From: an uncultured Acidimicrobiia bacterium
GTDB taxonomy: Bacteria; Actinomycetota; Acidimicrobiia; IMCC26256; JAENVU01
Length of the DNA stretch: 64,000 nucleotides
Reading direction: 5' to 3'
Assembly: GCA_963770105.1 (NCBI GenBank)
Contig: CAVYOL010000006.1
Location: forward strand, 61,540 to 125,539
How positions within the stretch are numbered: position 1 is the first letter of the stretch; the number at the start of each line of letters is the position of its first letter. This document shows positions 1 to 64,000 of this stretch, piece by piece. The notes under the pieces were generated by a model. The model did no database searches. It saw nothing but the letters and a program-made list of their open reading frames with translations, and was not told the DNA's origin. A program made the position numbers and the translations under genes.

Positions 1-782
1 ACCAGGGCGCGGCGGTAGAGCGCGTCGAGGGTGGCCTCGTCGACCCGGCCCAGGCGACGGACCGCGGGGCCGTCGAGTCCCGGCACGGAGAGCCACCCGG
101 TGGGTCCGGCGAGCACGAGGGTGAGGTCCGGATGGGTGCGCCGGATGCTCGCGACCGCGGCGGCGAGCGTGTCGAGGCCCTTGCGCGGCTCGATGGTGCC
201 GACACTGAGCACGTAGGGAGCTTCGATGCCCGCGGCGGCGAGGCGCGCGTCCCGCTCGTCGTCGGGCGCCGGCGTCGGGACGACGATGGCCATCGGCGCG
301 ACGAGCACGCGCTCGGGCTCGAACCCCGAGAGGATCAGCTCACCGCGCGTGAACTCGGAGATCGCGATGACGACCGACGCTTCGCGGTGCGCGACCGCGA
401 GGCCACGGCGGTGGAAGTCGACCCCACGGCGCGTGAACACCTCGGGGTGCCGGAGGAACGCGAGATCGTGGATCGTGACGACGAGCGGGGTGTCGTGTGC
501 CGGCGGCACCGCGAGGCTCGGCGCATGGATGACGTCGCTCGGCACCGGGATCGCGGGCCGGCGGAACCGGTGCCACAGCTCGTAGCGCCACGGCGCGTGC
601 GGCCGGCCGAGGTCGACGTAGCCCGGCAGCGGGCCCGGATGATCGGGCGGCGGGGGGCCCGCGGCGAAGGTCACCAGCTCCACGCCGACGTCGGGCAGCG
701 TGCCGAGCAGACCGTCGACGTAACGCCCGATGCCACCCGGCACGGGCTGCAGGAGCTGGCCCACGTGCAGGGCGACCTTCAT
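1..782 (-). CDS. glycosyltransferase, GT4/GT-B fold (3' end runs off window start)
   Basis: Absent from the ORF track because no stop lies in the window. Manual reverse translation from the ATG at 782 gives MKVALHVGQLLQPVPGGIGRYV... and ...GIEAPYVLSVGTIEPRKGLDTLAAAV...LVLAGPTGW, typical of this family. ATGA start/stop overlap with the upstream GT at 779-782. Confidence 0.75.
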   Translation of the reverse strand, partial: MKVALHVGQLLQPVPGGIGRYVDGLLGTLPDVGVELVTFAAGPPPPDHPGPLPGYVDLGRPHAPWRYELWHRFRRPAIPVPSDVIHAPSLAVPPAHDTPLVVTIHDLAFLRHPEVFTRRGVDFHRRGLAVAHREASVVIAISEFTRGELILSGFEPERVLVAPMAIVVPTPAPDDERDARLAAAGIEAPYVLSVGTIEPRKGLDTLAAAVASIRRTHPDLTLVLAGPTGWLSVPGLDGPAVRRLGRVDEATLDALYRRAL

Positions 783-1852
783 GCGACCGCACGATAGAGC
801 CGGGCGAAGCGCTCGGCGGTCGCGGGCCACGTGTAGCGGGCCACCTGGACGTGGCCCCGCGCGACGAGCGCGGCGCGGGCGTCGGGGTCGGCAAGCAGGT
901 GGCTGAGCCCGCCGGCGAGCTCGTCGTCGTCGAGCGGGTCGACGAGCTGGGCTCCGTCACCGAGCACCTCCGGGAGCGATCCGGCCCGCGCCGCGAGCAC
1001 GGGCACTCCGGCGGCCATCGCTTCGAGCGGCGGGAGGCCGAAGCCCTCGTAGCGCGTGGGGTAGGCGAAGACGGTGGCGCCGGCCAGCAGGTCGCGCCGC
1101 TGGGCGTTGGTCACGTAGCCGAGCCGGACGATGCGGTCGCGGCTCGGTGAGGCGTCGACCGCCGCGTCGAAGCGGGCCTGGTCCCAGCCGTCGGGTCCGG
1201 CGACCACGAGGCGGACCTCGGGATCACCCGCCGCGACGGCCGTGAAGGCGCGCACGAGCGCGGGGAGGTTCTTGCGCGGCTCGACGGTTCCGAGCGCGAG
1301 CACGTAGCGCGCGCCACCCGCGAGCTGAGCTCCCAGGTCGGGTCGCCCACCGCTCACCGCGCCGAGCCCCCAGGGGATCGCGACGACCCGGTCGGGCGCG
1401 ACCCCGAACTCGGTGCGGATCTCGTCGGCGACGAACTCGCTGCCGGTCTGGACCGTTGCCCCGCGGCTGATCGCCCGCCGGATGAGCGTGCCGTAGCGGA
1501 GCGTGTCCGGCGTGCAGAGCTCGGGAAAGCGGATGAACGTGAGGTCGTGCACCGCGACGATCACCGACGCGCGCGCCGGTGGCGCGACGTAGTTGAGCGC
1601 GTGCACGACGTCGATCGGCCCGGTCCAGTGCTCCGCGCGCGGCCAGGTCGCGCCGCGGCTCCAGAGCTCCCGGACCGCGCGCGCCGGCAGCCGCGCGGTG
1701 GCGGCCCGCACCCCGGCCGGGAGGCTGCGGGCGAGGTCGTTGCGGCCGCGCCAGGTCAGCGCGTAGGCGACGGGACGGACGTCGTCACGGGCCGCAAGCG
1801 CAGTGATCAGGCCCTCGGTGACCTCGCCGATCCCGGTGCGCTGCCCCAGCAA
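779..1852 (-). CDS. glycosyltransferase family 4 (GT-B fold)
   Basis: 357-aa ORF. C-terminal EGFGLPPLEAMAAGVPVLAARAGSLPEV motif (EX7E-type) and VGTVEPRKNL are typical of retaining GT4 enzymes. Confidence 0.85.
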   Translation of the reverse strand: MLGQRTGIGEVTEGLITALAARDDVRPVAYALTWRGRNDLARSLPAGVRAATARLPARAVRELWSRGATWPRAEHWTGPIDVVHALNYVAPPARASVIVAVHDLTFIRFPELCTPDTLRYGTLIRRAISRGATVQTGSEFVADEIRTEFGVAPDRVVAIPWGLGAVSGGRPDLGAQLAGGARYVLALGTVEPRKNLPALVRAFTAVAAGDPEVRLVVAGPDGWDQARFDAAVDASPSRDRIVRLGYVTNAQRRDLLAGATVFAYPTRYEGFGLPPLEAMAAGVPVLAARAGSLPEVLGDGAQLVDPLDDDELAGGLSHLLADPDARAALVARGHVQVARYTWPATAERFARLYRAVA

Positions 1853-1897
1853 CGGCGTGCCGTCGAGGGCAACACGGACGGGGTCGATCCCGTGATC

Positions 1898-3309
1898 CTA
1901 GAACTCGAGCGGCTCGTGCTCGATCTGGGTGATGAGCGAATCGATGCTGTCGGGCACGCCGCGCTGCATGCGCTGGTACAGGCTCACCATCATCACCAGC
2001 GTCGCGACGATCGCGCCGGCGAGGAACCCGACCTCGACCCGCAGCTCGAGGTCCGAGATGAGGGCCGCACCGACGCAGAACGTGAGGACTCCGAGGAGCC
2101 ACGCCAGTGCCGCGCGGGCGTGGCCCTTCAGCGCCAGCAGCGCCTGGGCCACGGTCAGGGCGATGATGAACACGCCGCTACCGGCCGCGAGCAGTCCGAG
2201 ATCCGTGCTGGAGATCGTGAACGGCGGGAACAGGATCTTGCCGACCGGCACGCCGATCGTGAACGCCGCGATCGTCCCGATGATCGCGATCCCGATCACG
2301 ATCCAGAGGAGCTGCTTGAACCCGGCGCGGAAGTCGTCGTGACGGCCGGCCCCCGCGAGGCCCGCGAGCTTCGGCAGCAGCGTGCCCTGCACCGCTTGGA
2401 AGAGCAGTGGTGGGATCCGGGCGACGAAGAACGCCGACGTGAACGCGGCGACGGCCAGGGTGTCCGCGTGGCTCGTGCCCTTCAACAGGTTCACGCCGAG
2501 CAGCGACGAGTATCCGAGCAGCTGCATCAGCACCGAGCCGGCGAGGAGCCAGCCGAGCGCGTTGGACAGCTCGCTGTACGGCGCCGGGGGCCCGGGTTCG
2601 AGGAGCTTCTCGCGTCGGCGCAGCGACACCGCGACCGCGACGAACGGGGCGAGCGCCATGCACATGCCGTACGCGCCGGCGTTGTTCGACGCCGATCGCC
2701 AGGATCGACGAGTGCACCGATCAGTCGAACGATGCCCTCCGTGGCCAACATCTCACCGTAGGGACGAAAGCGCGCGTTGCCCGAGAGGGTGCCGCGCGTC
2801 GTGTGCAGGCAGTAGTAGCCGACGAGGCCGATCGCGAGGCTCGCCACCAGCAGCCAGTTCCCGTGGAACTGCCCGTTCACGTAGAGCGGCGAGGTGATGA
2901 GGACGAGCACGACCATCACCCCGGTGAGGATCGCCCCGAGGCGCGCGGCGCGCTGTACCAGCGGTCCGCCCCCGATGCCCTGGGCCTTGCGGTGGGCGAG
3001 CGCGCGGCCGACCTCCTGCTCCAGTGGCAGGAACAGGCCGGGGCCGGCGACGAAGATGAAGCCCCAGAACGCGCCGAAGGCCGAGTACTGCTGCGAGCTC
3101 AGGCCCTGGTTCGCAACGATGACGAAGACGTACGCGGTGATGGCCGCGACGATGAGACCGGCACTGACGGCGAAGGTTCCCTCGGGGACGGCGCCCCGGG
3201 CCTTCTCGATCAGCTTCCCCGAACGGTCACCCACGGCCGAGCTCCGTCCCCTTCGATCGCGAATCGATGTCGGCCCACCGATACCCCCCGGCGCCCCGAT
3301 CCCGGCCAA
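1898..3309 (-). pseudogene. polysaccharide flippase-like (MOP/Wzx-type) multi-TM protein, frame interrupted near 2680-2700
   Basis: ORFs 2527..3309 and 1898..2665 are the N- and C-halves of one protein. They are collinear with the intact paralog at 13988..15313 (shared LPxEQEVxRALAxR, GNxRFRPYG, PGPPAP, LELRVExGFL). The start may instead be the GTG at 3234. Confidence 0.7.
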
Positions 3310-3413
3310 TGACCGGGCGGCGCATCAGCATAGCGGCGCTTTGCCCCAAATTTGTAGGAGCCCCGGTCGACGGCGAGTCGGCGGCCACCACCGGTTGGGG
3401 CGATGATGGGGGC

Positions 3414-3506
3414 ATGAAGACGCGCACGCTGATGTTGCTCGCTCTGGTGACCGGGTTGGCCATCCTCGCGGCGGGCGTGATCCAGATCCTCATGGCCAAG
3501 CCGTGA
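3414..3506 (+). CDS. candidate 30-aa single-TM micropeptide
   Basis: ATG at 3414 preceded by GGGG. Product is MKTRTLMLLALVTGLAILAAGVIQILMAKP. It lies in the intergenic gap upstream of lpd. There is no homology evidence. Confidence 0.25.
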   Translation: MKTRTLMLLALVTGLAILAAGVIQILMAKP

Positions 3507-3577
3507 GGGCCCGATGGTGTTGGATGGCCCCGGGTGCCGTGTGCGCACAATGACCGAGGCAGAGCTCCGACCCGAAG

Positions 3578-4976
3578 GTGGTGAGCACGGTGGCTGAGAG
3601 GTTCGACGTCGTCGTCCTGGGCGGCGGCCCCGGTGGCTACGCGGCCGCCCTGTACGGGGCCGCAGCCGGGCTTCGGATCGCCATGGTGGAAGAGACCCGG
3701 GTCGGAGGCACCTGCCTGCATCGGGGCTGTATACCCGCCAAGGAGCTGCTCCAGACCGCCGAGGTGCTCCGGACCGTCCGCACCGCGAAGGAGTTCGGGG
3801 TGGACGCCGGCCAGCCCACCCTGGACCTGTCCACCAGCCAGGCCCGCAAGCAGCAGGTCGTCGACCGGCTGACCAAGGGCCTCGAGTCGCTGTTGAAGGG
3901 CCGCAAGGTCACCGTGGTCCCGGGAACGGGGACGATCATCGACGCCGCGGCCCACCACATCCGCGTGTCGGACGGCTCCGAGCTGATGGGCGACGCGCTG
4001 ATCCTCGCGACGGGGTCACTCCCGCGCGAGCTGCCCGGCCTGCCCTTCGACGGCACCCAGGTCCTGTCCTCGGACCACTTCCTCGTGCTCGACGAGGTCC
4101 CGGCCCGCACCGCGATCATCGGCGGCGGCGCGATCGGCTGCGAGTTCGCCTCCTTCCTCGCCGACGTCGGCAGCGACGTGACGCTGCTCGAGGCGATGCC
4201 GGCGATCCTGCCCGGCGTGGACAAGCAGGCCGCGGACCAGGTCGTCGCGCGCGTTCAAGAAGCGCGGCATCAAGGTCGCCACCGGCGTCGCGATCGACGG
4301 GCTCGACCGTGCGCCCGCGCTCACGCTGCGCTATCGCGCCGGCGACCAGTCCGAGTCGGTCGAGGTCGACAAGGTCGTGGTGAGCGTCGGTCGGCGTCCC
4401 CGTTCCGAGGGCATCGGTCTCGAGACCTCCGGGGTCGACGTCGACGACCGCGGCTTCATCGTGGTCGACGACCACCAGCAGACGTCGGTGCCCGGCGTGT
4501 ACGCGGTGGGTGACGTGGTCGCGGGTCCCGCCCTCGCGCACGTCGGCTTCGCGGAGGCGATCATCTCGATCAAGACCATCCTCGGCGAGGACGTCGTCCC
4601 GCTCGATCACGACAAGGTGCCGTGGGGGATCTACTGCCACCCGGAGGTCGCGTTCAGCGGGCTCACCGAGGCGGCGGCCGTCGAGCGCGGCTACGACGTC
4701 GTCACGTCCGTCCACCGGTTCGCGGGCAACAGCCGCGCGGTGATCATGGGCGAGCCCGACGGGCTGGTGAAGATCGTCGCCGAGAAGGACGGTCCGCTGC
4801 TCGGCGTCCACATCGTGGGGCCGTGGGCGACCGAGCTGCTCGCCGAGGGGTACCTCGCGGTCAACTGGGAGGCGACCCCGGACGACCTCGGCGCGCTGAT
4901 CCATCCCCACCCGACCCTGAGCGAGCTGTTCGGCGAGTCCGCGCTCGCGCTCACGGGTCGATCCCTGCACGGCTGA
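3578..4976 (+). pseudogene. lpdA: dihydrolipoyl dehydrogenase (E3), one +1 frame interruption near 4250
   Basis: The N-half ORF 3578.. carries GGGPGGY (FAD) and the GGTCLHRGCIPAK redox disulfide. The C-half ORF ..4976 carries HPHPTLSE. Skipping one g in gtcgtcgcgcgcG-ttcaagaag restores ...VVAR-FKKRGIKVATG... Confidence 0.9.
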
Positions 4977-4989
4977 CTGGAGAACACGA

Positions 4990-6353
4990 GTGGACATCAC
5001 GATGCCGCAGCTGGGCGAGACGGTCACCGAGGGGACGATCACCCGGTGGCTCAAGCAGGTCGGTGACCAGGTCGCGGTCGACGAGCCGTTGTTCGAGGTG
5101 TCCACGGACAAGGTGGACTCGGAGGTGCCCGCGGCCGCGTCCGGGGTGCTGACCGAGATCCTCGTCCCGGAAGGTGACACCGTCGAGGTCGGGGCCCGGC
5201 TCGCGGTCCTCGGTGACGCGGCCGAAGGTGCCGCCGCGCCCGCCGCGCCCGCTGCTCCCGCGCCCGCCCCGGAGCCGGAACCCGCGCCGGCTCCCGCTCC
5301 CGCCGCCGCGGCACCGCCTCCGCCTCCCGCGCCGCCGGCGGCCCCCGCGCCCCCGCCGCCGGCGCCGAGCGCACCACCGGCTCCGGCATCGGCACCCGCG
5401 CCGGCCGCGGACGCACCCGCCGATGGCAACGGTCGGGTGACCTCACCCGTCGTCCGGCGCCTGATCGCCGAGCGGGGACTCGACCCCGCGTCGATCACGG
5501 GCACCGGCGAGGGCGGTCGGATCACCCGCCGCGACGTCACCAACGCGGCGCCCGCGGCGCGCACCGCCCCGACGGCTCCGGCCCCGAGCGCGCCGGCCGG
5601 CCCGGCGCCCGAAGCGCCCGTCTCGCGGGCCGTCCGCCACGGCGACGAGGTGATCCCGTTCGACAACATCCGGCGCCGCACCGCGGACCACATGGTCAGC
5701 TCCAAGCGGACCAGCGCGCACGTCTACACGTCGGTGGAGGTGGACTTCGAGCGCGTCGAGCGGATCCGGCGTGCGAACCAGGCCGACTGGAAGCAGGAAG
5801 AGGGCTTCTCGCTCACGTACCTGCCGTTCATCGTGCGGGCGTTCTGCGACGCGGTGCGCGACTACCCGAACGTGAACGCGAGCGTCGACGGCGAGTCGCT
5901 CGTCGTGCACCACGACGTGCACCTCGGCGTCGCGGTCGACCTCGAGTTCCGGGGCCTGATCGCACCGGTGATCCGCGATGCCGACGGCAAGCGGCTGCGG
6001 CTCATCGCCCGCGAGATCCGCGATCTCGCGACCCGCGCGCGACCAAGCAGCTCGGTCCGGACGAGATCCTCGGGGGCACGTTCACGATCACGAACATGGG
6101 GCCGTTCGGCACGTTGATGACGCTGCCGATCATCAACCAGCCCCAGGTCGCGATCCTGGCCACGGACGGGATCAAGAAGCGGCCGGTCGTCGTCGAGGGT
6201 CCGGACGGCGACGACGCGATCGCGATCCACCCGGTCGGCGTGCTCGCACTGGCCTGGGACCACCGGGCGTTCGACGGCGCGTACGCCGCGTCCTTCCTGC
6301 ACGCGGTGCGCGAGATCCTCGAGACCCGCGACTGGGACGCCGAGCTCGCATGA
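4990..6353 (+). pseudogene. sucB: dihydrolipoamide acyltransferase (E2), one -1 frame interruption near 6040
   Basis: Lipoyl domain with STDKVDSE (lipoyl-Lys), a PSBD (SPVVRRLIAERGLD), and a catalytic C-terminus on ORF 6096..6353 (DHRAFDGA). The frame is lost in the gcgcgcg run after ...IRDLATRA. Confidence 0.9.
5230..5428 (+). repeat. Ala/Pro-rich low-complexity linker inside E2
   Basis: About 66 codons that are almost only A/P/E/S (APAAPAAPAPAPEPEPAPAPAPAAAAPPPPPAPPAAPAPPPPAPSAPPAPASAPAPAA), between the lipoyl domain and the PSBD. Confidence 0.8.
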
Positions 6354-7074
6354 GCGTGGGCCGGGCGCCCTTGCGGGTTCGCTGGCTCGGACGGGTCGAC
6401 TACCACGAGGCAGCCGATCTGCAGCGGGCGCTGCACGAGCACAGTGAGCAGGACCATCTGCTCCTGCTCGAGCACCCGCACACGTACACGCTCGGCACCC
6501 GCGGTGGACCCGGCGCACGTCCTCGTGCCACCGGCGAGCGTCGGGGCCGAGCTCGTGCACGCCGACCGCGGTGGCGACGTCACGTACCACGGGCCGGGCC
6601 AGCTCGTCGGCTACCCGATCGTCACGCTGCGCCCGTGGCGCGACGGCGCACCCGATGTCATCGCGCACGTCCGACGGCTCGAAGCCGCGCTGATCGACGC
6701 GCTGGCCGGGCTTCGGCATCGATGCCCATCGCGAGGACGGGTTCTCCGGCGTATGGGTCGGCGACGAGAAGATCGCCGCGATCGGCGTGAAGGTCGCGGC
6801 GATGCGCACCCGCCACGGGTTCGCGTTGAACGTCGACCCCGACCTCGGGATGTTCGACCACATCGTTCCGTGCGGGATCCGCGACCGGGGCGTGACCTCG
6901 ATGGCGAAGCTCCTCGGCGCGGACACACCACCGATGCGCGAGGTCGCTGACGCCGTCGCCGACGCGATGGCCGTGCGACTCGGATACCTCGCGGTCGAGC
7001 GTCAGGACGTGGCCTGGCAGCAGACCCCGGACGATCTCAGCGCGTTCTCGCGCGGCGAGGGGACCGGGGCGCCG
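6350..7074 (+). pseudogene. lipB: octanoyl/lipoyl transferase LipB, two +1 interruptions (near 6507 and 6712) and no stop before lipA
   Basis: ATGA overlap with the E2 stop. Three frame pieces read [33 protein letters not shown] / [26 protein letters not shown] / [27 protein letters not shown]...[19 protein letters not shown]. The end coordinate is set only by the inferred lipA start. Confidence 0.8.
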
Positions 7075-8007
7075 GTGCGCCTGCTCGGCCGGCTCGCGGC
7101 CGCGGGCGTGGAAGCGCCGGTGCCCGACCCGACGTTCCGGCGGCCGGACTGGATGAAGGTCAAGGCCGATCTCGGCCCGGGCTACCGCGAGACCCAGCGG
7201 CTCATGCGCGACCGCGGCCTGAACACGGTGTGCCAGGAGGCCGGCTGCCCGAACATCTTCGAGTGCTGGGCCGACCGCACGGCCACGTTCATGATCCTCG
7301 GTGAGCGGTGCACGCGGGCGTGCGGCTTCTGCCTCGTCGACACCCGCAAGCCGAACCCGCTCGACCTCGACGAGCCCGCGCGCGTGGCCGACGCCGTGGC
7401 GACGCTCGGGCTCGCGCACGCGGTCGTCACCAGCGTCGCCCGCGACGACCTGGACGACGGCGGTGCCTCCGGGTTCGTCGCGACGATCGGGGCGATCCGG
7501 CGCCGCACGCCGGCCACCACGATCGAGGTGCTGATCCCCGACTGCAAGGGCGAGCCGGCCGCGCTCGACGCGATCTTCGCGGCACGCCCCGACGTGTTGA
7601 ACCACAACCTCGAGACCGTCGCCCGGCTGCAGCGTGCCGCCCGACCGTCGGCGGCCTACGCGCGGTCGCTCGCGCTGCTGGGTCGTGCAAAGCAGGCCGG
7701 CCTCGTGACCAAGTCGGGCATCATCTTGGGCATGGGAGAGACGATCGAAGAGCTGCACGGTGCCCTGGTGGACCTCCGCGGGGTCGGCGTCGACCTGATC
7801 ACGCTCGGCCAGTACCTGCGGCCGTCGACCACGCACCTTCCCGTCGTGCGCTGGTGGACGCCGGCCGAGTTCGACGAGCTCGGCCGCTACGCGCGGTCGC
7901 TCGGATTCGCACACGTCGAGAGCGGCCCGCTCGTCCGGTCGAGCTACCACGCCCGGGCCGGGGCGGCCGCCGTGGCCGAGCCGACCGTGGCCGCAGGGGT
8001 CGTCTGA
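7075..8007 (+). CDS. lipA: lipoyl synthase (radical SAM)
   Basis: [13 protein letters not shown] and CTRACGFC cysteine clusters, with a length typical for LipA. The GTG start at 7075 is inferred. In the sequence as given, the frame is open upstream into lipB (ORF track 6787..8007). Confidence 0.85.
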
Positions 8008-8549
8008 TGGGCCGCGAGCTCGAGACCATCACGCCGGAGCTGACCGAGTTCCTCGAAGCGCAGCCGGTGTTCTTCGTCGCGACCGCGCCCGAGAGCACGG
8101 ACCACCACGTCAACGTCTCACCGAAGGGGCTCGACTCGTTCCGGGTCCTCGACGACCACACCGTGGCGTACGTGGACCTGCACGGCAGCGGCATCGAGAC
8201 GGTCGCGCACGTGAGGGAGAACGGCCGGATCACCTTGATGTTCTGCGCGTTCTCCGGCCGCCCGAACATCGTCCGGCTCCAGGGTCGCGGCACGGTCATC
8301 CCGGCCGACGCCCCCGAGGCCGGCCCGTACCTCGAGCGACTGCCGACGCCGGCCGGTGCGCGCTCCGTGATCGTCGTCGACGTGCGCCGCATCTCCTCGT
8401 CGTGTGGCTACGGGGTCCCCCTGATGGAGTACGTGGGTGAGCGGACGCTGCTGACGGACTGGGCCGAGAAGCACGGCGAAGACGGTCTCGCGAAGTACCG
8501 CGAGCAGAAGAACGCGACGGCGATCAGCGGTCTGCCCGGATGGGTGTGA
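8007..8549 (+). CDS. pyridoxamine 5'-phosphate oxidase-family (PPOX/F420-type split-barrel) protein
   Basis: ATG at 8007 overlaps the lipA stop (TGATG). The product [27 protein letters not shown]...VNVSPKG...LMFCAF resembles the PPOX-class fold. It is the in-frame tail of ORF 7308..8549. Confidence 0.7.
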   Translation: MGRELETITPELTEFLEAQPVFFVATAPESTDHHVNVSPKGLDSFRVLDDHTVAYVDLHGSGIETVAHVRENGRITLMFCAFSGRPNIVRLQGRGTVIPADAPEAGPYLERLPTPAGARSVIVVDVRRISSSCGYGVPLMEYVGERTLLTDWAEKHGEDGLAKYREQKNATAISGLPGWV

Positions 8550-9640
8550 CCGACCCGCTCGCGTCCCGGCAGGCCCGGGCGCGGGCCCGGATGGAGGAGC
8601 TCGGCGTCGATGTCCTGCTCCTCTCGTTGGGCGCGGACCTCCCGTACTTCACGGGGTACGACGCGATGCCGCTCGAACGCCTCACCATGCTCGTGCTCCC
8701 GCGCGACGGTGACGCGGTCCTCGTCGTCCCGGAGCTCGAAGCTCCGCGGGTGGAGCCGCGGCCGGGAGTGTTCGAGCTGCGGGCCTGGTCGGAGACGGAG
8801 GACCCGATCGCGATCGTCGCCGGCCTGGTCGGGCCCGCCGCGCGCGGCGCCGCGATCGGCGACCAGACGTGGGCCCGGTTCGTGCTGCGGCTCCAGGACG
8901 CGGTTCCGGGGCTGGGGATGCGCCCCGCGTCGGAGGTCACCAGCGCGTTGCGCATCGTGAAGGACGCGGCCGAGGTCGAGGCGCTGCGCGCGGCTGCCCA
9001 CGCGGTCGATGCCGTCGGCGCCGAGATGCGCGAGCGCCCGTTCGGCGGGCGCACCGAGCTCGACGTGCATCGTGAGTTCGCCGACCGCATCATCGAGCAC
9101 GGCCACCAACGGGTGAACTTCGCGATCGTCGGGTCGGGTCCCAACGGGGCGAGCCCGCATCACGAAGCGAGCCCGCGGGTGATCGGCGACGGCGACGTCG
9201 TGGTGTGCGACTTCGGCGGCACCATGGACGGCTACTGCTCGGACATCACGCGCATGTTCGTCGTGGGTGAGCCCACTTCCGAGGTGCGCGACGTCTACGC
9301 CCTCCTCGTCGACGCGCAGGAGCAGGCGGTGCGCGCCGCGACGGTGGGAACCTCGTGTGAAGCGGTCGACGCCACCGCGCGCGACATCATCGCGGCGGGC
9401 GGGCTCGGCGACCGCTTCATCCACCGCACCGGTCACGGCATCGGGCTCGAGGCGCACGAGGACCCGTACCTCGTGTCGGGCAACCGGGCGCCGCTCGAGC
9501 CGGGGCACGCGTTCAGCATCGAGCCCGGCATCTACTTCCCGGGTCGGTTCGGGATGCGCCTGGAGGACATCGTCGTGGCCGCGCCGGGCGGTCCCGATCG
9601 ACTCAACACCGCTCCTCGCGACCTCGCGATCGTCGGCTGA
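8540..9640 (+). CDS. M24-family Xaa-Pro aminopeptidase/dipeptidase
   Basis: 366-aa ORF with metal-ligand motifs DFGG..DGYCSDITR, HRTGHGIGLEAHE and SIEPGIY..G..GMRLED. Confidence 0.9.
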   Translation: MGVTDPLASRQARARARMEELGVDVLLLSLGADLPYFTGYDAMPLERLTMLVLPRDGDAVLVVPELEAPRVEPRPGVFELRAWSETEDPIAIVAGLVGPAARGAAIGDQTWARFVLRLQDAVPGLGMRPASEVTSALRIVKDAAEVEALRAAAHAVDAVGAEMRERPFGGRTELDVHREFADRIIEHGHQRVNFAIVGSGPNGASPHHEASPRVIGDGDVVVCDFGGTMDGYCSDITRMFVVGEPTSEVRDVYALLVDAQEQAVRAATVGTSCEAVDATARDIIAAGGLGDRFIHRTGHGIGLEAHEDPYLVSGNRAPLEPGHAFSIEPGIYFPGRFGMRLEDIVVAAPGGPDRLNTAPRDLAIVG

Positions 9641-9652
9641 GCCCGTCCTTCT

Positions 9653-10420
9653 GTGAGCCTCGATCTCGGCACGGTTCTCCTGCAGTGGGCGACGGGCGGG
9701 CTGCTGTTCTTCTGGTGGACGGCCCGTCGCGAGGTGGTCGGGATCGGGTACGGCTGGCTGCTGCGCGGCGTCTACGGCGTGATGGGGGGCGTGGCGGTCT
9801 GGCTCGAGATCCGCTCCGATCAATCGGGCGCCGGACACGTCATCGCGATCGTCGGTGGGATCGGTCTGGTGCTGGCAACGCTCGTGGCGTTCGCGATCAG
9901 CTGGTTCCGGCGCGCCGCCGACGACCGCGGGCCGCAGCTGCTGGACGTAGTCGCGCCGGTGTTCGGCTTCATCGGTCTGCTCGGCCTGGCCGCGGTCGCG
10001 GGCGGCGGGTACGGGCTCGCGCTGCTCCGGCTGCTCAGCGGCGCGGTGTTCCTGGGCGCGATCACCGACGCGATGCTGCTCGGGCACTGGTACCTGGTGC
10101 AGCCCGGGCTCGCGCGTGCTCCGCTGCAGGAGCTGGTGACGCTGTGCCTCTACGTCTGGCCGATCGAGATCGTCGCGCTGCTCCTGCCACCCGGGATGAT
10201 CGGCGTGCTGAGCGGCTCGGTCTCGGACGGGTACGGCGGGCTGCTCGGCTGGATGTGGGTCGTCTCGGCGCTCACGACGATCGGGCTCGTCTGGGTGACG
10301 CGGCTCGCGCTGCGCGAGCAGTACTACTCGGCGGTCATGGCCGCGACGGGTCTGCTCTACCTCGCGATCCTCACCGCGTTCGGCACCGACGTCGTCGCGC
10401 GCGCACTGCTGGCCCCGTAG
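9653..10420 (+). CDS. integral membrane protein, unknown function
   Basis: 255-aa ORF (GTG start) with about 7 hydrophobic segments. No motif recognised. Confidence 0.6.
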   Translation: MSLDLGTVLLQWATGGLLFFWWTARREVVGIGYGWLLRGVYGVMGGVAVWLEIRSDQSGAGHVIAIVGGIGLVLATLVAFAISWFRRAADDRGPQLLDVVAPVFGFIGLLGLAAVAGGGYGLALLRLLSGAVFLGAITDAMLLGHWYLVQPGLARAPLQELVTLCLYVWPIEIVALLLPPGMIGVLSGSVSDGYGGLLGWMWVVSALTTIGLVWVTRLALREQYYSAVMAATGLLYLAILTAFGTDVVARALLAP

Positions 10421-10426
10421 CGCGGG

Positions 10427-13901
<3,475 letters not shown>

Positions 13902-13987
13902 CAGGGAGGAGAGATTACTGCCGAAGTGGGCCTGTCCCCGTCCCGATAGGCCGTTCGAAGGGGGGCCCGCCGGTACGATGGCCCGTC

Positions 13988-15313
13988 ATGACGACGGCGG
14001 GGCCGCGCCGGTTGCTCGCACGCGCGACCTCGATCCTGCCTCGCGGCTCCGGAATCGTTGGCGCCTGGGTCCTCTTCAGCGGGGTCGCCAGCTACGGATT
14101 CCTCACGATCACCGGGCGCGCGCTCGGCCCGGAGCGCTACGGGGGGCTGTCCGCGCTCTGGGCGCTGGGCTTCCTGCTGGGTCCGGGCGCATGCCTGCCG
14201 GTCGAGCAGGAGGTGTCGCGGGCACTCGCGAGCCGGGCCGCCCGGGGGCTGGGCGGGGGACCACTCGTCCGGCGGGCGAGCATCGGTGCCGCGGTGCTCG
14301 CGGCCGTGCTCGTCGGCCTCGCGCTCGTCGCCTCGCCGTGGCTCGTCCACGACGTCTTCGACGACCAGATCCTGCTGCTCGTCGGTCTGCTCCTGCTGCT
14401 CGCCGGCTACTCGCTCGAGTACCTGGTCCGCGGGATCTTCGCCGGCAACTCGCGGTTCCGCCCGTACGGCATCCTGATCGGCGGCGAGGCGGGGAGCCGG
14501 CTGCTCGTCACGATCCTCCTCGTCGTGGCCGGGGTCGCGACCGCGGGTCCCTACGGCGTGATGCTCGGTGTGGCCCCGTTCATCGGCGTCCTGATCTCCC
14601 TGCGTGATCGGCAGGGCCTGGTCACGCCGGGGCCGCCCGCGCCCTGGCGCGAGCTGTCGCGCTCGTTCGGCTGGCTGCTCGCGGGCTCGCTGTTCGCGCA
14701 GGCCCTGCTCAACACCGGGCCGATCCTCGTCCAGGTGCTCGGATCGGACACGAACAGCTCCGCCACCGGTCAGTTCCTCGCCAGCCTGGTCATTGCGCGC
14801 GTACCGGTCTTCCTGTTCCAAGGTGTGCAAGCCGCGCTGCTGCCGCGGCTGTCGGGCCACGCCGGCGCGGGGCAGGTGCGCGACCTGCGCGCCGAGACCC
14901 GGCGCATGACCGCGGCGATCGGTGCGCTGTGCGTGGTCGCGACCGTCGGGGCGTGGGTGCTCGGGCCGACCGTCGTGCGCATCGCGTTCGGGGCGGACTT
15001 CGCGCTCGGGAGCCGGGATCTCGCCGTGCTCGCCGCCGCCTCCTGCATCTATCTCCTGGCCCTGACGCTGTGCCAGGCGCTGATCGCCCTGCGCGAGCAA
15101 CCGCGGGTCGCGCTCGGGTGGGGGATCGGCATCCTCGCGCTGGCGGTGGTGACCGTGCTGGGCCACGACCTGCTCCTTCGCGTGGAGCTCGGCTTCCTCA
15201 TCGGAGCGATCGCCGCGACGGCCGCCATGGCGCTTCTCCTGGCCGGTCCGATGCGGCGCGGAGTGGCGATCTCGAGCCCCACCATTCCAGAAACGGGTCT
15301 GGCGGCCGGATAG
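13988..15313 (+). CDS. polysaccharide flippase-like (MOP/Wzx-type) multi-TM protein
   Basis: Intact 441-aa ORF, highly hydrophobic. It is a paralog of the interrupted gene at 1898..3309 and is the first gene of the glycan cluster. Confidence 0.7.
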   Translation: MTTAGPRRLLARATSILPRGSGIVGAWVLFSGVASYGFLTITGRALGPERYGGLSALWALGFLLGPGACLPVEQEVSRALASRAARGLGGGPLVRRASIGAAVLAAVLVGLALVASPWLVHDVFDDQILLLVGLLLLLAGYSLEYLVRGIFAGNSRFRPYGILIGGEAGSRLLVTILLVVAGVATAGPYGVMLGVAPFIGVLISLRDRQGLVTPGPPAPWRELSRSFGWLLAGSLFAQALLNTGPILVQVLGSDTNSSATGQFLASLVIARVPVFLFQGVQAALLPRLSGHAGAGQVRDLRAETRRMTAAIGALCVVATVGAWVLGPTVVRIAFGADFALGSRDLAVLAAASCIYLLALTLCQALIALREQPRVALGWGIGILALAVVTVLGHDLLLRVELGFLIGAIAATAAMALLLAGPMRRGVAISSPTIPETGLAAG

Positions 15314-15392
15314 CCTGCGCCACCAAGTCCGTACGGGGGCACGGTGGGGAACGGTCGCCGGGAGTCGGCCGTCGAGGAGAATCGGGGGATAC

Positions 15393-16543
<1,151 letters not shown>

Positions 16544-18195
16544 ACGACCCGCGGCACTGACCCGCGCGCACCGCCGGCGCACGCGCCGGCGGTACCTCGT
16601 CGGCTGCATCTCCGTCCTGCTGGTCGCGCTCTTCCTGCGCGTCTACGCGCTCGGCTCCCAGAGCTTCTGGATCGACGAGATCAGCGTCACGTCCTTCGTG
16701 CGCTCCGGGCACCTGCTGTCGGACCTGCGCGACCGCGGGGGGCCGTTCGAGCCGCCCCTCCACTACCTGACGGTCCTCGCGGCCCTGCACCTCCCGTTCG
16801 GGTTCGAGACCGCGGCGCGCATCCCGTCGGTGATCTTCGGCACGATCGAGGTCCTCGCGCTCATCCTGCTGACCCGCGAGGCGACGACCCGGCGCAGCAC
16901 TGCGCTGGTGGCCGGGCTCCTGCTCGCGGTCGCGCCGTTCGCGGTCCGCTACAGCCAGGAGAACCGCTACTACGTGATGTTCTCCGCGCTCGTGCTGCTG
17001 TCGTGGTGGTTGCTGCTGCGGGGGTTCCGGCTGGGGACGCTCGGGAACTGGGTCTGGTACGGCGTCGTGGCCGCGCTCATGCAGCTCACGCATCCGTTCG
17101 CGCCGCTCGTCCTGCTGCTCGAGGCCCTGGTGGTCGGGGTGATGCTGTGGCGGGAGCGGGGAACCCCGAAGCCCAAGGTGCTGCGGCGCGGCTACGGGCT
17201 CGCGATCGTCGTCGGGCTCGTGCTGATCCTGCCCTGGTACGTGTACGGCGCGCTCGAAGTGGATCCCCAACGCGCTCGACGGGAAGTCGTACGCACTGAA
17301 CCCGTCCGGTCAGTTCGCGGTGCCGCTCGACACCGACCTCTTCAAGCGCGGGCGCCGAGTGGCTCCTCGGGAACGCGCAGGACATCACGGTCCTCGTCGT
17401 GATCCTGGTGGTGCTCGTGGTCGCGGCGCCGTTCCTGGCCCGCGGCCGCGAGCGAGTGGTCGCCGCGTCGACGCTCGCGTACGTGTTCGTCTTCGTGCTG
17501 GTGCTCGTCCCGCTCGCCCGCGCGCTCGGGACCTACTTCGCCTACCGGCGCATCGAGTCGTTGGTCGCGCCGATGCTGCTCCTCGTCGCGGTGGCGCTCG
17601 TGGCCGGCGTCTATCGCCTGTTCGCGATGCACCTGGACCGCAACGTCGCACTGGGCGTCGGCGCGGTCGCGGTGATCGTGGTCACCGGGCTCGCGCTCTC
17701 GGCGACGATCTCGTACTACGGCACCGACAAGACGAACTACCGGGCCTTCGCCCGCGCCGTGCGCGACGCGCCGCCCGGCCAGAGCGTCGTCGTCGGCTCC
17801 TCCACCCGCCGGGCCGCCGGGCTGATCCGGGACTACCTCCACTGGAAGGGTGTCAATCGGCCCGTGACGTTCCTGGTGCCGGGGAGCAAGCCGTTGAGCG
17901 GCCCGGTGCCGGCGGACGGCGTGCTGTGGCTCACGGGCGCGCCACCGAACCGGACCGACATGACCACCACACCCTTGAACGACCTCGCGAAGATGCAGGT
18001 GATCGCGGGGGACCGTTCGGGTCTGCTGATCGTGCTGCCGTGGTTCGCGTCGACGTCGCACCCGACCTCGGCCGCCGAGCTCGAGACCCAGCGACAAGCC
18101 ATCGCCCATCTGCCGCCGTTCCTTCCCGCGCCGTGACGCGACGGAGCGGGGATGAGGGTGGTTCGGGAAGGGTGGCCGGTAGGCTGCCCGGCGTT

Positions 18196-19156
18196 GTGAA
18201 CTCGAGCGCTGCACCAGGATCGCCCGCTCCCCGAACGGTCCTCGTGACCGGCGGCTGCGGCTTCATCGGCGTGAACCTGGCGCGCCAGCTCGTCGCGGCC
18301 GGGTACGTTCCCGTCGCCTACGACAACCTCTCGACCGGCCGGCTCGAAGACGGCCACGCCGCCGGGTACGCGGAGATCATCGAGGCGGACATCCTCGACG
18401 CCGACACGCTCGCGGCCGCGGCTCGCGGCGTCTACGGGGTCGTGCACCTCGCGGCTCAGACCGGCGTCGTCGCTTCGGTGGAGGATCCGCGCGCCGACCT
18501 CGAGGTGAACGTGGGCGGCACCCTGAACGCGTTGCTCGCCGCGCGCGACGGCGGCGCCTCGGCGTTCGTGTTCGCGTCGTCCGGCGCGCCGCTCGGATCG
18601 GTCGACCCGCCCGGCCACGAGGGCCTCGCACCGCGACCGCTCTCGCCGTACGGGGCGTCGAAGCTCGCCGGTGAGGGCCTGTGCTCGGCGTTCGCGGGCT
18701 CGTACGGCCTCGCGGCCAACGCGCTGCGATTCACCAACGTCTACGGCCCGTACAGCTACCACAAGGGCAGCGTGGTGGCGGCGTTCATGAAGCGCATCAT
18801 GGATGGCGAGCCGCTCGTGGTCTACGGCGACGGCAGCCAGACCCGGGACTTCCTCTACGTCGACGACCTGTGCCGAGGCGGTCATCGCGGTGCTCGAACG
18901 CCGACCGGCGGGCGAGCTGTTCCAGCTCGGCACCGGGATCGAGACGTCGGTCACGGATCTGGTGAAGCAGCTGGTGGCGATCTTCCCGGAGCGTGACGTC
19001 CCGATCCGGTACGAGCCGGCGCGCGCGGGCGAGATCGCGCGCGCGTTCTCGGACATCTCTCGGGCGCGCGCGGCCTTGGACTACCGGCCGTCGGTGGAGC
19101 TGGACGAAGGACTCCGAATCACGCGCGACTGGTTCGTGAGCGCGTCGCGCGCATGA
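18196..19156 (+). pseudogene. NAD-dependent sugar-nucleotide epimerase/dehydratase (SDR), one +1 interruption near 18872
   Basis: VLVTGGCGFIGVNL Rossmann motif and YGASKLAGE catalytic Tyr/Lys. The C-terminus is on ORF 18803..19156, and dropping one c after DDLC restores EAVIAVLER. Confidence 0.85.
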
Positions 19157-20010
19157 AGCTCCGCACCCGCCTGCTGGCCGGCGTCACGGCGGTCGTCGCG
19201 GTCCGCCTCGCGCTCGAGGTGCGCGCCGAGCGCGCCCGCCGGCGCGCGGTCGATCAGCAGCTCGGCGATCTCGTCCGAGCGCGCGCGCTCGAGGAGATCG
19301 AGGTCGGCGCGCGCCAGCCGGCCGCGGGGCCCGAGATCGCGATCGTCATCGCGGCGCTGGACGAAGAGGAAGCGATCGTGTCCGTGCTCGAGGCGCTGCC
19401 GACCGAGCTGTACGGCCACCGGGTGACGCCGATCGTCGTGGTCGACGGCGGGACCGACGACACGGCCGGCGTCGTCGTGACCGCCGGGCACGTCGCGCTG
19501 CGCCACGAGGTCAACCGGGGCCAGGGGGACGCGCTGCGCACCGGGTTCGCGCTCGCGCTCGAACGCAAGGCCGCGATCGTCATGACCATGGACGCGGACG
19601 GCCAGCACCGGCCCGAGGACCTGCCGCAGCTGCTCGAGCCGATCCTCGCGGACGAGGCGGACTACGTGCAGGGCTCCCGCTACCTCGGGGTGTACGACGA
19701 CGCCGGCGGCGCGCGCGACGTCGGCATCCGCGGCTTCACCCAGCTCATCAACTTCGCGAGCGGTGCGGGCATCACCGACTGCACGAACGGGTTTCGTGCG
19801 ATCCGCGGCGACGCGCTCGCCCGCCTGCAGCTCGAAGAGCCCCGGTTCTCCGCGGCCGAGCTCATCATGGAGTCGGCCCGCCAGAACCTGCGCATCCGTG
19901 AGGTGTCCGTGCACATCCAGTCACGGAGCCACGGGGAGAGCAAGAAGCCGCGCCGGCTGCGCTACCCCCTCGGCTACCTCGGAGTGATCGTCCGCACCTG
20001 GCGGCGCTGA
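19153..20010 (+). CDS. GT2 polyprenyl-phosphate glycosyltransferase-like (Dpm1/ArnC/GtrB type)
   Basis: 285-aa ORF with ATGA overlap on the epimerase. It has an N-terminal TM, IAIVIAALDEEE, VVVDGGTDDT and a MDADGQH DXD motif. Confidence 0.8.
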   Translation: MKLRTRLLAGVTAVVAVRLALEVRAERARRRAVDQQLGDLVRARALEEIEVGARQPAAGPEIAIVIAALDEEEAIVSVLEALPTELYGHRVTPIVVVDGGTDDTAGVVVTAGHVALRHEVNRGQGDALRTGFALALERKAAIVMTMDADGQHRPEDLPQLLEPILADEADYVQGSRYLGVYDDAGGARDVGIRGFTQLINFASGAGITDCTNGFRAIRGDALARLQLEEPRFSAAELIMESARQNLRIREVSVHIQSRSHGESKKPRRLRYPLGYLGVIVRTWRR

Positions 20011-20055
20011 TGATCCCAGCACCGGCGTGACCCGGCGGCGGGCGTTGGTCTCCGG

Positions 20056-21978
20056 ATGACGAGCGCGCTGTGGTGCTGCGTCGCGCTCGTCGCGTGGGTC
20101 GTGCTCCCGGGTGTGGCGACTGCCGCGGTCGTGTGTCGCGACCCGAAGCCGGTGACGCCGGTGCGGGCGCTGACGATCGGCTTGGCGAGCGGGCTGACGG
20201 TCTGGTTCCTGGGCAGCGAGCTGCTCGCGCGGGTCAGCCTCATGTCGACCGCAGGCGCCGTGGTCGCGACCGTGGTCGTCGGGGTCGCGTCACTCGTCGT
20301 CATCATCGGTCCCGGCCGGCCCGGGTTGCGGACGCTGCGGAGCGAGCCGGTCCTGGTCGAGCTCACCGTCATGCTCGTCGCCGCGGTCGCCGTGGCGCTG
20401 CCACTCCTCGCCCTGGTGGCGAAGCGCACCGACAGCCTCAACGGGCCGACGCCCTGGTACTACCTCGACCTCGCCCGGGCCGTCATCCACACCCACGGCG
20501 TGCCCGCGACGTCTCCCGAGTGGGCGACGCACCTGCCGTTCCTCGACGACTACCCGGCCTTCACCTCGGGCACCGCGTTGCTCCTCGCGGTCGGCGGAGC
20601 CAAGTCGATGGCCGCCGCACAGGCCGTTCGGATCCTCACCCTCGTCGCCATCGGGGCCGGCGCGTACCTGTTCGCCCGGGCGCTGGGTGCCGCGCGTTCG
20701 GCGGCGGCGGTGTCGCTCGTCGTGCTGTTCGTCGGGACCACCTACGTCGGGAAGCTCGCGTCGTACCGGCCCGAAGCGAGCGGGTACGCGCTCGTCTTCC
20801 TCGTGGGCGCGCTGGCCAAGCTGTGGCTCGACCACCGCCGCAACTTCGATCTCGTGCTCGCGACCATCGTCCTGCTCGCCCTCAGCGAGGTGCACGGCAT
20901 CGGCTGGTTGTTCGGAGCGATGATCGTCGGCGGTCTCGCGGTCGCGTGCGTGCTGTTCTCGGCGGAGCGCCGCGCCGCGCTGCGTGCCGCGGTCCTGCTC
21001 GTCGGCGTGCTGATCGGCGGCTGGCTCGTCGGCAACCTCGCGCTGGGCGGTGGGCTGTCCGGCGCGAGCAAGCTCGGCGGGCTCCCGCCGTCGAACGGTG
21101 GCGACCCGACCTGGCGCTTCGTCAACCTGGTCGCCGGTCGGATCGCGCCGCGCCCGGCGCCGAGCGCGGCGGAGGCGGCCCGCCGCGGCATCAGCCGGGG
21201 CTTCATCAGCATGGGTGCCTGGTGGTACCTCGCCGTCGTCGTCGTGGTCGTCGTCGCGCTGATCGTCATCGCGTTCGTCGGCCGCGCGTCGCTGCGGCGG
21301 GCCGTGCGCGAGTACTCGGCCATGGCGCTGATCGTCGTCGCGGGATGCGCGGCGGTCTCGATCTGGTTCGCGATCCGGTGGTCGACGTACGTGCCGACCC
21401 GCACCGGTTGGGGTCGCGTGTTCCCGTTGAGCTTCGCCCTCCTCCCGGCCGGGGTTGCGCTCGTGGTCACCGCGTTGCCGAGTCGGCGGCTCCGGCTCGT
21501 GGCGTCCGCGCTGGTGCTCGCGCTCGGCGTCGCGACGATGGTGCACGCGAGCGACTACTACCGCCAGCTCGATCGGCAGCAGCCGACGCGGGACACGCTG
21601 ACGTCCATGCGCACGCTCCGGCTCTCTCCCGATGACCTGGTGTTGACGAACGCGTACTCCGAGGGCTTCGTCGGCGCGGTGCCGGGTGCGCACGGAGTGC
21701 TCGACGGGCGCGCGCCGTACTCCGAGCCGAAGACGCTGAAGCGGGCGAACCAGCTGCTCGAGCAGAGCATCCGGTTCTTCTCGGACCCGGTGAACCAGCC
21801 CCTGCCCGCCGACGCCAAGGGCACCGACTACGTGCTCGTGGCGACGACCCCCTCGGTGCTCGGGACCCCGCTGCTCTTCCAGACCAACTACACCGCGCTC
21901 GCGCAGCGGCCCGGTCTGAAGCTCGTGCGCTCGGGCCCCGGCTACCTGCTCTACAAGGTGACGCCGAGCGCCCCCTGA
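20056..21978 (+). CDS. large polytopic membrane protein with C-terminal soluble domain (GT-C-like, putative)
   Basis: Intact 640-aa ORF with at least 12 hydrophobic segments, then a soluble tail of about 130 aa. The GT-C assignment rests on architecture and context only. Confidence 0.5.
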   Translation: MTSALWCCVALVAWVVLPGVATAAVVCRDPKPVTPVRALTIGLASGLTVWFLGSELLARVSLMSTAGAVVATVVVGVASLVVIIGPGRPGLRTLRSEPVLVELTVMLVAAVAVALPLLALVAKRTDSLNGPTPWYYLDLARAVIHTHGVPATSPEWATHLPFLDDYPAFTSGTALLLAVGGAKSMAAAQAVRILTLVAIGAGAYLFARALGAARSAAAVSLVVLFVGTTYVGKLASYRPEASGYALVFLVGALAKLWLDHRRNFDLVLATIVLLALSEVHGIGWLFGAMIVGGLAVACVLFSAERRAALRAAVLLVGVLIGGWLVGNLALGGGLSGASKLGGLPPSNGGDPTWRFVNLVAGRIAPRPAPSAAEAARRGISRGFISMGAWWYLAVVVVVVVALIVIAFVGRASLRRAVREYSAMALIVVAGCAAVSIWFAIRWSTYVPTRTGWGRVFPLSFALLPAGVALVVTALPSRRLRLVASALVLALGVATMVHASDYYRQLDRQQPTRDTLTSMRTLRLSPDDLVLTNAYSEGFVGAVPGAHGVLDGRAPYSEPKTLKRANQLLEQSIRFFSDPVNQPLPADAKGTDYVLVATTPSVLGTPLLFQTNYTALAQRPGLKLVRSGPGYLLYKVTPSAP

Positions 21979-21996
21979 GCTCGGGCCGGCGCCGGG

Positions 21997-23994
21997 TCAG
22001 CGGCCCGGGCAGACCGCGGCCTGGTTCACGACGACCGGACCCGAGCCGATGCCGTGGAAGCCCGCAACCGGCTCGTAGCCGATCATCCGCACGATGCTCA
22101 CCCGGTCCTGCGTGTTGAGCGTCGAGCCCGCGGGCAGCCCGTCCGGCAGCCGGTAGCGGAGCCGGAACGAGTTGCGGTCCAACCGCGTCTGGGTCGGGTG
22201 GATCTCGGTGCCGTCGGGGAGGCGCAAGGTGAGCCGCGGGTTGGCGAACACGTCCGGGTACCTCGGCTCGAGCAGGACGTCGACCATCTTGATGCGCGGT
22301 CCGGAGAAGCCCACTGGGAGCGTCGCGCCGGGGTACAGGACCAGCGCCTCCGAGTCGTTGCGGTCCTCGTACACGATGTCGTGCCCGACGACGCGGGTGA
22401 GCGAGCTCGCGACGCGGTCCTTGGGGTCGACGCGGTACTTGGCCGACGGCCGCACGTCGCGGGTGCCCAGCAGCGAGCCGTCGTGGCGCAGCACGAGCGC
22501 CGCGTCGCGACGGGACGCGAGCCGGCAGAGCCCGCCGAGCCCCTCGTGGAACGCGGCCTCCGAGATCTTGAGTCGTTCGAGGTAGCTCAGCCCCGTCTCG
22601 TCCTTGGGGTCGAACCCGAGCTTGATCGAGCCGGGCAGCCAGAGGCTGAAGGGCTGCGCACCGGTCTCGGTCCACACGAAGTCGGCGTCGCCGTCCGGCG
22701 CGATGAGCTCGCGGTTGCCGTGCTGGATCACCTCGTCGCGCAGCTCGTCGAAGACCGGGTTCCAGTCCGCGTCCGCGTAGAGGTTCGGCCGCTCGAGCAC
22801 GCCCCACCGGAGGTTGACGGTGTCCAGGGTCCGCTGGGCCTCCCGGAAGCTCGGGACCGCGACCAGCGCGACGATCACGAGCAGCGCGGGGACGAACGGA
22901 GCCTTGCGCACGATGGCGGTCGCGCCGATGGTGGCGCAGATCAGCATCGGGATCGCGGCGAAGAGCCACACCCGCCGGTCGGTGATGAGGCCGGCGTCGC
23001 CGAGCGCGCTGGCCGCGAGCGCGAGTGGGATGGACACCGCGAGCCAGGTGGCCGCGTACCGCAGCGTGCGGTCGCGCCGACGGAACGTCAGGACGATGCC
23101 GGGGACCGCGAGCACGCCGACCATGCCGAGCGCGACGAGGATCCCCCACGGCGACAGCGGGGGGCTCGGGCGTCCGGGCCAGCTCTTGAGCAGCAGCGTG
23201 CGCGTGTCCAGGACGATGTGGAGCCGGGGCCACCACCACCACGCCGACAGCCCGAACGCGAGCACGGTCGAGAGTGAGACCTGGGCGACCCAAGCGCGGA
23301 GCTGGTCGCGCCAGGCCATCCAGAGGCCGTAGCTCGCGACGATCGCGATGCCGTAGAAGCCGAGCTGCGCGTGCACGCAGAAGACCACCGCGAGGATCAC
23401 GCCGACCACCGCGGCGCGCTTCAGCGTCCGGCCGCCGACCATGACGGCCAGCGCCGCGATGACCAGCACCAACGCGATGTCGCGCGGGTAGAGCGGCCAG
23501 AGGTTCGCCCCCGAGGGCAGGACGCTCTTCACCCAGATGAGCTGGTTGTCGACCGCGAGCGAGCTGCCGACCGTGCCCAGGAAGGCGAGGAGGGCCGGCT
23601 CGAGCCACCGCCGGGGCCAGATGTTGCGGCCGAGCCAGAGGAAGACGAGCGGCAGGGCGAGGGTCGCGAACCACGAGACGACCGAGAGGAAGCCGTCGAA
23701 CGAGACGCCGAGCCAGTGGCTCCCGTACGCGAGGCCGAGCGGGTAGAGGCCGCCGAAGTACGCCAGGAGGTGGTGGAACGGCCCTTGCCCCTGGAAGTCG
23801 CCACCGAGCATCTCGAGCCCGACACCCCGGTGGTACGCCACGTCGCCGTGCATGTCGGCGGACGTGTGGAAGAACAGCGACTGGACGATGAACGCGAACA
23901 GCAGTGTGAACGCGATGAGCGCGTAGGCCGCGACCCGTTCGCCGTGGGTCTCGGTATCGGGACGCGCCTCGACCGGGTCCGCTCGAGCTACCAA
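21997..23994 (-). CDS. large polytopic membrane protein with C-terminal soluble domain (GT-C-like, putative)
   Basis: This is the low-coordinate third of the artefactual 1813-aa ORF. Hydrophobic N-terminal 400 aa (..FTLLFAFIVQSLFFHTSADMHGDVAYH..) followed by a soluble domain of about 250 aa. An inferred TTG start at 23994 overlaps the upstream stop. Confidence 0.5.
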   Translation of the reverse strand: MVARADPVEARPDTETHGERVAAYALIAFTLLFAFIVQSLFFHTSADMHGDVAYHRGVGLEMLGGDFQGQGPFHHLLAYFGGLYPLGLAYGSHWLGVSFDGFLSVVSWFATLALPLVFLWLGRNIWPRRWLEPALLAFLGTVGSSLAVDNQLIWVKSVLPSGANLWPLYPRDIALVLVIAALAVMVGGRTLKRAAVVGVILAVVFCVHAQLGFYGIAIVASYGLWMAWRDQLRAWVAQVSLSTVLAFGLSAWWWWPRLHIVLDTRTLLLKSWPGRPSPPLSPWGILVALGMVGVLAVPGIVLTFRRRDRTLRYAATWLAVSIPLALAASALGDAGLITDRRVWLFAAIPMLICATIGATAIVRKAPFVPALLVIVALVAVPSFREAQRTLDTVNLRWGVLERPNLYADADWNPVFDELRDEVIQHGNRELIAPDGDADFVWTETGAQPFSLWLPGSIKLGFDPKDETGLSYLERLKISEAAFHEGLGGLCRLASRRDAALVLRHDGSLLGTRDVRPSAKYRVDPKDRVASSLTRVVGHDIVYEDRNDSEALVLYPGATLPVGFSGPRIKMVDVLLEPRYPDVFANPRLTLRLPDGTEIHPTQTRLDRNSFRLRYRLPDGLPAGSTLNTQDRVSIVRMIGYEPVAGFHGIGSGPVVVNQAAVCPGR

Positions 23995-25395
23995 GGACTC
24001 TCGCTGTACACCAGCGGATGTCCGGACCACGCCTTGGCGCTGAACGACACCGAGGTCACGCACGCCTTGGGCCCGCCGAGCGGCTTCCCGGTGGAGACGT
24101 CCTTGACGTAGCGACAGCCGGTGACGCCGAGCGGGAGCGAGCCCGTCTGCTTCGTGGTCGGCGAGACGTTCACGAGCGACATGCCGTTCGCGTACCGGCG
24201 GACCCAGATGCAGTGGACCGACGAGCCCGACGTGCACTGCGACGACTGCGGCGCACTCACGACCGGCGTGCCGAACGCGATGTTGGCCAGCTCGGGGTAC
24301 AGCGCCTGCCGGTTGCAGAGCGCGCCCGGCGCCGGGTTGCCGCAGCCGTCGTCGCCGGTGTTCACCGCGAGCGGGATCGTGAAGAGCTTCACCGCGCGCC
24401 CACTCGTAGTACGCGACGTCACGGCTGTGCTGCCCGCCCATCGTCCCCTGGGTCAGGAGCCCGACGACGTTCTTGCCCTGGTGCGACATCTGCTCGTTGA
24501 GCGAATTGGACCGGAAGTCGTTGGCCCAGCTCACGTCCTTGGGGTGGGCGACCGCCTCGTCGAGCACGCCGTCGACCTCGGGCCAGACGTCGTCGAGCGT
24601 CTTGCAGCCCTTCTGCTTCGCCTGGCACTTCGGGTCGCGGGGATCGGGCCGCATCGGCACCGTCTCGTCGAACGGGGAGGTGCCGTAGTTGAGGATGAGG
24701 TCGAGGCCGGCCTTGCGCACCTCGGAGGCCATGCCCACGTACGCGTCCGAGAGCGTCGCGTTCGGCGTGACCGGGTCCTGCGTGCAGGTCGAGACCTTGT
24801 CCCACGCCGGGTTCGCGACGTCGTCGCGCCCCGTCATCGCCGCGAAGCCCCGGTCGAAGAAGATGCCGTTCCAGCCCTGCTTCTTCAGGTCGTCCATCCG
24901 CTGGGCGAACGCCTGGCGGACTCCCTGCTCGTTCGAGTCCAGGAAGTACCACTTGACCCCGCGCGCGTCGGTGCGGGCCACGAGCGGCGTGGACCCGGAG
25001 AGGCAGAACGCCCAGTCCATCCGCTTCGTGACCTCGAGGCCGTCGTAGCTGTTGCCGTTGGCGAACCAGTACGCCTGCACGCCCCGGTACGCCTGCGCGC
25101 CCGTCTTCTTGATCGCGACGGCGGCCGTCCGCCCGGCGGTCTTGCCGGTCACGACGAGGCTGACGTTGCCGAGCTTGGAGAGATCCGTGCTCCGGGTGAT
25201 GCGCTGGTAGTAGAAGGCGATGTTCTCCCGACCGGGGGCGGTCAGCGTCGGGACGCCGGCCGGCGTCGGGGCCGTGGACGGCGGCGGGGAGGTGGTCGTG
25301 GTGGGCGCGGAGTCCGAGCCGCCGCCCCCGCAGGCCGCCAACAGGATCAGGCCGGCCAGGAACAGGACAGGGGGGAGTCGCATGGCGCCCATCAT
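23988..25395 (-). pseudogene. lipoprotein, glycoside-hydrolase-like TIM-barrel (GH114/GHL-type, putative), one +1 interruption near 24410
   Basis: Lipobox signal MRLPPVLFLAGLILLAAC-GGGG, a Thr/Pro linker, then ..WYFLDSNEQGVRQAF..QGWNGIFFDRG... The C-terminal 140 aa lie on ORF 23988..24422. The family call is tentative. Confidence 0.5.
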
Positions 25396-25467
25396 TGCCG
25401 AGCGGGTACCGGCGGAGCGGGCACCACTCGCCGGGTTCCGGGCCTCCGGCCGTAGACTCCGACGCAC

Positions 25468-26031
25468 ATGAAGGTCTACACACGCAAGGGCGACGACGGC
25501 AGCACCGGCCTGCTGTACGGCGGCCGGATCCCGAAGGATGCGCCCGGTCCCGCGGCCTACGGCGCGACCGACGAAGCGGTCTCGGCGCTCGGGCTCGCCC
25601 GCCCTGAATGTCCCCCTGACGGGGAGCTGAACGAGCTGCTCGTCCGGCTGCAACGCGAGCTCTTCGTCGTGGGCGCGGAGCTCGCGACCGCGCCCGACAA
25701 CCGGCACAAGCTGACGCCGGGCACGACGCTCGTCACCCCGGAGATGGTGACCGCGCTCGAGCCGGTCATCGACGACATCACCGCGCGCTTCGACCCGCCG
25801 ACGGAGTTCGCGCTGCCGGGCGAGAACCGGGTTGCCGCGGCGCTCGATCTCGCGCGCACGGTCGTGCGGCGCGCGGAGCGCGAGTCGGTCACCGCGACGA
25901 CGGTCGGCTGGCTCGAACCCGAGAGTCAGGTCGTGCCGTACCTCAACCGGCTCGCCGACCTGTGTTGGACCTTGGCCCGGTGGCAAGAGGGCGAGTTCCG
26001 CCCGGCCCGGGCCACGAGCACCACCCCCTGA
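25468..26031 (+). CDS. pduO: ATP:cob(I)alamin adenosyltransferase, PduO type
   Basis: 187-aa ORF beginning MKVYTRKGDDGSTGL, with ..LQRELFVVGAELA.., typical of PduO/MMAB. Confidence 0.88.
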   Translation: MKVYTRKGDDGSTGLLYGGRIPKDAPGPAAYGATDEAVSALGLARPECPPDGELNELLVRLQRELFVVGAELATAPDNRHKLTPGTTLVTPEMVTALEPVIDDITARFDPPTEFALPGENRVAAALDLARTVVRRAERESVTATTVGWLEPESQVVPYLNRLADLCWTLARWQEGEFRPARATSTTP

Positions 26032-26058
26032 ACCCACCCACTCCCTCCGGAGGCTTCC

Positions 26059-27565
26059 GTGCCCCTCACCTTCACCCTTGTGTCCACTGCTGCGGATCGC
26101 GTGAGCGCGGACCTGCTCGCGGTCCCGGTCTTCGCCCCCGGCGAGCTCGGGCCGGGCGCCGACCTCGTGGACAAGGCGATCGGCGGCGGGCTGGCCGCGT
26201 TCATGGAGGAAGCCGGGTTCGAGGGCAAGCCGGGCCAGACCCTCGCGGTGCCGACCAACGGCGCGCTCGGGGCCAAGGCCGCGGTGCTCGTCGGCCTCGG
26301 CGAGCGCGACGAGCTCACGCTGGACAGCGTGCGCAACGCGGCCGCGGCGATCTCCCGCCGGGCCAAGAAGGTCAAGACCGTCGCGACGACGCTGCTCGAC
26401 GCGGCGCCGGCGGACCTCGACAAGCCATCGGTCGCGCAGGCCCTCGCCGAGGGGTTCGCGCTCGGCGGCTACCAGTACCTCGAGTACAAGTCCGAGGGGA
26501 AGCCGTCCAAGCTCGAGGACGTGATCGTGGTCGGGCGTGGTGGCGCGCGCGTCAGCGCGGCGCTCGAGCGCGGCCGCGTGATCAGCGAGGCGGTGATGTG
26601 GGCCCGTGACGCGGTGAACACCCCCGCCAAGGAGAAGCCGCCGGCGACGTTCGCGAAGTCCGCGCAGACGCTGCTCCGCGGCAAGGGCGTCAAGGTCGAG
26701 GTGCTGGAAGGCGCGGCGCTGACCCGTGAGCGGCTCGGGGGCGTGCTCGGCGTCGGTCAGGGTTCGGACAACCCGCCGCGCATGGTGAAGATGACGTACG
26801 CACCTCCGGGTGCCCGCGGCACCGTGGCGCTGGTCGGCAAGGGCGTCGTGTTCGACTCCGGCGGCCTCTCGATCAAGCCCGCCGGCGGCATGGAGACGAT
26901 GAAGACCGACATGGGCGGCGCGGCCGCGGTGATCGGGGCGATGTCCACGCTGAAGGATCTCGGCGTGAAGACGAAGGTCGTCGCGTTCACGCCGATGGTG
27001 GAGAACATGCCGAGCGGCACCGCGATCCGTCCGGGCGATGTGCTCAAGATCCGCAACGGCAAGACGGTCGAGGTGCTGAACACCGACGCCGAGGGCCGCT
27101 TGATCCTCGCCGACGGGCTCTCGCTCGCCGTCGAGGAGCAGCCGGACGCGATCGTGGACCTGGCCACCCTCACCGGTGCCTGCGTCGTCGCGCTGGGCGA
27201 GAAGATCGCCGGTCTGATGACCAGCAACGACTCCTGGGGCGAGCAGGTGCGCGCCGCGGGCGACCGGGCCGGCGAGCAGCTCTGGCCGCTGCCGCTGCCG
27301 TCGCAGTACAACAAGCTCATCGAGTCCGAGGTCGCCGACATCAAGAACATCGGCAGCGGCGGCTACGGCGGCGCGCTCGACCGCGGGCCTCTTCCTGCAG
27401 GCCTTCGTGGGCGACGTGCCGTGGGTGCATCTCGACATCGCCGGACCGGCACGCGCGGGCTCGGACGACGGCGTCTACGTCCGCGGCGGCACCGGCTTCG
27501 GCGTCCGCACGCTGGTCGAGCTCCTGAGCACGTTCAAGAAGCCCAGCAGCAACGGCTCCAAGTGA
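26059..27565 (+). pseudogene. pepA: leucyl aminopeptidase (M17), one +1 interruption near 27379
   Basis: VGKGVVFDSGGLSIKP, MKTDMGGAAAV and NTDAEGRLILADG motifs. Removing one g in gcgctcGaccgcggg restores ..[26 protein letters not shown].., ending at the TGA at 27563-27565. Confidence 0.92.
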
Positions 27566-29160
27566 GCCGGACGGCCGTCCGTCTGCTCGTGGCGGCGGTC
27601 GTCACCGGAGGCGCCGTCCTCGTGTTCGCGTTGCTCGCACCGATGGCGCGCAGCTCCGCCGCGTCGCGACCAGCGGCTGACGACTACACCGAGACCACGG
27701 TCACCATCAAGGACAACGACTTCCTCCCGCAGACCGTCACCGTCGATCCCGGGACGGTCGTGCGGTGGGACAACGTGGGCCGCAACAAGCACAACGTGAT
27801 CCCCGACGACCCTGCAGCCGCCGGCTTCAAGAGCCCGACGATCAAGGCGCACCAGAGCTACGAGCACAAGCTCGTCACACCCGGCGTGTACGGGTACTTC
27901 TGCTCGTTCCACGGCACGCCGGGCAAGGGCATGTACGGCACGATCATCGTGAAGAACGCGGACGGGACGATCCCGAAGCCCACGTCGACGCGTGCGGCGC
28001 ACATCGCCGCGGGCAAGCCGCGGACCATCCGGGTGCCGAAGGACGACATGAAGATCCAGACCGCGGTCGACCACGCGCCACCGGGTTCGCTGATCCTCGT
28101 GTCGCCCGGCGTCTACAAGGAGGCCGTCACCGTCACGACCGACCGGCTGGTGATCCGCGGGCTGAACCGGAACACGGTCATCCTCGACGGTGGGTTCAAG
28201 CTCGACAACGGGATCAAGGTCATCGGTGCGCACGGCGTCGCGATCGAGAACATGACCGCGCGCAACTACACCAAGAACGGCTTCTTCTGGACCGACCTCT
28301 CGGGCTACCGCGGCTCGTACCTGACCTCGACCCGCACCGGCGACTACGGCATCTACGCGTTCAACGCGACCGACGGCATCCTCGACCACGACTACGGGTC
28401 GGGCTCACCCGACGCGGGCTTCTACGTGGGCCAGTGCTCTCCCTGCAACACGCTGCTGACCCAGGATCTCGCGGAGTACAACGGCCTCGGCTTCTCGGGG
28501 ACGAACGCCGGCGGCGACCTGATCATCGAGAAGTCCACGTGGCGGCGGAACCGCTCCGGGGTCGTGCCCAACAGCGAGGACGGTGAGAAGAACCCGCCCC
28601 AGCACGACGCCACGATCGTCGGCAACCTCGTCTACGACAACAACAACGGGAAGACGCCCGCGATCGACGACGCGCTCCTCGCCCAGGGCAACGGCATCCT
28701 CGTGGCCGGTGGCGACAAGAACCTCATCACCCACAACCGGGTCTTCGACCACAAGCTCGCGGGCATCGTGATCGTGCCGTACCCGGGCGGCTCGGTGTGG
28801 CTGCCGCACGACAACCGGGTCGTGGACAACCTCATCTACCGGTCCGGGGTCGGCGACCTCGGCTGGTTCGGCGGGTCGGGGAACTGCTTCTCCGACAACT
28901 CCTACAAGACGAGCAAGCCGTCGAACATCGAAGCGGTGCTCCCGTGCACGGGGACGCCGGTGCCGGCCACGGACTCGCTGGACATCCAGAAGTACCTCGA
29001 CGCCAAGCACCCGAAGTCGCGCGACTACCGCACCGCGCCGACCCCGAAGCCGCCGCAGCTCGCGGGGATGAAGAACGCCGCGTCGGCCAAGGCGCGTCCG
29101 GCGGTCGGGATCGTCGTGAAGGTGAACGTGGACAAGGTGCCGACGCCGAAGGCGCCGTAG
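27562..29160 (+). CDS. secreted cupredoxin-domain plus right-handed beta-helix (NosD-like) protein
   Basis: GTG at 27562 overlaps the pepA stop. Signal/anchor RLLVAAVVTGGAVLVFALLAPMARSSAAS, type-1 Cu-like ligands (NKHNV ... YFCSFHGTPGKGMYG), then about 400 aa of repetitive Gly/Asn/Asp-rich beta-helix-like sequence. Confidence 0.65.
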   Translation: MSRTAVRLLVAAVVTGGAVLVFALLAPMARSSAASRPAADDYTETTVTIKDNDFLPQTVTVDPGTVVRWDNVGRNKHNVIPDDPAAAGFKSPTIKAHQSYEHKLVTPGVYGYFCSFHGTPGKGMYGTIIVKNADGTIPKPTSTRAAHIAAGKPRTIRVPKDDMKIQTAVDHAPPGSLILVSPGVYKEAVTVTTDRLVIRGLNRNTVILDGGFKLDNGIKVIGAHGVAIENMTARNYTKNGFFWTDLSGYRGSYLTSTRTGDYGIYAFNATDGILDHDYGSGSPDAGFYVGQCSPCNTLLTQDLAEYNGLGFSGTNAGGDLIIEKSTWRRNRSGVVPNSEDGEKNPPQHDATIVGNLVYDNNNGKTPAIDDALLAQGNGILVAGGDKNLITHNRVFDHKLAGIVIVPYPGGSVWLPHDNRVVDNLIYRSGVGDLGWFGGSGNCFSDNSYKTSKPSNIEAVLPCTGTPVPATDSLDIQKYLDAKHPKSRDYRTAPTPKPPQLAGMKNAASAKARPAVGIVVKVNVDKVPTPKAP

Positions 29161-29163
29161 CCG

Positions 29164-29814
29164 CTACGCCACGACGACGACGGGTGTCCCCATCTGCGCC
29201 CAGTCCCACATGACTTTGGCCGCGAACTGGTTCTCGCGCACGCACCCGTGGCTCAACGGGGTGCCGAGCTGTGAGTCCGACTCGATCGGTCTTCCGCTGG
29301 GTTGGAGTGGGATGCCGTGGAAGCCGACGTCGGTGGTGTTCCCGTACGTGAAGCCGACGAAGTACGGGAGCCGCAGCGTGTGCGAGTACCCGGGGTTGAC
29401 GCGCCGGATCACCTTGTAGGTCCCGTTGCGCGGGTAGTTGCGGCGACCGGAGACGATGTAGGAGACGTACACCCAGCCGTCCGCCTCGATCAGCCACACC
29501 CGCTGGCACGAGTTGCAGTAGACGACGCGACGGCCGACACCGGAGTTCGGCGGCGGCGCCGGGTACGGGTTCACGCGGTCCTTCGTGATCGTCGTCTTGA
29601 CGGTCGTGTGCGCGAGCAGCGTCGCCGGGCGGGCCGGCGTCGAGCGGTGCTGCGCGGGGACCTCGGCCGAGGTGCCGGCCGCGGCCTCACCCTTGTCGAC
29701 CGTGCTGGCGAAGATGGTGATCGCTCCGGCGAGCACGGCCACGGTCGCGACGACGGCGATGCCGACGCGGTAGTGGCGAGCCCGCTGGAGCCGGCGCACA
29801 CGCCGCTGGCCCAC
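29164..29814 (-). CDS. L,D-transpeptidase (YkuD domain)
   Basis: 216-aa ORF with an N-terminal TM anchor and a catalytic FHGIP...SHGCVR motif. Confidence 0.85.
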   Translation of the reverse strand: MGQRRVRRLQRARHYRVGIAVVATVAVLAGAITIFASTVDKGEAAAGTSAEVPAQHRSTPARPATLLAHTTVKTTITKDRVNPYPAPPPNSGVGRRVVYCNSCQRVWLIEADGWVYVSYIVSGRRNYPRNGTYKVIRRVNPGYSHTLRLPYFVGFTYGNTTDVGFHGIPLQPSGRPIESDSQLGTPLSHGCVRENQFAAKVMWDWAQMGTPVVVVA

Positions 29815-29947
29815 AGCAACTCTCCCCTTGCCGACCGCCCGCGTGGCCCTCAGGAAGCGAGAAACTACCGGCGGGTGCTACCGGATTCGCGGATGCCCGC
29901 GGCGCGCGAGGGGGGTTCGTCCCGAGGGTGCGGACAATTCGCCCAAG

Positions 29948-29981
29948 CTGTGGATGGGGTCCCGCGGGGCCGCATCCACAG
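29948..29981 (-). terminator. stem-loop 14 nt downstream of the rhodanese-ThiF stop
   Basis: CTGTGGATG ... CATCCACAG forms a perfect 9-bp stem around a GC-rich loop. There is no U-tract, which is common in high-GC actinobacteria. Confidence 0.45.
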
Positions 29982-29994
29982 GCCCGCGCCGGGG

Positions 29995-31179
29995 TCAGTG
30001 GGTGAGGACCGAGCCGTCCGCGAGGACTGCGTGGGGCATGCAGTTCTGGTCGTACTCCTCGATCACGATCGGCGCCGCGTTGGGGCCGCACGCGGGGCAC
30101 TCCGGGTCCCGGCGCAGCTTGAACGTGCGGAAGGACTGCTCGAGCGCGTCGTAGGCGAGGAGCCGGCCGACGAGCGGGTCGCCGAGGTCGAGCAGGAGCT
30201 TGATCGTCTCGAGCGCCTGGATGGAGCCGATGATGCCGGGCAGCACGCCCAGCACGCCCGCCTCCGCGCAGCTCGGCGCGAGCTCGGGCGGCGGCGGCTC
30301 GGGGAGCAGGCAGCGGTAGCAGGGGCCCTCGTACGGCTTGAACACCGTGACCTGGCCCTCGAACCGGAAGATCGACCCGTGCACGACGGGGATCTGCTTG
30401 AGCAGTGACGCGTCGTTGAGCAGGTACCGGGTGGGGAAGTTGTCGGTGCCGTCGAGGACGACGTCGTAGCCGTCGATGATGTCGAGGATGTTCTCCGCGC
30501 CGAGGCGGACGTCGTGGGTGACGACGTTCACGTCCGGGTTGATGAGCGTCAGCGTCTTCTTCGCGGAGTCGACCTTGCGCTCGCCGATGCGGTCCGTGTT
30601 GTGGAGGATCTGGCGCTGCAGGTTCGACGCGTCGACGATGTCCATGTCGACGATGCCGAGCGTGCCGACGCCCGCCGCCGCGAGGTACATCCCGGCGGGG
30701 GAGCCGAGGCCACCGGCGCCGAGGAGCAGCACCTTGGACTCGAGCAGCTTCTGCTGGCCGGCCTCGCCGATCTCGGGCAGGAGGATGTGGCGCTTGTAGC
30801 GGTCACGCTGCTCGGCGGTCAGGACCGCGGGGGTGATCCACGGGTGGTTCTCGTTCTTCCACTGACCGAAGCCGCCGGCCATGGAGACGACGTTGGTGTA
30901 GCCGAGCTCCTTCAGCGTCTCGGCCGCGAACGCGGAGCGGATGCCGCCGGCGCAGTAGACGACGACCGGCGCGTCGTGGTCCGGGATCTTGCCTTCGACC
31001 TGGCTCTCGAGGTGGCCGCGGGGGATGTGGATCGCGCCCGGGACGATGCCGGCGTCGAACTCGTCCTGCTCGCGCACGTCGAGGAACGTGGACTGGCCGA
31101 GCTGGGCCTCGGCCTGCTCGGGCTGGATCTCGGTGATCTTCGCCTTCGTGTCGGCGAGAAGCTCACGGAAGCTGGGCAT
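29995..31179 (-). CDS. rhodanese-ThiF/MoeB fusion (sulfur-carrier adenylyltransferase/sulfurtransferase)
   Basis: ATG at 31179 with the RBS in CCAGGAGCACTG-ATG. N-terminal rhodanese (VVVYCAGGIRS), then ThiF (LLLGAGGLGSP, CYRC...CPAC zinc motif). The upstream part of ORF 29995..31815 is non-coding-like. Confidence 0.85.
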   Translation of the reverse strand: MPSFRELLADTKAKITEIQPEQAEAQLGQSTFLDVREQDEFDAGIVPGAIHIPRGHLESQVEGKIPDHDAPVVVYCAGGIRSAFAAETLKELGYTNVVSMAGGFGQWKNENHPWITPAVLTAEQRDRYKRHILLPEIGEAGQQKLLESKVLLLGAGGLGSPAGMYLAAAGVGTLGIVDMDIVDASNLQRQILHNTDRIGERKVDSAKKTLTLINPDVNVVTHDVRLGAENILDIIDGYDVVLDGTDNFPTRYLLNDASLLKQIPVVHGSIFRFEGQVTVFKPYEGPCYRCLLPEPPPPELAPSCAEAGVLGVLPGIIGSIQALETIKLLLDLGDPLVGRLLAYDALEQSFRTFKLRRDPECPACGPNAAPIVIEEYDQNCMPHAVLADGSVLTH

Positions 31180-31259
31180 CAGTGCTCCTGGAGAAAGGTG
31201 GTTCGTTAGAGAAGAAAAGGCTACCGCAGGGGTCGGATATTCCCCAACCTGCGGGCCGC

Positions 31260-32021
31260 TCAGACCCGCTCGACGAGGGCCGGGAGCAGCTCGCCCAGGG
31301 GTGCCGCGCTCGTGGCCGCGGCGTACTGGTCGAACGGGGTGGGCTGCGCGTTGCCGATGACGAGCCGGGCGCCGTTCGAGAGCGCGACCTCGGGGAGGCC
31401 GGCCGCGGGGTAGACGCCGAGCGACGTCCCGAACGCCAGGAAGAGGTCGGCCCGCTGCGCGGCCCGGTGGGCCCGCTCCAGGTCGTCGGCGACGAGGTTC
31501 TCGCCGAAGCTGATGGTGGCGGACTTCAGCATCCCGCCGCACACGAGGCAGGCGGGGTCCTCCTCGCCGGCTTCCACCCGCTCGAGCGTCTCGTCCATCG
31601 GGCCCCGCCACTCGCACTGCAGGCACTTCGCCTCGTGCACGGTGCCGTGGATTTCGATCAGCGTGTGCGGCGACGACCCGGCGGCGCGGTGGAGCCCGTC
31701 GATGTTCTGGGTGACGAGCATGTGCACCTTCGCCTTCTGCTCCAGCTCGGCGATGGCCCGGTGCCCGGCGTTCGGCTGCGCGGCCCAGATCTCGCTGCGC
31801 AGCCGGTTCTGCCACGCGGCTTTCCGGATGTCCGGGTCCGCGATGTAGTTCTCGATGTTGGCGGTCTTCTCGGCCGCCGGGTTCTTCGTCCAGACGCCTT
31901 CGGGCCCGCGGAAGTCCGGGATGCCGGACTCGGTGGAGATCCCCGCGCCGGTGAGGATCACGATCGCGTCCGCGTCGCGCATCCAGTCCGCAATCGTGTC
32001 GAGCGCGTCCTCCGCGGCCAT
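31260..32021 (-). CDS. cobB: NAD-dependent protein deacylase, Sir2 family
   Basis: GAGISTESGIPDFRG, QNIDGLH and CxxC...CxxCGG zinc motifs. The start is placed at the internal Met (MAAEDALDTIADW), because the 5' extension of the ORF covers a hairpin. Confidence 0.88.
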   Translation of the reverse strand: MAAEDALDTIADWMRDADAIVILTGAGISTESGIPDFRGPEGVWTKNPAAEKTANIENYIADPDIRKAAWQNRLRSEIWAAQPNAGHRAIAELEQKAKVHMLVTQNIDGLHRAAGSSPHTLIEIHGTVHEAKCLQCEWRGPMDETLERVEAGEEDPACLVCGGMLKSATISFGENLVADDLERAHRAAQRADLFLAFGTSLGVYPAAGLPEVALSNGARLVIGNAQPTPFDQYAAATSAAPLGELLPALVERV

Positions 32022-32050
32022 GCGTTCGAGCGTACCCACCCCGTCCCCTT

Positions 32051-32102
32051 CGTTTCGGCGTGAGCTACACCCCCCAGAGGGGGTCCAACTCACGCCGAAA
32101 CG
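32051..32102 (-). other. long hairpin (14-bp perfect outer stem plus 6-bp inner stem)
   Basis: CGTTTCGGCGTGAG ... CTCACGCCGAAACG enclose ACCCCC-CAGA-GGGGGT. It lies between the stop of the 204-aa gene and the cobB start. Confidence 0.6.
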
Positions 32103-32115
32103 GGGGTGAGACATC

Positions 32116-32165
32116 GGATGAGGGTGACGGACCGGGCGGGGGAGCGGAGCACGTCACCCTCATCC
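32116..32165 (-). terminator. long hairpin (14-bp perfect stem, 22-nt loop) immediately after the stop of the 32170..32784 gene
   Basis: GGATGAGGGTGACG ... CGTCACCCTCATCC, starting 5 nt downstream of the stop codon on the minus strand. Confidence 0.5.
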
Positions 32166-32169
32166 GGAC

Positions 32170-32784
32170 CTAGGCGGCGGGGTCGAACCCGGCCGCGACG
32201 GCTTCCTCGAGTGCGTGGCGGTGGCGCTCGTGGGCCCACGTCGCGCTCTCGCGACAGATGGTGGGGTGGAAGCCGATGTCGTGCAGGACGCGCTCGACGT
32301 GGTCGAGGTCGTCGCCCTGCTCCATCAACGTGAAGGCCAGCCGACGGGCGCGCCGGCGCGCGATCGCGAGCGGGGGCTCGGCCAGCGCGCGCTCGGCCCA
32401 CGCGCGGTGCTCGTCCTGGAGCGGGGTTGGCAGCCGGCCGACGTGACGACGGTTCACCGGCGGCACCGAACGCCGAACTGCGTACCCGGCCTCACGCTCG
32501 CCGCACGCGAGGTCGAACTGCATCAGCCGATCGAGGCTGCGTACGACGGGCGACGAGTTGCCCTCGCGGTGTCCCAGTCCGAGCGCCTGCGACAGCTCGC
32601 CCAGGTCGAGCTGGATGCCTTCGGGGTGCTCGTCGAGCCCGGCGGCGATCCGCCGCAGGAGCAGCAGGCTGGTCGGGCCCAACGTCGGGAGCCAGAAGCG
32701 CTCGACGTAGATCGAGCGCGGATCGTGGCCCAGGGTGTCGATCACGGGATCGGGCCAGGGTCGGATGGCGAGTGTCGCGGTCAT
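32170..32784 (-). CDS. conserved hypothetical protein (possible winged-helix DNA-binding)
   Basis: 204-aa ORF with coding-like composition: ..PRSIYVERFWLPTLGPTSLLLLRRIAAGL... No catalytic motif recognised. Confidence 0.55.
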   Translation of the reverse strand: MTATLAIRPWPDPVIDTLGHDPRSIYVERFWLPTLGPTSLLLLRRIAAGLDEHPEGIQLDLGELSQALGLGHREGNSSPVVRSLDRLMQFDLACGEREAGYAVRRSVPPVNRRHVGRLPTPLQDEHRAWAERALAEPPLAIARRRARRLAFTLMEQGDDLDHVERVLHDIGFHPTICRESATWAHERHRHALEEAVAAGFDPAA

Positions 32785-32806
32785 GTCTCTCCTCTGCGCA
32801 CGTGCG

Positions 32807-33491
32807 TCAGGGCTGGGCGTTGAGCGGGGGAAGGGTGAGGGTGAGCCCGATCCGGATCAGGTTCGGGTCGTCACCGATGGCGGCGCGGTTGGCCGCGTAG
32901 ATGGCCCGCCACCCGGCGTCGACGGATCGCGCGTCGGCGCGCGGTCCGAGCCGCCCCGCCGCGATCGACCAGAGGCAGTCGCCGCGGCGCACCACGTACG
33001 TCGGGAGGACGGCCGCGGGCGGCGCGGGCGCGGGGGAAGCCGGAGGCGCGGTCGCAACGACCGGCGCAGTCGGACGCGGGGCGGGATCGGGCCGTTGCGC
33101 AGTGATCGGGGGAATGAGCACCACGGGACCCGTGGGAGCAGTCGGCGCGTCGTGCGCCGAGACCGCGTCCGGAGTCGCGACCGCGACAGCGCGTCGTGGT
33201 CGTCGTCGACGGGTCGACCTCGCGGAGCCAGCCGCGCACGCTGTCGGCCGCACCGGCAGGACGCGGGCCCATGAAGGTCGAGCCCAGAGCAAGCAGGGAC
33301 ACGATGACCGCGCGGACGCCCATCGGCACCGTCAGGTCGAGGAGTGCGAGCACCCGACCGGCGCGGTGGCGCCGGCGGAGCAGCTCGGCGACGAGGCCGA
33401 GCGCGAGGAGGAGCAGGGTGGCGACGACCGCGCCGAGCGCGGCGCGCCCGACGAGATCACCCAGCGTTCCGTCTTGGGACTCCTGAACCAT
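32807..33491 (-). pseudogene. membrane-anchored LysM-domain protein, one +1 interruption near 33190
   Basis: The N-terminal TM region is on ORF 32871..33491 (AALGAVVATLLLLALGLV..). A Pro-rich linker and the C-terminal LysM (YVVRRGDCLWSIAAGRL...IYAAN...DPNLIRIGLTLTLP) are on ORF 32807..33292. Confidence 0.7.
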
Positions 33492-33541
33492 CCGTGGCTC
33501 CGATTCGCCGTGCGTGCCTCGATGAGCGACACGAACAACAT

Positions 33542-33578
33542 CAGTCTCAATGCGTTCTGTTTCATCGGGTTGAGACTG
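33542..33578. promoter_or_regulatory. inverted repeat in AT-richer divergent intergenic region (candidate operator)
   Basis: CAGTCTCAA-N19-TTGAGACTG has perfect 9-bp arms. It sits in the only clearly AT-richer stretch (about 33530-33660) between the LysM gene and the 33655 gene. Confidence 0.35.
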
Positions 33579-33654
33579 GAAACATCACATACCACGCTCT
33601 ACAGTGTCAAGGCATCGGGGCAAATAACAACCTTTCCACCCGCTATCTACATCT

Positions 33655-34062
33655 ATGGGCAGGGCTGTTACGTTCCCGGACCTTCCACGGACGGGAGCAC
33701 ATCAGGTGGGCGACGACACGTCGGATGCGTTCGATGCGTTCGACGCGATCGCGGAGGAGCTCTCGGAGCTCCGCTTCGGGGCGTCGGCGGAGCAGCTGGG
33801 CGAGGCGCACGAGATCATCGCGGCGGGCGTGGCGACGCGGGCCTTCATCGACGAGCTGCGACGCGTCGCTCCGGGCGACGTGGTCACGGTCGTCGGCACG
33901 GACGGCGTCCCCGTTCGGGGCCGGATCCTCTCGGTGGGTGCGGATTGGCTGCGGCTCGGCGAGGTGGCCGACGAGACGGGCAGCCGGCGGGCCCGCCTGC
34001 TCCGGGTCCACGACTTCCCACTCGACGCCATCGTCCGGGTGACCCGGGAGTCGATCGAATGA
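33655..34062 (+). CDS. hypothetical protein (small acidic N-region plus beta-rich C-domain)
   Basis: 135-aa ORF. GC3-rich codons begin around the internal GTG (VGDDTSDAF..), so the true start may be about 15 codons downstream. No motif recognised. Confidence 0.5.
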   Translation: MGRAVTFPDLPRTGAHQVGDDTSDAFDAFDAIAEELSELRFGASAEQLGEAHEIIAAGVATRAFIDELRRVAPGDVVTVVGTDGVPVRGRILSVGADWLRLGEVADETGSRRARLLRVHDFPLDAIVRVTRESIE

Positions 34063-34066
34063 ACGG

Positions 34067-34283
34067 CTACCGGGTGCGGGTCCTGGACTCCTGGGTGAGC
34101 TCGGCCAGGTACGCCTCGAGCGCCTCGCGACTGACCCGCCAGACGCCCTTGCGCCCGATCTTCAGCGCGGGCAGCTCGCCGCTGCGCATCAACGTGTACA
34201 CCTGCGAGACCGTCACGTTCAGCACGCCCGCGACCTCCGAGGGCTTCAGCAGGGGCGCCGGAAGATCTTCCACCCTGAGACTC
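34067..34283 (-). CDS. excisionase-family (MerR-like) helix-turn-helix DNA-binding protein
   Basis: The C-terminal 72 aa of ORF 34067..35029: V-EDLPAPLLKPSEVAGVLNVTVSQVYTLMRSGELPALKIGRKGVWRVSREALEAYL. The GTG start at 34283 is preceded by GAGGAG. Confidence 0.7.
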
Positions 34284-34378
34284 CTCGAACCGGGACAGAA
34301 CGTGACGTTGCCTCGCGTTGCGTCTCCCAGGGTACCGAATCCATCCAGTGGCGTGGTTGCACCCTCTGCGGGTGCCCG

Positions 34379-35068
34379 GTGACGACGCTGACGGCGCTCG
34401 CGGGACGCGGCCAGGCCCTGCGCCTGCCGAAGGTCGACACCCGGCTCGTCGTCGGCCTGTTGCTCGTCGCGCTCTCGGTGCTCGGCGGACTGCGACTGGC
34501 CGCGACGTCGGACCAGACGGTTGCGGTCTACGCCGCCGCTCGCGACCTGCCGGCGGACCACGTTCTGACCGCTCGGGACTTCCGGGTCACGCGCGTCCAG
34601 GCGTCGGACGAGACCCTCGCGGGACTGCTCGTGGCGACCAAGGGGCACCCGCCGGTGCATCGCGTGCTGCGCTTCCCGCTCGCGGCGGGCGGTCTGGTCG
34701 CAGCGTCGACGCTCGGCGGGGTCGCCTCGCAGGGGCGGGAGATCACGGTGCCGATCGGCGCCGATCACGCACTCGGTGGTGCGCTCGAAGTCGGCGACCG
34801 CGTCGACATCCTCGCGAGCTTCGACAAGGGCACGGAGGCGGCGAAGACCCTCACGGTCGCGTCCCGTGCACAGGTGGTCGATGTCGTGCACGCAGACGGG
34901 CTGTTCGGGCAACGCGAGGGTGAGCTCACGGCGCTGACCGTCTCCGTCGCGCCGAACGACGTGGTCTTCGTCGCCTTCGCGGTTCGCAACGGTGATGTCG
35001 ATGTCGTCCGCGCCAATGGAACGGCGCATCCCGCGCGATCGCGCTTCGACGTCTCCGAGCTGCCGTGA
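34379..35068 (+). CDS. cpaB: Flp pilus assembly protein CpaB/RcpC (SAF domain)
   Basis: 229-aa ORF with an N-terminal TM (LVVGLLLVALSVLGG), then a SAF-like region (..ARDLPADHVLTARDF..) and a C-terminal beta domain. It is the first gene of the tad operon. Confidence 0.75.
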   Translation: MTTLTALAGRGQALRLPKVDTRLVVGLLLVALSVLGGLRLAATSDQTVAVYAAARDLPADHVLTARDFRVTRVQASDETLAGLLVATKGHPPVHRVLRFPLAAGGLVAASTLGGVASQGREITVPIGADHALGGALEVGDRVDILASFDKGTEAAKTLTVASRAQVVDVVHADGLFGQREGELTALTVSVAPNDVVFVAFAVRNGDVDVVRANGTAHPARSRFDVSELP

Positions 35069-36255
35069 CGCACGCGGTGCGTGTGGTCACCTGTGCCGGC
35101 GGAGCTCCGTGGGAAGCACCACTGGTGCGCGGCCTGCAACGTCGCGAGCTCGGCATCGAGCTGGTGCGGCGATGCGTGGACCACGGTGAGCTCCTCGGCG
35201 TGGCGTTGCGCGATCAACCGCGGGTCGCGGTCATCTCCGCCGAGCTGCCGTGGCTCGACCGTGATCTCGTGGGGACGCTGCACGATCACGGCGTGACGGT
35301 GGTCGCCGTCGGGACGGGTGGGGTCTCGCGTCCGCTCGATCGGATCGGCGTCGCCCACCGGCTTCCCCAGGATGCGAGCGCCGACGACCTGGCGGCGCTG
35401 CTGCACCGCATCGGGGGTGAGGACCTCTCCGCCGCCCGCCCGGCGTCGCCACCCGTCGATGCCATGACCCAAACCGTCCCGAATCGACTGATCGCAGTAT
35501 GGGGCGCGCCCGGAGCACCGGGTCGAACCACGGTTGCGACGCATCTCGCGGTCGAGGCGGCGCGATCGGGGCGTCCGGTGCTCCTCATCGACGGCGACGC
35601 GTGGTCGGCGTCGGTGGCCCAGCTCCTCGGCCTGGACGAGGCACCGTCGGTCGCCCAGGCCGCGCGGCTCGCCGGCGAGGGCTGGCGCCAACCGCTCGAC
35701 AGCTGCTTCCAGGCCGGCCCCGCGGGGTGCGCGGTGCTGGCCGGGCTGGCTCGCTCCGAGCTCTGGCCGGAGGTGCGCGAGCGGGCCTGGACCGCGGTCC
35801 TCGATGCCGCGCGCGACGCCCGGGCGCTCGTCATCGTCGATCTGGCGGCACCGATCGAAGAGGACGAGGAGCTGGCGTTCGATCGGGCTCCGTACCGCCG
35901 CAACCTCATGACGCTCGCGGCACTGGACGCGGCGGACGACGTGTTGCTCGTCGCCGCCGGTGACCCGGTCGGCATCCGACGCGGCATCGTCGCGCACCGG
36001 ACGCTCTCCGAGGCCCGTCCTGACGTCGTGGCGAAGGTCCGCGTGGTGTTGAACCGGATGCCCCGCGAGGCGCGACGGGCGCAGGACTGCTCGGCCCAGC
36101 TGTCGGAGTGGACCGGGCATGCACCCGTGGCGTTCCTCCCGTCCGAGCCGCAGCTCGAGCGCGCGGTCTGGGAGGGCCGGACCCTGCACACGATCGCGCC
36201 GAGGTCCCCGTGGCTCCGCGAGCTGCGCGCCCTGGTCCCCGCGGTGACGCCTTGA
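35065..36255 (+). CDS. tadZ: TadZ/CpaE-like ParA/MinD-family ATPase (Ssd-like) with N-terminal pseudo-receiver domain
   Basis: 396-aa ORF with a 4-nt overlap on cpaB. It has a deviant Walker A (VWGAPGAPGRTTVATHLA), then ..LLIDGD.. and ..VIVDLAAP... Confidence 0.75.
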   Translation: MTHAVRVVTCAGGAPWEAPLVRGLQRRELGIELVRRCVDHGELLGVALRDQPRVAVISAELPWLDRDLVGTLHDHGVTVVAVGTGGVSRPLDRIGVAHRLPQDASADDLAALLHRIGGEDLSAARPASPPVDAMTQTVPNRLIAVWGAPGAPGRTTVATHLAVEAARSGRPVLLIDGDAWSASVAQLLGLDEAPSVAQAARLAGEGWRQPLDSCFQAGPAGCAVLAGLARSELWPEVRERAWTAVLDAARDARALVIVDLAAPIEEDEELAFDRAPYRRNLMTLAALDAADDVLLVAAGDPVGIRRGIVAHRTLSEARPDVVAKVRVVLNRMPREARRAQDCSAQLSEWTGHAPVAFLPSEPQLERAVWEGRTLHTIAPRSPWLRELRALVPAVTP

Positions 36256-37482
36256 GCACGACCGCGGCTCCGGATCGCCGGGCGGTCGAGATCGTCGAGC
36301 GCGACGTGCGCGAGCTCCTCGCGCGCCGGGAGATCGCGATCGACCACGACCCGGGGCTCACGCGCCTCGTCGACGAGGTCGTCGTCGACTACCGGGATCG
36401 CTACCTCTCCGGTGGGCTCCCGCCCCTCACCGACGAGGACGTCGAGCTGCTGCACCACCGGATCGGCGGGTTCGGCGCGTTGACCCGGCTGCTCGAGGAT
36501 CCTGAGGTCGAGGAGATCTGGATCAACGAACCGGGCCGCGTCTTCGTGGCCCGGCGGGGCGAGCACGAGCTGACGACGGTGGTGTTGAGCCCCTCGGAGG
36601 TCGAGGAGCTGGTCGAGCGGATGCTGGCGCGCGGGTCGGCGCCTCGATCGGTCGCAGCCCTTCGTCGACGCCCGGCTGCCCGAAGGCAGCCGGCTCCACG
36701 TCGTCATCCCCCCGATCACCGACCACTGGGCGATCAACATCCGGAAGTTCGTCGGGCTCCGGGCCGAGTCGCTCGACGAGCTGGTGGCCCTCGGGTCGTG
36801 CTCGAGGCCGGCTGCGGCGTTCCTCGACGCGGCCGTGCGCGCCGGGCTCTCGATCGTCGTGGCCGGTGCGGTCGGCGCGGGGAAGACGACCCTGTTGAGC
36901 TGCCTGGCCTCGGCGATCCCGGCGCGCGAGCGGATCGTGACGTGCGAAGAGGTCTTCGAGCTGCGGATCGCGCGGCCCGACGTCGTTTCGATGCAGTGCC
37001 GGCAGACGAACCTCGAGGGCGAAGGCGCGGTGACCCTGCGGGATCTCGTGCGCGAGAGCCTCCGCATGCGGCCGGACCGCATCGTGGTCGGCGAGGTGCG
37101 CGGCGCGGAGACGCTGGACATGTTGCTCGCACTCAACAGCGGTGCCGCCGGGATGACCTCGGTCCACGCCAACTCCGCGCGCGAGGCCCTCAGGAAGCTG
37201 ACGACGCTCCCCCTGCTGGCCGGGGAGAACCTCGACCGACGGTTCGTCGCGGCGACGGTGGCCGCCTGCGTGGACCTGGTGGTGTTCTGCCGTCGGGCTG
37301 ACGGCGCGCGAGCGATCACCGAGATCCTCGCGGTCTCCTCGCAGGTCGGTGACGGGGACGAACCGACGACCGGAACCGTCTTCGAAGGTGCCGGCGAGAC
37401 GCTCCGTTGGACGGGGGAGATGCCCGGAGGACTCGAACGCTTCGCCGAACGGGGCATCGACCTGGTGACGGTGCTCCGGTGA
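36252..37482 (+). pseudogene. tadA: TadA/CpaF secretion ATPase, one +1 interruption near 36632
   Basis: The N-part is on ORF 36108.. (..EVEEIWINEPGRVFVARRGE..). The rest is on the frame of ORF 36784..37482 (RLPEGSRLHVVIPP, Walker A GAVGAGKTTLL, IVVGEVRG, TSVHANSA). The TTG start overlaps the tadZ stop. Confidence 0.88.
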
Positions 37483-38372
37483 ACGTCGTCCTGGCGCTGC
37501 TCCTCGGGCTCGGGGTGTTCCTCGTGTTCGACGCCTGCACGTCGCCGCCGGCCGAGCGCGCTCCCGTGCTGGAGCGGGTTCGAGAAGTGCTCGGCCGCTG
37601 GCTGGTGGCGGGCGGGTTGGGCAACGTCTCACCCGGCCAATTCGCGACGGCCTGCCTGGGCTCGGGCTTGGCGCTCGCGGCGGTCGTGATCGTCCTGATC
37701 GGGTCCACGACGGTGGCCCTCGTCGGCTTCTGCGCAGGGATCTACGCGCCGGTCGCGTACTACCGCACGCGCGGCAAGAGCGCGCGCCGAGCCCGCCAGC
37801 AGTGCTGGCCGGAGGCCATCGAGCTGCTCGCCGGCGCGGTGCGCGCGGGGGACACCCTGCCGACGGCGGTCGCCCTGGTGGCGGAACGGGGGCCGGCGCC
37901 GTTGCGAGCACCGTTTCGGGCCGTGGTCGCGGACCATCGGGTCTCCGGCGACTTCGTGGGCGCGCTGGAGCGGCTGGGCGCGGCGCTCGCCGAGCCGACC
38001 GCGGACCGGGTCGTCGCCACGCTCGTGATCGCGCACCGCGTCGGCGGCCGCGAGCTCGGTCAGGTGCTGCGAACGCTCGGCGGCTTCCTGCGCGAGGACC
38101 TCGCGGTGCGCAAGGAGATCGTCGCCCGTCAGTCCTGGACGCTGGTCGCGGCACGCGTGGCCGCAGCCGCGCCGTGGCTCGTGCTCGTGCTCGTCGCCAG
38201 CCGGCCTCAGGGCGCGCAGGCCTACGACTCCGTCACCGGGCTCGTCGTGCTCGCCGCGGGTGCCGCGGCCACGTTGCTCGGGTACCGGCTCATGGTCGCG
38301 ATCGGGCGGCTGCCCGAAGAGCCCCGGGTGCTCGTCAACCTCGACGCGCCGGTGCTCGAGCCGGCCCGATGA
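37479..38372 (+). CDS. tadB: TadB-like type II secretion system F-family membrane protein
   Basis: GTGA overlap with tadA. TM-cytoplasmic domain-TM architecture (..WPEAIELLAGAVRAGDTLPTAV..). Confidence 0.8.
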   Translation: MNVVLALLLGLGVFLVFDACTSPPAERAPVLERVREVLGRWLVAGGLGNVSPGQFATACLGSGLALAAVVIVLIGSTTVALVGFCAGIYAPVAYYRTRGKSARRARQQCWPEAIELLAGAVRAGDTLPTAVALVAERGPAPLRAPFRAVVADHRVSGDFVGALERLGAALAEPTADRVVATLVIAHRVGGRELGQVLRTLGGFLREDLAVRKEIVARQSWTLVAARVAAAAPWLVLVLVASRPQGAQAYDSVTGLVVLAAGAAATLLGYRLMVAIGRLPEEPRVLVNLDAPVLEPAR

Positions 38373-39307
38373 GCGTCCTGCGTGCGGTCTTCGTGGTCGG
38401 CATCGGCCTGGTGGGGGTCACGACGTTGATCAGCTGCCTGCCGCGCTTCCGCCGGCCGTCGCTCGTGCAGCGGCTCGCGCCGTACCTCGGCGCGCTCGGC
38501 CCGCGCCGCTCGCGCCTGCTCTCGATCGAAGGGACGCCACGACACGGGGTTGCGGGCGCCTTCCAGCCACTGCTCGAGGATCTGGGTGCACGGTTGCAAC
38601 GCCTGTTCGGTGACGACGGCCGCGACCTGCCGGCGCGCCTCGCGGCGGCGGGTTCGAAGCTCACGCCGTCGGGGTTCCGCGCCGAACAGGCGACCTGGGG
38701 GGTCGGGGGCTTCGTCGGAGGCGTCGTGCTGACCGTGGGCCTCACGGCCAGTGGCCGCACCATCTCCCCGGTTGCCGCGCTGCTGGTCGCGGTCGCGTTC
38801 GGGGCGATCGGGATCGTGGCCCGCGACCGTTCGTTGACGCGGGCGGTCGATGCTCGGCGTGAGCGGGCCCGATCGGAGTTCCCGACGGTGGTCGACATGG
38901 TGTGCCTGGCGGTCACCGCCGGAGAGAGCTTGCGGGGCGCGCTCGAGCTCGTGGCCACCGCCGGGAGCGGGCCGTTGGCGTCGGAGCTGCGGGCCGCGCT
39001 GCGGATCTCTCGCGGTGGCGCGCCGCTGGCCGAGGCGCTCGAAGCGCGGGCCAAGCTGCTCGGGCTCCCACCCTTCGATCGATTCGTCGGCGCGGTGGTG
39101 GCCGCGCAGGAGCGCGGGATGCCGCTCGGCGAGGCCTTGCGGGCGATGGCGTTCGACGTCCGCGAGTCGGAGAAGCGTGACGTGATCGAAGCCGCCGGAC
39201 GGAAGCAGGTGTCGATGCTGATACCCGTCGTCGGGCTCATCCTCCCGGTGGCGATCCTCTTCGCCTTCTATCCCGGAGTGGTCGCAATCAGGACGTTGGC
39301 ACGATGA
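38369..39307 (+). CDS. tadC: TadC-like type II secretion system F-family membrane protein
   Basis: ATGA overlap with tadB. Contains ..EFPTVVDMVCLAVTAGESLRGALE.. and ..MLIPVVGLILPVAILFAFYP... Confidence 0.8.
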   Translation: MSVLRAVFVVGIGLVGVTTLISCLPRFRRPSLVQRLAPYLGALGPRRSRLLSIEGTPRHGVAGAFQPLLEDLGARLQRLFGDDGRDLPARLAAAGSKLTPSGFRAEQATWGVGGFVGGVVLTVGLTASGRTISPVAALLVAVAFGAIGIVARDRSLTRAVDARRERARSEFPTVVDMVCLAVTAGESLRGALELVATAGSGPLASELRAALRISRGGAPLAEALEARAKLLGLPPFDRFVGAVVAAQERGMPLGEALRAMAFDVRESEKRDVIEAAGRKQVSMLIPVVGLILPVAILFAFYPGVVAIRTLAR

Positions 39308-39471
39308 AGGGAGCACGGATGCGAACCAGGTGCAACGGCGAGCGAGGATCGATCCCGGAGTGGGTGATGTTGCTCGTGATGGGCATCGGGATCGTCATGG
39401 CCCTCTGGGCGGTGGTGCAGCCCGATCTCACGGCCATCGTCACGGATGCGCTCGACAAGCTGCGCGGGTAG
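39304..39471 (+). CDS. Flp/DUF4244-like pilin candidate (50-55 aa)
   Basis: Too short for the ORF track. ATGA overlap with tadC, and an internal ATG at 39319 has the RBS AAGGGAG. The product ..NGERG-SIPEWVMLLVMGIGIVMALWAVVQPDLTAIVTDALDKLRG has a charged leader, a Gly, then a hydrophobic helix. Confidence 0.6.
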   Translation: MKGARMRTRCNGERGSIPEWVMLLVMGIGIVMALWAVVQPDLTAIVTDALDKLRG

Positions 39472-39853
39472 GTCGAGGTCCCGCGGGGCTGCGGGGTCGA
39501 CCATGATCGAGTTCCTGGCGGTGACGATCCTCACCGTGCTGTGCCTCCTTGCCGTTGCGCAGCTCGCGGTCTGGGTGTGGGCCCGGAACGTCGCGGTGAG
39601 CGCCGTGGCCGAGGGCGCGCGGACCGCGGCGGAGACCGGGCGACCGCTCGATGACGGCGTCGTGCGCACCCGGACCTTGCTGCACGACGGGCTCGGGGGG
39701 AGCGGCCGCGGCTTTGCCGTGGAAGCCGAGGAGCAGGATGGGACGGTCGCGGTCCGCGCCCGCGGCACGGCGCCGGTGATCCTCCCGTTTCTCCCGCACT
39801 TCGACATCCAGGCGCAGGCCACCGCGTTCGACGAGGACGAGGTGCTGCGGTGA
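39446..39853 (+). CDS. tadE: TadE-like pseudopilin
   Basis: 135-aa ORF with a leader ending ..RGAAG-STMIEFLAVTILTVLCLLAV (G/xxxxEF prepilin-type motif). Confidence 0.75.
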   Translation: MRSTSCAGRSRSRGAAGSTMIEFLAVTILTVLCLLAVAQLAVWVWARNVAVSAVAEGARTAAETGRPLDDGVVRTRTLLHDGLGGSGRGFAVEAEEQDGTVAVRARGTAPVILPFLPHFDIQAQATAFDEDEVLR

Positions 39854-40269
39854 ACGAGCGCGAGCGGGGGAGCTCGATCGTCGAGTTTGCGCTGCTCGGG
39901 AGCCTGATCTTCGGCGTGCTCGTCCAGACGATCGTGCTCTTCGGAGTGCTCCATCGGGCCACGCTGGCCACGAGCGCGGCGGCGCGTGAATACGGGCGGG
40001 CGATCGTGGTGGCCGACTCACCCGACCAGGCCGAGCAGCGCGGCGCGCTCGTGGTCGGGCAGGCGGCGCGCAACCACGGGCTCGCCGAGGGATCGCTGCA
40101 CGCCACCGTGGAGGGCCGCCGCGCTCGCGGTGAGCTGCTCCGGGTGCACGTGCGGACGGACGTGGCGGTGTTCCGCATCCCGTTCCTCGGCGACGTCTTC
40201 CCGTCGGTCTCGGTCCCCGTCGAGGCAACCCATGTCGTGCAGATCGACCGGTACCGCAGTGGATCATGA
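39850..40269 (+). CDS. TadE/TadF-like pseudopilin
   Basis: 139-aa ORF with GTGA overlap: MNERERG-SSIVEFALLGSLIFGVLV... Confidence 0.75.
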   Translation: MNERERGSSIVEFALLGSLIFGVLVQTIVLFGVLHRATLATSAAAREYGRAIVVADSPDQAEQRGALVVGQAARNHGLAEGSLHATVEGRRARGELLRVHVRTDVAVFRIPFLGDVFPSVSVPVEATHVVQIDRYRSGS

Positions 40270-40685
40270 CGAGCCGGTCCCCTGAGTCCGGCCAGGCCTC
40301 GGTCGTCATCGTCGGGGCGCTGGTGATCTGCCTCGCGTTCACTGGGCTGGCCGTCGACGGTGCGCGCCTGTTCACGGCCCGCCGCGACCTGCAGAACGTC
40401 GCCGACTCCGCCGCGCTCGCGGGCGCGTCCGCGGTCGACGAGGGCCAATTCCGGGCCACGGCCGGGAGCGAGGTCCGGCTGGACCCGACCGCGGCGCGGG
40501 TGGCGGCCGATCGCGTGTTGCGAGAGTCCGGTCTGCCGGCCACGACCCAGGTCGATGTGACGGTCGAACCGGACCGCGTCGTCGTGCACATCCGGCGACC
40601 GGTCGAGATGACGTTCCTGCGCATCGCGGGTCTGCGCACGGAGGACATCGGCGCGTCCGCGACCGCCGGTCCGCAGACCGGCTGA
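40266..40685 (+). CDS. TadG-/Rv3654c-family TadE-like protein
   Basis: 139-aa ORF with ATGA overlap: ..GQASVVIVGALVICLAFTGLAVDGARLFTARRDLQNVADSAALAGA.. matches the Tad_N-type N-terminus. Confidence 0.7.
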   Translation: MTSRSPESGQASVVIVGALVICLAFTGLAVDGARLFTARRDLQNVADSAALAGASAVDEGQFRATAGSEVRLDPTAARVAADRVLRESGLPATTQVDVTVEPDRVVVHIRRPVEMTFLRIAGLRTEDIGASATAGPQTG

Positions 40686-40732
40686 CGCGCGTGTCACGCG
40701 CGCGAACTGAGACGCGCGCTTTCGTGACGCTG

Positions 40733-40748
40733 AGAAGTTCCAACTTCT
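40733..40748. promoter_or_regulatory. perfect palindrome AGAAGTT-CC-AACTTCT (candidate operator)
   Basis: 7-bp arms and a 2-nt spacer in a locally AT-richer patch. It sits just upstream of weak sigma70-like hexamers (TAGCAA-N18-ACTAAT, 40751-40780). Confidence 0.35.
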
Positions 40749-40974
40749 CGTAGCAATCCGCGCGTAGTGCTGGTACTAATTCGAAGGCAACCTCCGGGCC
40801 GGGGCATGGAAGCCTCTGGGAGGGTGGCACGAACCGAGGGACGGCAACGCGCGGGCGTTCTCCGTCGTCGCGGGCCGGCACCCGGAGCGAACCGATCGAA
40901 CCTCGTCCGGCGTCCGTCGAAGGACCGGCGGACGTCGTTTGGGCCGACGCCGCGGTGGGCAACGTGTTCCCGCC

Positions 40975-41039
40975 CGACGCGAGTCGGACCAGCGACGCGA
41001 GTGGGCGACGCCCCGCCTACGACCAAGTCGCGACGCGAG
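40975..41039 (+). repeat. three direct copies of CGACGCGAG in the noncoding leader
   Basis: Copies at 40975-40983, 40993-41001 and 41031-41039. Confidence 0.4.
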
Positions 41040-41136
41040 CGTCGTGGGTCCCGGCCATGGATGGTCGGGGCTCACGACACCTTCTCGTGAAACGCAGTCG
41101 CTAACCTGCACCCGGGCGGACGCCGATCAGGTGTCC

Positions 41137-43065
41137 ATGGAGGCACCGGGGCGAACGATGGGCCGTCCGACGGCAAGCACGGGCACACGACCGACCGCGA
41201 TCGCGGTGGTCGTCGCGTTGCTCGCGGCGCTGTTCGTGATCGCGGCGCCGGCGGGTGCGGCGAGCGAGCAGCACGTCACGCTGCACGCGCTCGCGGTCGT
41301 CGAGGGCTCCGGGGGGAAGTCCTCCACGGGCACGACGAACGCGTTCACCGTCTCGTACGGCAACGACGGCGGCTCGGACTTCCGGGTCGGCTTCAGCGAG
41401 GACGAGGTCGCGGGCAGCGGCGAGCAGTGGCAGGCGGCGGGCTGGAACGCCGCGGCGGTCGCCACGCTGCTGAACGGCGCGCCACTCTCCGGCGTGCGGG
41501 TCGACTACGACATCAAGGGCCGGATCGACGGCCCGAGTGCCGGCGCGCTGATGACCGTCGGGCTCCTCTCGCTCATGCGCCGCGACAAGATCAAGCCCGG
41601 CATCACGATGACCGGCACGATCAACCCCGACGGCACCATCGGGCCGGTCGGCGGCATCCCCTACAAGGTGGACGGCGCCAAGCAGGCGCACGCCAAGACC
41701 ATGCTCATCCCGCTGGGCCAGCGCAACAGCGCGGACGACAGCGGCAAGCTGGTGGACTCCGTGGACATCGGCGACCAGAAGGGCGTGCACGTCAAGGAGG
41801 TCGGGGACATCTACGCGGCCTACAAGGCCTTCACCGGCAAGACGCTCCCGCGCCCGAAGGCGAGCTCGAACGTCACCCTCTCCGGCGCCGACTACCGCCA
41901 GATCAAGGCCAAGGTGAAGTCCCAGCTGGCGAACTTCCAGGCCTCCGCGGGTGAGTTCAACAGCCTCGCGCCGGCGATCCAGAACGACCTGCAGTCGATC
42001 ACCTCGAGCGCGAACGACTCGCACACCCAGGCCCAGAAGCTGACCGACGAGGGCCTCCAGGCCGGTGCGTACAACCAGGCGCTCGCGGCCGCCGCGTACG
42101 CGAACGCGGCGGTGAAGACCGGCCAGCTCCTCCAGGTGTACCTGACCCAGGGTGCGGGCGCGTTCGCGCAGCAGGTGAAGGCCAGCACCGCGATCGACGG
42201 GAAGATCGAGGCGCTCGTCGCCCAGCTCAAGGCGTTCAAGCCGAAGACGGTGAGCGACGCGTCGGACCTCGTGGACGCCTACAGCAAGACGATCGACGCG
42301 ATCAGCATCAGCACCTACGCGGGCAACCTGCTGGCCGCGGCCGGGGCCGAGACCAACCCGACCCAAGCGCTGACCAAGGCGATCCTGGGCGCGGTGTTCT
42401 ACGAGCTCGCGGGCACGCAGGTGCAGGGCACGAACGACGTCTTCGAGATCGGCAAGAAGGCCGGGGGCGCCAAGCTCGCGAAGGTGGACGTCGCGCCCGT
42501 CGCCGCGTTCTTCCGCAAGGCGGCCGAAGCCAACCTCAGCGCGTTCGACTCGCTGATCGTGGACCCGCAGGCCGAGCAGGCGGGTGTGAGTGCGGAGACC
42601 GCGCAGCAGGCGTTCTCGAGCAACGACTTCGACTACGCGCTGGCCCAGTCCTCACTCGGCGTGCTCAACGGCGGGCTCGACAAGTACCTCGGCAGCGCGA
42701 AGACCGCGAGCTACGCCAAACTCGGGGGCGCGGTCGCGCTGTACACGCGCACGGCGCAGCTGCTCTCGAAGTACTACTCACTCGGCGAGGTCAACAACGA
42801 CCTCGAGGTCACGGGCATCTCGAACGACCAGGCGATGCAGAGCGCGCTCGACCTCGGTCGGAGCCAGGTGCAGCGCGGGGCCGGGGTGCTGCGGTCCAAG
42901 AGGGTGTCGCCGGTGCTCGTCGTCGGCGCCTACGAGATCGCGGGGGTCGACGCCCAGGGTGGCCCGTCCGACAAGCTCGACGCGCTCGGTGAGTACCTCT
43001 CGGCGTTCGTGGGTTCCCGCGTCCTCGCCTACCTCGGCGGCTTCCCGACAACCGGCACCAAGTAG
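41137..43065 (+). CDS. secreted/anchored Lon-like S16 serine peptidase with ~430-aa alpha-helical C-terminal extension
   Basis: Signal/anchor AIAVVVALLAALFVIAAPAGAAS. Lon proteolytic domain DGPSAGALMTVGLLS...MTGTINPDGTIGPVGGIPYKVDGA (Ser-Lys dyad). The rest is Ala/Gln/Leu-rich with no motif recognised. Confidence 0.75.
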   Translation: MEAPGRTMGRPTASTGTRPTAIAVVVALLAALFVIAAPAGAASEQHVTLHALAVVEGSGGKSSTGTTNAFTVSYGNDGGSDFRVGFSEDEVAGSGEQWQAAGWNAAAVATLLNGAPLSGVRVDYDIKGRIDGPSAGALMTVGLLSLMRRDKIKPGITMTGTINPDGTIGPVGGIPYKVDGAKQAHAKTMLIPLGQRNSADDSGKLVDSVDIGDQKGVHVKEVGDIYAAYKAFTGKTLPRPKASSNVTLSGADYRQIKAKVKSQLANFQASAGEFNSLAPAIQNDLQSITSSANDSHTQAQKLTDEGLQAGAYNQALAAAAYANAAVKTGQLLQVYLTQGAGAFAQQVKASTAIDGKIEALVAQLKAFKPKTVSDASDLVDAYSKTIDAISISTYAGNLLAAAGAETNPTQALTKAILGAVFYELAGTQVQGTNDVFEIGKKAGGAKLAKVDVAPVAAFFRKAAEANLSAFDSLIVDPQAEQAGVSAETAQQAFSSNDFDYALAQSSLGVLNGGLDKYLGSAKTASYAKLGGAVALYTRTAQLLSKYYSLGEVNNDLEVTGISNDQAMQSALDLGRSQVQRGAGVLRSKRVSPVLVVGAYEIAGVDAQGGPSDKLDALGEYLSAFVGSRVLAYLGGFPTTGTK

Positions 43066-43072
43066 CCCTCTC

Positions 43073-43123
43073 CCGTTCTCGGCACGTTGAACCGCGCCTG
43101 GCGCGGCTGAGCGTGCCGAGAAC
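43073..43123. terminator. bidirectional terminator-like hairpin between convergent genes
   Basis: CGTTCTCGGCACG ... CGTGCCGAGAACG forms a perfect 13-bp stem, with an inner CCGCGC-CTG-GCGCGG stem. Confidence 0.55.
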
Positions 43124-43132
43124 GTTGGGGGG

Positions 43133-44824
43133 CTAGCGGGGCGGGGCGCGGAGCGGGACGTACGGGTTCGGCCCGTCCGGTGGGTGCTGGTGCACGTACC
43201 GCTTGAGGTAGCCGCGGGTGGCCGCGATCACGGTGTCGCCGACCGGGCGGAACCCCCCGTGGTGCGCCATCTCCCGGATCGCGTCCGACGTGACGATGGT
43301 CGGGATCTTGCTGACCTGCGGGTGCCGGACCCGGTAGACGTTCGCCCACGAGTAGCCCGCGGGCGGCGTGAACGCGGCGACCGGGATCAACCCGACCTCC
43401 TTGCCGTGCTGGTCGAGCCAGGTGGCCAGCGCCCGCGGGCCGAAGCGGTGCGGACCGCTCAGCACGAGGTAGTCGGCGTGCCGGAGCGACTTCGCGAGGG
43501 GCCCGCGCGGCAGCGTGCGGTAGTCCCGGCCGGTGGCGTCGATCCAGACCTGGGGTGGCAGCGGCGGACGCCTCCTCGGATTGTTGAAGGTCAGCGGCAC
43601 GAGCGTGGCGTCGCCCTCGACCCGGGCCCAGACCTCGGCCTTGAACCGGAACGTGGTGAGCACGACGGGCTGGCCCGGTCGCGCGGTGATCCACTGGGCC
43701 AGGTCGGCGTCGAGGTCGGTCTCCGCGGCTTCGATCTTGGTGCGGCCCTGGGTGAGGACGACCGGCACCACCGCGATGAGGCCGATCACGACGGCCAGCG
43801 CGACCACGACCTTGGCCGCGCCACGCGGGGCGCGCCGGAGCGCCGCGGTCAGCACGTCGGCTGCAGCGACCCCGAGCGCGATGCACGAGAGCAGCGCGAT
43901 GGGCAGGAACTGGCGGATCGCGAACCCGGCGTTCCACGCGATGACGCTCGCCGGAATGAACGCCAGCGCGGCGAGGACCAGGGTCCGGGCGCGCGGGTCG
44001 TGCCGACGGCCGATCGCGACGACGAGCCACGCCGCGATGCACAGCGCGATCAGCAGCTGGGCCGAGAGATCGAGGGTGAAGCCGCGGGGGATGTTGCGGC
44101 TCGTTGCCTGGCGCATGCCCTCGAGCGGGAAGATCTCGCCCGCGATCACGAGCACGGTCACGAACCACCATGCGACGGTCACCACGAACCCGATCAGGTA
44201 GCGGGTGGCCAGCCGGCGCCACTCGGCCCGCGGCATCGTGCCGAGGTAGGCGAGCGGCAGGATCACGATCGGCGCGGACGTCTCCTTGATGAGGAGCGTG
44301 AGGCCTGCGAGGACGCCGCCGATGAGCATGCGCCGGGGCGTCGGCGTGTCCACCACGAGCAGGACGACCATCAGCGAGCAGATGAGCGCCACGTCCACCC
44401 GGGTGGACTGAACGGTGGTCCAGATCACCGGGGCGGCGAGGATGGCGAGCGCGGTCGCGACGGCCCCGACGCCGCGGGCGATCCGGTACGCGAAGACGAC
44501 CGCGAGCACGAGCGCCAGGGTGGCGAGCGTCCAGCCGAGTGCGCGGGGTCCCGCGAACGGATCGCCGCCGACGAGCCGGGACGCGCCGCCGACCATGAGC
44601 GGGTACACCCACGACCGGATCGTGAAGACCGTCCCGTCGATGCCCAGTGGCTCGCGCAGGTCCCAGAGGGCCCGACCGACGCCGATGTAGGCCGCGTCGT
44701 CGGGGGCGACCGAGATGAAGCCCTGGGTCGCGACGCGGACGGCCGCGACGGTCACGACCGACGCGATCGAGACGATGAGCGCGGCCAGATCCCAACGCCG
44801 GGGCCGCCGCGGCTCGGTCTGCAT
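43133..44824 (-). CDS. GT-C fold membrane glycosyltransferase (ArnT/PMT_2-like)
   Basis: Intact 563-aa ORF. The first loop has ..ISVAPDDAAYIGVGRAL.. (Asp-Asp). It has at least 11 TM segments and a soluble C-terminus of about 200 aa. Confidence 0.65.
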   Translation of the reverse strand: MQTEPRRPRRWDLAALIVSIASVVTVAAVRVATQGFISVAPDDAAYIGVGRALWDLREPLGIDGTVFTIRSWVYPLMVGGASRLVGGDPFAGPRALGWTLATLALVLAVVFAYRIARGVGAVATALAILAAPVIWTTVQSTRVDVALICSLMVVLLVVDTPTPRRMLIGGVLAGLTLLIKETSAPIVILPLAYLGTMPRAEWRRLATRYLIGFVVTVAWWFVTVLVIAGEIFPLEGMRQATSRNIPRGFTLDLSAQLLIALCIAAWLVVAIGRRHDPRARTLVLAALAFIPASVIAWNAGFAIRQFLPIALLSCIALGVAAADVLTAALRRAPRGAAKVVVALAVVIGLIAVVPVVLTQGRTKIEAAETDLDADLAQWITARPGQPVVLTTFRFKAEVWARVEGDATLVPLTFNNPRRRPPLPPQVWIDATGRDYRTLPRGPLAKSLRHADYLVLSGPHRFGPRALATWLDQHGKEVGLIPVAAFTPPAGYSWANVYRVRHPQVSKIPTIVTSDAIREMAHHGGFRPVGDTVIAATRGYLKRYVHQHPPDGPNPYVPLRAPPR

Positions 44825-44914
44825 CGGGCTCAGACTTGCAGAGGCGCGCCGCCCGGTGAAGGCACTCCGGGCTCACCTGGGAGCGGCCGACCGGTCGCCG
44901 GTATCCTGCGCGCC

Positions 44915-46506
44915 ATGGACGAGACGCCGCGCCAGACGGACTCGGGGATCGAGATCAAGCCGCTGTACACGGCCGAGGATCTCGCCCGGTTCGACCCCGA
45001 GACCCGGCTCGGTCGGCCGGGGAAGCCGCCGTACACGCGCGGCATCTACGAGCAGATGTACCGGACCCGCCCGTGGACGATGCGCCAGTACTCCGGCTTC
45101 GGCAGCGCCGCGGAGACGAACGAGCGCTTCCACTTCCTCCTCGGCGCCGGCCAGACCGGCCTGAGCGTGCGCCTTCGACCTGCCCACCCAGATGGGCTAC
45201 GACTCGGACCATCCCCGCTCCGAGGGCGAGGTCGGCAAGGTCGGCGTGGCGATCGACTCGCTCGAGGACATGGAGCTCCTGCTCGCACGGGCTCCCGCTC
45301 GACACCGTCACCACGTCGATGACGATCAACTCGACGGCCGCGGTCCTGCTCTGCCTCTACGAGCTCGTCGCCGAGAGGCCAGGGCGTGTCGAGCCGGACA
45401 AGATCGGCGGCACGATCCAGAACGACCTGCTCAAGGAGTACGTCGCCGCGCGGCACGTACATCTACCCGCCGCGTCAGTCGATGCGGATCATCACCGACA
45501 TCTTCGCCTACTGCGGCGAGCACGTTCCCGGTGGAACACGATCTCGATCTCCGGCTACCACATCCGCGAGGCGGGCAGCACCGCGGTGCAGGAGATCGCG
45601 TTCACGTTGAGCAACGGCGATCGCGTACGTGCAGGCCGCGGTCGACACCGGGCTCGACGTCGACGACTTCGCGCCCCGCCTCTCCTTCTTCTGGAACGGG
45701 CACAACGACTTCTTCGAGGAGATCGCGAAGTTCCGGGCGTCACGGCGCATGTGGTACCGGATCATGAGCGAGCGCTTCGGCGCGCAGAAGGAGAAGTCGA
45801 AGCTCCTGCGCTTCCACACGCAGACCGCGGGCTCGATGCTCACCGCGCAGCAGCCCGAGAACAACATCGTGCGCGTCGCGCTGCAGGCGATGGCGGCGGT
45901 GCTGGGCGGGACGCAGAGCCTGCACACCAACGGGTTCGACGAGGCGCTCGGGACTGCCGACGGAACGGGCGGCGACGATCGCGCTGCGGACCCAGCAGAT
46001 CATCGCGTTCGAGTCCGGCGTCACCGGCACCCCGGACCCGCTCGCGGGCTCGTACTTCGTGGAGTCGCTCACCGACGAGGTCGAGGCCGGCGCCTGGAAG
46101 TACATCGAGAAGATCGACGAGATGGGCGGGGCGGTCGCGGCGATCGAGGCCGGCTACATGCAGGACGAGATCGAGCGGGCGGCCTTCGAGTGGGCGACCG
46201 CGGTCGACGCCGAGAAGAAGGTCATCGTCGGGCTCAACCGCTACGCCGACCGACACCGACGTGGAGCCCGACGTCTTCCCGATCGACCCGCAGCTGGAGC
46301 GGGACCAGACCGAGCGGCTGCAGGCGCTGCGGGCCAAGCGTGACGACGCCGCGGTGAAGGCCGCGCTCGAGGAGCTGCGCGCCGCGGCGCACGGGACCCA
46401 GAACCTGCTGCCGCCCATGAAGGAGGCGCTGCGCCGCTACGCCACGCTGGGCGAGGTCAGCGACGTACTACGCGACGAGTTCGGGGTCTACCAACCCGCT
46501 CGGTAG
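44915..46506 (+). pseudogene. methylmalonyl-CoA mutase catalytic (large, N-terminal) subunit, ~7 frame interruptions
   Basis: Pieces across all three frames: [25 protein letters not shown] / [23 protein letters not shown] / [15 protein letters not shown] / [16 protein letters not shown] / [15 protein letters not shown] / [26 protein letters not shown] / [10 protein letters not shown]... It ends before any B12-binding domain. Confidence 0.85.
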
Positions 46507-46544
46507 AGGCTCGACGGATCAGGGTCGCAGCGCCGGGAGCGCCG

Positions 46545-47543
46545 CTACTTCGCGGAGTCCTTGAGGTGCGTCTCTTTCAACTCGGCCAGGACGTCGGGCG
46601 CGATGTCGGGGCGGGTGGCGCTGGCGATCTTGCACTTCGTGACTGTGCGCATCGTCGCGGTGCGCCGTCCGTGGCTCTCGACCAGCGCGCGCTCGCCGAG
46701 GACCGCGCCGGGCCCGAACTCGGCCACGACCTCGCCGTCGATGTCGATCTCGACGACGCCGTCGAGCACGAGGAAGAGCTCCGTGCCCTCGTCGCCCTGC
46801 TTGACGATCGTCTTGCCCTTGCCCACGTTCCGGATGTTGGGGGAGACGCCGCTGCGCATGATCTGGAACGACAGCTTGCGCTCGAGCGCGCTCTCGACCG
46901 CGGTGGCGAAGGCCGGCGACTCTTCGTCACCCCAGGGCGAGTGCTTGCCGAACGCCTTGCGGTACCACGACTTGAACTCGATGAGCCCGGACTTCTCGAC
47001 CAGCTTGCGGTTGTGGTCGTAGATCCAGTGCCGCGGAAACGGGCTGCAACCGGTGAGCTTCCCGACGCTCGTGCCGTCGGCGTTCATCGTCAGCTCGAGC
47101 GTCGTCCACGCGGTGGGAGCCGACACCTTCACGAACGGCGGCTTGCTCACCCGGCGGGGTGCCGGCGCGCCCGTCTGGCCGCCCGCGGTCTGCACGAAGC
47201 GGACCCACTCCGGGCCGAGCTCCGGCTCCGGCTGCAAGTCGTCGAACGCGGTGGCCGCCAGGGTCATGTCGTGGGCGCCGAGCCGCAGCGTGGTGGAGCC
47301 GATCTGGCCGCCGCCCATGTGCCCGTAGCCCACGATCTGGCCGTCCTCGACCTCGATCCAGGCCCGGAGCTCGTTGGCGAAGCGGAACCGGTCCGCCGCC
47401 TGCATCGCGGCGAGGTCCTCGAGCTCGTCCGGCGGGGGGTCGTCGTAGTGCGCGACGCCGAACGCGAACGGGAGCTTGGTCGTCCCGCTGATCGCCTCGG
47501 ACGGGATCCACGAGATCGACGTGACCGACGACTCAATGCGCAT
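46545..47543 (-). CDS. cyclic-nucleotide-binding-domain protein with uncharacterised ~200-aa N-terminal domain
   Basis: ATG at 47543 with the RBS GAGGAGGG. C-terminal cNMP-binding fold (..GDEGTELFLVLDGVVEIDIDGEVVAEFGPGAVLGERAL..RTATMRTVT..). The N-domain shows no recognised motif. Confidence 0.7.
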   Translation of the reverse strand: MRIESSVTSISWIPSEAISGTTKLPFAFGVAHYDDPPPDELEDLAAMQAADRFRFANELRAWIEVEDGQIVGYGHMGGGQIGSTTLRLGAHDMTLAATAFDDLQPEPELGPEWVRFVQTAGGQTGAPAPRRVSKPPFVKVSAPTAWTTLELTMNADGTSVGKLTGCSPFPRHWIYDHNRKLVEKSGLIEFKSWYRKAFGKHSPWGDEESPAFATAVESALERKLSFQIMRSGVSPNIRNVGKGKTIVKQGDEGTELFLVLDGVVEIDIDGEVVAEFGPGAVLGERALVESHGRRTATMRTVTKCKIASATRPDIAPDVLAELKETHLKDSAK

Positions 47544-47731
47544 CCTGATGCCCTCCTCTGTCCACCGCCCAGTCCCCTGGCGGCACACGCTACCGACCAT
47601 CACAGTGTGAGGGCACGGCCGGCGCCCGCCCAGGTTGCCTCCACGCCAACTCCGGGAGGGGTAGCCCCACCCGGGATCACCGCGAGCGCGGTGGTCCGCC
47701 GTGGGTCAGGGCGGCGCGGCGAACGGTCGGG

Positions 47732-47899
47732 TCAGCTCGCGCGGGACAGCACGCGGCCGAGCTCGTTCGGCTCGGGGGGCTGCGCCGCAGCGAGCCGCCG
47801 ACGCGCCTCTTCGATGCCCTTGCGACCCACCTGGCGGGTGCGGGCATCGAGGTGGCGAGTGCGCTGGCCGCCGTCGAGGAGGAGGAGCTGCGTGGTCAT
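47732..47899 (-). CDS. candidate small protein (55 aa)
   Basis: Too short for the ORF track: MTTQLLLLDGGQRTRHLDARTRQVGRKGIEEARRRLAAAQPPEPNELGRVLSRAS. AGGTGA lies 11 nt upstream of the ATG. It is divergent from iscS. Confidence 0.3.
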   Translation of the reverse strand: MTTQLLLLDGGQRTRHLDARTRQVGRKGIEEARRRLAAAQPPEPNELGRVLSRAS

Positions 47900-47955
47900 G
47901 TCATGAGTATCACCTGAGGGTGGGACATCTATTCCTGGCTCCTACACTCGGGCCC

Positions 47956-49110
47956 GTGCCGGCGTACCTCGACCACGCGGCGAGCACGCCGATGCGGCCC
48001 GAAGCCGTCGCGGCGATGCTGCCCTTCCTCTCGGACCACCCGGGGAACCCCTCGGGCGGTCACGCGGTCGCGCGCGTCGCCAAGACCGCGCTCGAGGAGG
48101 CCCGCGAGTCGATCGCGGCGATCCTCGGTTGTGCTCCGGGTGAGGTCGTGTTCACCGGCGGTGGCACCGAGGCCGACAACCTCGCGGTGAAGGGTGCGGC
48201 GCGGGCCCGGCGCGCCGGGGGCCGGGACGGCGTCGTGACCTCCGCGATCGAGCACAAGGGGGTCCTCGCGGCGGCGCAGCGACTGGAGGCCGAGGGATTC
48301 CGGGTCGCGACGATCGGGGTCGGACCCGGCGGCGTCATCGACCTGGACCGGCTCGAGGCCGCGTTGGACGAGCGCACCGCGGTCGTGTCCGTGATGCTCG
48401 TGAACAACGAGGTGGGCACCATCCAGCCCCTTGCCGATGTTGCGGCGCGGGTGCGGTCCCGTGCCCCGCACGCGGTGCTCCACACCGACGCGGTCCAGGC
48501 GGTGCCCTGGCTGGACGTCGCCGAGTCCGTCGCCGGGTTCGATCTCGTGGCCATCTCGGGGCACAAGTTCGGGGGCCCCAAGGGCGTCGGCGTGCTCGTC
48601 GTCCGCAACGGAGTGACCCTCCAGCCCGAGATCGAGGGCGGCGGCCAGGAGCGGGGCCTCCGGGCCGGCACGGTCAACGTCGCCGGCGCGGTCGCGCTCG
48701 CCACCGCGCTGCGGGTCACCCACGAGCGACGCCGTGAGGACGTCGAGCGCGTGCGCGTGCTGCGCGACCGGCTGCAGCGTGGCCTGGTCGACGCGGTGCC
48801 CTCCGTGTTCCTCAACGGCGACGCCGACGAGAAGGTCGCCGGCAACCTGCACATCGGGTTCAGGGGTGTCGAGTCCGAGGCGCTCCTGCTCACGCTCGAC
48901 GCCGCCGGGGTCTACGCCGCGGCCGGGTCGTCGTGCTCGTCGGGCGCGACCGAGCCTTCGCACGTGCTCGAAGCGATGGGGCTCGCTCGTGCCGACGCGC
49001 TCGCGTCCGTCCGGTTCAGCCTCGGCTACGCATCGACCAACTCGGACGTCGCGACCGCACTCGACGTCATCCCGCGCGCCGTCGCGCGCCTGCGTTCGGT
49101 CGCGGCATGA
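47956..49110 (+). CDS. iscS: cysteine desulfurase (NifS/IscS class)
   Basis: An inferred GTG start gives VPAYLDHAASTP... PLP-Lys motif SGHKFGGPKG and an active-site Cys in GSSCSSG. Confidence 0.88.
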   Translation: MPAYLDHAASTPMRPEAVAAMLPFLSDHPGNPSGGHAVARVAKTALEEARESIAAILGCAPGEVVFTGGGTEADNLAVKGAARARRAGGRDGVVTSAIEHKGVLAAAQRLEAEGFRVATIGVGPGGVIDLDRLEAALDERTAVVSVMLVNNEVGTIQPLADVAARVRSRAPHAVLHTDAVQAVPWLDVAESVAGFDLVAISGHKFGGPKGVGVLVVRNGVTLQPEIEGGGQERGLRAGTVNVAGAVALATALRVTHERRREDVERVRVLRDRLQRGLVDAVPSVFLNGDADEKVAGNLHIGFRGVESEALLLTLDAAGVYAAAGSSCSSGATEPSHVLEAMGLARADALASVRFSLGYASTNSDVATALDVIPRAVARLRSVAA

Positions 49111-50138
49111 CGGAGCGGGTGCTCGTCGCGATGAGCGGGGGTGTCGACTCGTCCGTGGCCGCCGCGCTCCTGGTCGAGGCCGGCCACGACGTCACGGGGG
49201 TGACGCTCAAGCTCTGGGGCGGCGAGTCGGACTCCGGGTGCTGCAGCGTCGCGGACGTGGAGGACGCCCGCCGGGTGGCCGCGCAGCTCGGCGTCCCGCA
49301 CTACGTCTTCAACTTCACCGAGGACTTCGAAGCCAACGTCGTCACGCCCTACACCGATGCGTACGCCGCCGGACGCACCCCGAACCCCTGCGTCGAGTGC
49401 AACCGGACGATGAAGTTCGGTCGGCTCCTGGAGCGCGGGAAGGCCATGGGCTTCGACGCGGTCGCGACCGGCCACCACGCGCGCATCGCGCGCGACGAGC
49501 AGGGTCGTCCGGTCCTCGCTCGGGGGGCCGACGCCGCCAAGGACCAGTCCTACGTGCTCTACATGCTGCGTCAGGACGCGCTCGAGCGGGTGCGGCTGCC
49601 CGTGGGTGAGCTGACCAAGCCCGAGGTGCGTGAGCACGCGCGCCGTCTGGGTCTCCGCACCGCGGACAAGGCCGAGAGCATGGACGTCTGCTTCATCACC
49701 CGGGGCGGGAAGGAGGCGTTCCTCGGCGCGCGCATCCACCGATCCCCGGGCGAGCTGGTCACGACGGACGGCCGCGTCGTCGGGACGCACTCCGGCGTCG
49801 ACGGGTTCACCGTGGGTCAGCGGCGGGGGATCGGCGTGGCCCTCGGGGAGCGGCGCTACGTGGTGGACGTCGACGCGCGCACGAGCACCGTCACGTTGGG
49901 CGGCAGAGACGACCTCCTCCGGGATGAGCTGATCGTCGACGCGAGCACCTTCGTCGCGGATCCGCCGGGCGCCGGCGAGGAGCTCCTGGTGCAGGTGCGC
50001 GCCCACGCGGTGCCGTTCGCCGGCACCTGGCACGGCGACCGGGTGGTCTGCGCCTCGCCGCAGCCGCGGGTCGCACCGGGCCAGGTGGTCGCGCTGTACC
50101 GCGGTGACGTCCTGCTCGGCGGGGGGATCGCCGCCTAG
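49107..50138 (+). CDS. mnmA: tRNA 2-thiouridine(34) synthase
   Basis: ATGA overlap with iscS. PP-loop VAMSGGVDSSVAA, plus NPCVECN and DQSYVL motifs. Confidence 0.92.
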   Translation: MTERVLVAMSGGVDSSVAAALLVEAGHDVTGVTLKLWGGESDSGCCSVADVEDARRVAAQLGVPHYVFNFTEDFEANVVTPYTDAYAAGRTPNPCVECNRTMKFGRLLERGKAMGFDAVATGHHARIARDEQGRPVLARGADAAKDQSYVLYMLRQDALERVRLPVGELTKPEVREHARRLGLRTADKAESMDVCFITRGGKEAFLGARIHRSPGELVTTDGRVVGTHSGVDGFTVGQRRGIGVALGERRYVVDVDARTSTVTLGGRDDLLRDELIVDASTFVADPPGAGEELLVQVRAHAVPFAGTWHGDRVVCASPQPRVAPGQVVALYRGDVLLGGGIAA

Positions 50139-50692
50139 GACGCGTCCGGGTGCGCGTCGAGGTACTCCTGCGGCGGCCCGATCGCAGATGCCTCGGGCCC
50201 GAACCGCTCGACGTAGGCCGGATGGATCTGGGCCCAGGTCTCGACCGCGACGTCGGCGGGATCGGTTGCCTCGACCCGCGCGAGGTGCTCGAGGCACTCG
50301 TGCCAACCGGCGCCGTCCCGGGCGCCCCGTCCGTGCTCCGAGAGCAGCACGGTCAACGTCAGCTCGGTGCCCGTCGCGATCTCGTCGAGCGCGAAGCGCA
50401 GGACGTCCGGACCCCACGAGAACTCCAACCGGTTCGGCTCGGCGACGTCGATCACCTCGCCGTCGAACGGCTCGGCCTCGAAGTCCTTGGCCTCGAACCG
50501 CAGCCGCGATCCGACGACGAAGTCGCCGACGATCGAGAACGGGAACCACTGGTCGACGAGCTCGGGCTCGACGAAGGCCCGCCAGACGGTGGCCGGCGGC
50601 TTCGGGAGCTGGCGCACGTAGCGCAGCTGCCAGCCGTCCGGGGTCTCGACGAGCGTGCCGAGGCGGTCGGTGGTGGAAGGGGATGGGCTCAT
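50135..50692 (-). CDS. SRPBCC/AHSA1 (START-like) domain protein
   Basis: The internal Met of ORF 50135..51028 is preceded by TGA-ACC-GGAGGA-CGACC-ATG. The product is MSPSPSTTDRLGTL..LRYVRQLPKPPATVWRAF.., as typically paired with an ArsR regulator. Confidence 0.75.
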   Translation of the reverse strand: MSPSPSTTDRLGTLVETPDGWQLRYVRQLPKPPATVWRAFVEPELVDQWFPFSIVGDFVVGSRLRFEAKDFEAEPFDGEVIDVAEPNRLEFSWGPDVLRFALDEIATGTELTLTVLLSEHGRGARDGAGWHECLEHLARVEATDPADVAVETWAQIHPAYVERFGPEASAIGPPQEYLDAHPDAS

Positions 50693-50706
50693 GGTCGTCC
50701 TCCGGT

Positions 50707-51010
50707 TCAGTCGGGGAGGGAGCTCACGACGTGCTCGAGCGCATCGAGGCGGTCGGACCACATCGCGGTAGGGCGCGAGCCACTCGTCGAGCTCGCGCAA
50801 CGGCTCGGGTCGTACCCGGTAGAGGCGGAGCTGCGCCGCGGCGCGGACGTCGACGAGTCCCGCGTCGCGGAGGACGCGGAGGTGCTTCGAGACGGTCGGC
50901 TGCGCGATGTCGAGTGCCTGGACAAGGTCGCCCACCGGGCGCTCGCCGTCCCGGAGCAGGTCGAGGATCCGGCGCCGGTTCGGCTCCGCGAGCACTTCGA
51001 GGACGGTCAT
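50707..51010 (-). pseudogene. ArsR-family HTH regulator, one +1 interruption near 50762
   Basis: MTVLEVLAEPNRRRILDLLRDGERPVGDLVQALDIAQPTVSKHLRVLRDAGLV... The conserved tail MWSDRLDALEHVVSSLPD-stop lies in the adjacent frame (ORF 50707..50925). Confidence 0.75.
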
Positions 51011-51058
51011 CGCTTCATATTGCCTCACAGGTATATGCCTGTCAAGCGATGGAAGGGC

Positions 51059-51940
51059 TCACCCGGACTCCGTGCGCACCGTGATGCGTCGCGCCGCCGC
51101 GAGCTCCAGCAGCTCGGAGGCCGCGACCGGGGCCAGGAAGAGGAGATGGGTGCGCACGCCACGCCCGGCACCCCGGGCCCGGCGGTAGACGTCGGCATCC
51201 TCGTCGAGCAGGAGGGCCAGCGAGCCGCGGGCCGCGCCGAGCCGGAGGTCCGTGGCCTCGGCGGGCGGGCGGATCCGGGGGCTGGCCGGGCCAAGGCCCA
51301 CGATGTGCTCCCGCACGAACAGGACCGGGTCCGTGAGCGTCATCGGGTCGGCGATCACGAAGCCGGCGGGCACCAGGATGGCCCAACGCCGGGACAGCAG
51401 GTGGAGCGAGCGCAGCAGCACTGCGGCGATCGGCCACCCGAGGAGCAAGGCGACGATGCCGAACCCGACGTTGCCGTCGGCGATGAGCAACGGCCCGGCC
51501 GCGATGCCCGCGCCGACGGCGAGGACGGCGATCGGGAGCACCCCGATGAAGAGCGCCGGGGGCACTTTGAGCGGGAACCGCTGCTCGTCGCCGTATGCTG
51601 CTCCCTGCGCGCAGGAACGCGCGAACGACGGGGTCGCAAGGAACACGACGCAGAGGGTCGTAGCGGCGAGGGCAGCGATGGACGCAAGGGCAGATGCACG
51701 ACCGGTCGCGACCGCGATCAACGTCGCGATGAGCGCGAGCGGCGCGCCAGTGCGCGCGGCGGTGAGTCCGATGGGTCGCGGCGCGAGCAGGGCGACCAAC
51801 ACCACCAACCACGCGACCCACAACAGCACCTCCGCGGTTGCACGCGTTGACGATGACCACGGGCGCAGCGCGTCGGCCGCGACGGAACCGGTGGTGACGG
51901 GAAGCGTGATCCACGCGATGCGCAGCAACAGGATGTTCAC
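51059..51940 (-). CDS. integral membrane protein, unknown function
   Basis: Intact 293-aa ORF with about 6 TM segments followed by a soluble C-terminal region. Confidence 0.55.
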   Translation of the reverse strand: MNILLLRIAWITLPVTTGSVAADALRPWSSSTRATAEVLLWVAWLVVLVALLAPRPIGLTAARTGAPLALIATLIAVATGRASALASIAALAATTLCVVFLATPSFARSCAQGAAYGDEQRFPLKVPPALFIGVLPIAVLAVGAGIAAGPLLIADGNVGFGIVALLLGWPIAAVLLRSLHLLSRRWAILVPAGFVIADPMTLTDPVLFVREHIVGLGPASPRIRPPAEATDLRLGAARGSLALLLDEDADVYRRARGAGRGVRTHLLFLAPVAASELLELAAARRITVRTESG

Positions 51941-52000
51941 ATCAACAGTCCGCGCTGACTTCGAAGTTCGAGCCGCGCGCGTTCATATACTACGAACCTC

Positions 52001-55693
<3,693 letters not shown>

Positions 55694-55694
<1 letters not shown>

Positions 55695-56117
55695 TGGCGC
55701 CGACCTGGGACGACCTCGACGTCGGTGCTGCGCCGGCGCCGCGCACCGTCGGGCCACTGAACCGCACCGACTTCGTCCGCTACCAGGGCGCGTCGGGTGA
55801 CTTCAACCCGATCCATCACGACGAGGAGTTCGCGCAGTCGGCCGGGTACCCGTCCGTGTTCTCGGTCGGCATGCTCCAGGCCGGCATCCTCGCGAGCTAC
55901 GCCACCGACTGGCTCGGCGCGGACAACGTCCGCAGCTTCGGCGTGCAGTTCCGTGAGCAGGTGTGGCCGGGCGACCAGCTCGTCTGCTCGGGCACGGTCG
56001 TCGAGCGGTCGGACGCCGTGGACGGCGACGAGCGCACCGTGAAGCTCGAGCTCGTCGTCGACACGCGTCGGTGGTGGCACCGCGATCAAGGGCAGGGCCA
56101 CCTTCGCGGTCGCCTAG
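55694..56117 (+). pseudogene. MaoC-domain dehydratase subunit (HadB-like), one +1 interruption near 56068
   Basis: ..FVRYQGASGDFNPIHHDEEFA..GYPSVFSVGML.. is the hydratase motif. Skipping one base restores a ..GGGTAIKGRATFAVA-stop tail. Confidence 0.8.
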
Positions 56118-56584
56118 GACTTGGAGATGAACGACCAGCTGTAGGTGCCGTTGTCCCGAGCGCGGGTCGGCCTGCGAGCGGTACGTCGACCTTGACGGTG
56201 TTCGGGCCCGGTTCGTAGGCCTCGACGTCCTGGCCCGGCCCGGCTGGTAGGTGAGCTGACCCGAGCGCGGCGATGAACTCGACCTGGTCGGCCGGCAGCG
56301 GCGTGCAGGTGCCCGACGGTCCGCACAGCTGCAGGTCTCGCGGTCAGGTCGTCGCGCAGGTCCACGGTGATCTGCTCCTGCGGCGGCACGATCGTGCCCG
56401 GCTTCGGAGACACGGACTGCACCTGGCTGGGCAGGGTCGTGCGCCGGTCCTTGGTGTCCGCGCCCGAGATCGCGGCGGCCGCGAGGAGCACGACGAGGGT
56501 CATCCCGCCGGCGAAGACCGCGAACCGACCCGGGTGCTTGATCGCCTTGCGGCGGGGGGCCGGGAGCGCCTTCGGAGCAGTCAT
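56114..56584 (-). pseudogene. small membrane-anchored exported protein, several frame interruptions
   Basis: MTAPKALPAPRRKAIKHPGRFAVFAGGMTLVVLLAAAAISG.. (TM anchor). The ectodomain is readable only by switching frames at least 3 times (..DLQLCGPSGTCTPLPADQVEF.., ..DNGTYSWSFISKS-stop). Confidence 0.45.
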
Positions 56585-56672
56585 CGCGCTGCGGACGGTA
56601 CCGCCGCACGGCGGCCCCGGTTGCGCATCGGGTGCCCCGGCCAACGACATCCGGACCGGTACCGTGGATTCG

Positions 56673-58542
56673 ATGGCCAGCAGCACGATGGCCGACCTCA
56701 CCGGCCGAGTTCTCGCCGGCCGCTACCGCCTGCTCGGTTCGATCGGTGCAGGCGCGGGCGGTCGGGTGTACGTCGCCGACGACGTCCGGCTTCGCCGACG
56801 CGTCGCGGTCAAGGTCCTGCACGCCGGCCTTTCGGACGACATCGGGCTTTCTGCGGAGGTTCCGCACCGAAGCGCAGCTCGCGGCGTCGCTGCACCACCC
56901 GAACGTGATGGCCGTCTACGACTGGGGCGAGGACGACGGCGTCCCGTTCATGGTGCTCGAGCTCCTGGAGGGTGGCTCCCTGCGGGGGATGCTCGATGCC
57001 GGCATCCGGCTGACGCCGTCGCAGGCCACCCACGTCGGCCGCCAGGTCGCCGCCGCGCTCGAGTACGCCCACGGGCGGGGCCTGGTCCACCGGGACATCA
57101 AGCCGGCCAACCTCCTCTTCGACGAGCACGGCATCGTGCGCGTCGCCGACTTCGGGCTGGCCCGCGCGCTCGCCGAAGCGAGCTGGACCGAGCCTGCGGG
57201 CACCGTCCTCGGCACCGCGCGGTACGCCTCGCCCGAGCAGGGCACGGCGGGCCGCCTCGACGGGCGCGCGGACCTGTACGCGCTCAGCCTCGTGCTCGTC
57301 GAGTCGGTCACCGGCAACGTCCCGCTCACCGCGGAGACGCCGCTCGGCACGTTGTCGATTCGCACGCGCGAGGCGATCACCGCCCCCGCGTCGCTGCGCG
57401 CGCGTTGGGTCCCGTGCTCGAGCGCGCGGGACAGGTGGACCCCGACGACCGGTACCCGGACGCGCCGACGATGGCCGCGGCGCTCGACGACGTCGCCCGG
57501 GTGCTGCCGCCACCGGGCCCGTTCACGCTCGTCGGTCTCGGCGAGACGGTCCCCGACCCGCACCCCACCCAGGTGGTGAGCCAGACCCGGGACGCGGTCT
57601 TCGACCAGGACGAGAGCAAGGCGAAGAAGCCGGTCATGGCGCCGACGCGCGCCGCCGCGGCGGATGCCGACCGGCCCCGGACCGTCGCGCCCTTCATCCT
57701 CGGCGCGGTGCTGATCATCGCGATCGCCGGCGCGGTGTTCGCGCTGACCCGGCCCCAGAACGGTGCGACCGTCACGGTCCCGAACCTCAAGGGCCTGACC
57801 GAGCAGACCGCACAGAACCAGGCCAACCGGTCCCGGCTGCTGGTCAGCTTCTCGCACAAGAACGCGGACGATCCCAAGGGCACGGTCATGGGCCAGCACC
57901 CCGACGCCGGCTTCTTCCTGGGCCGCGGCGGCACGGTGAACCTGGTCATCTCGAAGGGACCGAAGCCGGTGGCGCTCCCGGCGGTCGCGGGCATGCCCGC
58001 GCCGCAAGCCGAGGCCGCCCTCGCGCAGGCGCTGTTCGTGCCGGTGGTCCAGCACACGTTCGACGAGACGGTGCCCAAGGACGCAGTCGTCAGCACGAGC
58101 CCGGCGGGCAAGGCGCCGCCGGACTCCAAGGTGACGCTCGTCGTCTCCGACGGCCCCGCGCCGGTGACGGTCCCGAACGTGGCCAAGAAGAGCTACGACG
58201 GACGCGGCCGCGCAGATCCAGGCCGCCCGGCTCGTGCCCCAGCGCAGCGACCAGTACAGCGACACGGTGCCGTCCGGCCAGGTCATCGGCACGACCCCCG
58301 CGGCCGGCTCGAAGGCACCGCGGGACTCCGCGGTCACCATCATCGTGAGCAAGGGCACGGACGTGATCCTCGTCCCGAACGTGACCGGGAAGACGATCGA
58401 CGTGGCCACCGCGCTCGCCCAGGCGCAGGGCCTCACCGTCGCGGTCCAGGGCGTGTACACGCCGGGCAAGCCCGTGAAGTCGCAGTCGCCCGCGGCGGGG
58501 CTCCCGGACCGGCGCGGCCAGGTCCTCACGCTGATCTTCTAG
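56673..58542 (+). pseudogene. pknB: Ser/Thr protein kinase with four PASTA repeats (PknB-like), three frame interruptions (near 56850, 57395 and 58205)
   Basis: GAGAGGRVY, VAVKVL, HRDIKPANLLF, DFGLA and ASPEQ kinase motifs, then a TM (VAPFILGAVLIIAIAGAVFAL), then four PASTA-like units (VPNLKG.., LPAVAG.., VPNVAKK.., VPNVTGK..). Confidence 0.9.
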
Positions 58543-58669
58543 ACCGTCGTCGCGGGCCGCCGGCCACCGGCATTCGACCGCCGGGCTCGCTTGAGTCCCC
58601 TGTCGCGCCCGCGCCTACGATTCGCCCGGACCGGAATCAGACGTCAGACGAAACCACGAGATCGGGAGA

Positions 58670-59565
58670 TTGACCAACATGGGTGCACTCGACGGCCGGG
58701 TTGCCATCATCACCGGCGCAGGACGCGGCCTCGGCCGCGAGCACGCGCTCCTCTTCGCGTCCGAGGGCGCCAAGGTGGTCGTGAACGACCTCGGCGGCGA
58801 CATCGACGGGACGGGTGACGACCGTGCGCCCGCGCAGCAGGTCGTCGACGAGATCAAGGCGATGGGCGGCGAGGCGGTCGCCAACGTCGACAACGTGGCC
58901 GACTGGGACGGTGCGCAGAAGCTCATCCAGACCGCGGTCGACACGTTCGGCGGGCTGCACGTGCTGGTCAACAACGCCGGCATCCTGCGGGACCGGGTCA
59001 TCGTGAACATGACCGAGACCGAGTGGGACTCCGTCATCCACGTCCACCTCAAGGGCCACTTCTGCCCGACCCGCTTCGCCGCCTCGTACTGGCGGGAGCA
59101 GAGCAAGGCCGGCAACCCCGGTCAAGGCGTCGATCATCCACACGTCGTCCACGTCCGGGCTGCTCGGCAACCCCGGGCCAGGCCAACTACGGCGCCGCGA
59201 AGAGTGGCATCGCCACGTTCTCCCAGATCTGCTCGATGGAGCTGAGCCGCTACGGCGTGCGCTCGAACGCGATCGCCCCGGCGGCGCGGACCCGGCTCAC
59301 GGAGCAGACGCCCGGCCTGAGCGAGGTCGTGAAGGTGCCCGAGAACGCCGCGACCTTCGACGCGTGGGACCCGGCGAACGTGTCGCCGTTCGTGGCGTAC
59401 CTCGCGACCGAGGACTGCGCCATCAGTGGTGAGGCGTTCCTCGTGCAGGGCGGGGTCGTGCAGCGCTTCGCGCCGTGGACGCTCTCCGAGAAGATCGACA
59501 AGGGCGACCGCTGGACCGTGGCCGAGCTGGCCGCCGAGGCGGACAAGCTGTCCCCGAAGAAGTAG
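58670..59565 (+). pseudogene. short-chain dehydrogenase/reductase, one -1 interruption near 59120
   Basis: TGAGRGLG cofactor motif and NNAG. The catalytic YGAAK is on the second frame piece (ORF 59023..59565). TTG start with the RBS GGGAG. Confidence 0.85.
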
Positions 59566-59580
59566 CGCTACGCGCGTGGT

Positions 59581-59617
59581 CGCGCCCATCGTGGGATGCT
59601 CTCCCACAGTGGGCGCG
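59581..59617 (+). terminator. hairpin 16 nt after the SDR stop
   Basis: CGCGCCCATCGTGGGA-TGCTC-TCCCACAGTGGGCGCG forms a 16-position stem (14 Watson-Crick pairs, 1 GU, 1 mismatch). Confidence 0.5.
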
Positions 59618-59718
59618 CCGCGCGCCTGCCGTCCGATTTCCTCCGGGAACGGCGCTCCTGACCTGGTCAAAGCGGTATGAATGCCGCGCACGCTGCGTGA
59701 ACTTCCTGGAATTGGGTC

Positions 59719-59747
59719 TTGTGAACCCCCCTTCTCCGCACGATAAT
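59719..59747 (+). promoter_or_regulatory. sigma70/SigA-like promoter candidate TTGTGA-N17-GATAAT
   Basis: Located in a locally AT-richer patch, about 65 nt upstream of the small ORF at 59814. Confidence 0.45.
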
Positions 59748-59813
59748 CAACACGGAGAGTGGCAAGGACACCGCCGGGTGATCGGGGGTGCGGGCTGACC
59801 CAGGAGAGCAGGA

Positions 59814-59999
59814 ATGCGCAGACCAGCACGGGGTGGTACCACCCGTCCGCTGAACGCGCGTCCCGGCAACGGGTACGGCCGCCCGCTCCGCCCGGAGCCC
59901 GAGCGCAACCTCACGCCCCGCCCGTGGTTGGACCCGGACTGGTGGAGTGCCATCGTGCTCGAGCCGGAGACCCGCGCCGAGGCCCACGCCGACCGCTAG
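59814..59999 (+). CDS. candidate small Arg/Pro/Trp-rich protein (61 aa)
   Basis: ORF-track entry with the RBS CAGGAGAGCAGGA-ATG and mostly GC3-rich codons. Product: ..LTPRPWLDPDWWSAIVLEPETRAEAHADR. No homology recognised. Confidence 0.35.
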   Translation: MRRPARGGTTRPLNARPGNGYGRPLRPEPERNLTPRPWLDPDWWSAIVLEPETRAEAHADR

Positions 60000-60006
60000 G
60001 TCGTCG

Positions 60007-61290
60007 CTAGTCCGCTCCGACCGCGACGAGGTCGCAGTACCAGGCCAGACCTGCAGCGACGACCGCGCCGACCAGCATCACCACCGTGATGCTCGTCACC
60101 CCGACGAGGGCGCCACCGGCCAGCACGCCGAGTGGCACCACCCCGCCGAAGGCCATGATCCACAGCGCCATGATCCGGCCGCGTATCGCGTCGTCGAGAT
60201 GCTGCTGGAGTGAGATCGACAGCGCCGTGATGACCATGAAGTAGAAGAAGCCGAGGACGAAGGCGACGGGGAACGCGAGCGCCTCGCTGCGCACCAACGC
60301 GAAGGTCGCGAGCACGACGGCGAAGGCGACCAGTGACCGGCGGGCGATCATCGCCTTGGAGTGGTGGGCCAGGTAGGACCCGACGCTGACCGCACCGAGC
60401 GCCGCACCGAGCCCGAACGTCGCGTAGAGGAACCCGTAGACGATGCTCTTGGGCCCGATGCCGAAGTTGGCGTCGGCGATCTCCGGCATCAGGCCGACGA
60501 AGGTCAGCGAGAAGAACGAGAACACGGTCATCGTCACGAGGATCCGGCGGATCAGGGGGTCGGCCGCGGCGATCTTGAAGCCCGAGAGGAAGCGGCTCAG
60601 GCCCGTCTCGGCCGCCGATCGGACCACCCGCGCCGGGTACTTGGCCACGAGCAGGCTCGCGATCGCGAAGACGTAGGTCAGCGCGTTGAGGCCGAACACG
60701 GTGCCGATGCCGAACACCGCGTAGAGCGGCGCACCGATCGCCGGGCCGATGACGCGGGACAGGTTCATCTGGACCGACTGCAGCGATACCGCGCCGGAGA
60801 GGTCCTCCCGGGGCACCAGGGTCGGCAGGAGCGCGCTGATCGCCGGTCCGCTCAGCGCGTTGCCGATCCCGATCAGCAGCACACAGGCGAAGATCGCCCA
60901 CTTGTTCGGGTGCGGCGCCACCGCGAGGACGGCCAGCACGACCGAGAACACGACCTGCTCGAGCTGCATCCAGATGAGCAGCTTCCGGCGGTCGAGGATG
61001 TCGGCGAGGATCCCGCCGAGGGGGGCGAGGAACAGGAGCGGCCCGAGCTGGGCGAAGTAGACGAGCCCGACGTACGAGGCGTCGTGGGTCAGCTTGTAGG
61101 CGAACGCGCCGAGCAGCACGTTCTGCATCCAGGTGCCGATGTTCGACGCGAACGTGCCGGCCCAGACGACCCGGAAGTCCCGGTGCCGGAGGGCCGCGAC
61201 GGCGGTGCCGGTGGTGAGGGGTCGGTCGCCGTCGACCAGCGCGTCGGTGGCTTCCTCGGCGCTGGGGTCGTGCTCACGGCGGAAGGACAT
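60007..61290 (-). CDS. MFS transporter (EntS/MFS_3-like)
   Basis: Intact 427-aa ORF with 12 predicted TM segments. Has ..FRVVWAGTFASNIGTWMQ.. and ..GGILADILDRRKLL.. (MFS loop 2-3 motif). Confidence 0.85.
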   Translation of the reverse strand: MSFRREHDPSAEEATDALVDGDRPLTTGTAVAALRHRDFRVVWAGTFASNIGTWMQNVLLGAFAYKLTHDASYVGLVYFAQLGPLLFLAPLGGILADILDRRKLLIWMQLEQVVFSVVLAVLAVAPHPNKWAIFACVLLIGIGNALSGPAISALLPTLVPREDLSGAVSLQSVQMNLSRVIGPAIGAPLYAVFGIGTVFGLNALTYVFAIASLLVAKYPARVVRSAAETGLSRFLSGFKIAAADPLIRRILVTMTVFSFFSLTFVGLMPEIADANFGIGPKSIVYGFLYATFGLGAALGAVSVGSYLAHHSKAMIARRSLVAFAVVLATFALVRSEALAFPVAFVLGFFYFMVITALSISLQQHLDDAIRGRIMALWIMAFGGVVPLGVLAGGALVGVTSITVVMLVGAVVAAGLAWYCDLVAVGAD

Positions 61291-61360
61291 GGCCGGCCCA
61301 GGCTACGAGCCGCCGCCGGGACGGCCCCAATGGCCGGGGCCGCGCCCCGGTCGGGTCGGT

Positions 61361-61882
61361 TCAGCCCTCGGTGAGTGCGAAGACCGGGTGCTTGGGCGCG
61401 ATCCGTCGCAGCTCGTCCTCCGAGGAGTCCGGGCCGACCCCGTCGAAGAAGACACCGACCTCGGCCTTCCAGCGCTTGAGGTAGGCGCGCATGACGTCGA
61501 TCTTGTCGTCGCCCTCGAGCTCGGTCGCGGTCCAGTGCGTCCGGCGCTTCCCGACCAGGAGGTCGAGGCGACCCTGGTTGGCGCGCACGTTGCGGACCCA
61601 CTGGCCTTCGCCCCGCGGCGACACGAGGTACTGGCGGTCCTCGAACGTCAGCAGGTTGACGGGGGTGTGGCGGGGCTCGCCGGTCTTGCGCCCCGGCACC
61701 TCCAGCACGCGGCTGCCCCAGACGCTGACGCCGACCCGGGTCAGGCCGGCGACCGTGCGGTTGAAGACGTTGCGGGTGAACCAGCCCGGTTCCTGGTAGT
61801 GCTTCTCCGGGGTCGGGCCGTTGGCATCGGTCATGACGAGCTCCTCGGGGGTCGGCTCCATTCCATCACGGTCGCTCGACAC
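61361..61882 (-). CDS. deazaflavin (F420)-dependent nitroreductase-family protein (Ddn-like)
   Basis: ..GSRVLEVPGRKTGEPRHTPVNLLTFEDRQYLVSPRGEGQWVRNVRANQG.. matches this family. The start may be the Met at 61834 (MTDANGP..). Confidence 0.75.
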   Translation of the reverse strand: MSSDRDGMEPTPEELVMTDANGPTPEKHYQEPGWFTRNVFNRTVAGLTRVGVSVWGSRVLEVPGRKTGEPRHTPVNLLTFEDRQYLVSPRGEGQWVRNVRANQGRLDLLVGKRRTHWTATELEGDDKIDVMRAYLKRWKAEVGVFFDGVGPDSSEDELRRIAPKHPVFALTEG

Positions 61883-61924
61883 CGCGTCGTGGTGGCGCGA
61901 CGCGGGCTCAGGAGGCAGCGCGGC

Positions 61925-62230
61925 TCAGCCTGTGGTCGCGGGCGGGTTGTAAGGGTCGATCTCGCGCCCGGATTCGGGCCGGGACTCGTCGGCTGACTGG
62001 GCCTCGATAGCCAGCGCGGCCCGGCGGACCGGCCCTCGGATCGCGACCCAGTACCAGAAGCCACCGACCGCGAACGTGAGAGCGATGAACACGAGCGTCG
62101 AGCGCTTGGTCCGGCCGACCGCGGCGAACGCCTCCGGTTCGTAGTCGACGGCATCGGCGAGCGCACCACCCCACAGCAGCATCCCGATGGCGACGACGAT
62201 CCCGATCACGACGATGAGGAACGTCGGCAT
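61925..62230 (-). CDS. small two-TM membrane protein
   Basis: The internal Met of ORF 61925..62314 gives MPTFLIVVIGIVVAIGMLLWGGA...TLVFIALTFAVGGFWYWVAI... Confidence 0.45.
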   Translation of the reverse strand: MPTFLIVVIGIVVAIGMLLWGGALADAVDYEPEAFAAVGRTKRSTLVFIALTFAVGGFWYWVAIRGPVRRAALAIEAQSADESRPESGREIDPYNPPATTG

Positions 62231-62312
62231 CACGCGAGCGTACCGATCGTCGACTCGCCCTCGGTGCCCGGAGGTTGTGGTCGCCCGACGCAGTAGCGGA
62301 GACTCTCTCGCC

Positions 62313-63642
62313 ATGGCCGACCTGCACTACGCCCGGGCCGACGGGCTCCACCTCGCGTACCGGGTGCATGACGGAGCCGGGGAGCGCGACGTCGTGGTGT
62401 TCACCCCGGGCGGCACGATTCCGATGGACGCGCTCGAGCAGGACCGGATCGGGGCCCGTTTGATCGCGGGACTGTCCGCGATCGGTCGCCTGCTGCTCTT
62501 CGACCGACGCGGGATCGGCCTGTCGGATCCGATCACCGACTGGCAACGCCCGCTGGTCGAGCAATGGGCGGACGACCTCGCCGCGGTCATCACCGAGGCG
62601 GCGCTCGAGCGGCCGGTGGTCGTGGCCCTCGGGGACTACTGGGGGCCGGCGCGGCTCTTTGCCGCCCGGCACCCGGGCCTGCTCAGTCGTCTGGTGCTGT
62701 ACGAGCCGCACGGTCCCGTCGAAGCCGTCGACCTTCGCAACGGAGTGCAGGCACGCATGGCGGAGGTCGGTGGCGCGGGCGACTGGATCGCGGTGGTCTG
62801 CCCGAGCCGTGCGCATGACGTGGCGTTCCACCAGTGGTTCGACAACGCGGGTCGTTCGGGTGCGAGCCCCGCGGTCGCGGCGCGGGTGTACGACCGACCC
62901 GACGGAGCCATCATCGAAGCGTTGCGCGACGCCGAGCGGAGCATCGAGGTGCCGACGCTCGTGCTGCGACGGCCCGAGAACCTCCTCGGGTCTCCCGCAC
63001 CACCCGATCCCGTGGCGGAATCGATCACGGACTGCCGCAGCGTCGCACTCTCCGGGCGCGACTATCACTGGCTCGGTGAGGACGTGGACTCCCTGCTGGC
63101 CGAGATCTCACGCTTCGTCACGGGCGAGTCCCGGCTCCCGGCACCCGAGCGCGTGCTCTGCGCGGTCCTGTTCACGGATCTGGTGGGCTCGACCGAGCGC
63201 CTCAGCACGGTCGGCGACGCGCGGTGGAAGGTGGTCCTGGATCGTCACGACGCGGTCATCCGCGAGGAAGTCGGCCGCAGCGGTGGCACCGTGCTCAAGC
63301 ACACCGGCGATGGGGTCCTGGCCACGCTGCCCTCCGCGGATCGCGCACTGCGCACGGCCGCCGCGATCCGGACAGCGTCTGGGCCACGATGACCTGCAGG
63401 TGCGCATCGGGGTGCACATCGGTGACGTGGATCGACGAGGTGACGATCTCTCCGGCGTCGGCGTCCACCTGGCCGCGCGCGTCCTGGCACTGGCCGGAGC
63501 GGGCGAGATCCTGGTGACCGCGGCGGTCCCGCTTGCAGTTACCGGCTCGGCCTGCGAGTTCCAATCGCGCGGTCTCCACCAGCTCAAGGGGGTCGCGGGC
63601 GAGTGGGAGCTGTTCGAGTACGTGCACGGAGACGCGCCGTAA
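62313..63642 (+). pseudogene. alpha/beta-hydrolase-fold domain fused to class III adenylate/guanylate cyclase, one +1 interruption near 63372
   Basis: N-domain ..LLLFDRRGIGLSD... Cyclase domain VLFTDLVGSTE..HTGDGVLATL.. continues on ORF 62659..63642 (..IGVHIGDVDRRGDDLSGVGVHLAARV..). Confidence 0.8.
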
Positions 63643-63682
63643 TTGGGACCCGGCGGTCGCCGTCGCGTGACAGGGTGCCGGC

Positions 63683-64000
63683 ATGCCTCCGTTGCTCGAT
63701 GCCCCGACGCTCGTCGGTGCGCGGGTGCGGCTCGAGCCGCTCTCGCTGCGCCACGTCGATGACCTGATCGTGGCGTCGGACGACGATCGGTCGACCTACG
63801 ACTACACCACGGTGCCCCACGGTCCCGACGAGGTGCGGCACTACGTGAGCACCCGGTTGGACGAAGCGGCGGCGGGGGAGTGGATGCCGTTCGCGCAGGT
63901 ACGGCTCCCGGACGACCGCGCGGTCGGTGTCACCAACTTCCTGACGTTTCGATGGGAACCGGGCGCCGATCTCCCGTACGCGGTCGAGATCGGCGGGACC
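63683..64000 (+). CDS. GNAT N-acetyltransferase (RimJ/RimL-like), 3' end beyond window
   Basis: From the ATG at 63683: MPPLLDAPTLVGARVRLEPLSLRHVDDL...FAQVRLPDDRAVGVTNF... The frame is open to the window end. Confidence 0.65.
   Translation, partial: MPPLLDAPTLVGARVRLEPLSLRHVDDLIVASDDDRSTYDYTTVPHGPDEVRHYVSTRLDEAAAGEWMPFAQVRLPDDRAVGVTNFLTFRWEPGADLPYAVEIGGT

Follow-up and report, generated by a model that had tools for sequence, protein, structure and literature searches.

Genome-wide pseudogenisation of the Mycobacterium leprae type leaves frameshifts in many conserved genes. The same is seen in the 64,000-nucleotide stretch analysed here (the window), which is part of a 147,924 bp, 71% GC contig from an uncultured Acidimicrobiia bacterium. 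Unlike decay of that type, however, the window is devoid of stop codons and deletions in the affected genes, selection and codon bias are unrelaxed, essential genes are struck repeatedly, and the pattern tracks sequencing technology across species.

Draft assemblies produced by Flye from Nanopore reads contain far more insertions than deletions (14,394 versus 439 in P. aeruginosa and 177 versus 2 in lambda; PMC8011154) and have a quality of Q22-26 (PMC8011154, Homopolish benchmarks). The window resembles these drafts in its excess of insertions (49 to 4), in the local quality of its error-dense blocks (about Q24) and in having frameshifts within otherwise conserved genes. The benchmarks were whole, unpolished R9.4 drafts, whereas the window is affected in blocks only and is clean elsewhere, as if polishing had partly worked. 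Nanopore bins below about 40x still require short-read polishing (PMC9262707), and the truncated or fragmented proteins reported for Nanopore-only MAGs of low coverage (Sereika et al. 2022, PMC9262707; PMC12313526) are also found here. Those studies mainly blame long homopolymers and low-GC genomes, whereas the window has 71% GC and its insertions are not linked to homopolymers.

Frame breaks in the window

We followed the reading frame by two methods, a reference-free Viterbi segmentation on codon usage (GC3 of about 0.95) and a frameshift-aware DP alignment of protein against DNA that used Viterbi-trimmed peptides from 135 related loci and left about 12 kb of the window without any reference. 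There are a total of 53 frame breaks (45 +1, four +2, three −1 and one −2). Among these, 41 are strong events (35 +1, two +2, three −1 and one −2), each backed by two or more loci that make up no less than 60% of those covering the site, and 12 are weaker events with one close reference each and clean flanks. The segmentation yielded about 38 same-strand frame changes without a stop codon at the junction, 30 of them +1 and 8 of them −1, and several of its −1 junctions are two +1 events lying close together (e.g. 2687/2706 and 59117/59172). The agreement of the reference-free and reference-based methods confirms that the frame breaks exist. An earlier note on this DNA, made by eye, had claimed at least about 40 interruptions biased to +1, with roughly 40 of about 48 events being +1; both methods bear out the bias, and our count is 45 of 53. 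Its figure of 29 broken genes among 62 proved too high for what can be documented, which is 21 of about 58 genes, roughly a third, and a few more may exist in the 12 kb without a reference.

Insertions outnumber deletions 37 to 4 among the strong events (binomial p = 1e-7) and 49 to 4 overall. The events are clustered along the window (variance-to-mean ratio 4.4, p = 5e-14), with 31 of the 41 strong events falling in two blocks at 44.9-46.3 kb and 52.4-59.2 kb; the indel density of the latter is 0.35%. The longest homopolymer run within 3 nt on either side of an event averages 2.19, as compared to a background of 2.28 (p = 0.63), and a motif search over 10 nt on either side returned no enriched k-mer. 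The sole clear low-complexity event site is a (GC)4 repeat at 36627.

Affected genes and their restored proteins

Outside the two blocks the events are scattered. A Wzx-like flippase gene on the minus strand (1901-3222) has +1 breaks at 2687 and 2706, found by DP alignment to a single reference (L161, 85% aa, clean flanks) and accompanied by a Viterbi frame change at 2703. On the plus strand, lpd, encoding dihydrolipoyl dehydrogenase (3569-4973), has an extra G at 4245..4250 (GTC GTC [G] CGC, Viterbi junction 4249) relative to both loci spanning the site, which matches the extra g that had been placed at about 4251. The E2 acyltransferase gene (4990-6347, plus) lacks one base at 6041..6042 (−1, 4/4 loci), and the lipB-lipA ORF (plus) contains, within its lipB part, +1 events at 6503 (six loci, Viterbi junction 6500) and 6711 (6/9 loci, Viterbi junction 6707). 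In metH (minus), an extra C on the gene strand at 10916 (CTG [C] CGG, 25/25 loci), previously given as about 10917, severs the C-terminal activation domain; the uncorrected run-through ORF at 10371-13901 is without PF02965 and is publicly recorded as P0242.

A NAD-dependent epimerase/dehydratase gene (15468-16535, plus) is broken by +1 events at 15795 (clean flanks, Viterbi junction 15794) and 16231 (Viterbi junction 16233), both relative to L161 (92% aa). For the former, an extra g at about 15805 had been proposed; there is indeed an event nearby, but its site is 15795 and the added base is a C (GCG [C] CCG). The adjoining membrane glycosyltransferase-like gene (16536-18121, plus) has a +1 event at 17350 (L161, 65% aa; Viterbi junction 17347) and a further candidate at about 17256 that comes from codon composition only (Viterbi junction 17256). 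A second epimerase gene (18235-19137, plus) has a +1 event at 18874 (three loci, Viterbi junction 18871).

The gene for a large secreted/membrane protein (24000-25455, minus) carries an extra G at 24393 relative to 4/5 loci, including L001 (97% aa), the closest relative of the window (94.1% nucleotide identity across 19 kb). The leucyl aminopeptidase gene pepA (26092-27541, plus) has an extra G at 27379 (CTC [G] ACC) relative to 58/58 loci, at the very position named before, and a weak candidate at its 5' end at 26049 (plus), ambiguous between +1 and −2, where two loci align and neither spans the site fully. A LysM-domain membrane protein gene (32810-33485, minus) switches frame through an extra T at 33188, where L001 (95% aa) keeps its frame. 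The pilus ATPase gene tadA/cpaF (36246-37476, plus) shows a 2-nt deletion inside the (GC)4 repeat at 36627..36630 (7/8 loci); in a multiple alignment the window is short by 2 nt and L001 by 1 nt, while 8 other loci are full length. Near the end of the window, a hydrolase-cyclase gene with a class III cyclase domain (62268-63640, plus) has a +1 event at 63385..63392 relative to the distant L088 only (44% aa), and the stitched cyclase matches PF00211 over positions 10-174 of 183 across that junction.

The first dense block lies in a methylmalonyl-CoA mutase gene (44915-46491, plus), in which nine events lie between 45167 and 46251: +1 at 45167, 45285, 45376, 45448, 45619, 45950 and 46251, +2 at 45399 and −1 at 45531. 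Each was called against 15-39 loci, with the exception of 45376 and 45399, for which the references are L162 and L163 only. Once the frame is corrected, the mutase matches PF01642 over positions 1-512 of 512 in one stretch.

The second block begins in the gene for a conserved protein of 335 aa (51994-53013, plus; +1 at 52442 in 5/9 loci and at 52713 in 8/8 loci) and continues through ligA (53076-55230, plus), where we found 10-11 events between 53475 and 54921 relative to 7-24 loci each (+1 at 53475, 53578, 53786, 54500, 54615, 54716, 54789 and 54921, +2 at 54481, and −1 at about 54872). In the uncorrected ligA frame the adenylation domain is split and the HHH_2 and BRCT domains are absent; in corrected LigA the adenylation, OB, HHH_2 and BRCT domains are all complete. 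A FAS1_DH-like hotdog dehydratase gene (55233-55690, plus) contains five events (+1 at 55335, 55402, 55415 and 55574, +2 at 55513), each seen in all of the 4-6 loci spanning the site. The neighbouring MaoC dehydratase gene (55691-56111, plus) is shifted by +1 near its 3' end at 56061 (6/6 loci), and a minus-strand gene for a 158-aa protein has +1 events at 56162, 56187 and 56338 relative to three loci of one species (L162, L163 and L164). The gene for the Ser/Thr kinase PknB, with four PASTA domains (56571-58539, plus), has +1 events at 56627, 56841 and 58197 and a +2 event at 57398, with 3-8 loci each save 58197 (L162 only); corrected PknB carries the Pkinase domain and all four PASTA domains. 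The block ends in a short-chain dehydrogenase gene (58673-59562, plus) with +1 events at 59117 and 59172 (3/3 loci).

Alignment thus places a break in all eight genes that the earlier note had singled out (ligA, lpd, E2, lipB, metH, pepA, tadA and pknB), but the E2 event is a −1 and the tadA/cpaF event a 2-nt deletion, rather than +1. The claims that the protein continues in an adjacent frame and that premature stops are lacking also stand: the residues flanking each break match orthologs perfectly on either side, and there is no in-frame stop codon in any alignment to the reference loci.

Adding or removing one or two bases gives uninterrupted proteins of ortholog length, with complete Pfam domains in LigA, MCM, PknB, LipB-LipA and the cyclase. 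The corrected lengths are 713 aa versus 717 aa in the ortholog for LigA, 523 versus 527 for MCM and 621 versus 617 for PknB, all within 4 residues, and no domain-scale deletion was found in these three. The earlier note had called for a protein-to-genome alignment with orthologs listing each indel with its sign, given here for the 53 events, and for a comparison of dN/dS. The dN/dS values of the frame-corrected broken genes (0.09-0.39) are indistinguishable from those of intact genes (0.05-0.44), and codon bias is unchanged, with a GC3 of 0.93-0.99 in every segment downstream of a shift. The broken genes therefore remain under purifying selection.

Sequencing technology and the origin of the extra bases

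The extra bases are private to this assembly, since at every site the orthologs in 2-58 other loci run through without a break. L001 is without the window's extra bases at 24392, 27378 and 33188. It has extra bases of its own, at 20805, 21420, 21792, 22229-22413, 26554 and 31633 among other sites, at which the window stays in frame. The closest relatives of the window belong to the Microflora Danica MFD-LR catalogue, whose MAGs are Nanopore-only and were assembled by Flye (--meta --nano-hq) with one Medaka round (PMC12313526). As a technology control, the identical alignment pipeline was run on other assemblies. The Nanopore MFD-LR contigs L001, L011, L013 and L165 exhibited 12-22 events per 10 kb, mostly +1, and nine pooled Nanopore MFD-LR loci gave 85 +1 versus 13 −1 events; nine short-read assemblies of relatives gave 0-1.5 events per 10 kb (0-2 events). 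The block from ligA to pknB is error-dense also in L165, an unrelated Nanopore contig. This could hint at a sequence-dependent component, though no enriched motif was found.

We consider the frame breaks, with a probability of roughly 93%, to be an uncorrected insertion-type consensus artefact of assembly and not part of the organism's DNA. The same preference for sequencing or assembly error over pseudogenisation had been expressed before, and it is upheld by extra bases that are private, by the absence of nonsense mutations, by unchanged dN/dS and codon bias, by the 10-11 hits in essential ligA, and by the presence of the pattern in Nanopore contigs of relatives and its absence from short-read assemblies. 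Judging from its relatives, the contig most likely derives from a Nanopore-only metagenome assembly by Flye with one Medaka round, and its dense blocks are probably low-coverage or unpolished stretches. Spurious single-base insertions would predominate in the Flye draft consensus, and wherever few local reads back the consensus or polishing failed to work, draft-quality sequence would persist as blocks with one stray base per 150-300 bp, leaving well-supported stretches clean. Each stray base would shift the frame by +1, and gene callers would then output truncated proteins or out-of-frame run-through proteins. Insertions outside homopolymers are atypical of classical Nanopore indels, and the fit to a Flye draft is an analogy with R9.4-era benchmarks.

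An artefact of another cause is possible, if unlikely: co-existing strains may have been collapsed, with the consensus or polisher emitting both alleles of a SNP and so adding one base, in which case the dense blocks would be strain-variable regions rather than stretches of low coverage. Soil metagenomes are rich in strains (PMC12313526), the events are grouped in blocks, and the inserted base extends an identical neighbour in only about 10 of 34 cases, rarer than the roughly 50% expected by chance, as predicted if an alternative allele stands beside the real base. However, the insertions of L001 extend a neighbour in 9 of 22 cases, near chance, and the inserted bases of the window are 26% A+T (9/34), near the bulk value of 29% and far from the approximately 5% of third codon positions, the expected location of most strain SNPs. 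That the ORFs are in truth continuous and the frames were misread is extremely unlikely. DNA of 71% GC keeps long ORFs open in several frames that are easily confused by eye, but the two methods concur, nucleotide alignments reveal the individual extra bases, Pfam domains that are split without correction become whole with it, and short-read assemblies yield 0-2 events.

Were the extra bases genomic, they could reflect a very recent and massive pseudogenisation, akin to the reductive evolution of M. leprae. Many genes are affected, some repeatedly, and the sequence by itself offers no proof that any one base is missing from the DNA; we nevertheless hold this to be very unlikely, given 53 indels with zero nonsense mutations, the lack of domain-scale deletions in corrected LigA, MCM and PknB, a dN/dS equal to that of intact genes and a codon bias kept after every shift. 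Essential, single-copy ligA would have been struck 10-11 times, spontaneous bacterial indels are not expected to show an insertion to deletion ratio of 49:4, and unrelated species exhibit the pattern only when Nanopore-assembled. Programmed ribosomal frameshifting, transcriptional slippage or RNA editing might instead restore the frame, and each downstream segment does run on perfectly in an adjacent frame, as at genuine programmed frameshifts. Yet there is no common slippery sequence or motif near the sites and no homopolymer link, no site is conserved (orthologs are uninterrupted in 2-58 loci), up to 11 events fall within one gene, and +2, −1 and −2 types also occur, so that the chance of such recoding is vanishingly small. 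A frame-restoring correction, if real, would account for intact selection and codon bias, but we find it hardly credible that living Acidimicrobiia carry the extra bases and keep their genes working by deletion editing of transcripts or by a site-independent +1 ribosomal bypass.

Consequences for annotation

An assembly artefact of this kind is of no biological novelty, but it is of consequence for annotation as well as for public protein databases. If the frame breaks are consensus errors, the gene calls and proteins of the contig are not to be taken at face value, and about a third of the deposited gene calls are wrong. For example, the 1,176-aa 'MetH' (P0242) in public collections ends in an out-of-frame read-through and its activation domain is absent. 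Several public Nanopore MAG contigs of related organisms contain the same insertion-biased, non-homopolymer errors. Such MAGs bias completeness estimates, inferences of pangenomes and gene loss, protein-family databases and counts of 'pseudogenes'. High-GC lineages may be especially affected, since coding-density checks are blind in them, with out-of-frame ORFs staying open. Homology-guided, frameshift-aware correction recovers the proteins. Some of the affected Nanopore MAGs serve as GTDB species representatives.

Frame breaks in the coding sequence

A reference-free scan of the whole window, run as a seven-state Viterbi segmentation (six frames plus non-coding, stop codons forbidden) with a codon table trained on 13 long, unambiguous window segments, yielded ~38 same-strand junctions without a nearby stop, thirty +1 (extra base) and eight −1 (missing base). 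Same-strand frame changes at which the upstream frame has a stop were taken as gene boundaries. The junctions lie inside lpd (dihydrolipoyl dehydrogenase), the E2 acyltransferase gene, lipB, metH, two epimerases, pepA, the Tad ATPase, methylmalonyl-CoA mutase (MCM), ligA, a hotdog dehydratase, pknB, a short-chain dehydrogenase (SDR) and others, and in the segment translations the protein carries on in the next frame past the junction. GC content is 69–73% across all 64 kb, with GC3 ~0.95 and GC2 ~0.5, a codon-position profile like that of a high-GC actinobacterium. Frame calls made from composition alone can go wrong past a shift: the Viterbi segmentation labelled the frameshifted cyclase tail at 63372–63670 as antisense coding. 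The gene concerned (62268–63640, +) joins an N-terminal region resembling alpha/beta-hydrolases to a class III adenylate/guanylate cyclase domain.

For comparison, 165 related loci were gathered: GTDB species representatives supplied 80, JGI metagenomes another 80 around ligA, and five were syntenic contigs found around MetH and MnmA homologs. Among these, L161 spans 2–24 kb of the window, and three short-read scaffolds (L162–L164) span 36–61 kb and carry intact genes (MCM 527 aa, LigA 717, PknB 617, SDR 294). The closest relative, L001 (CAWCMX010000006.1, MFD05502.bin.2.24), is colinear with window positions 20000–39039 at 94.1% nucleotide identity. It was the best match of the MoeZ-like protein (29998–31158, minus strand) in a search of one genome per GTDB species, where the matches were Acidimicrobiia and Actinomycetota MAGs only, many with the MFDxxxxx.bin names of the Microflora Danica long-read catalogue (MFD-LR, Nanopore). 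P0121 (MnmA, 100% identical to that of the window) and P0242 (the MetH ORF) belong to the same contig in NCBI and ENA. In the JGI metagenomes no near-identical, accurately sequenced copy was found, the best LigA match being 78% identical, and thus the collections reached provide no same-strain control.

Chaining of blastx HSPs against raw stop-to-stop ORFs was excessively noisy, since at 71% GC close relatives also give hits through their off-frame and antisense ORFs, and was therefore replaced by Viterbi-trimmed reference peptides and frameshift dynamic programming. Each related locus was itself segmented and only in-frame peptides served as references, so that off-frame matches were avoided. 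A purpose-written local protein-to-DNA aligner with explicit +1, +2, −1 and −2 moves, tried out on MCM, gave 777 peptide-to-window alignments covering the window except ~12 kb without references (1–2020, 59.6–63.1 kb and several short gaps). Event counts refer to coding sequence, as both methods are blind to non-coding indels.

With a strong event defined as one supported by at least two loci and at least 60% of the loci spanning the site, we identified 41 strong events: 35 (+1), 2 (+2), 3 (−1) and 1 (−2). Event positions agree tightly between reference loci, and in many cases every spanning locus supports the event, as for metH (10916, 25/25 loci), pepA (27379, 58/58), MCM (45950, 39/39) and ligA (53475, 24/24). 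Twelve more events, at 2687, 2706, 15795, 16231, 17350, 33188, 58197, 45376/45399, 54481/54500 and 63390, have one close reference each and clean flanks. This brings the total to 53 events, 45 (+1), 4 (+2), 3 (−1) and 1 (−2), in 21 of ~58 genes. Single extra bases are visible in the nucleotide alignment to L162 and L001, and residue-level alignments show identical residues on either side of each break. None of the peptide-to-window alignments contains an in-frame stop codon.

The number and +1 bias of the events claimed in the earlier note are borne out, as are the genes it named as interrupted, in which events were aligned, and its statement that premature stops are absent. Three of its four example positions were recovered and the fourth is approximate, and its figure of 29 interrupted genes among 62 is above the number documented here.

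In tadB/tadC (37.3–39.0 kb) the window and L001 differ by short compensated indel pairs; interval-by-interval frame scoring assigns most of these to L001, not the window, and the candidates at 37551 and 37586 were left out of the count of 53. The surrounding Tad/Flp pilus cluster is complete (34262–40682, +) and syntenic with L162 and L001. It encodes a CpaB-like protein, a CpaE-like ATPase, CpaF/TadA, TadB, TadC, three TadE/TadG-like pseudopilins and a Flp-like pilin of 40–58 aa (39290–39463).

Gene decay, recoding or assembly artefact

The interrupted genes include some struck many times, ligA by 10–11 events and MCM by 9. If this were real gene decay, nine indels in a gene should be accompanied by nonsense and missense changes, and none were seen. 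Although essential genes are hit repeatedly, the frame-corrected proteins are at most 4 residues off the length of their orthologs and contain complete Pfam domains in a single stretch, where the ORFs as they stand lose domains. The dN/dS comparison of disrupted genes that the earlier note had proposed shows selection unchanged: frame-corrected broken genes have values of 0.09–0.39 (Nei-Gojobori, against L162, L161 and L001) and intact neighbours 0.05–0.44. Codon bias is also kept, with GC3 at 0.93–0.99 in every segment downstream of a break. These tests speak against decay. Programmed frameshifting is excluded, since the sites share no common motif and no site is conserved in any ortholog.

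Differences between assemblies point to a technical origin. Over the 19 kb shared with L001 the two assemblies are separated by 65 gaps, most of them 1 nt long and running in either direction; at each, the sequence that changes frame was identified from the best-scoring codon frame of successive intervals. The window changes frame at 24392, 27378 and 33188, and L001 at ~22 insertion and 5–7 deletion sites across which the window stays in frame. The errors are private to each assembly.

The identical pipeline was run on 19 other loci. The Nanopore MFD-LR contigs L001, L011, L013 and L165 carry 20–27 frameshift events, mostly +1, per ~20-kb locus (12–22 per 10 kb), and the Nanopore loci L002, L004, L006, L007 and L161 had 1.6–3.5 events per 10 kb; pooled, these Nanopore loci gave 85 (+1), 8 (+2), 13 (−1) and 4 (−2). 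Nine short-read assemblies had 0–2 each (0–1.5 per 10 kb), which is the background of the method. The error pattern thus tracks sequencing technology. Three of the four most error-dense contigs (L001, L011, L013) are species representatives in the one-genome-per-GTDB-species collection. In the fourth, L165 (ERZ25039539 contig_50139), the NifS, LigA and PknB gene calls are split; the ligA-to-pknB stretch is error-dense in both L165 and the window, and the individual sites differ. At a (GC)4 repeat near 36627 (36620–36635; GGCGCGCGCGGG in relatives) the window lacks 2 nt and L001 lacks 1 nt, and the repeat is full length in eight other loci. The miscalling there suggests a systematic hard site, in contrast to the insertions, which are otherwise random.

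The preference of the earlier note for insertion-type sequencing or assembly errors over pseudogenisation is accordingly upheld. The comparisons of sequence support an assembly artefact, of a type already known in general from frameshifted long-read MAGs, and the frame breaks are not a biological finding.

Error signature and proposed cause

The signature of the artefact is insertion-biased, non-homopolymer and block-wise. Classical Nanopore error is linked to homopolymers; a homopolymer association was tested as the cause of the events in the window, not found and rejected. Across the window and four other Nanopore loci no k-mer (k = 3–5), of methylation type or other, is specifically enriched at insertion sites, and the pooled data show no more than a mild excess of GC-rich words. 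The events are strongly clumped (variance-to-mean ratio 4.4 in 2-kb bins, p = 5e-14): 44.9–46.3 kb holds 7/41 strong events and 52.4–59.2 kb holds 24/41. Dense blocks reach ~0.35%, or Q24 locally, and long stretches are event-free.

Flye drafts are insertion-dominated in the Homopolish benchmarks, with 14,394 insertions versus 439 deletions for P. aeruginosa, 18,718 versus 5,039 for E. anophelis and 177 versus 2 for lambda, at a draft quality of Q22–26 (PMC8011154). Nanopore bins below ~40x still require short-read polishing (PMC9262707). The window contig itself is probably a Nanopore assembly. The most economical reading of the blocks is surviving draft-grade consensus: it may have persisted in parts of the contig where local depth was low or polishing ineffective. 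Stretches that Medaka cannot polish take the draft sequence. Strain collapse is a possible minor contributor; doubled alleles at third codon positions were rejected as a source, as the inserted bases, at 26% A+T, do not fit them.

Gene calls in the window

The artefact merits flagging to users of long-read MAGs. When the GC content is high, a frameshift makes ORFs longer rather than cutting them short, and quality checks based on length can therefore overlook it. The deposited metH call P0242 (10371–13901, minus strand), 1,176 aa long, is a chimera in which the final ~180 residues come from out-of-frame read-through; public protein collections contain this chimera, and there it clusters with genuine MetH. 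Directly 3′ of pepA, 27542–29157 (+) encodes a ~530-aa secreted protein with a cupredoxin-like copper-binding segment and a NosD/right-handed beta-helix-like region; this gene lies in the frame into which the end of pepA is shifted, yielding a mechanical ORF of 1,033 aa (26059–29160).

Once the frame is corrected, the genes for octanoyltransferase (lipB, PF21948) and the radical SAM lipoyl synthase (lipA) at 6348–8004 (+) form one 544-aa ORF with no intervening stop. LipB-LipA is a single in-frame segment also in L161 (called as 578 aa), L079, L044, L062 and L066, and short-read MAGs are among the loci with the fusion; lipB is separate in L064, L076 and L080. The fusion is probably genuine in part of the Acidimicrobiia.
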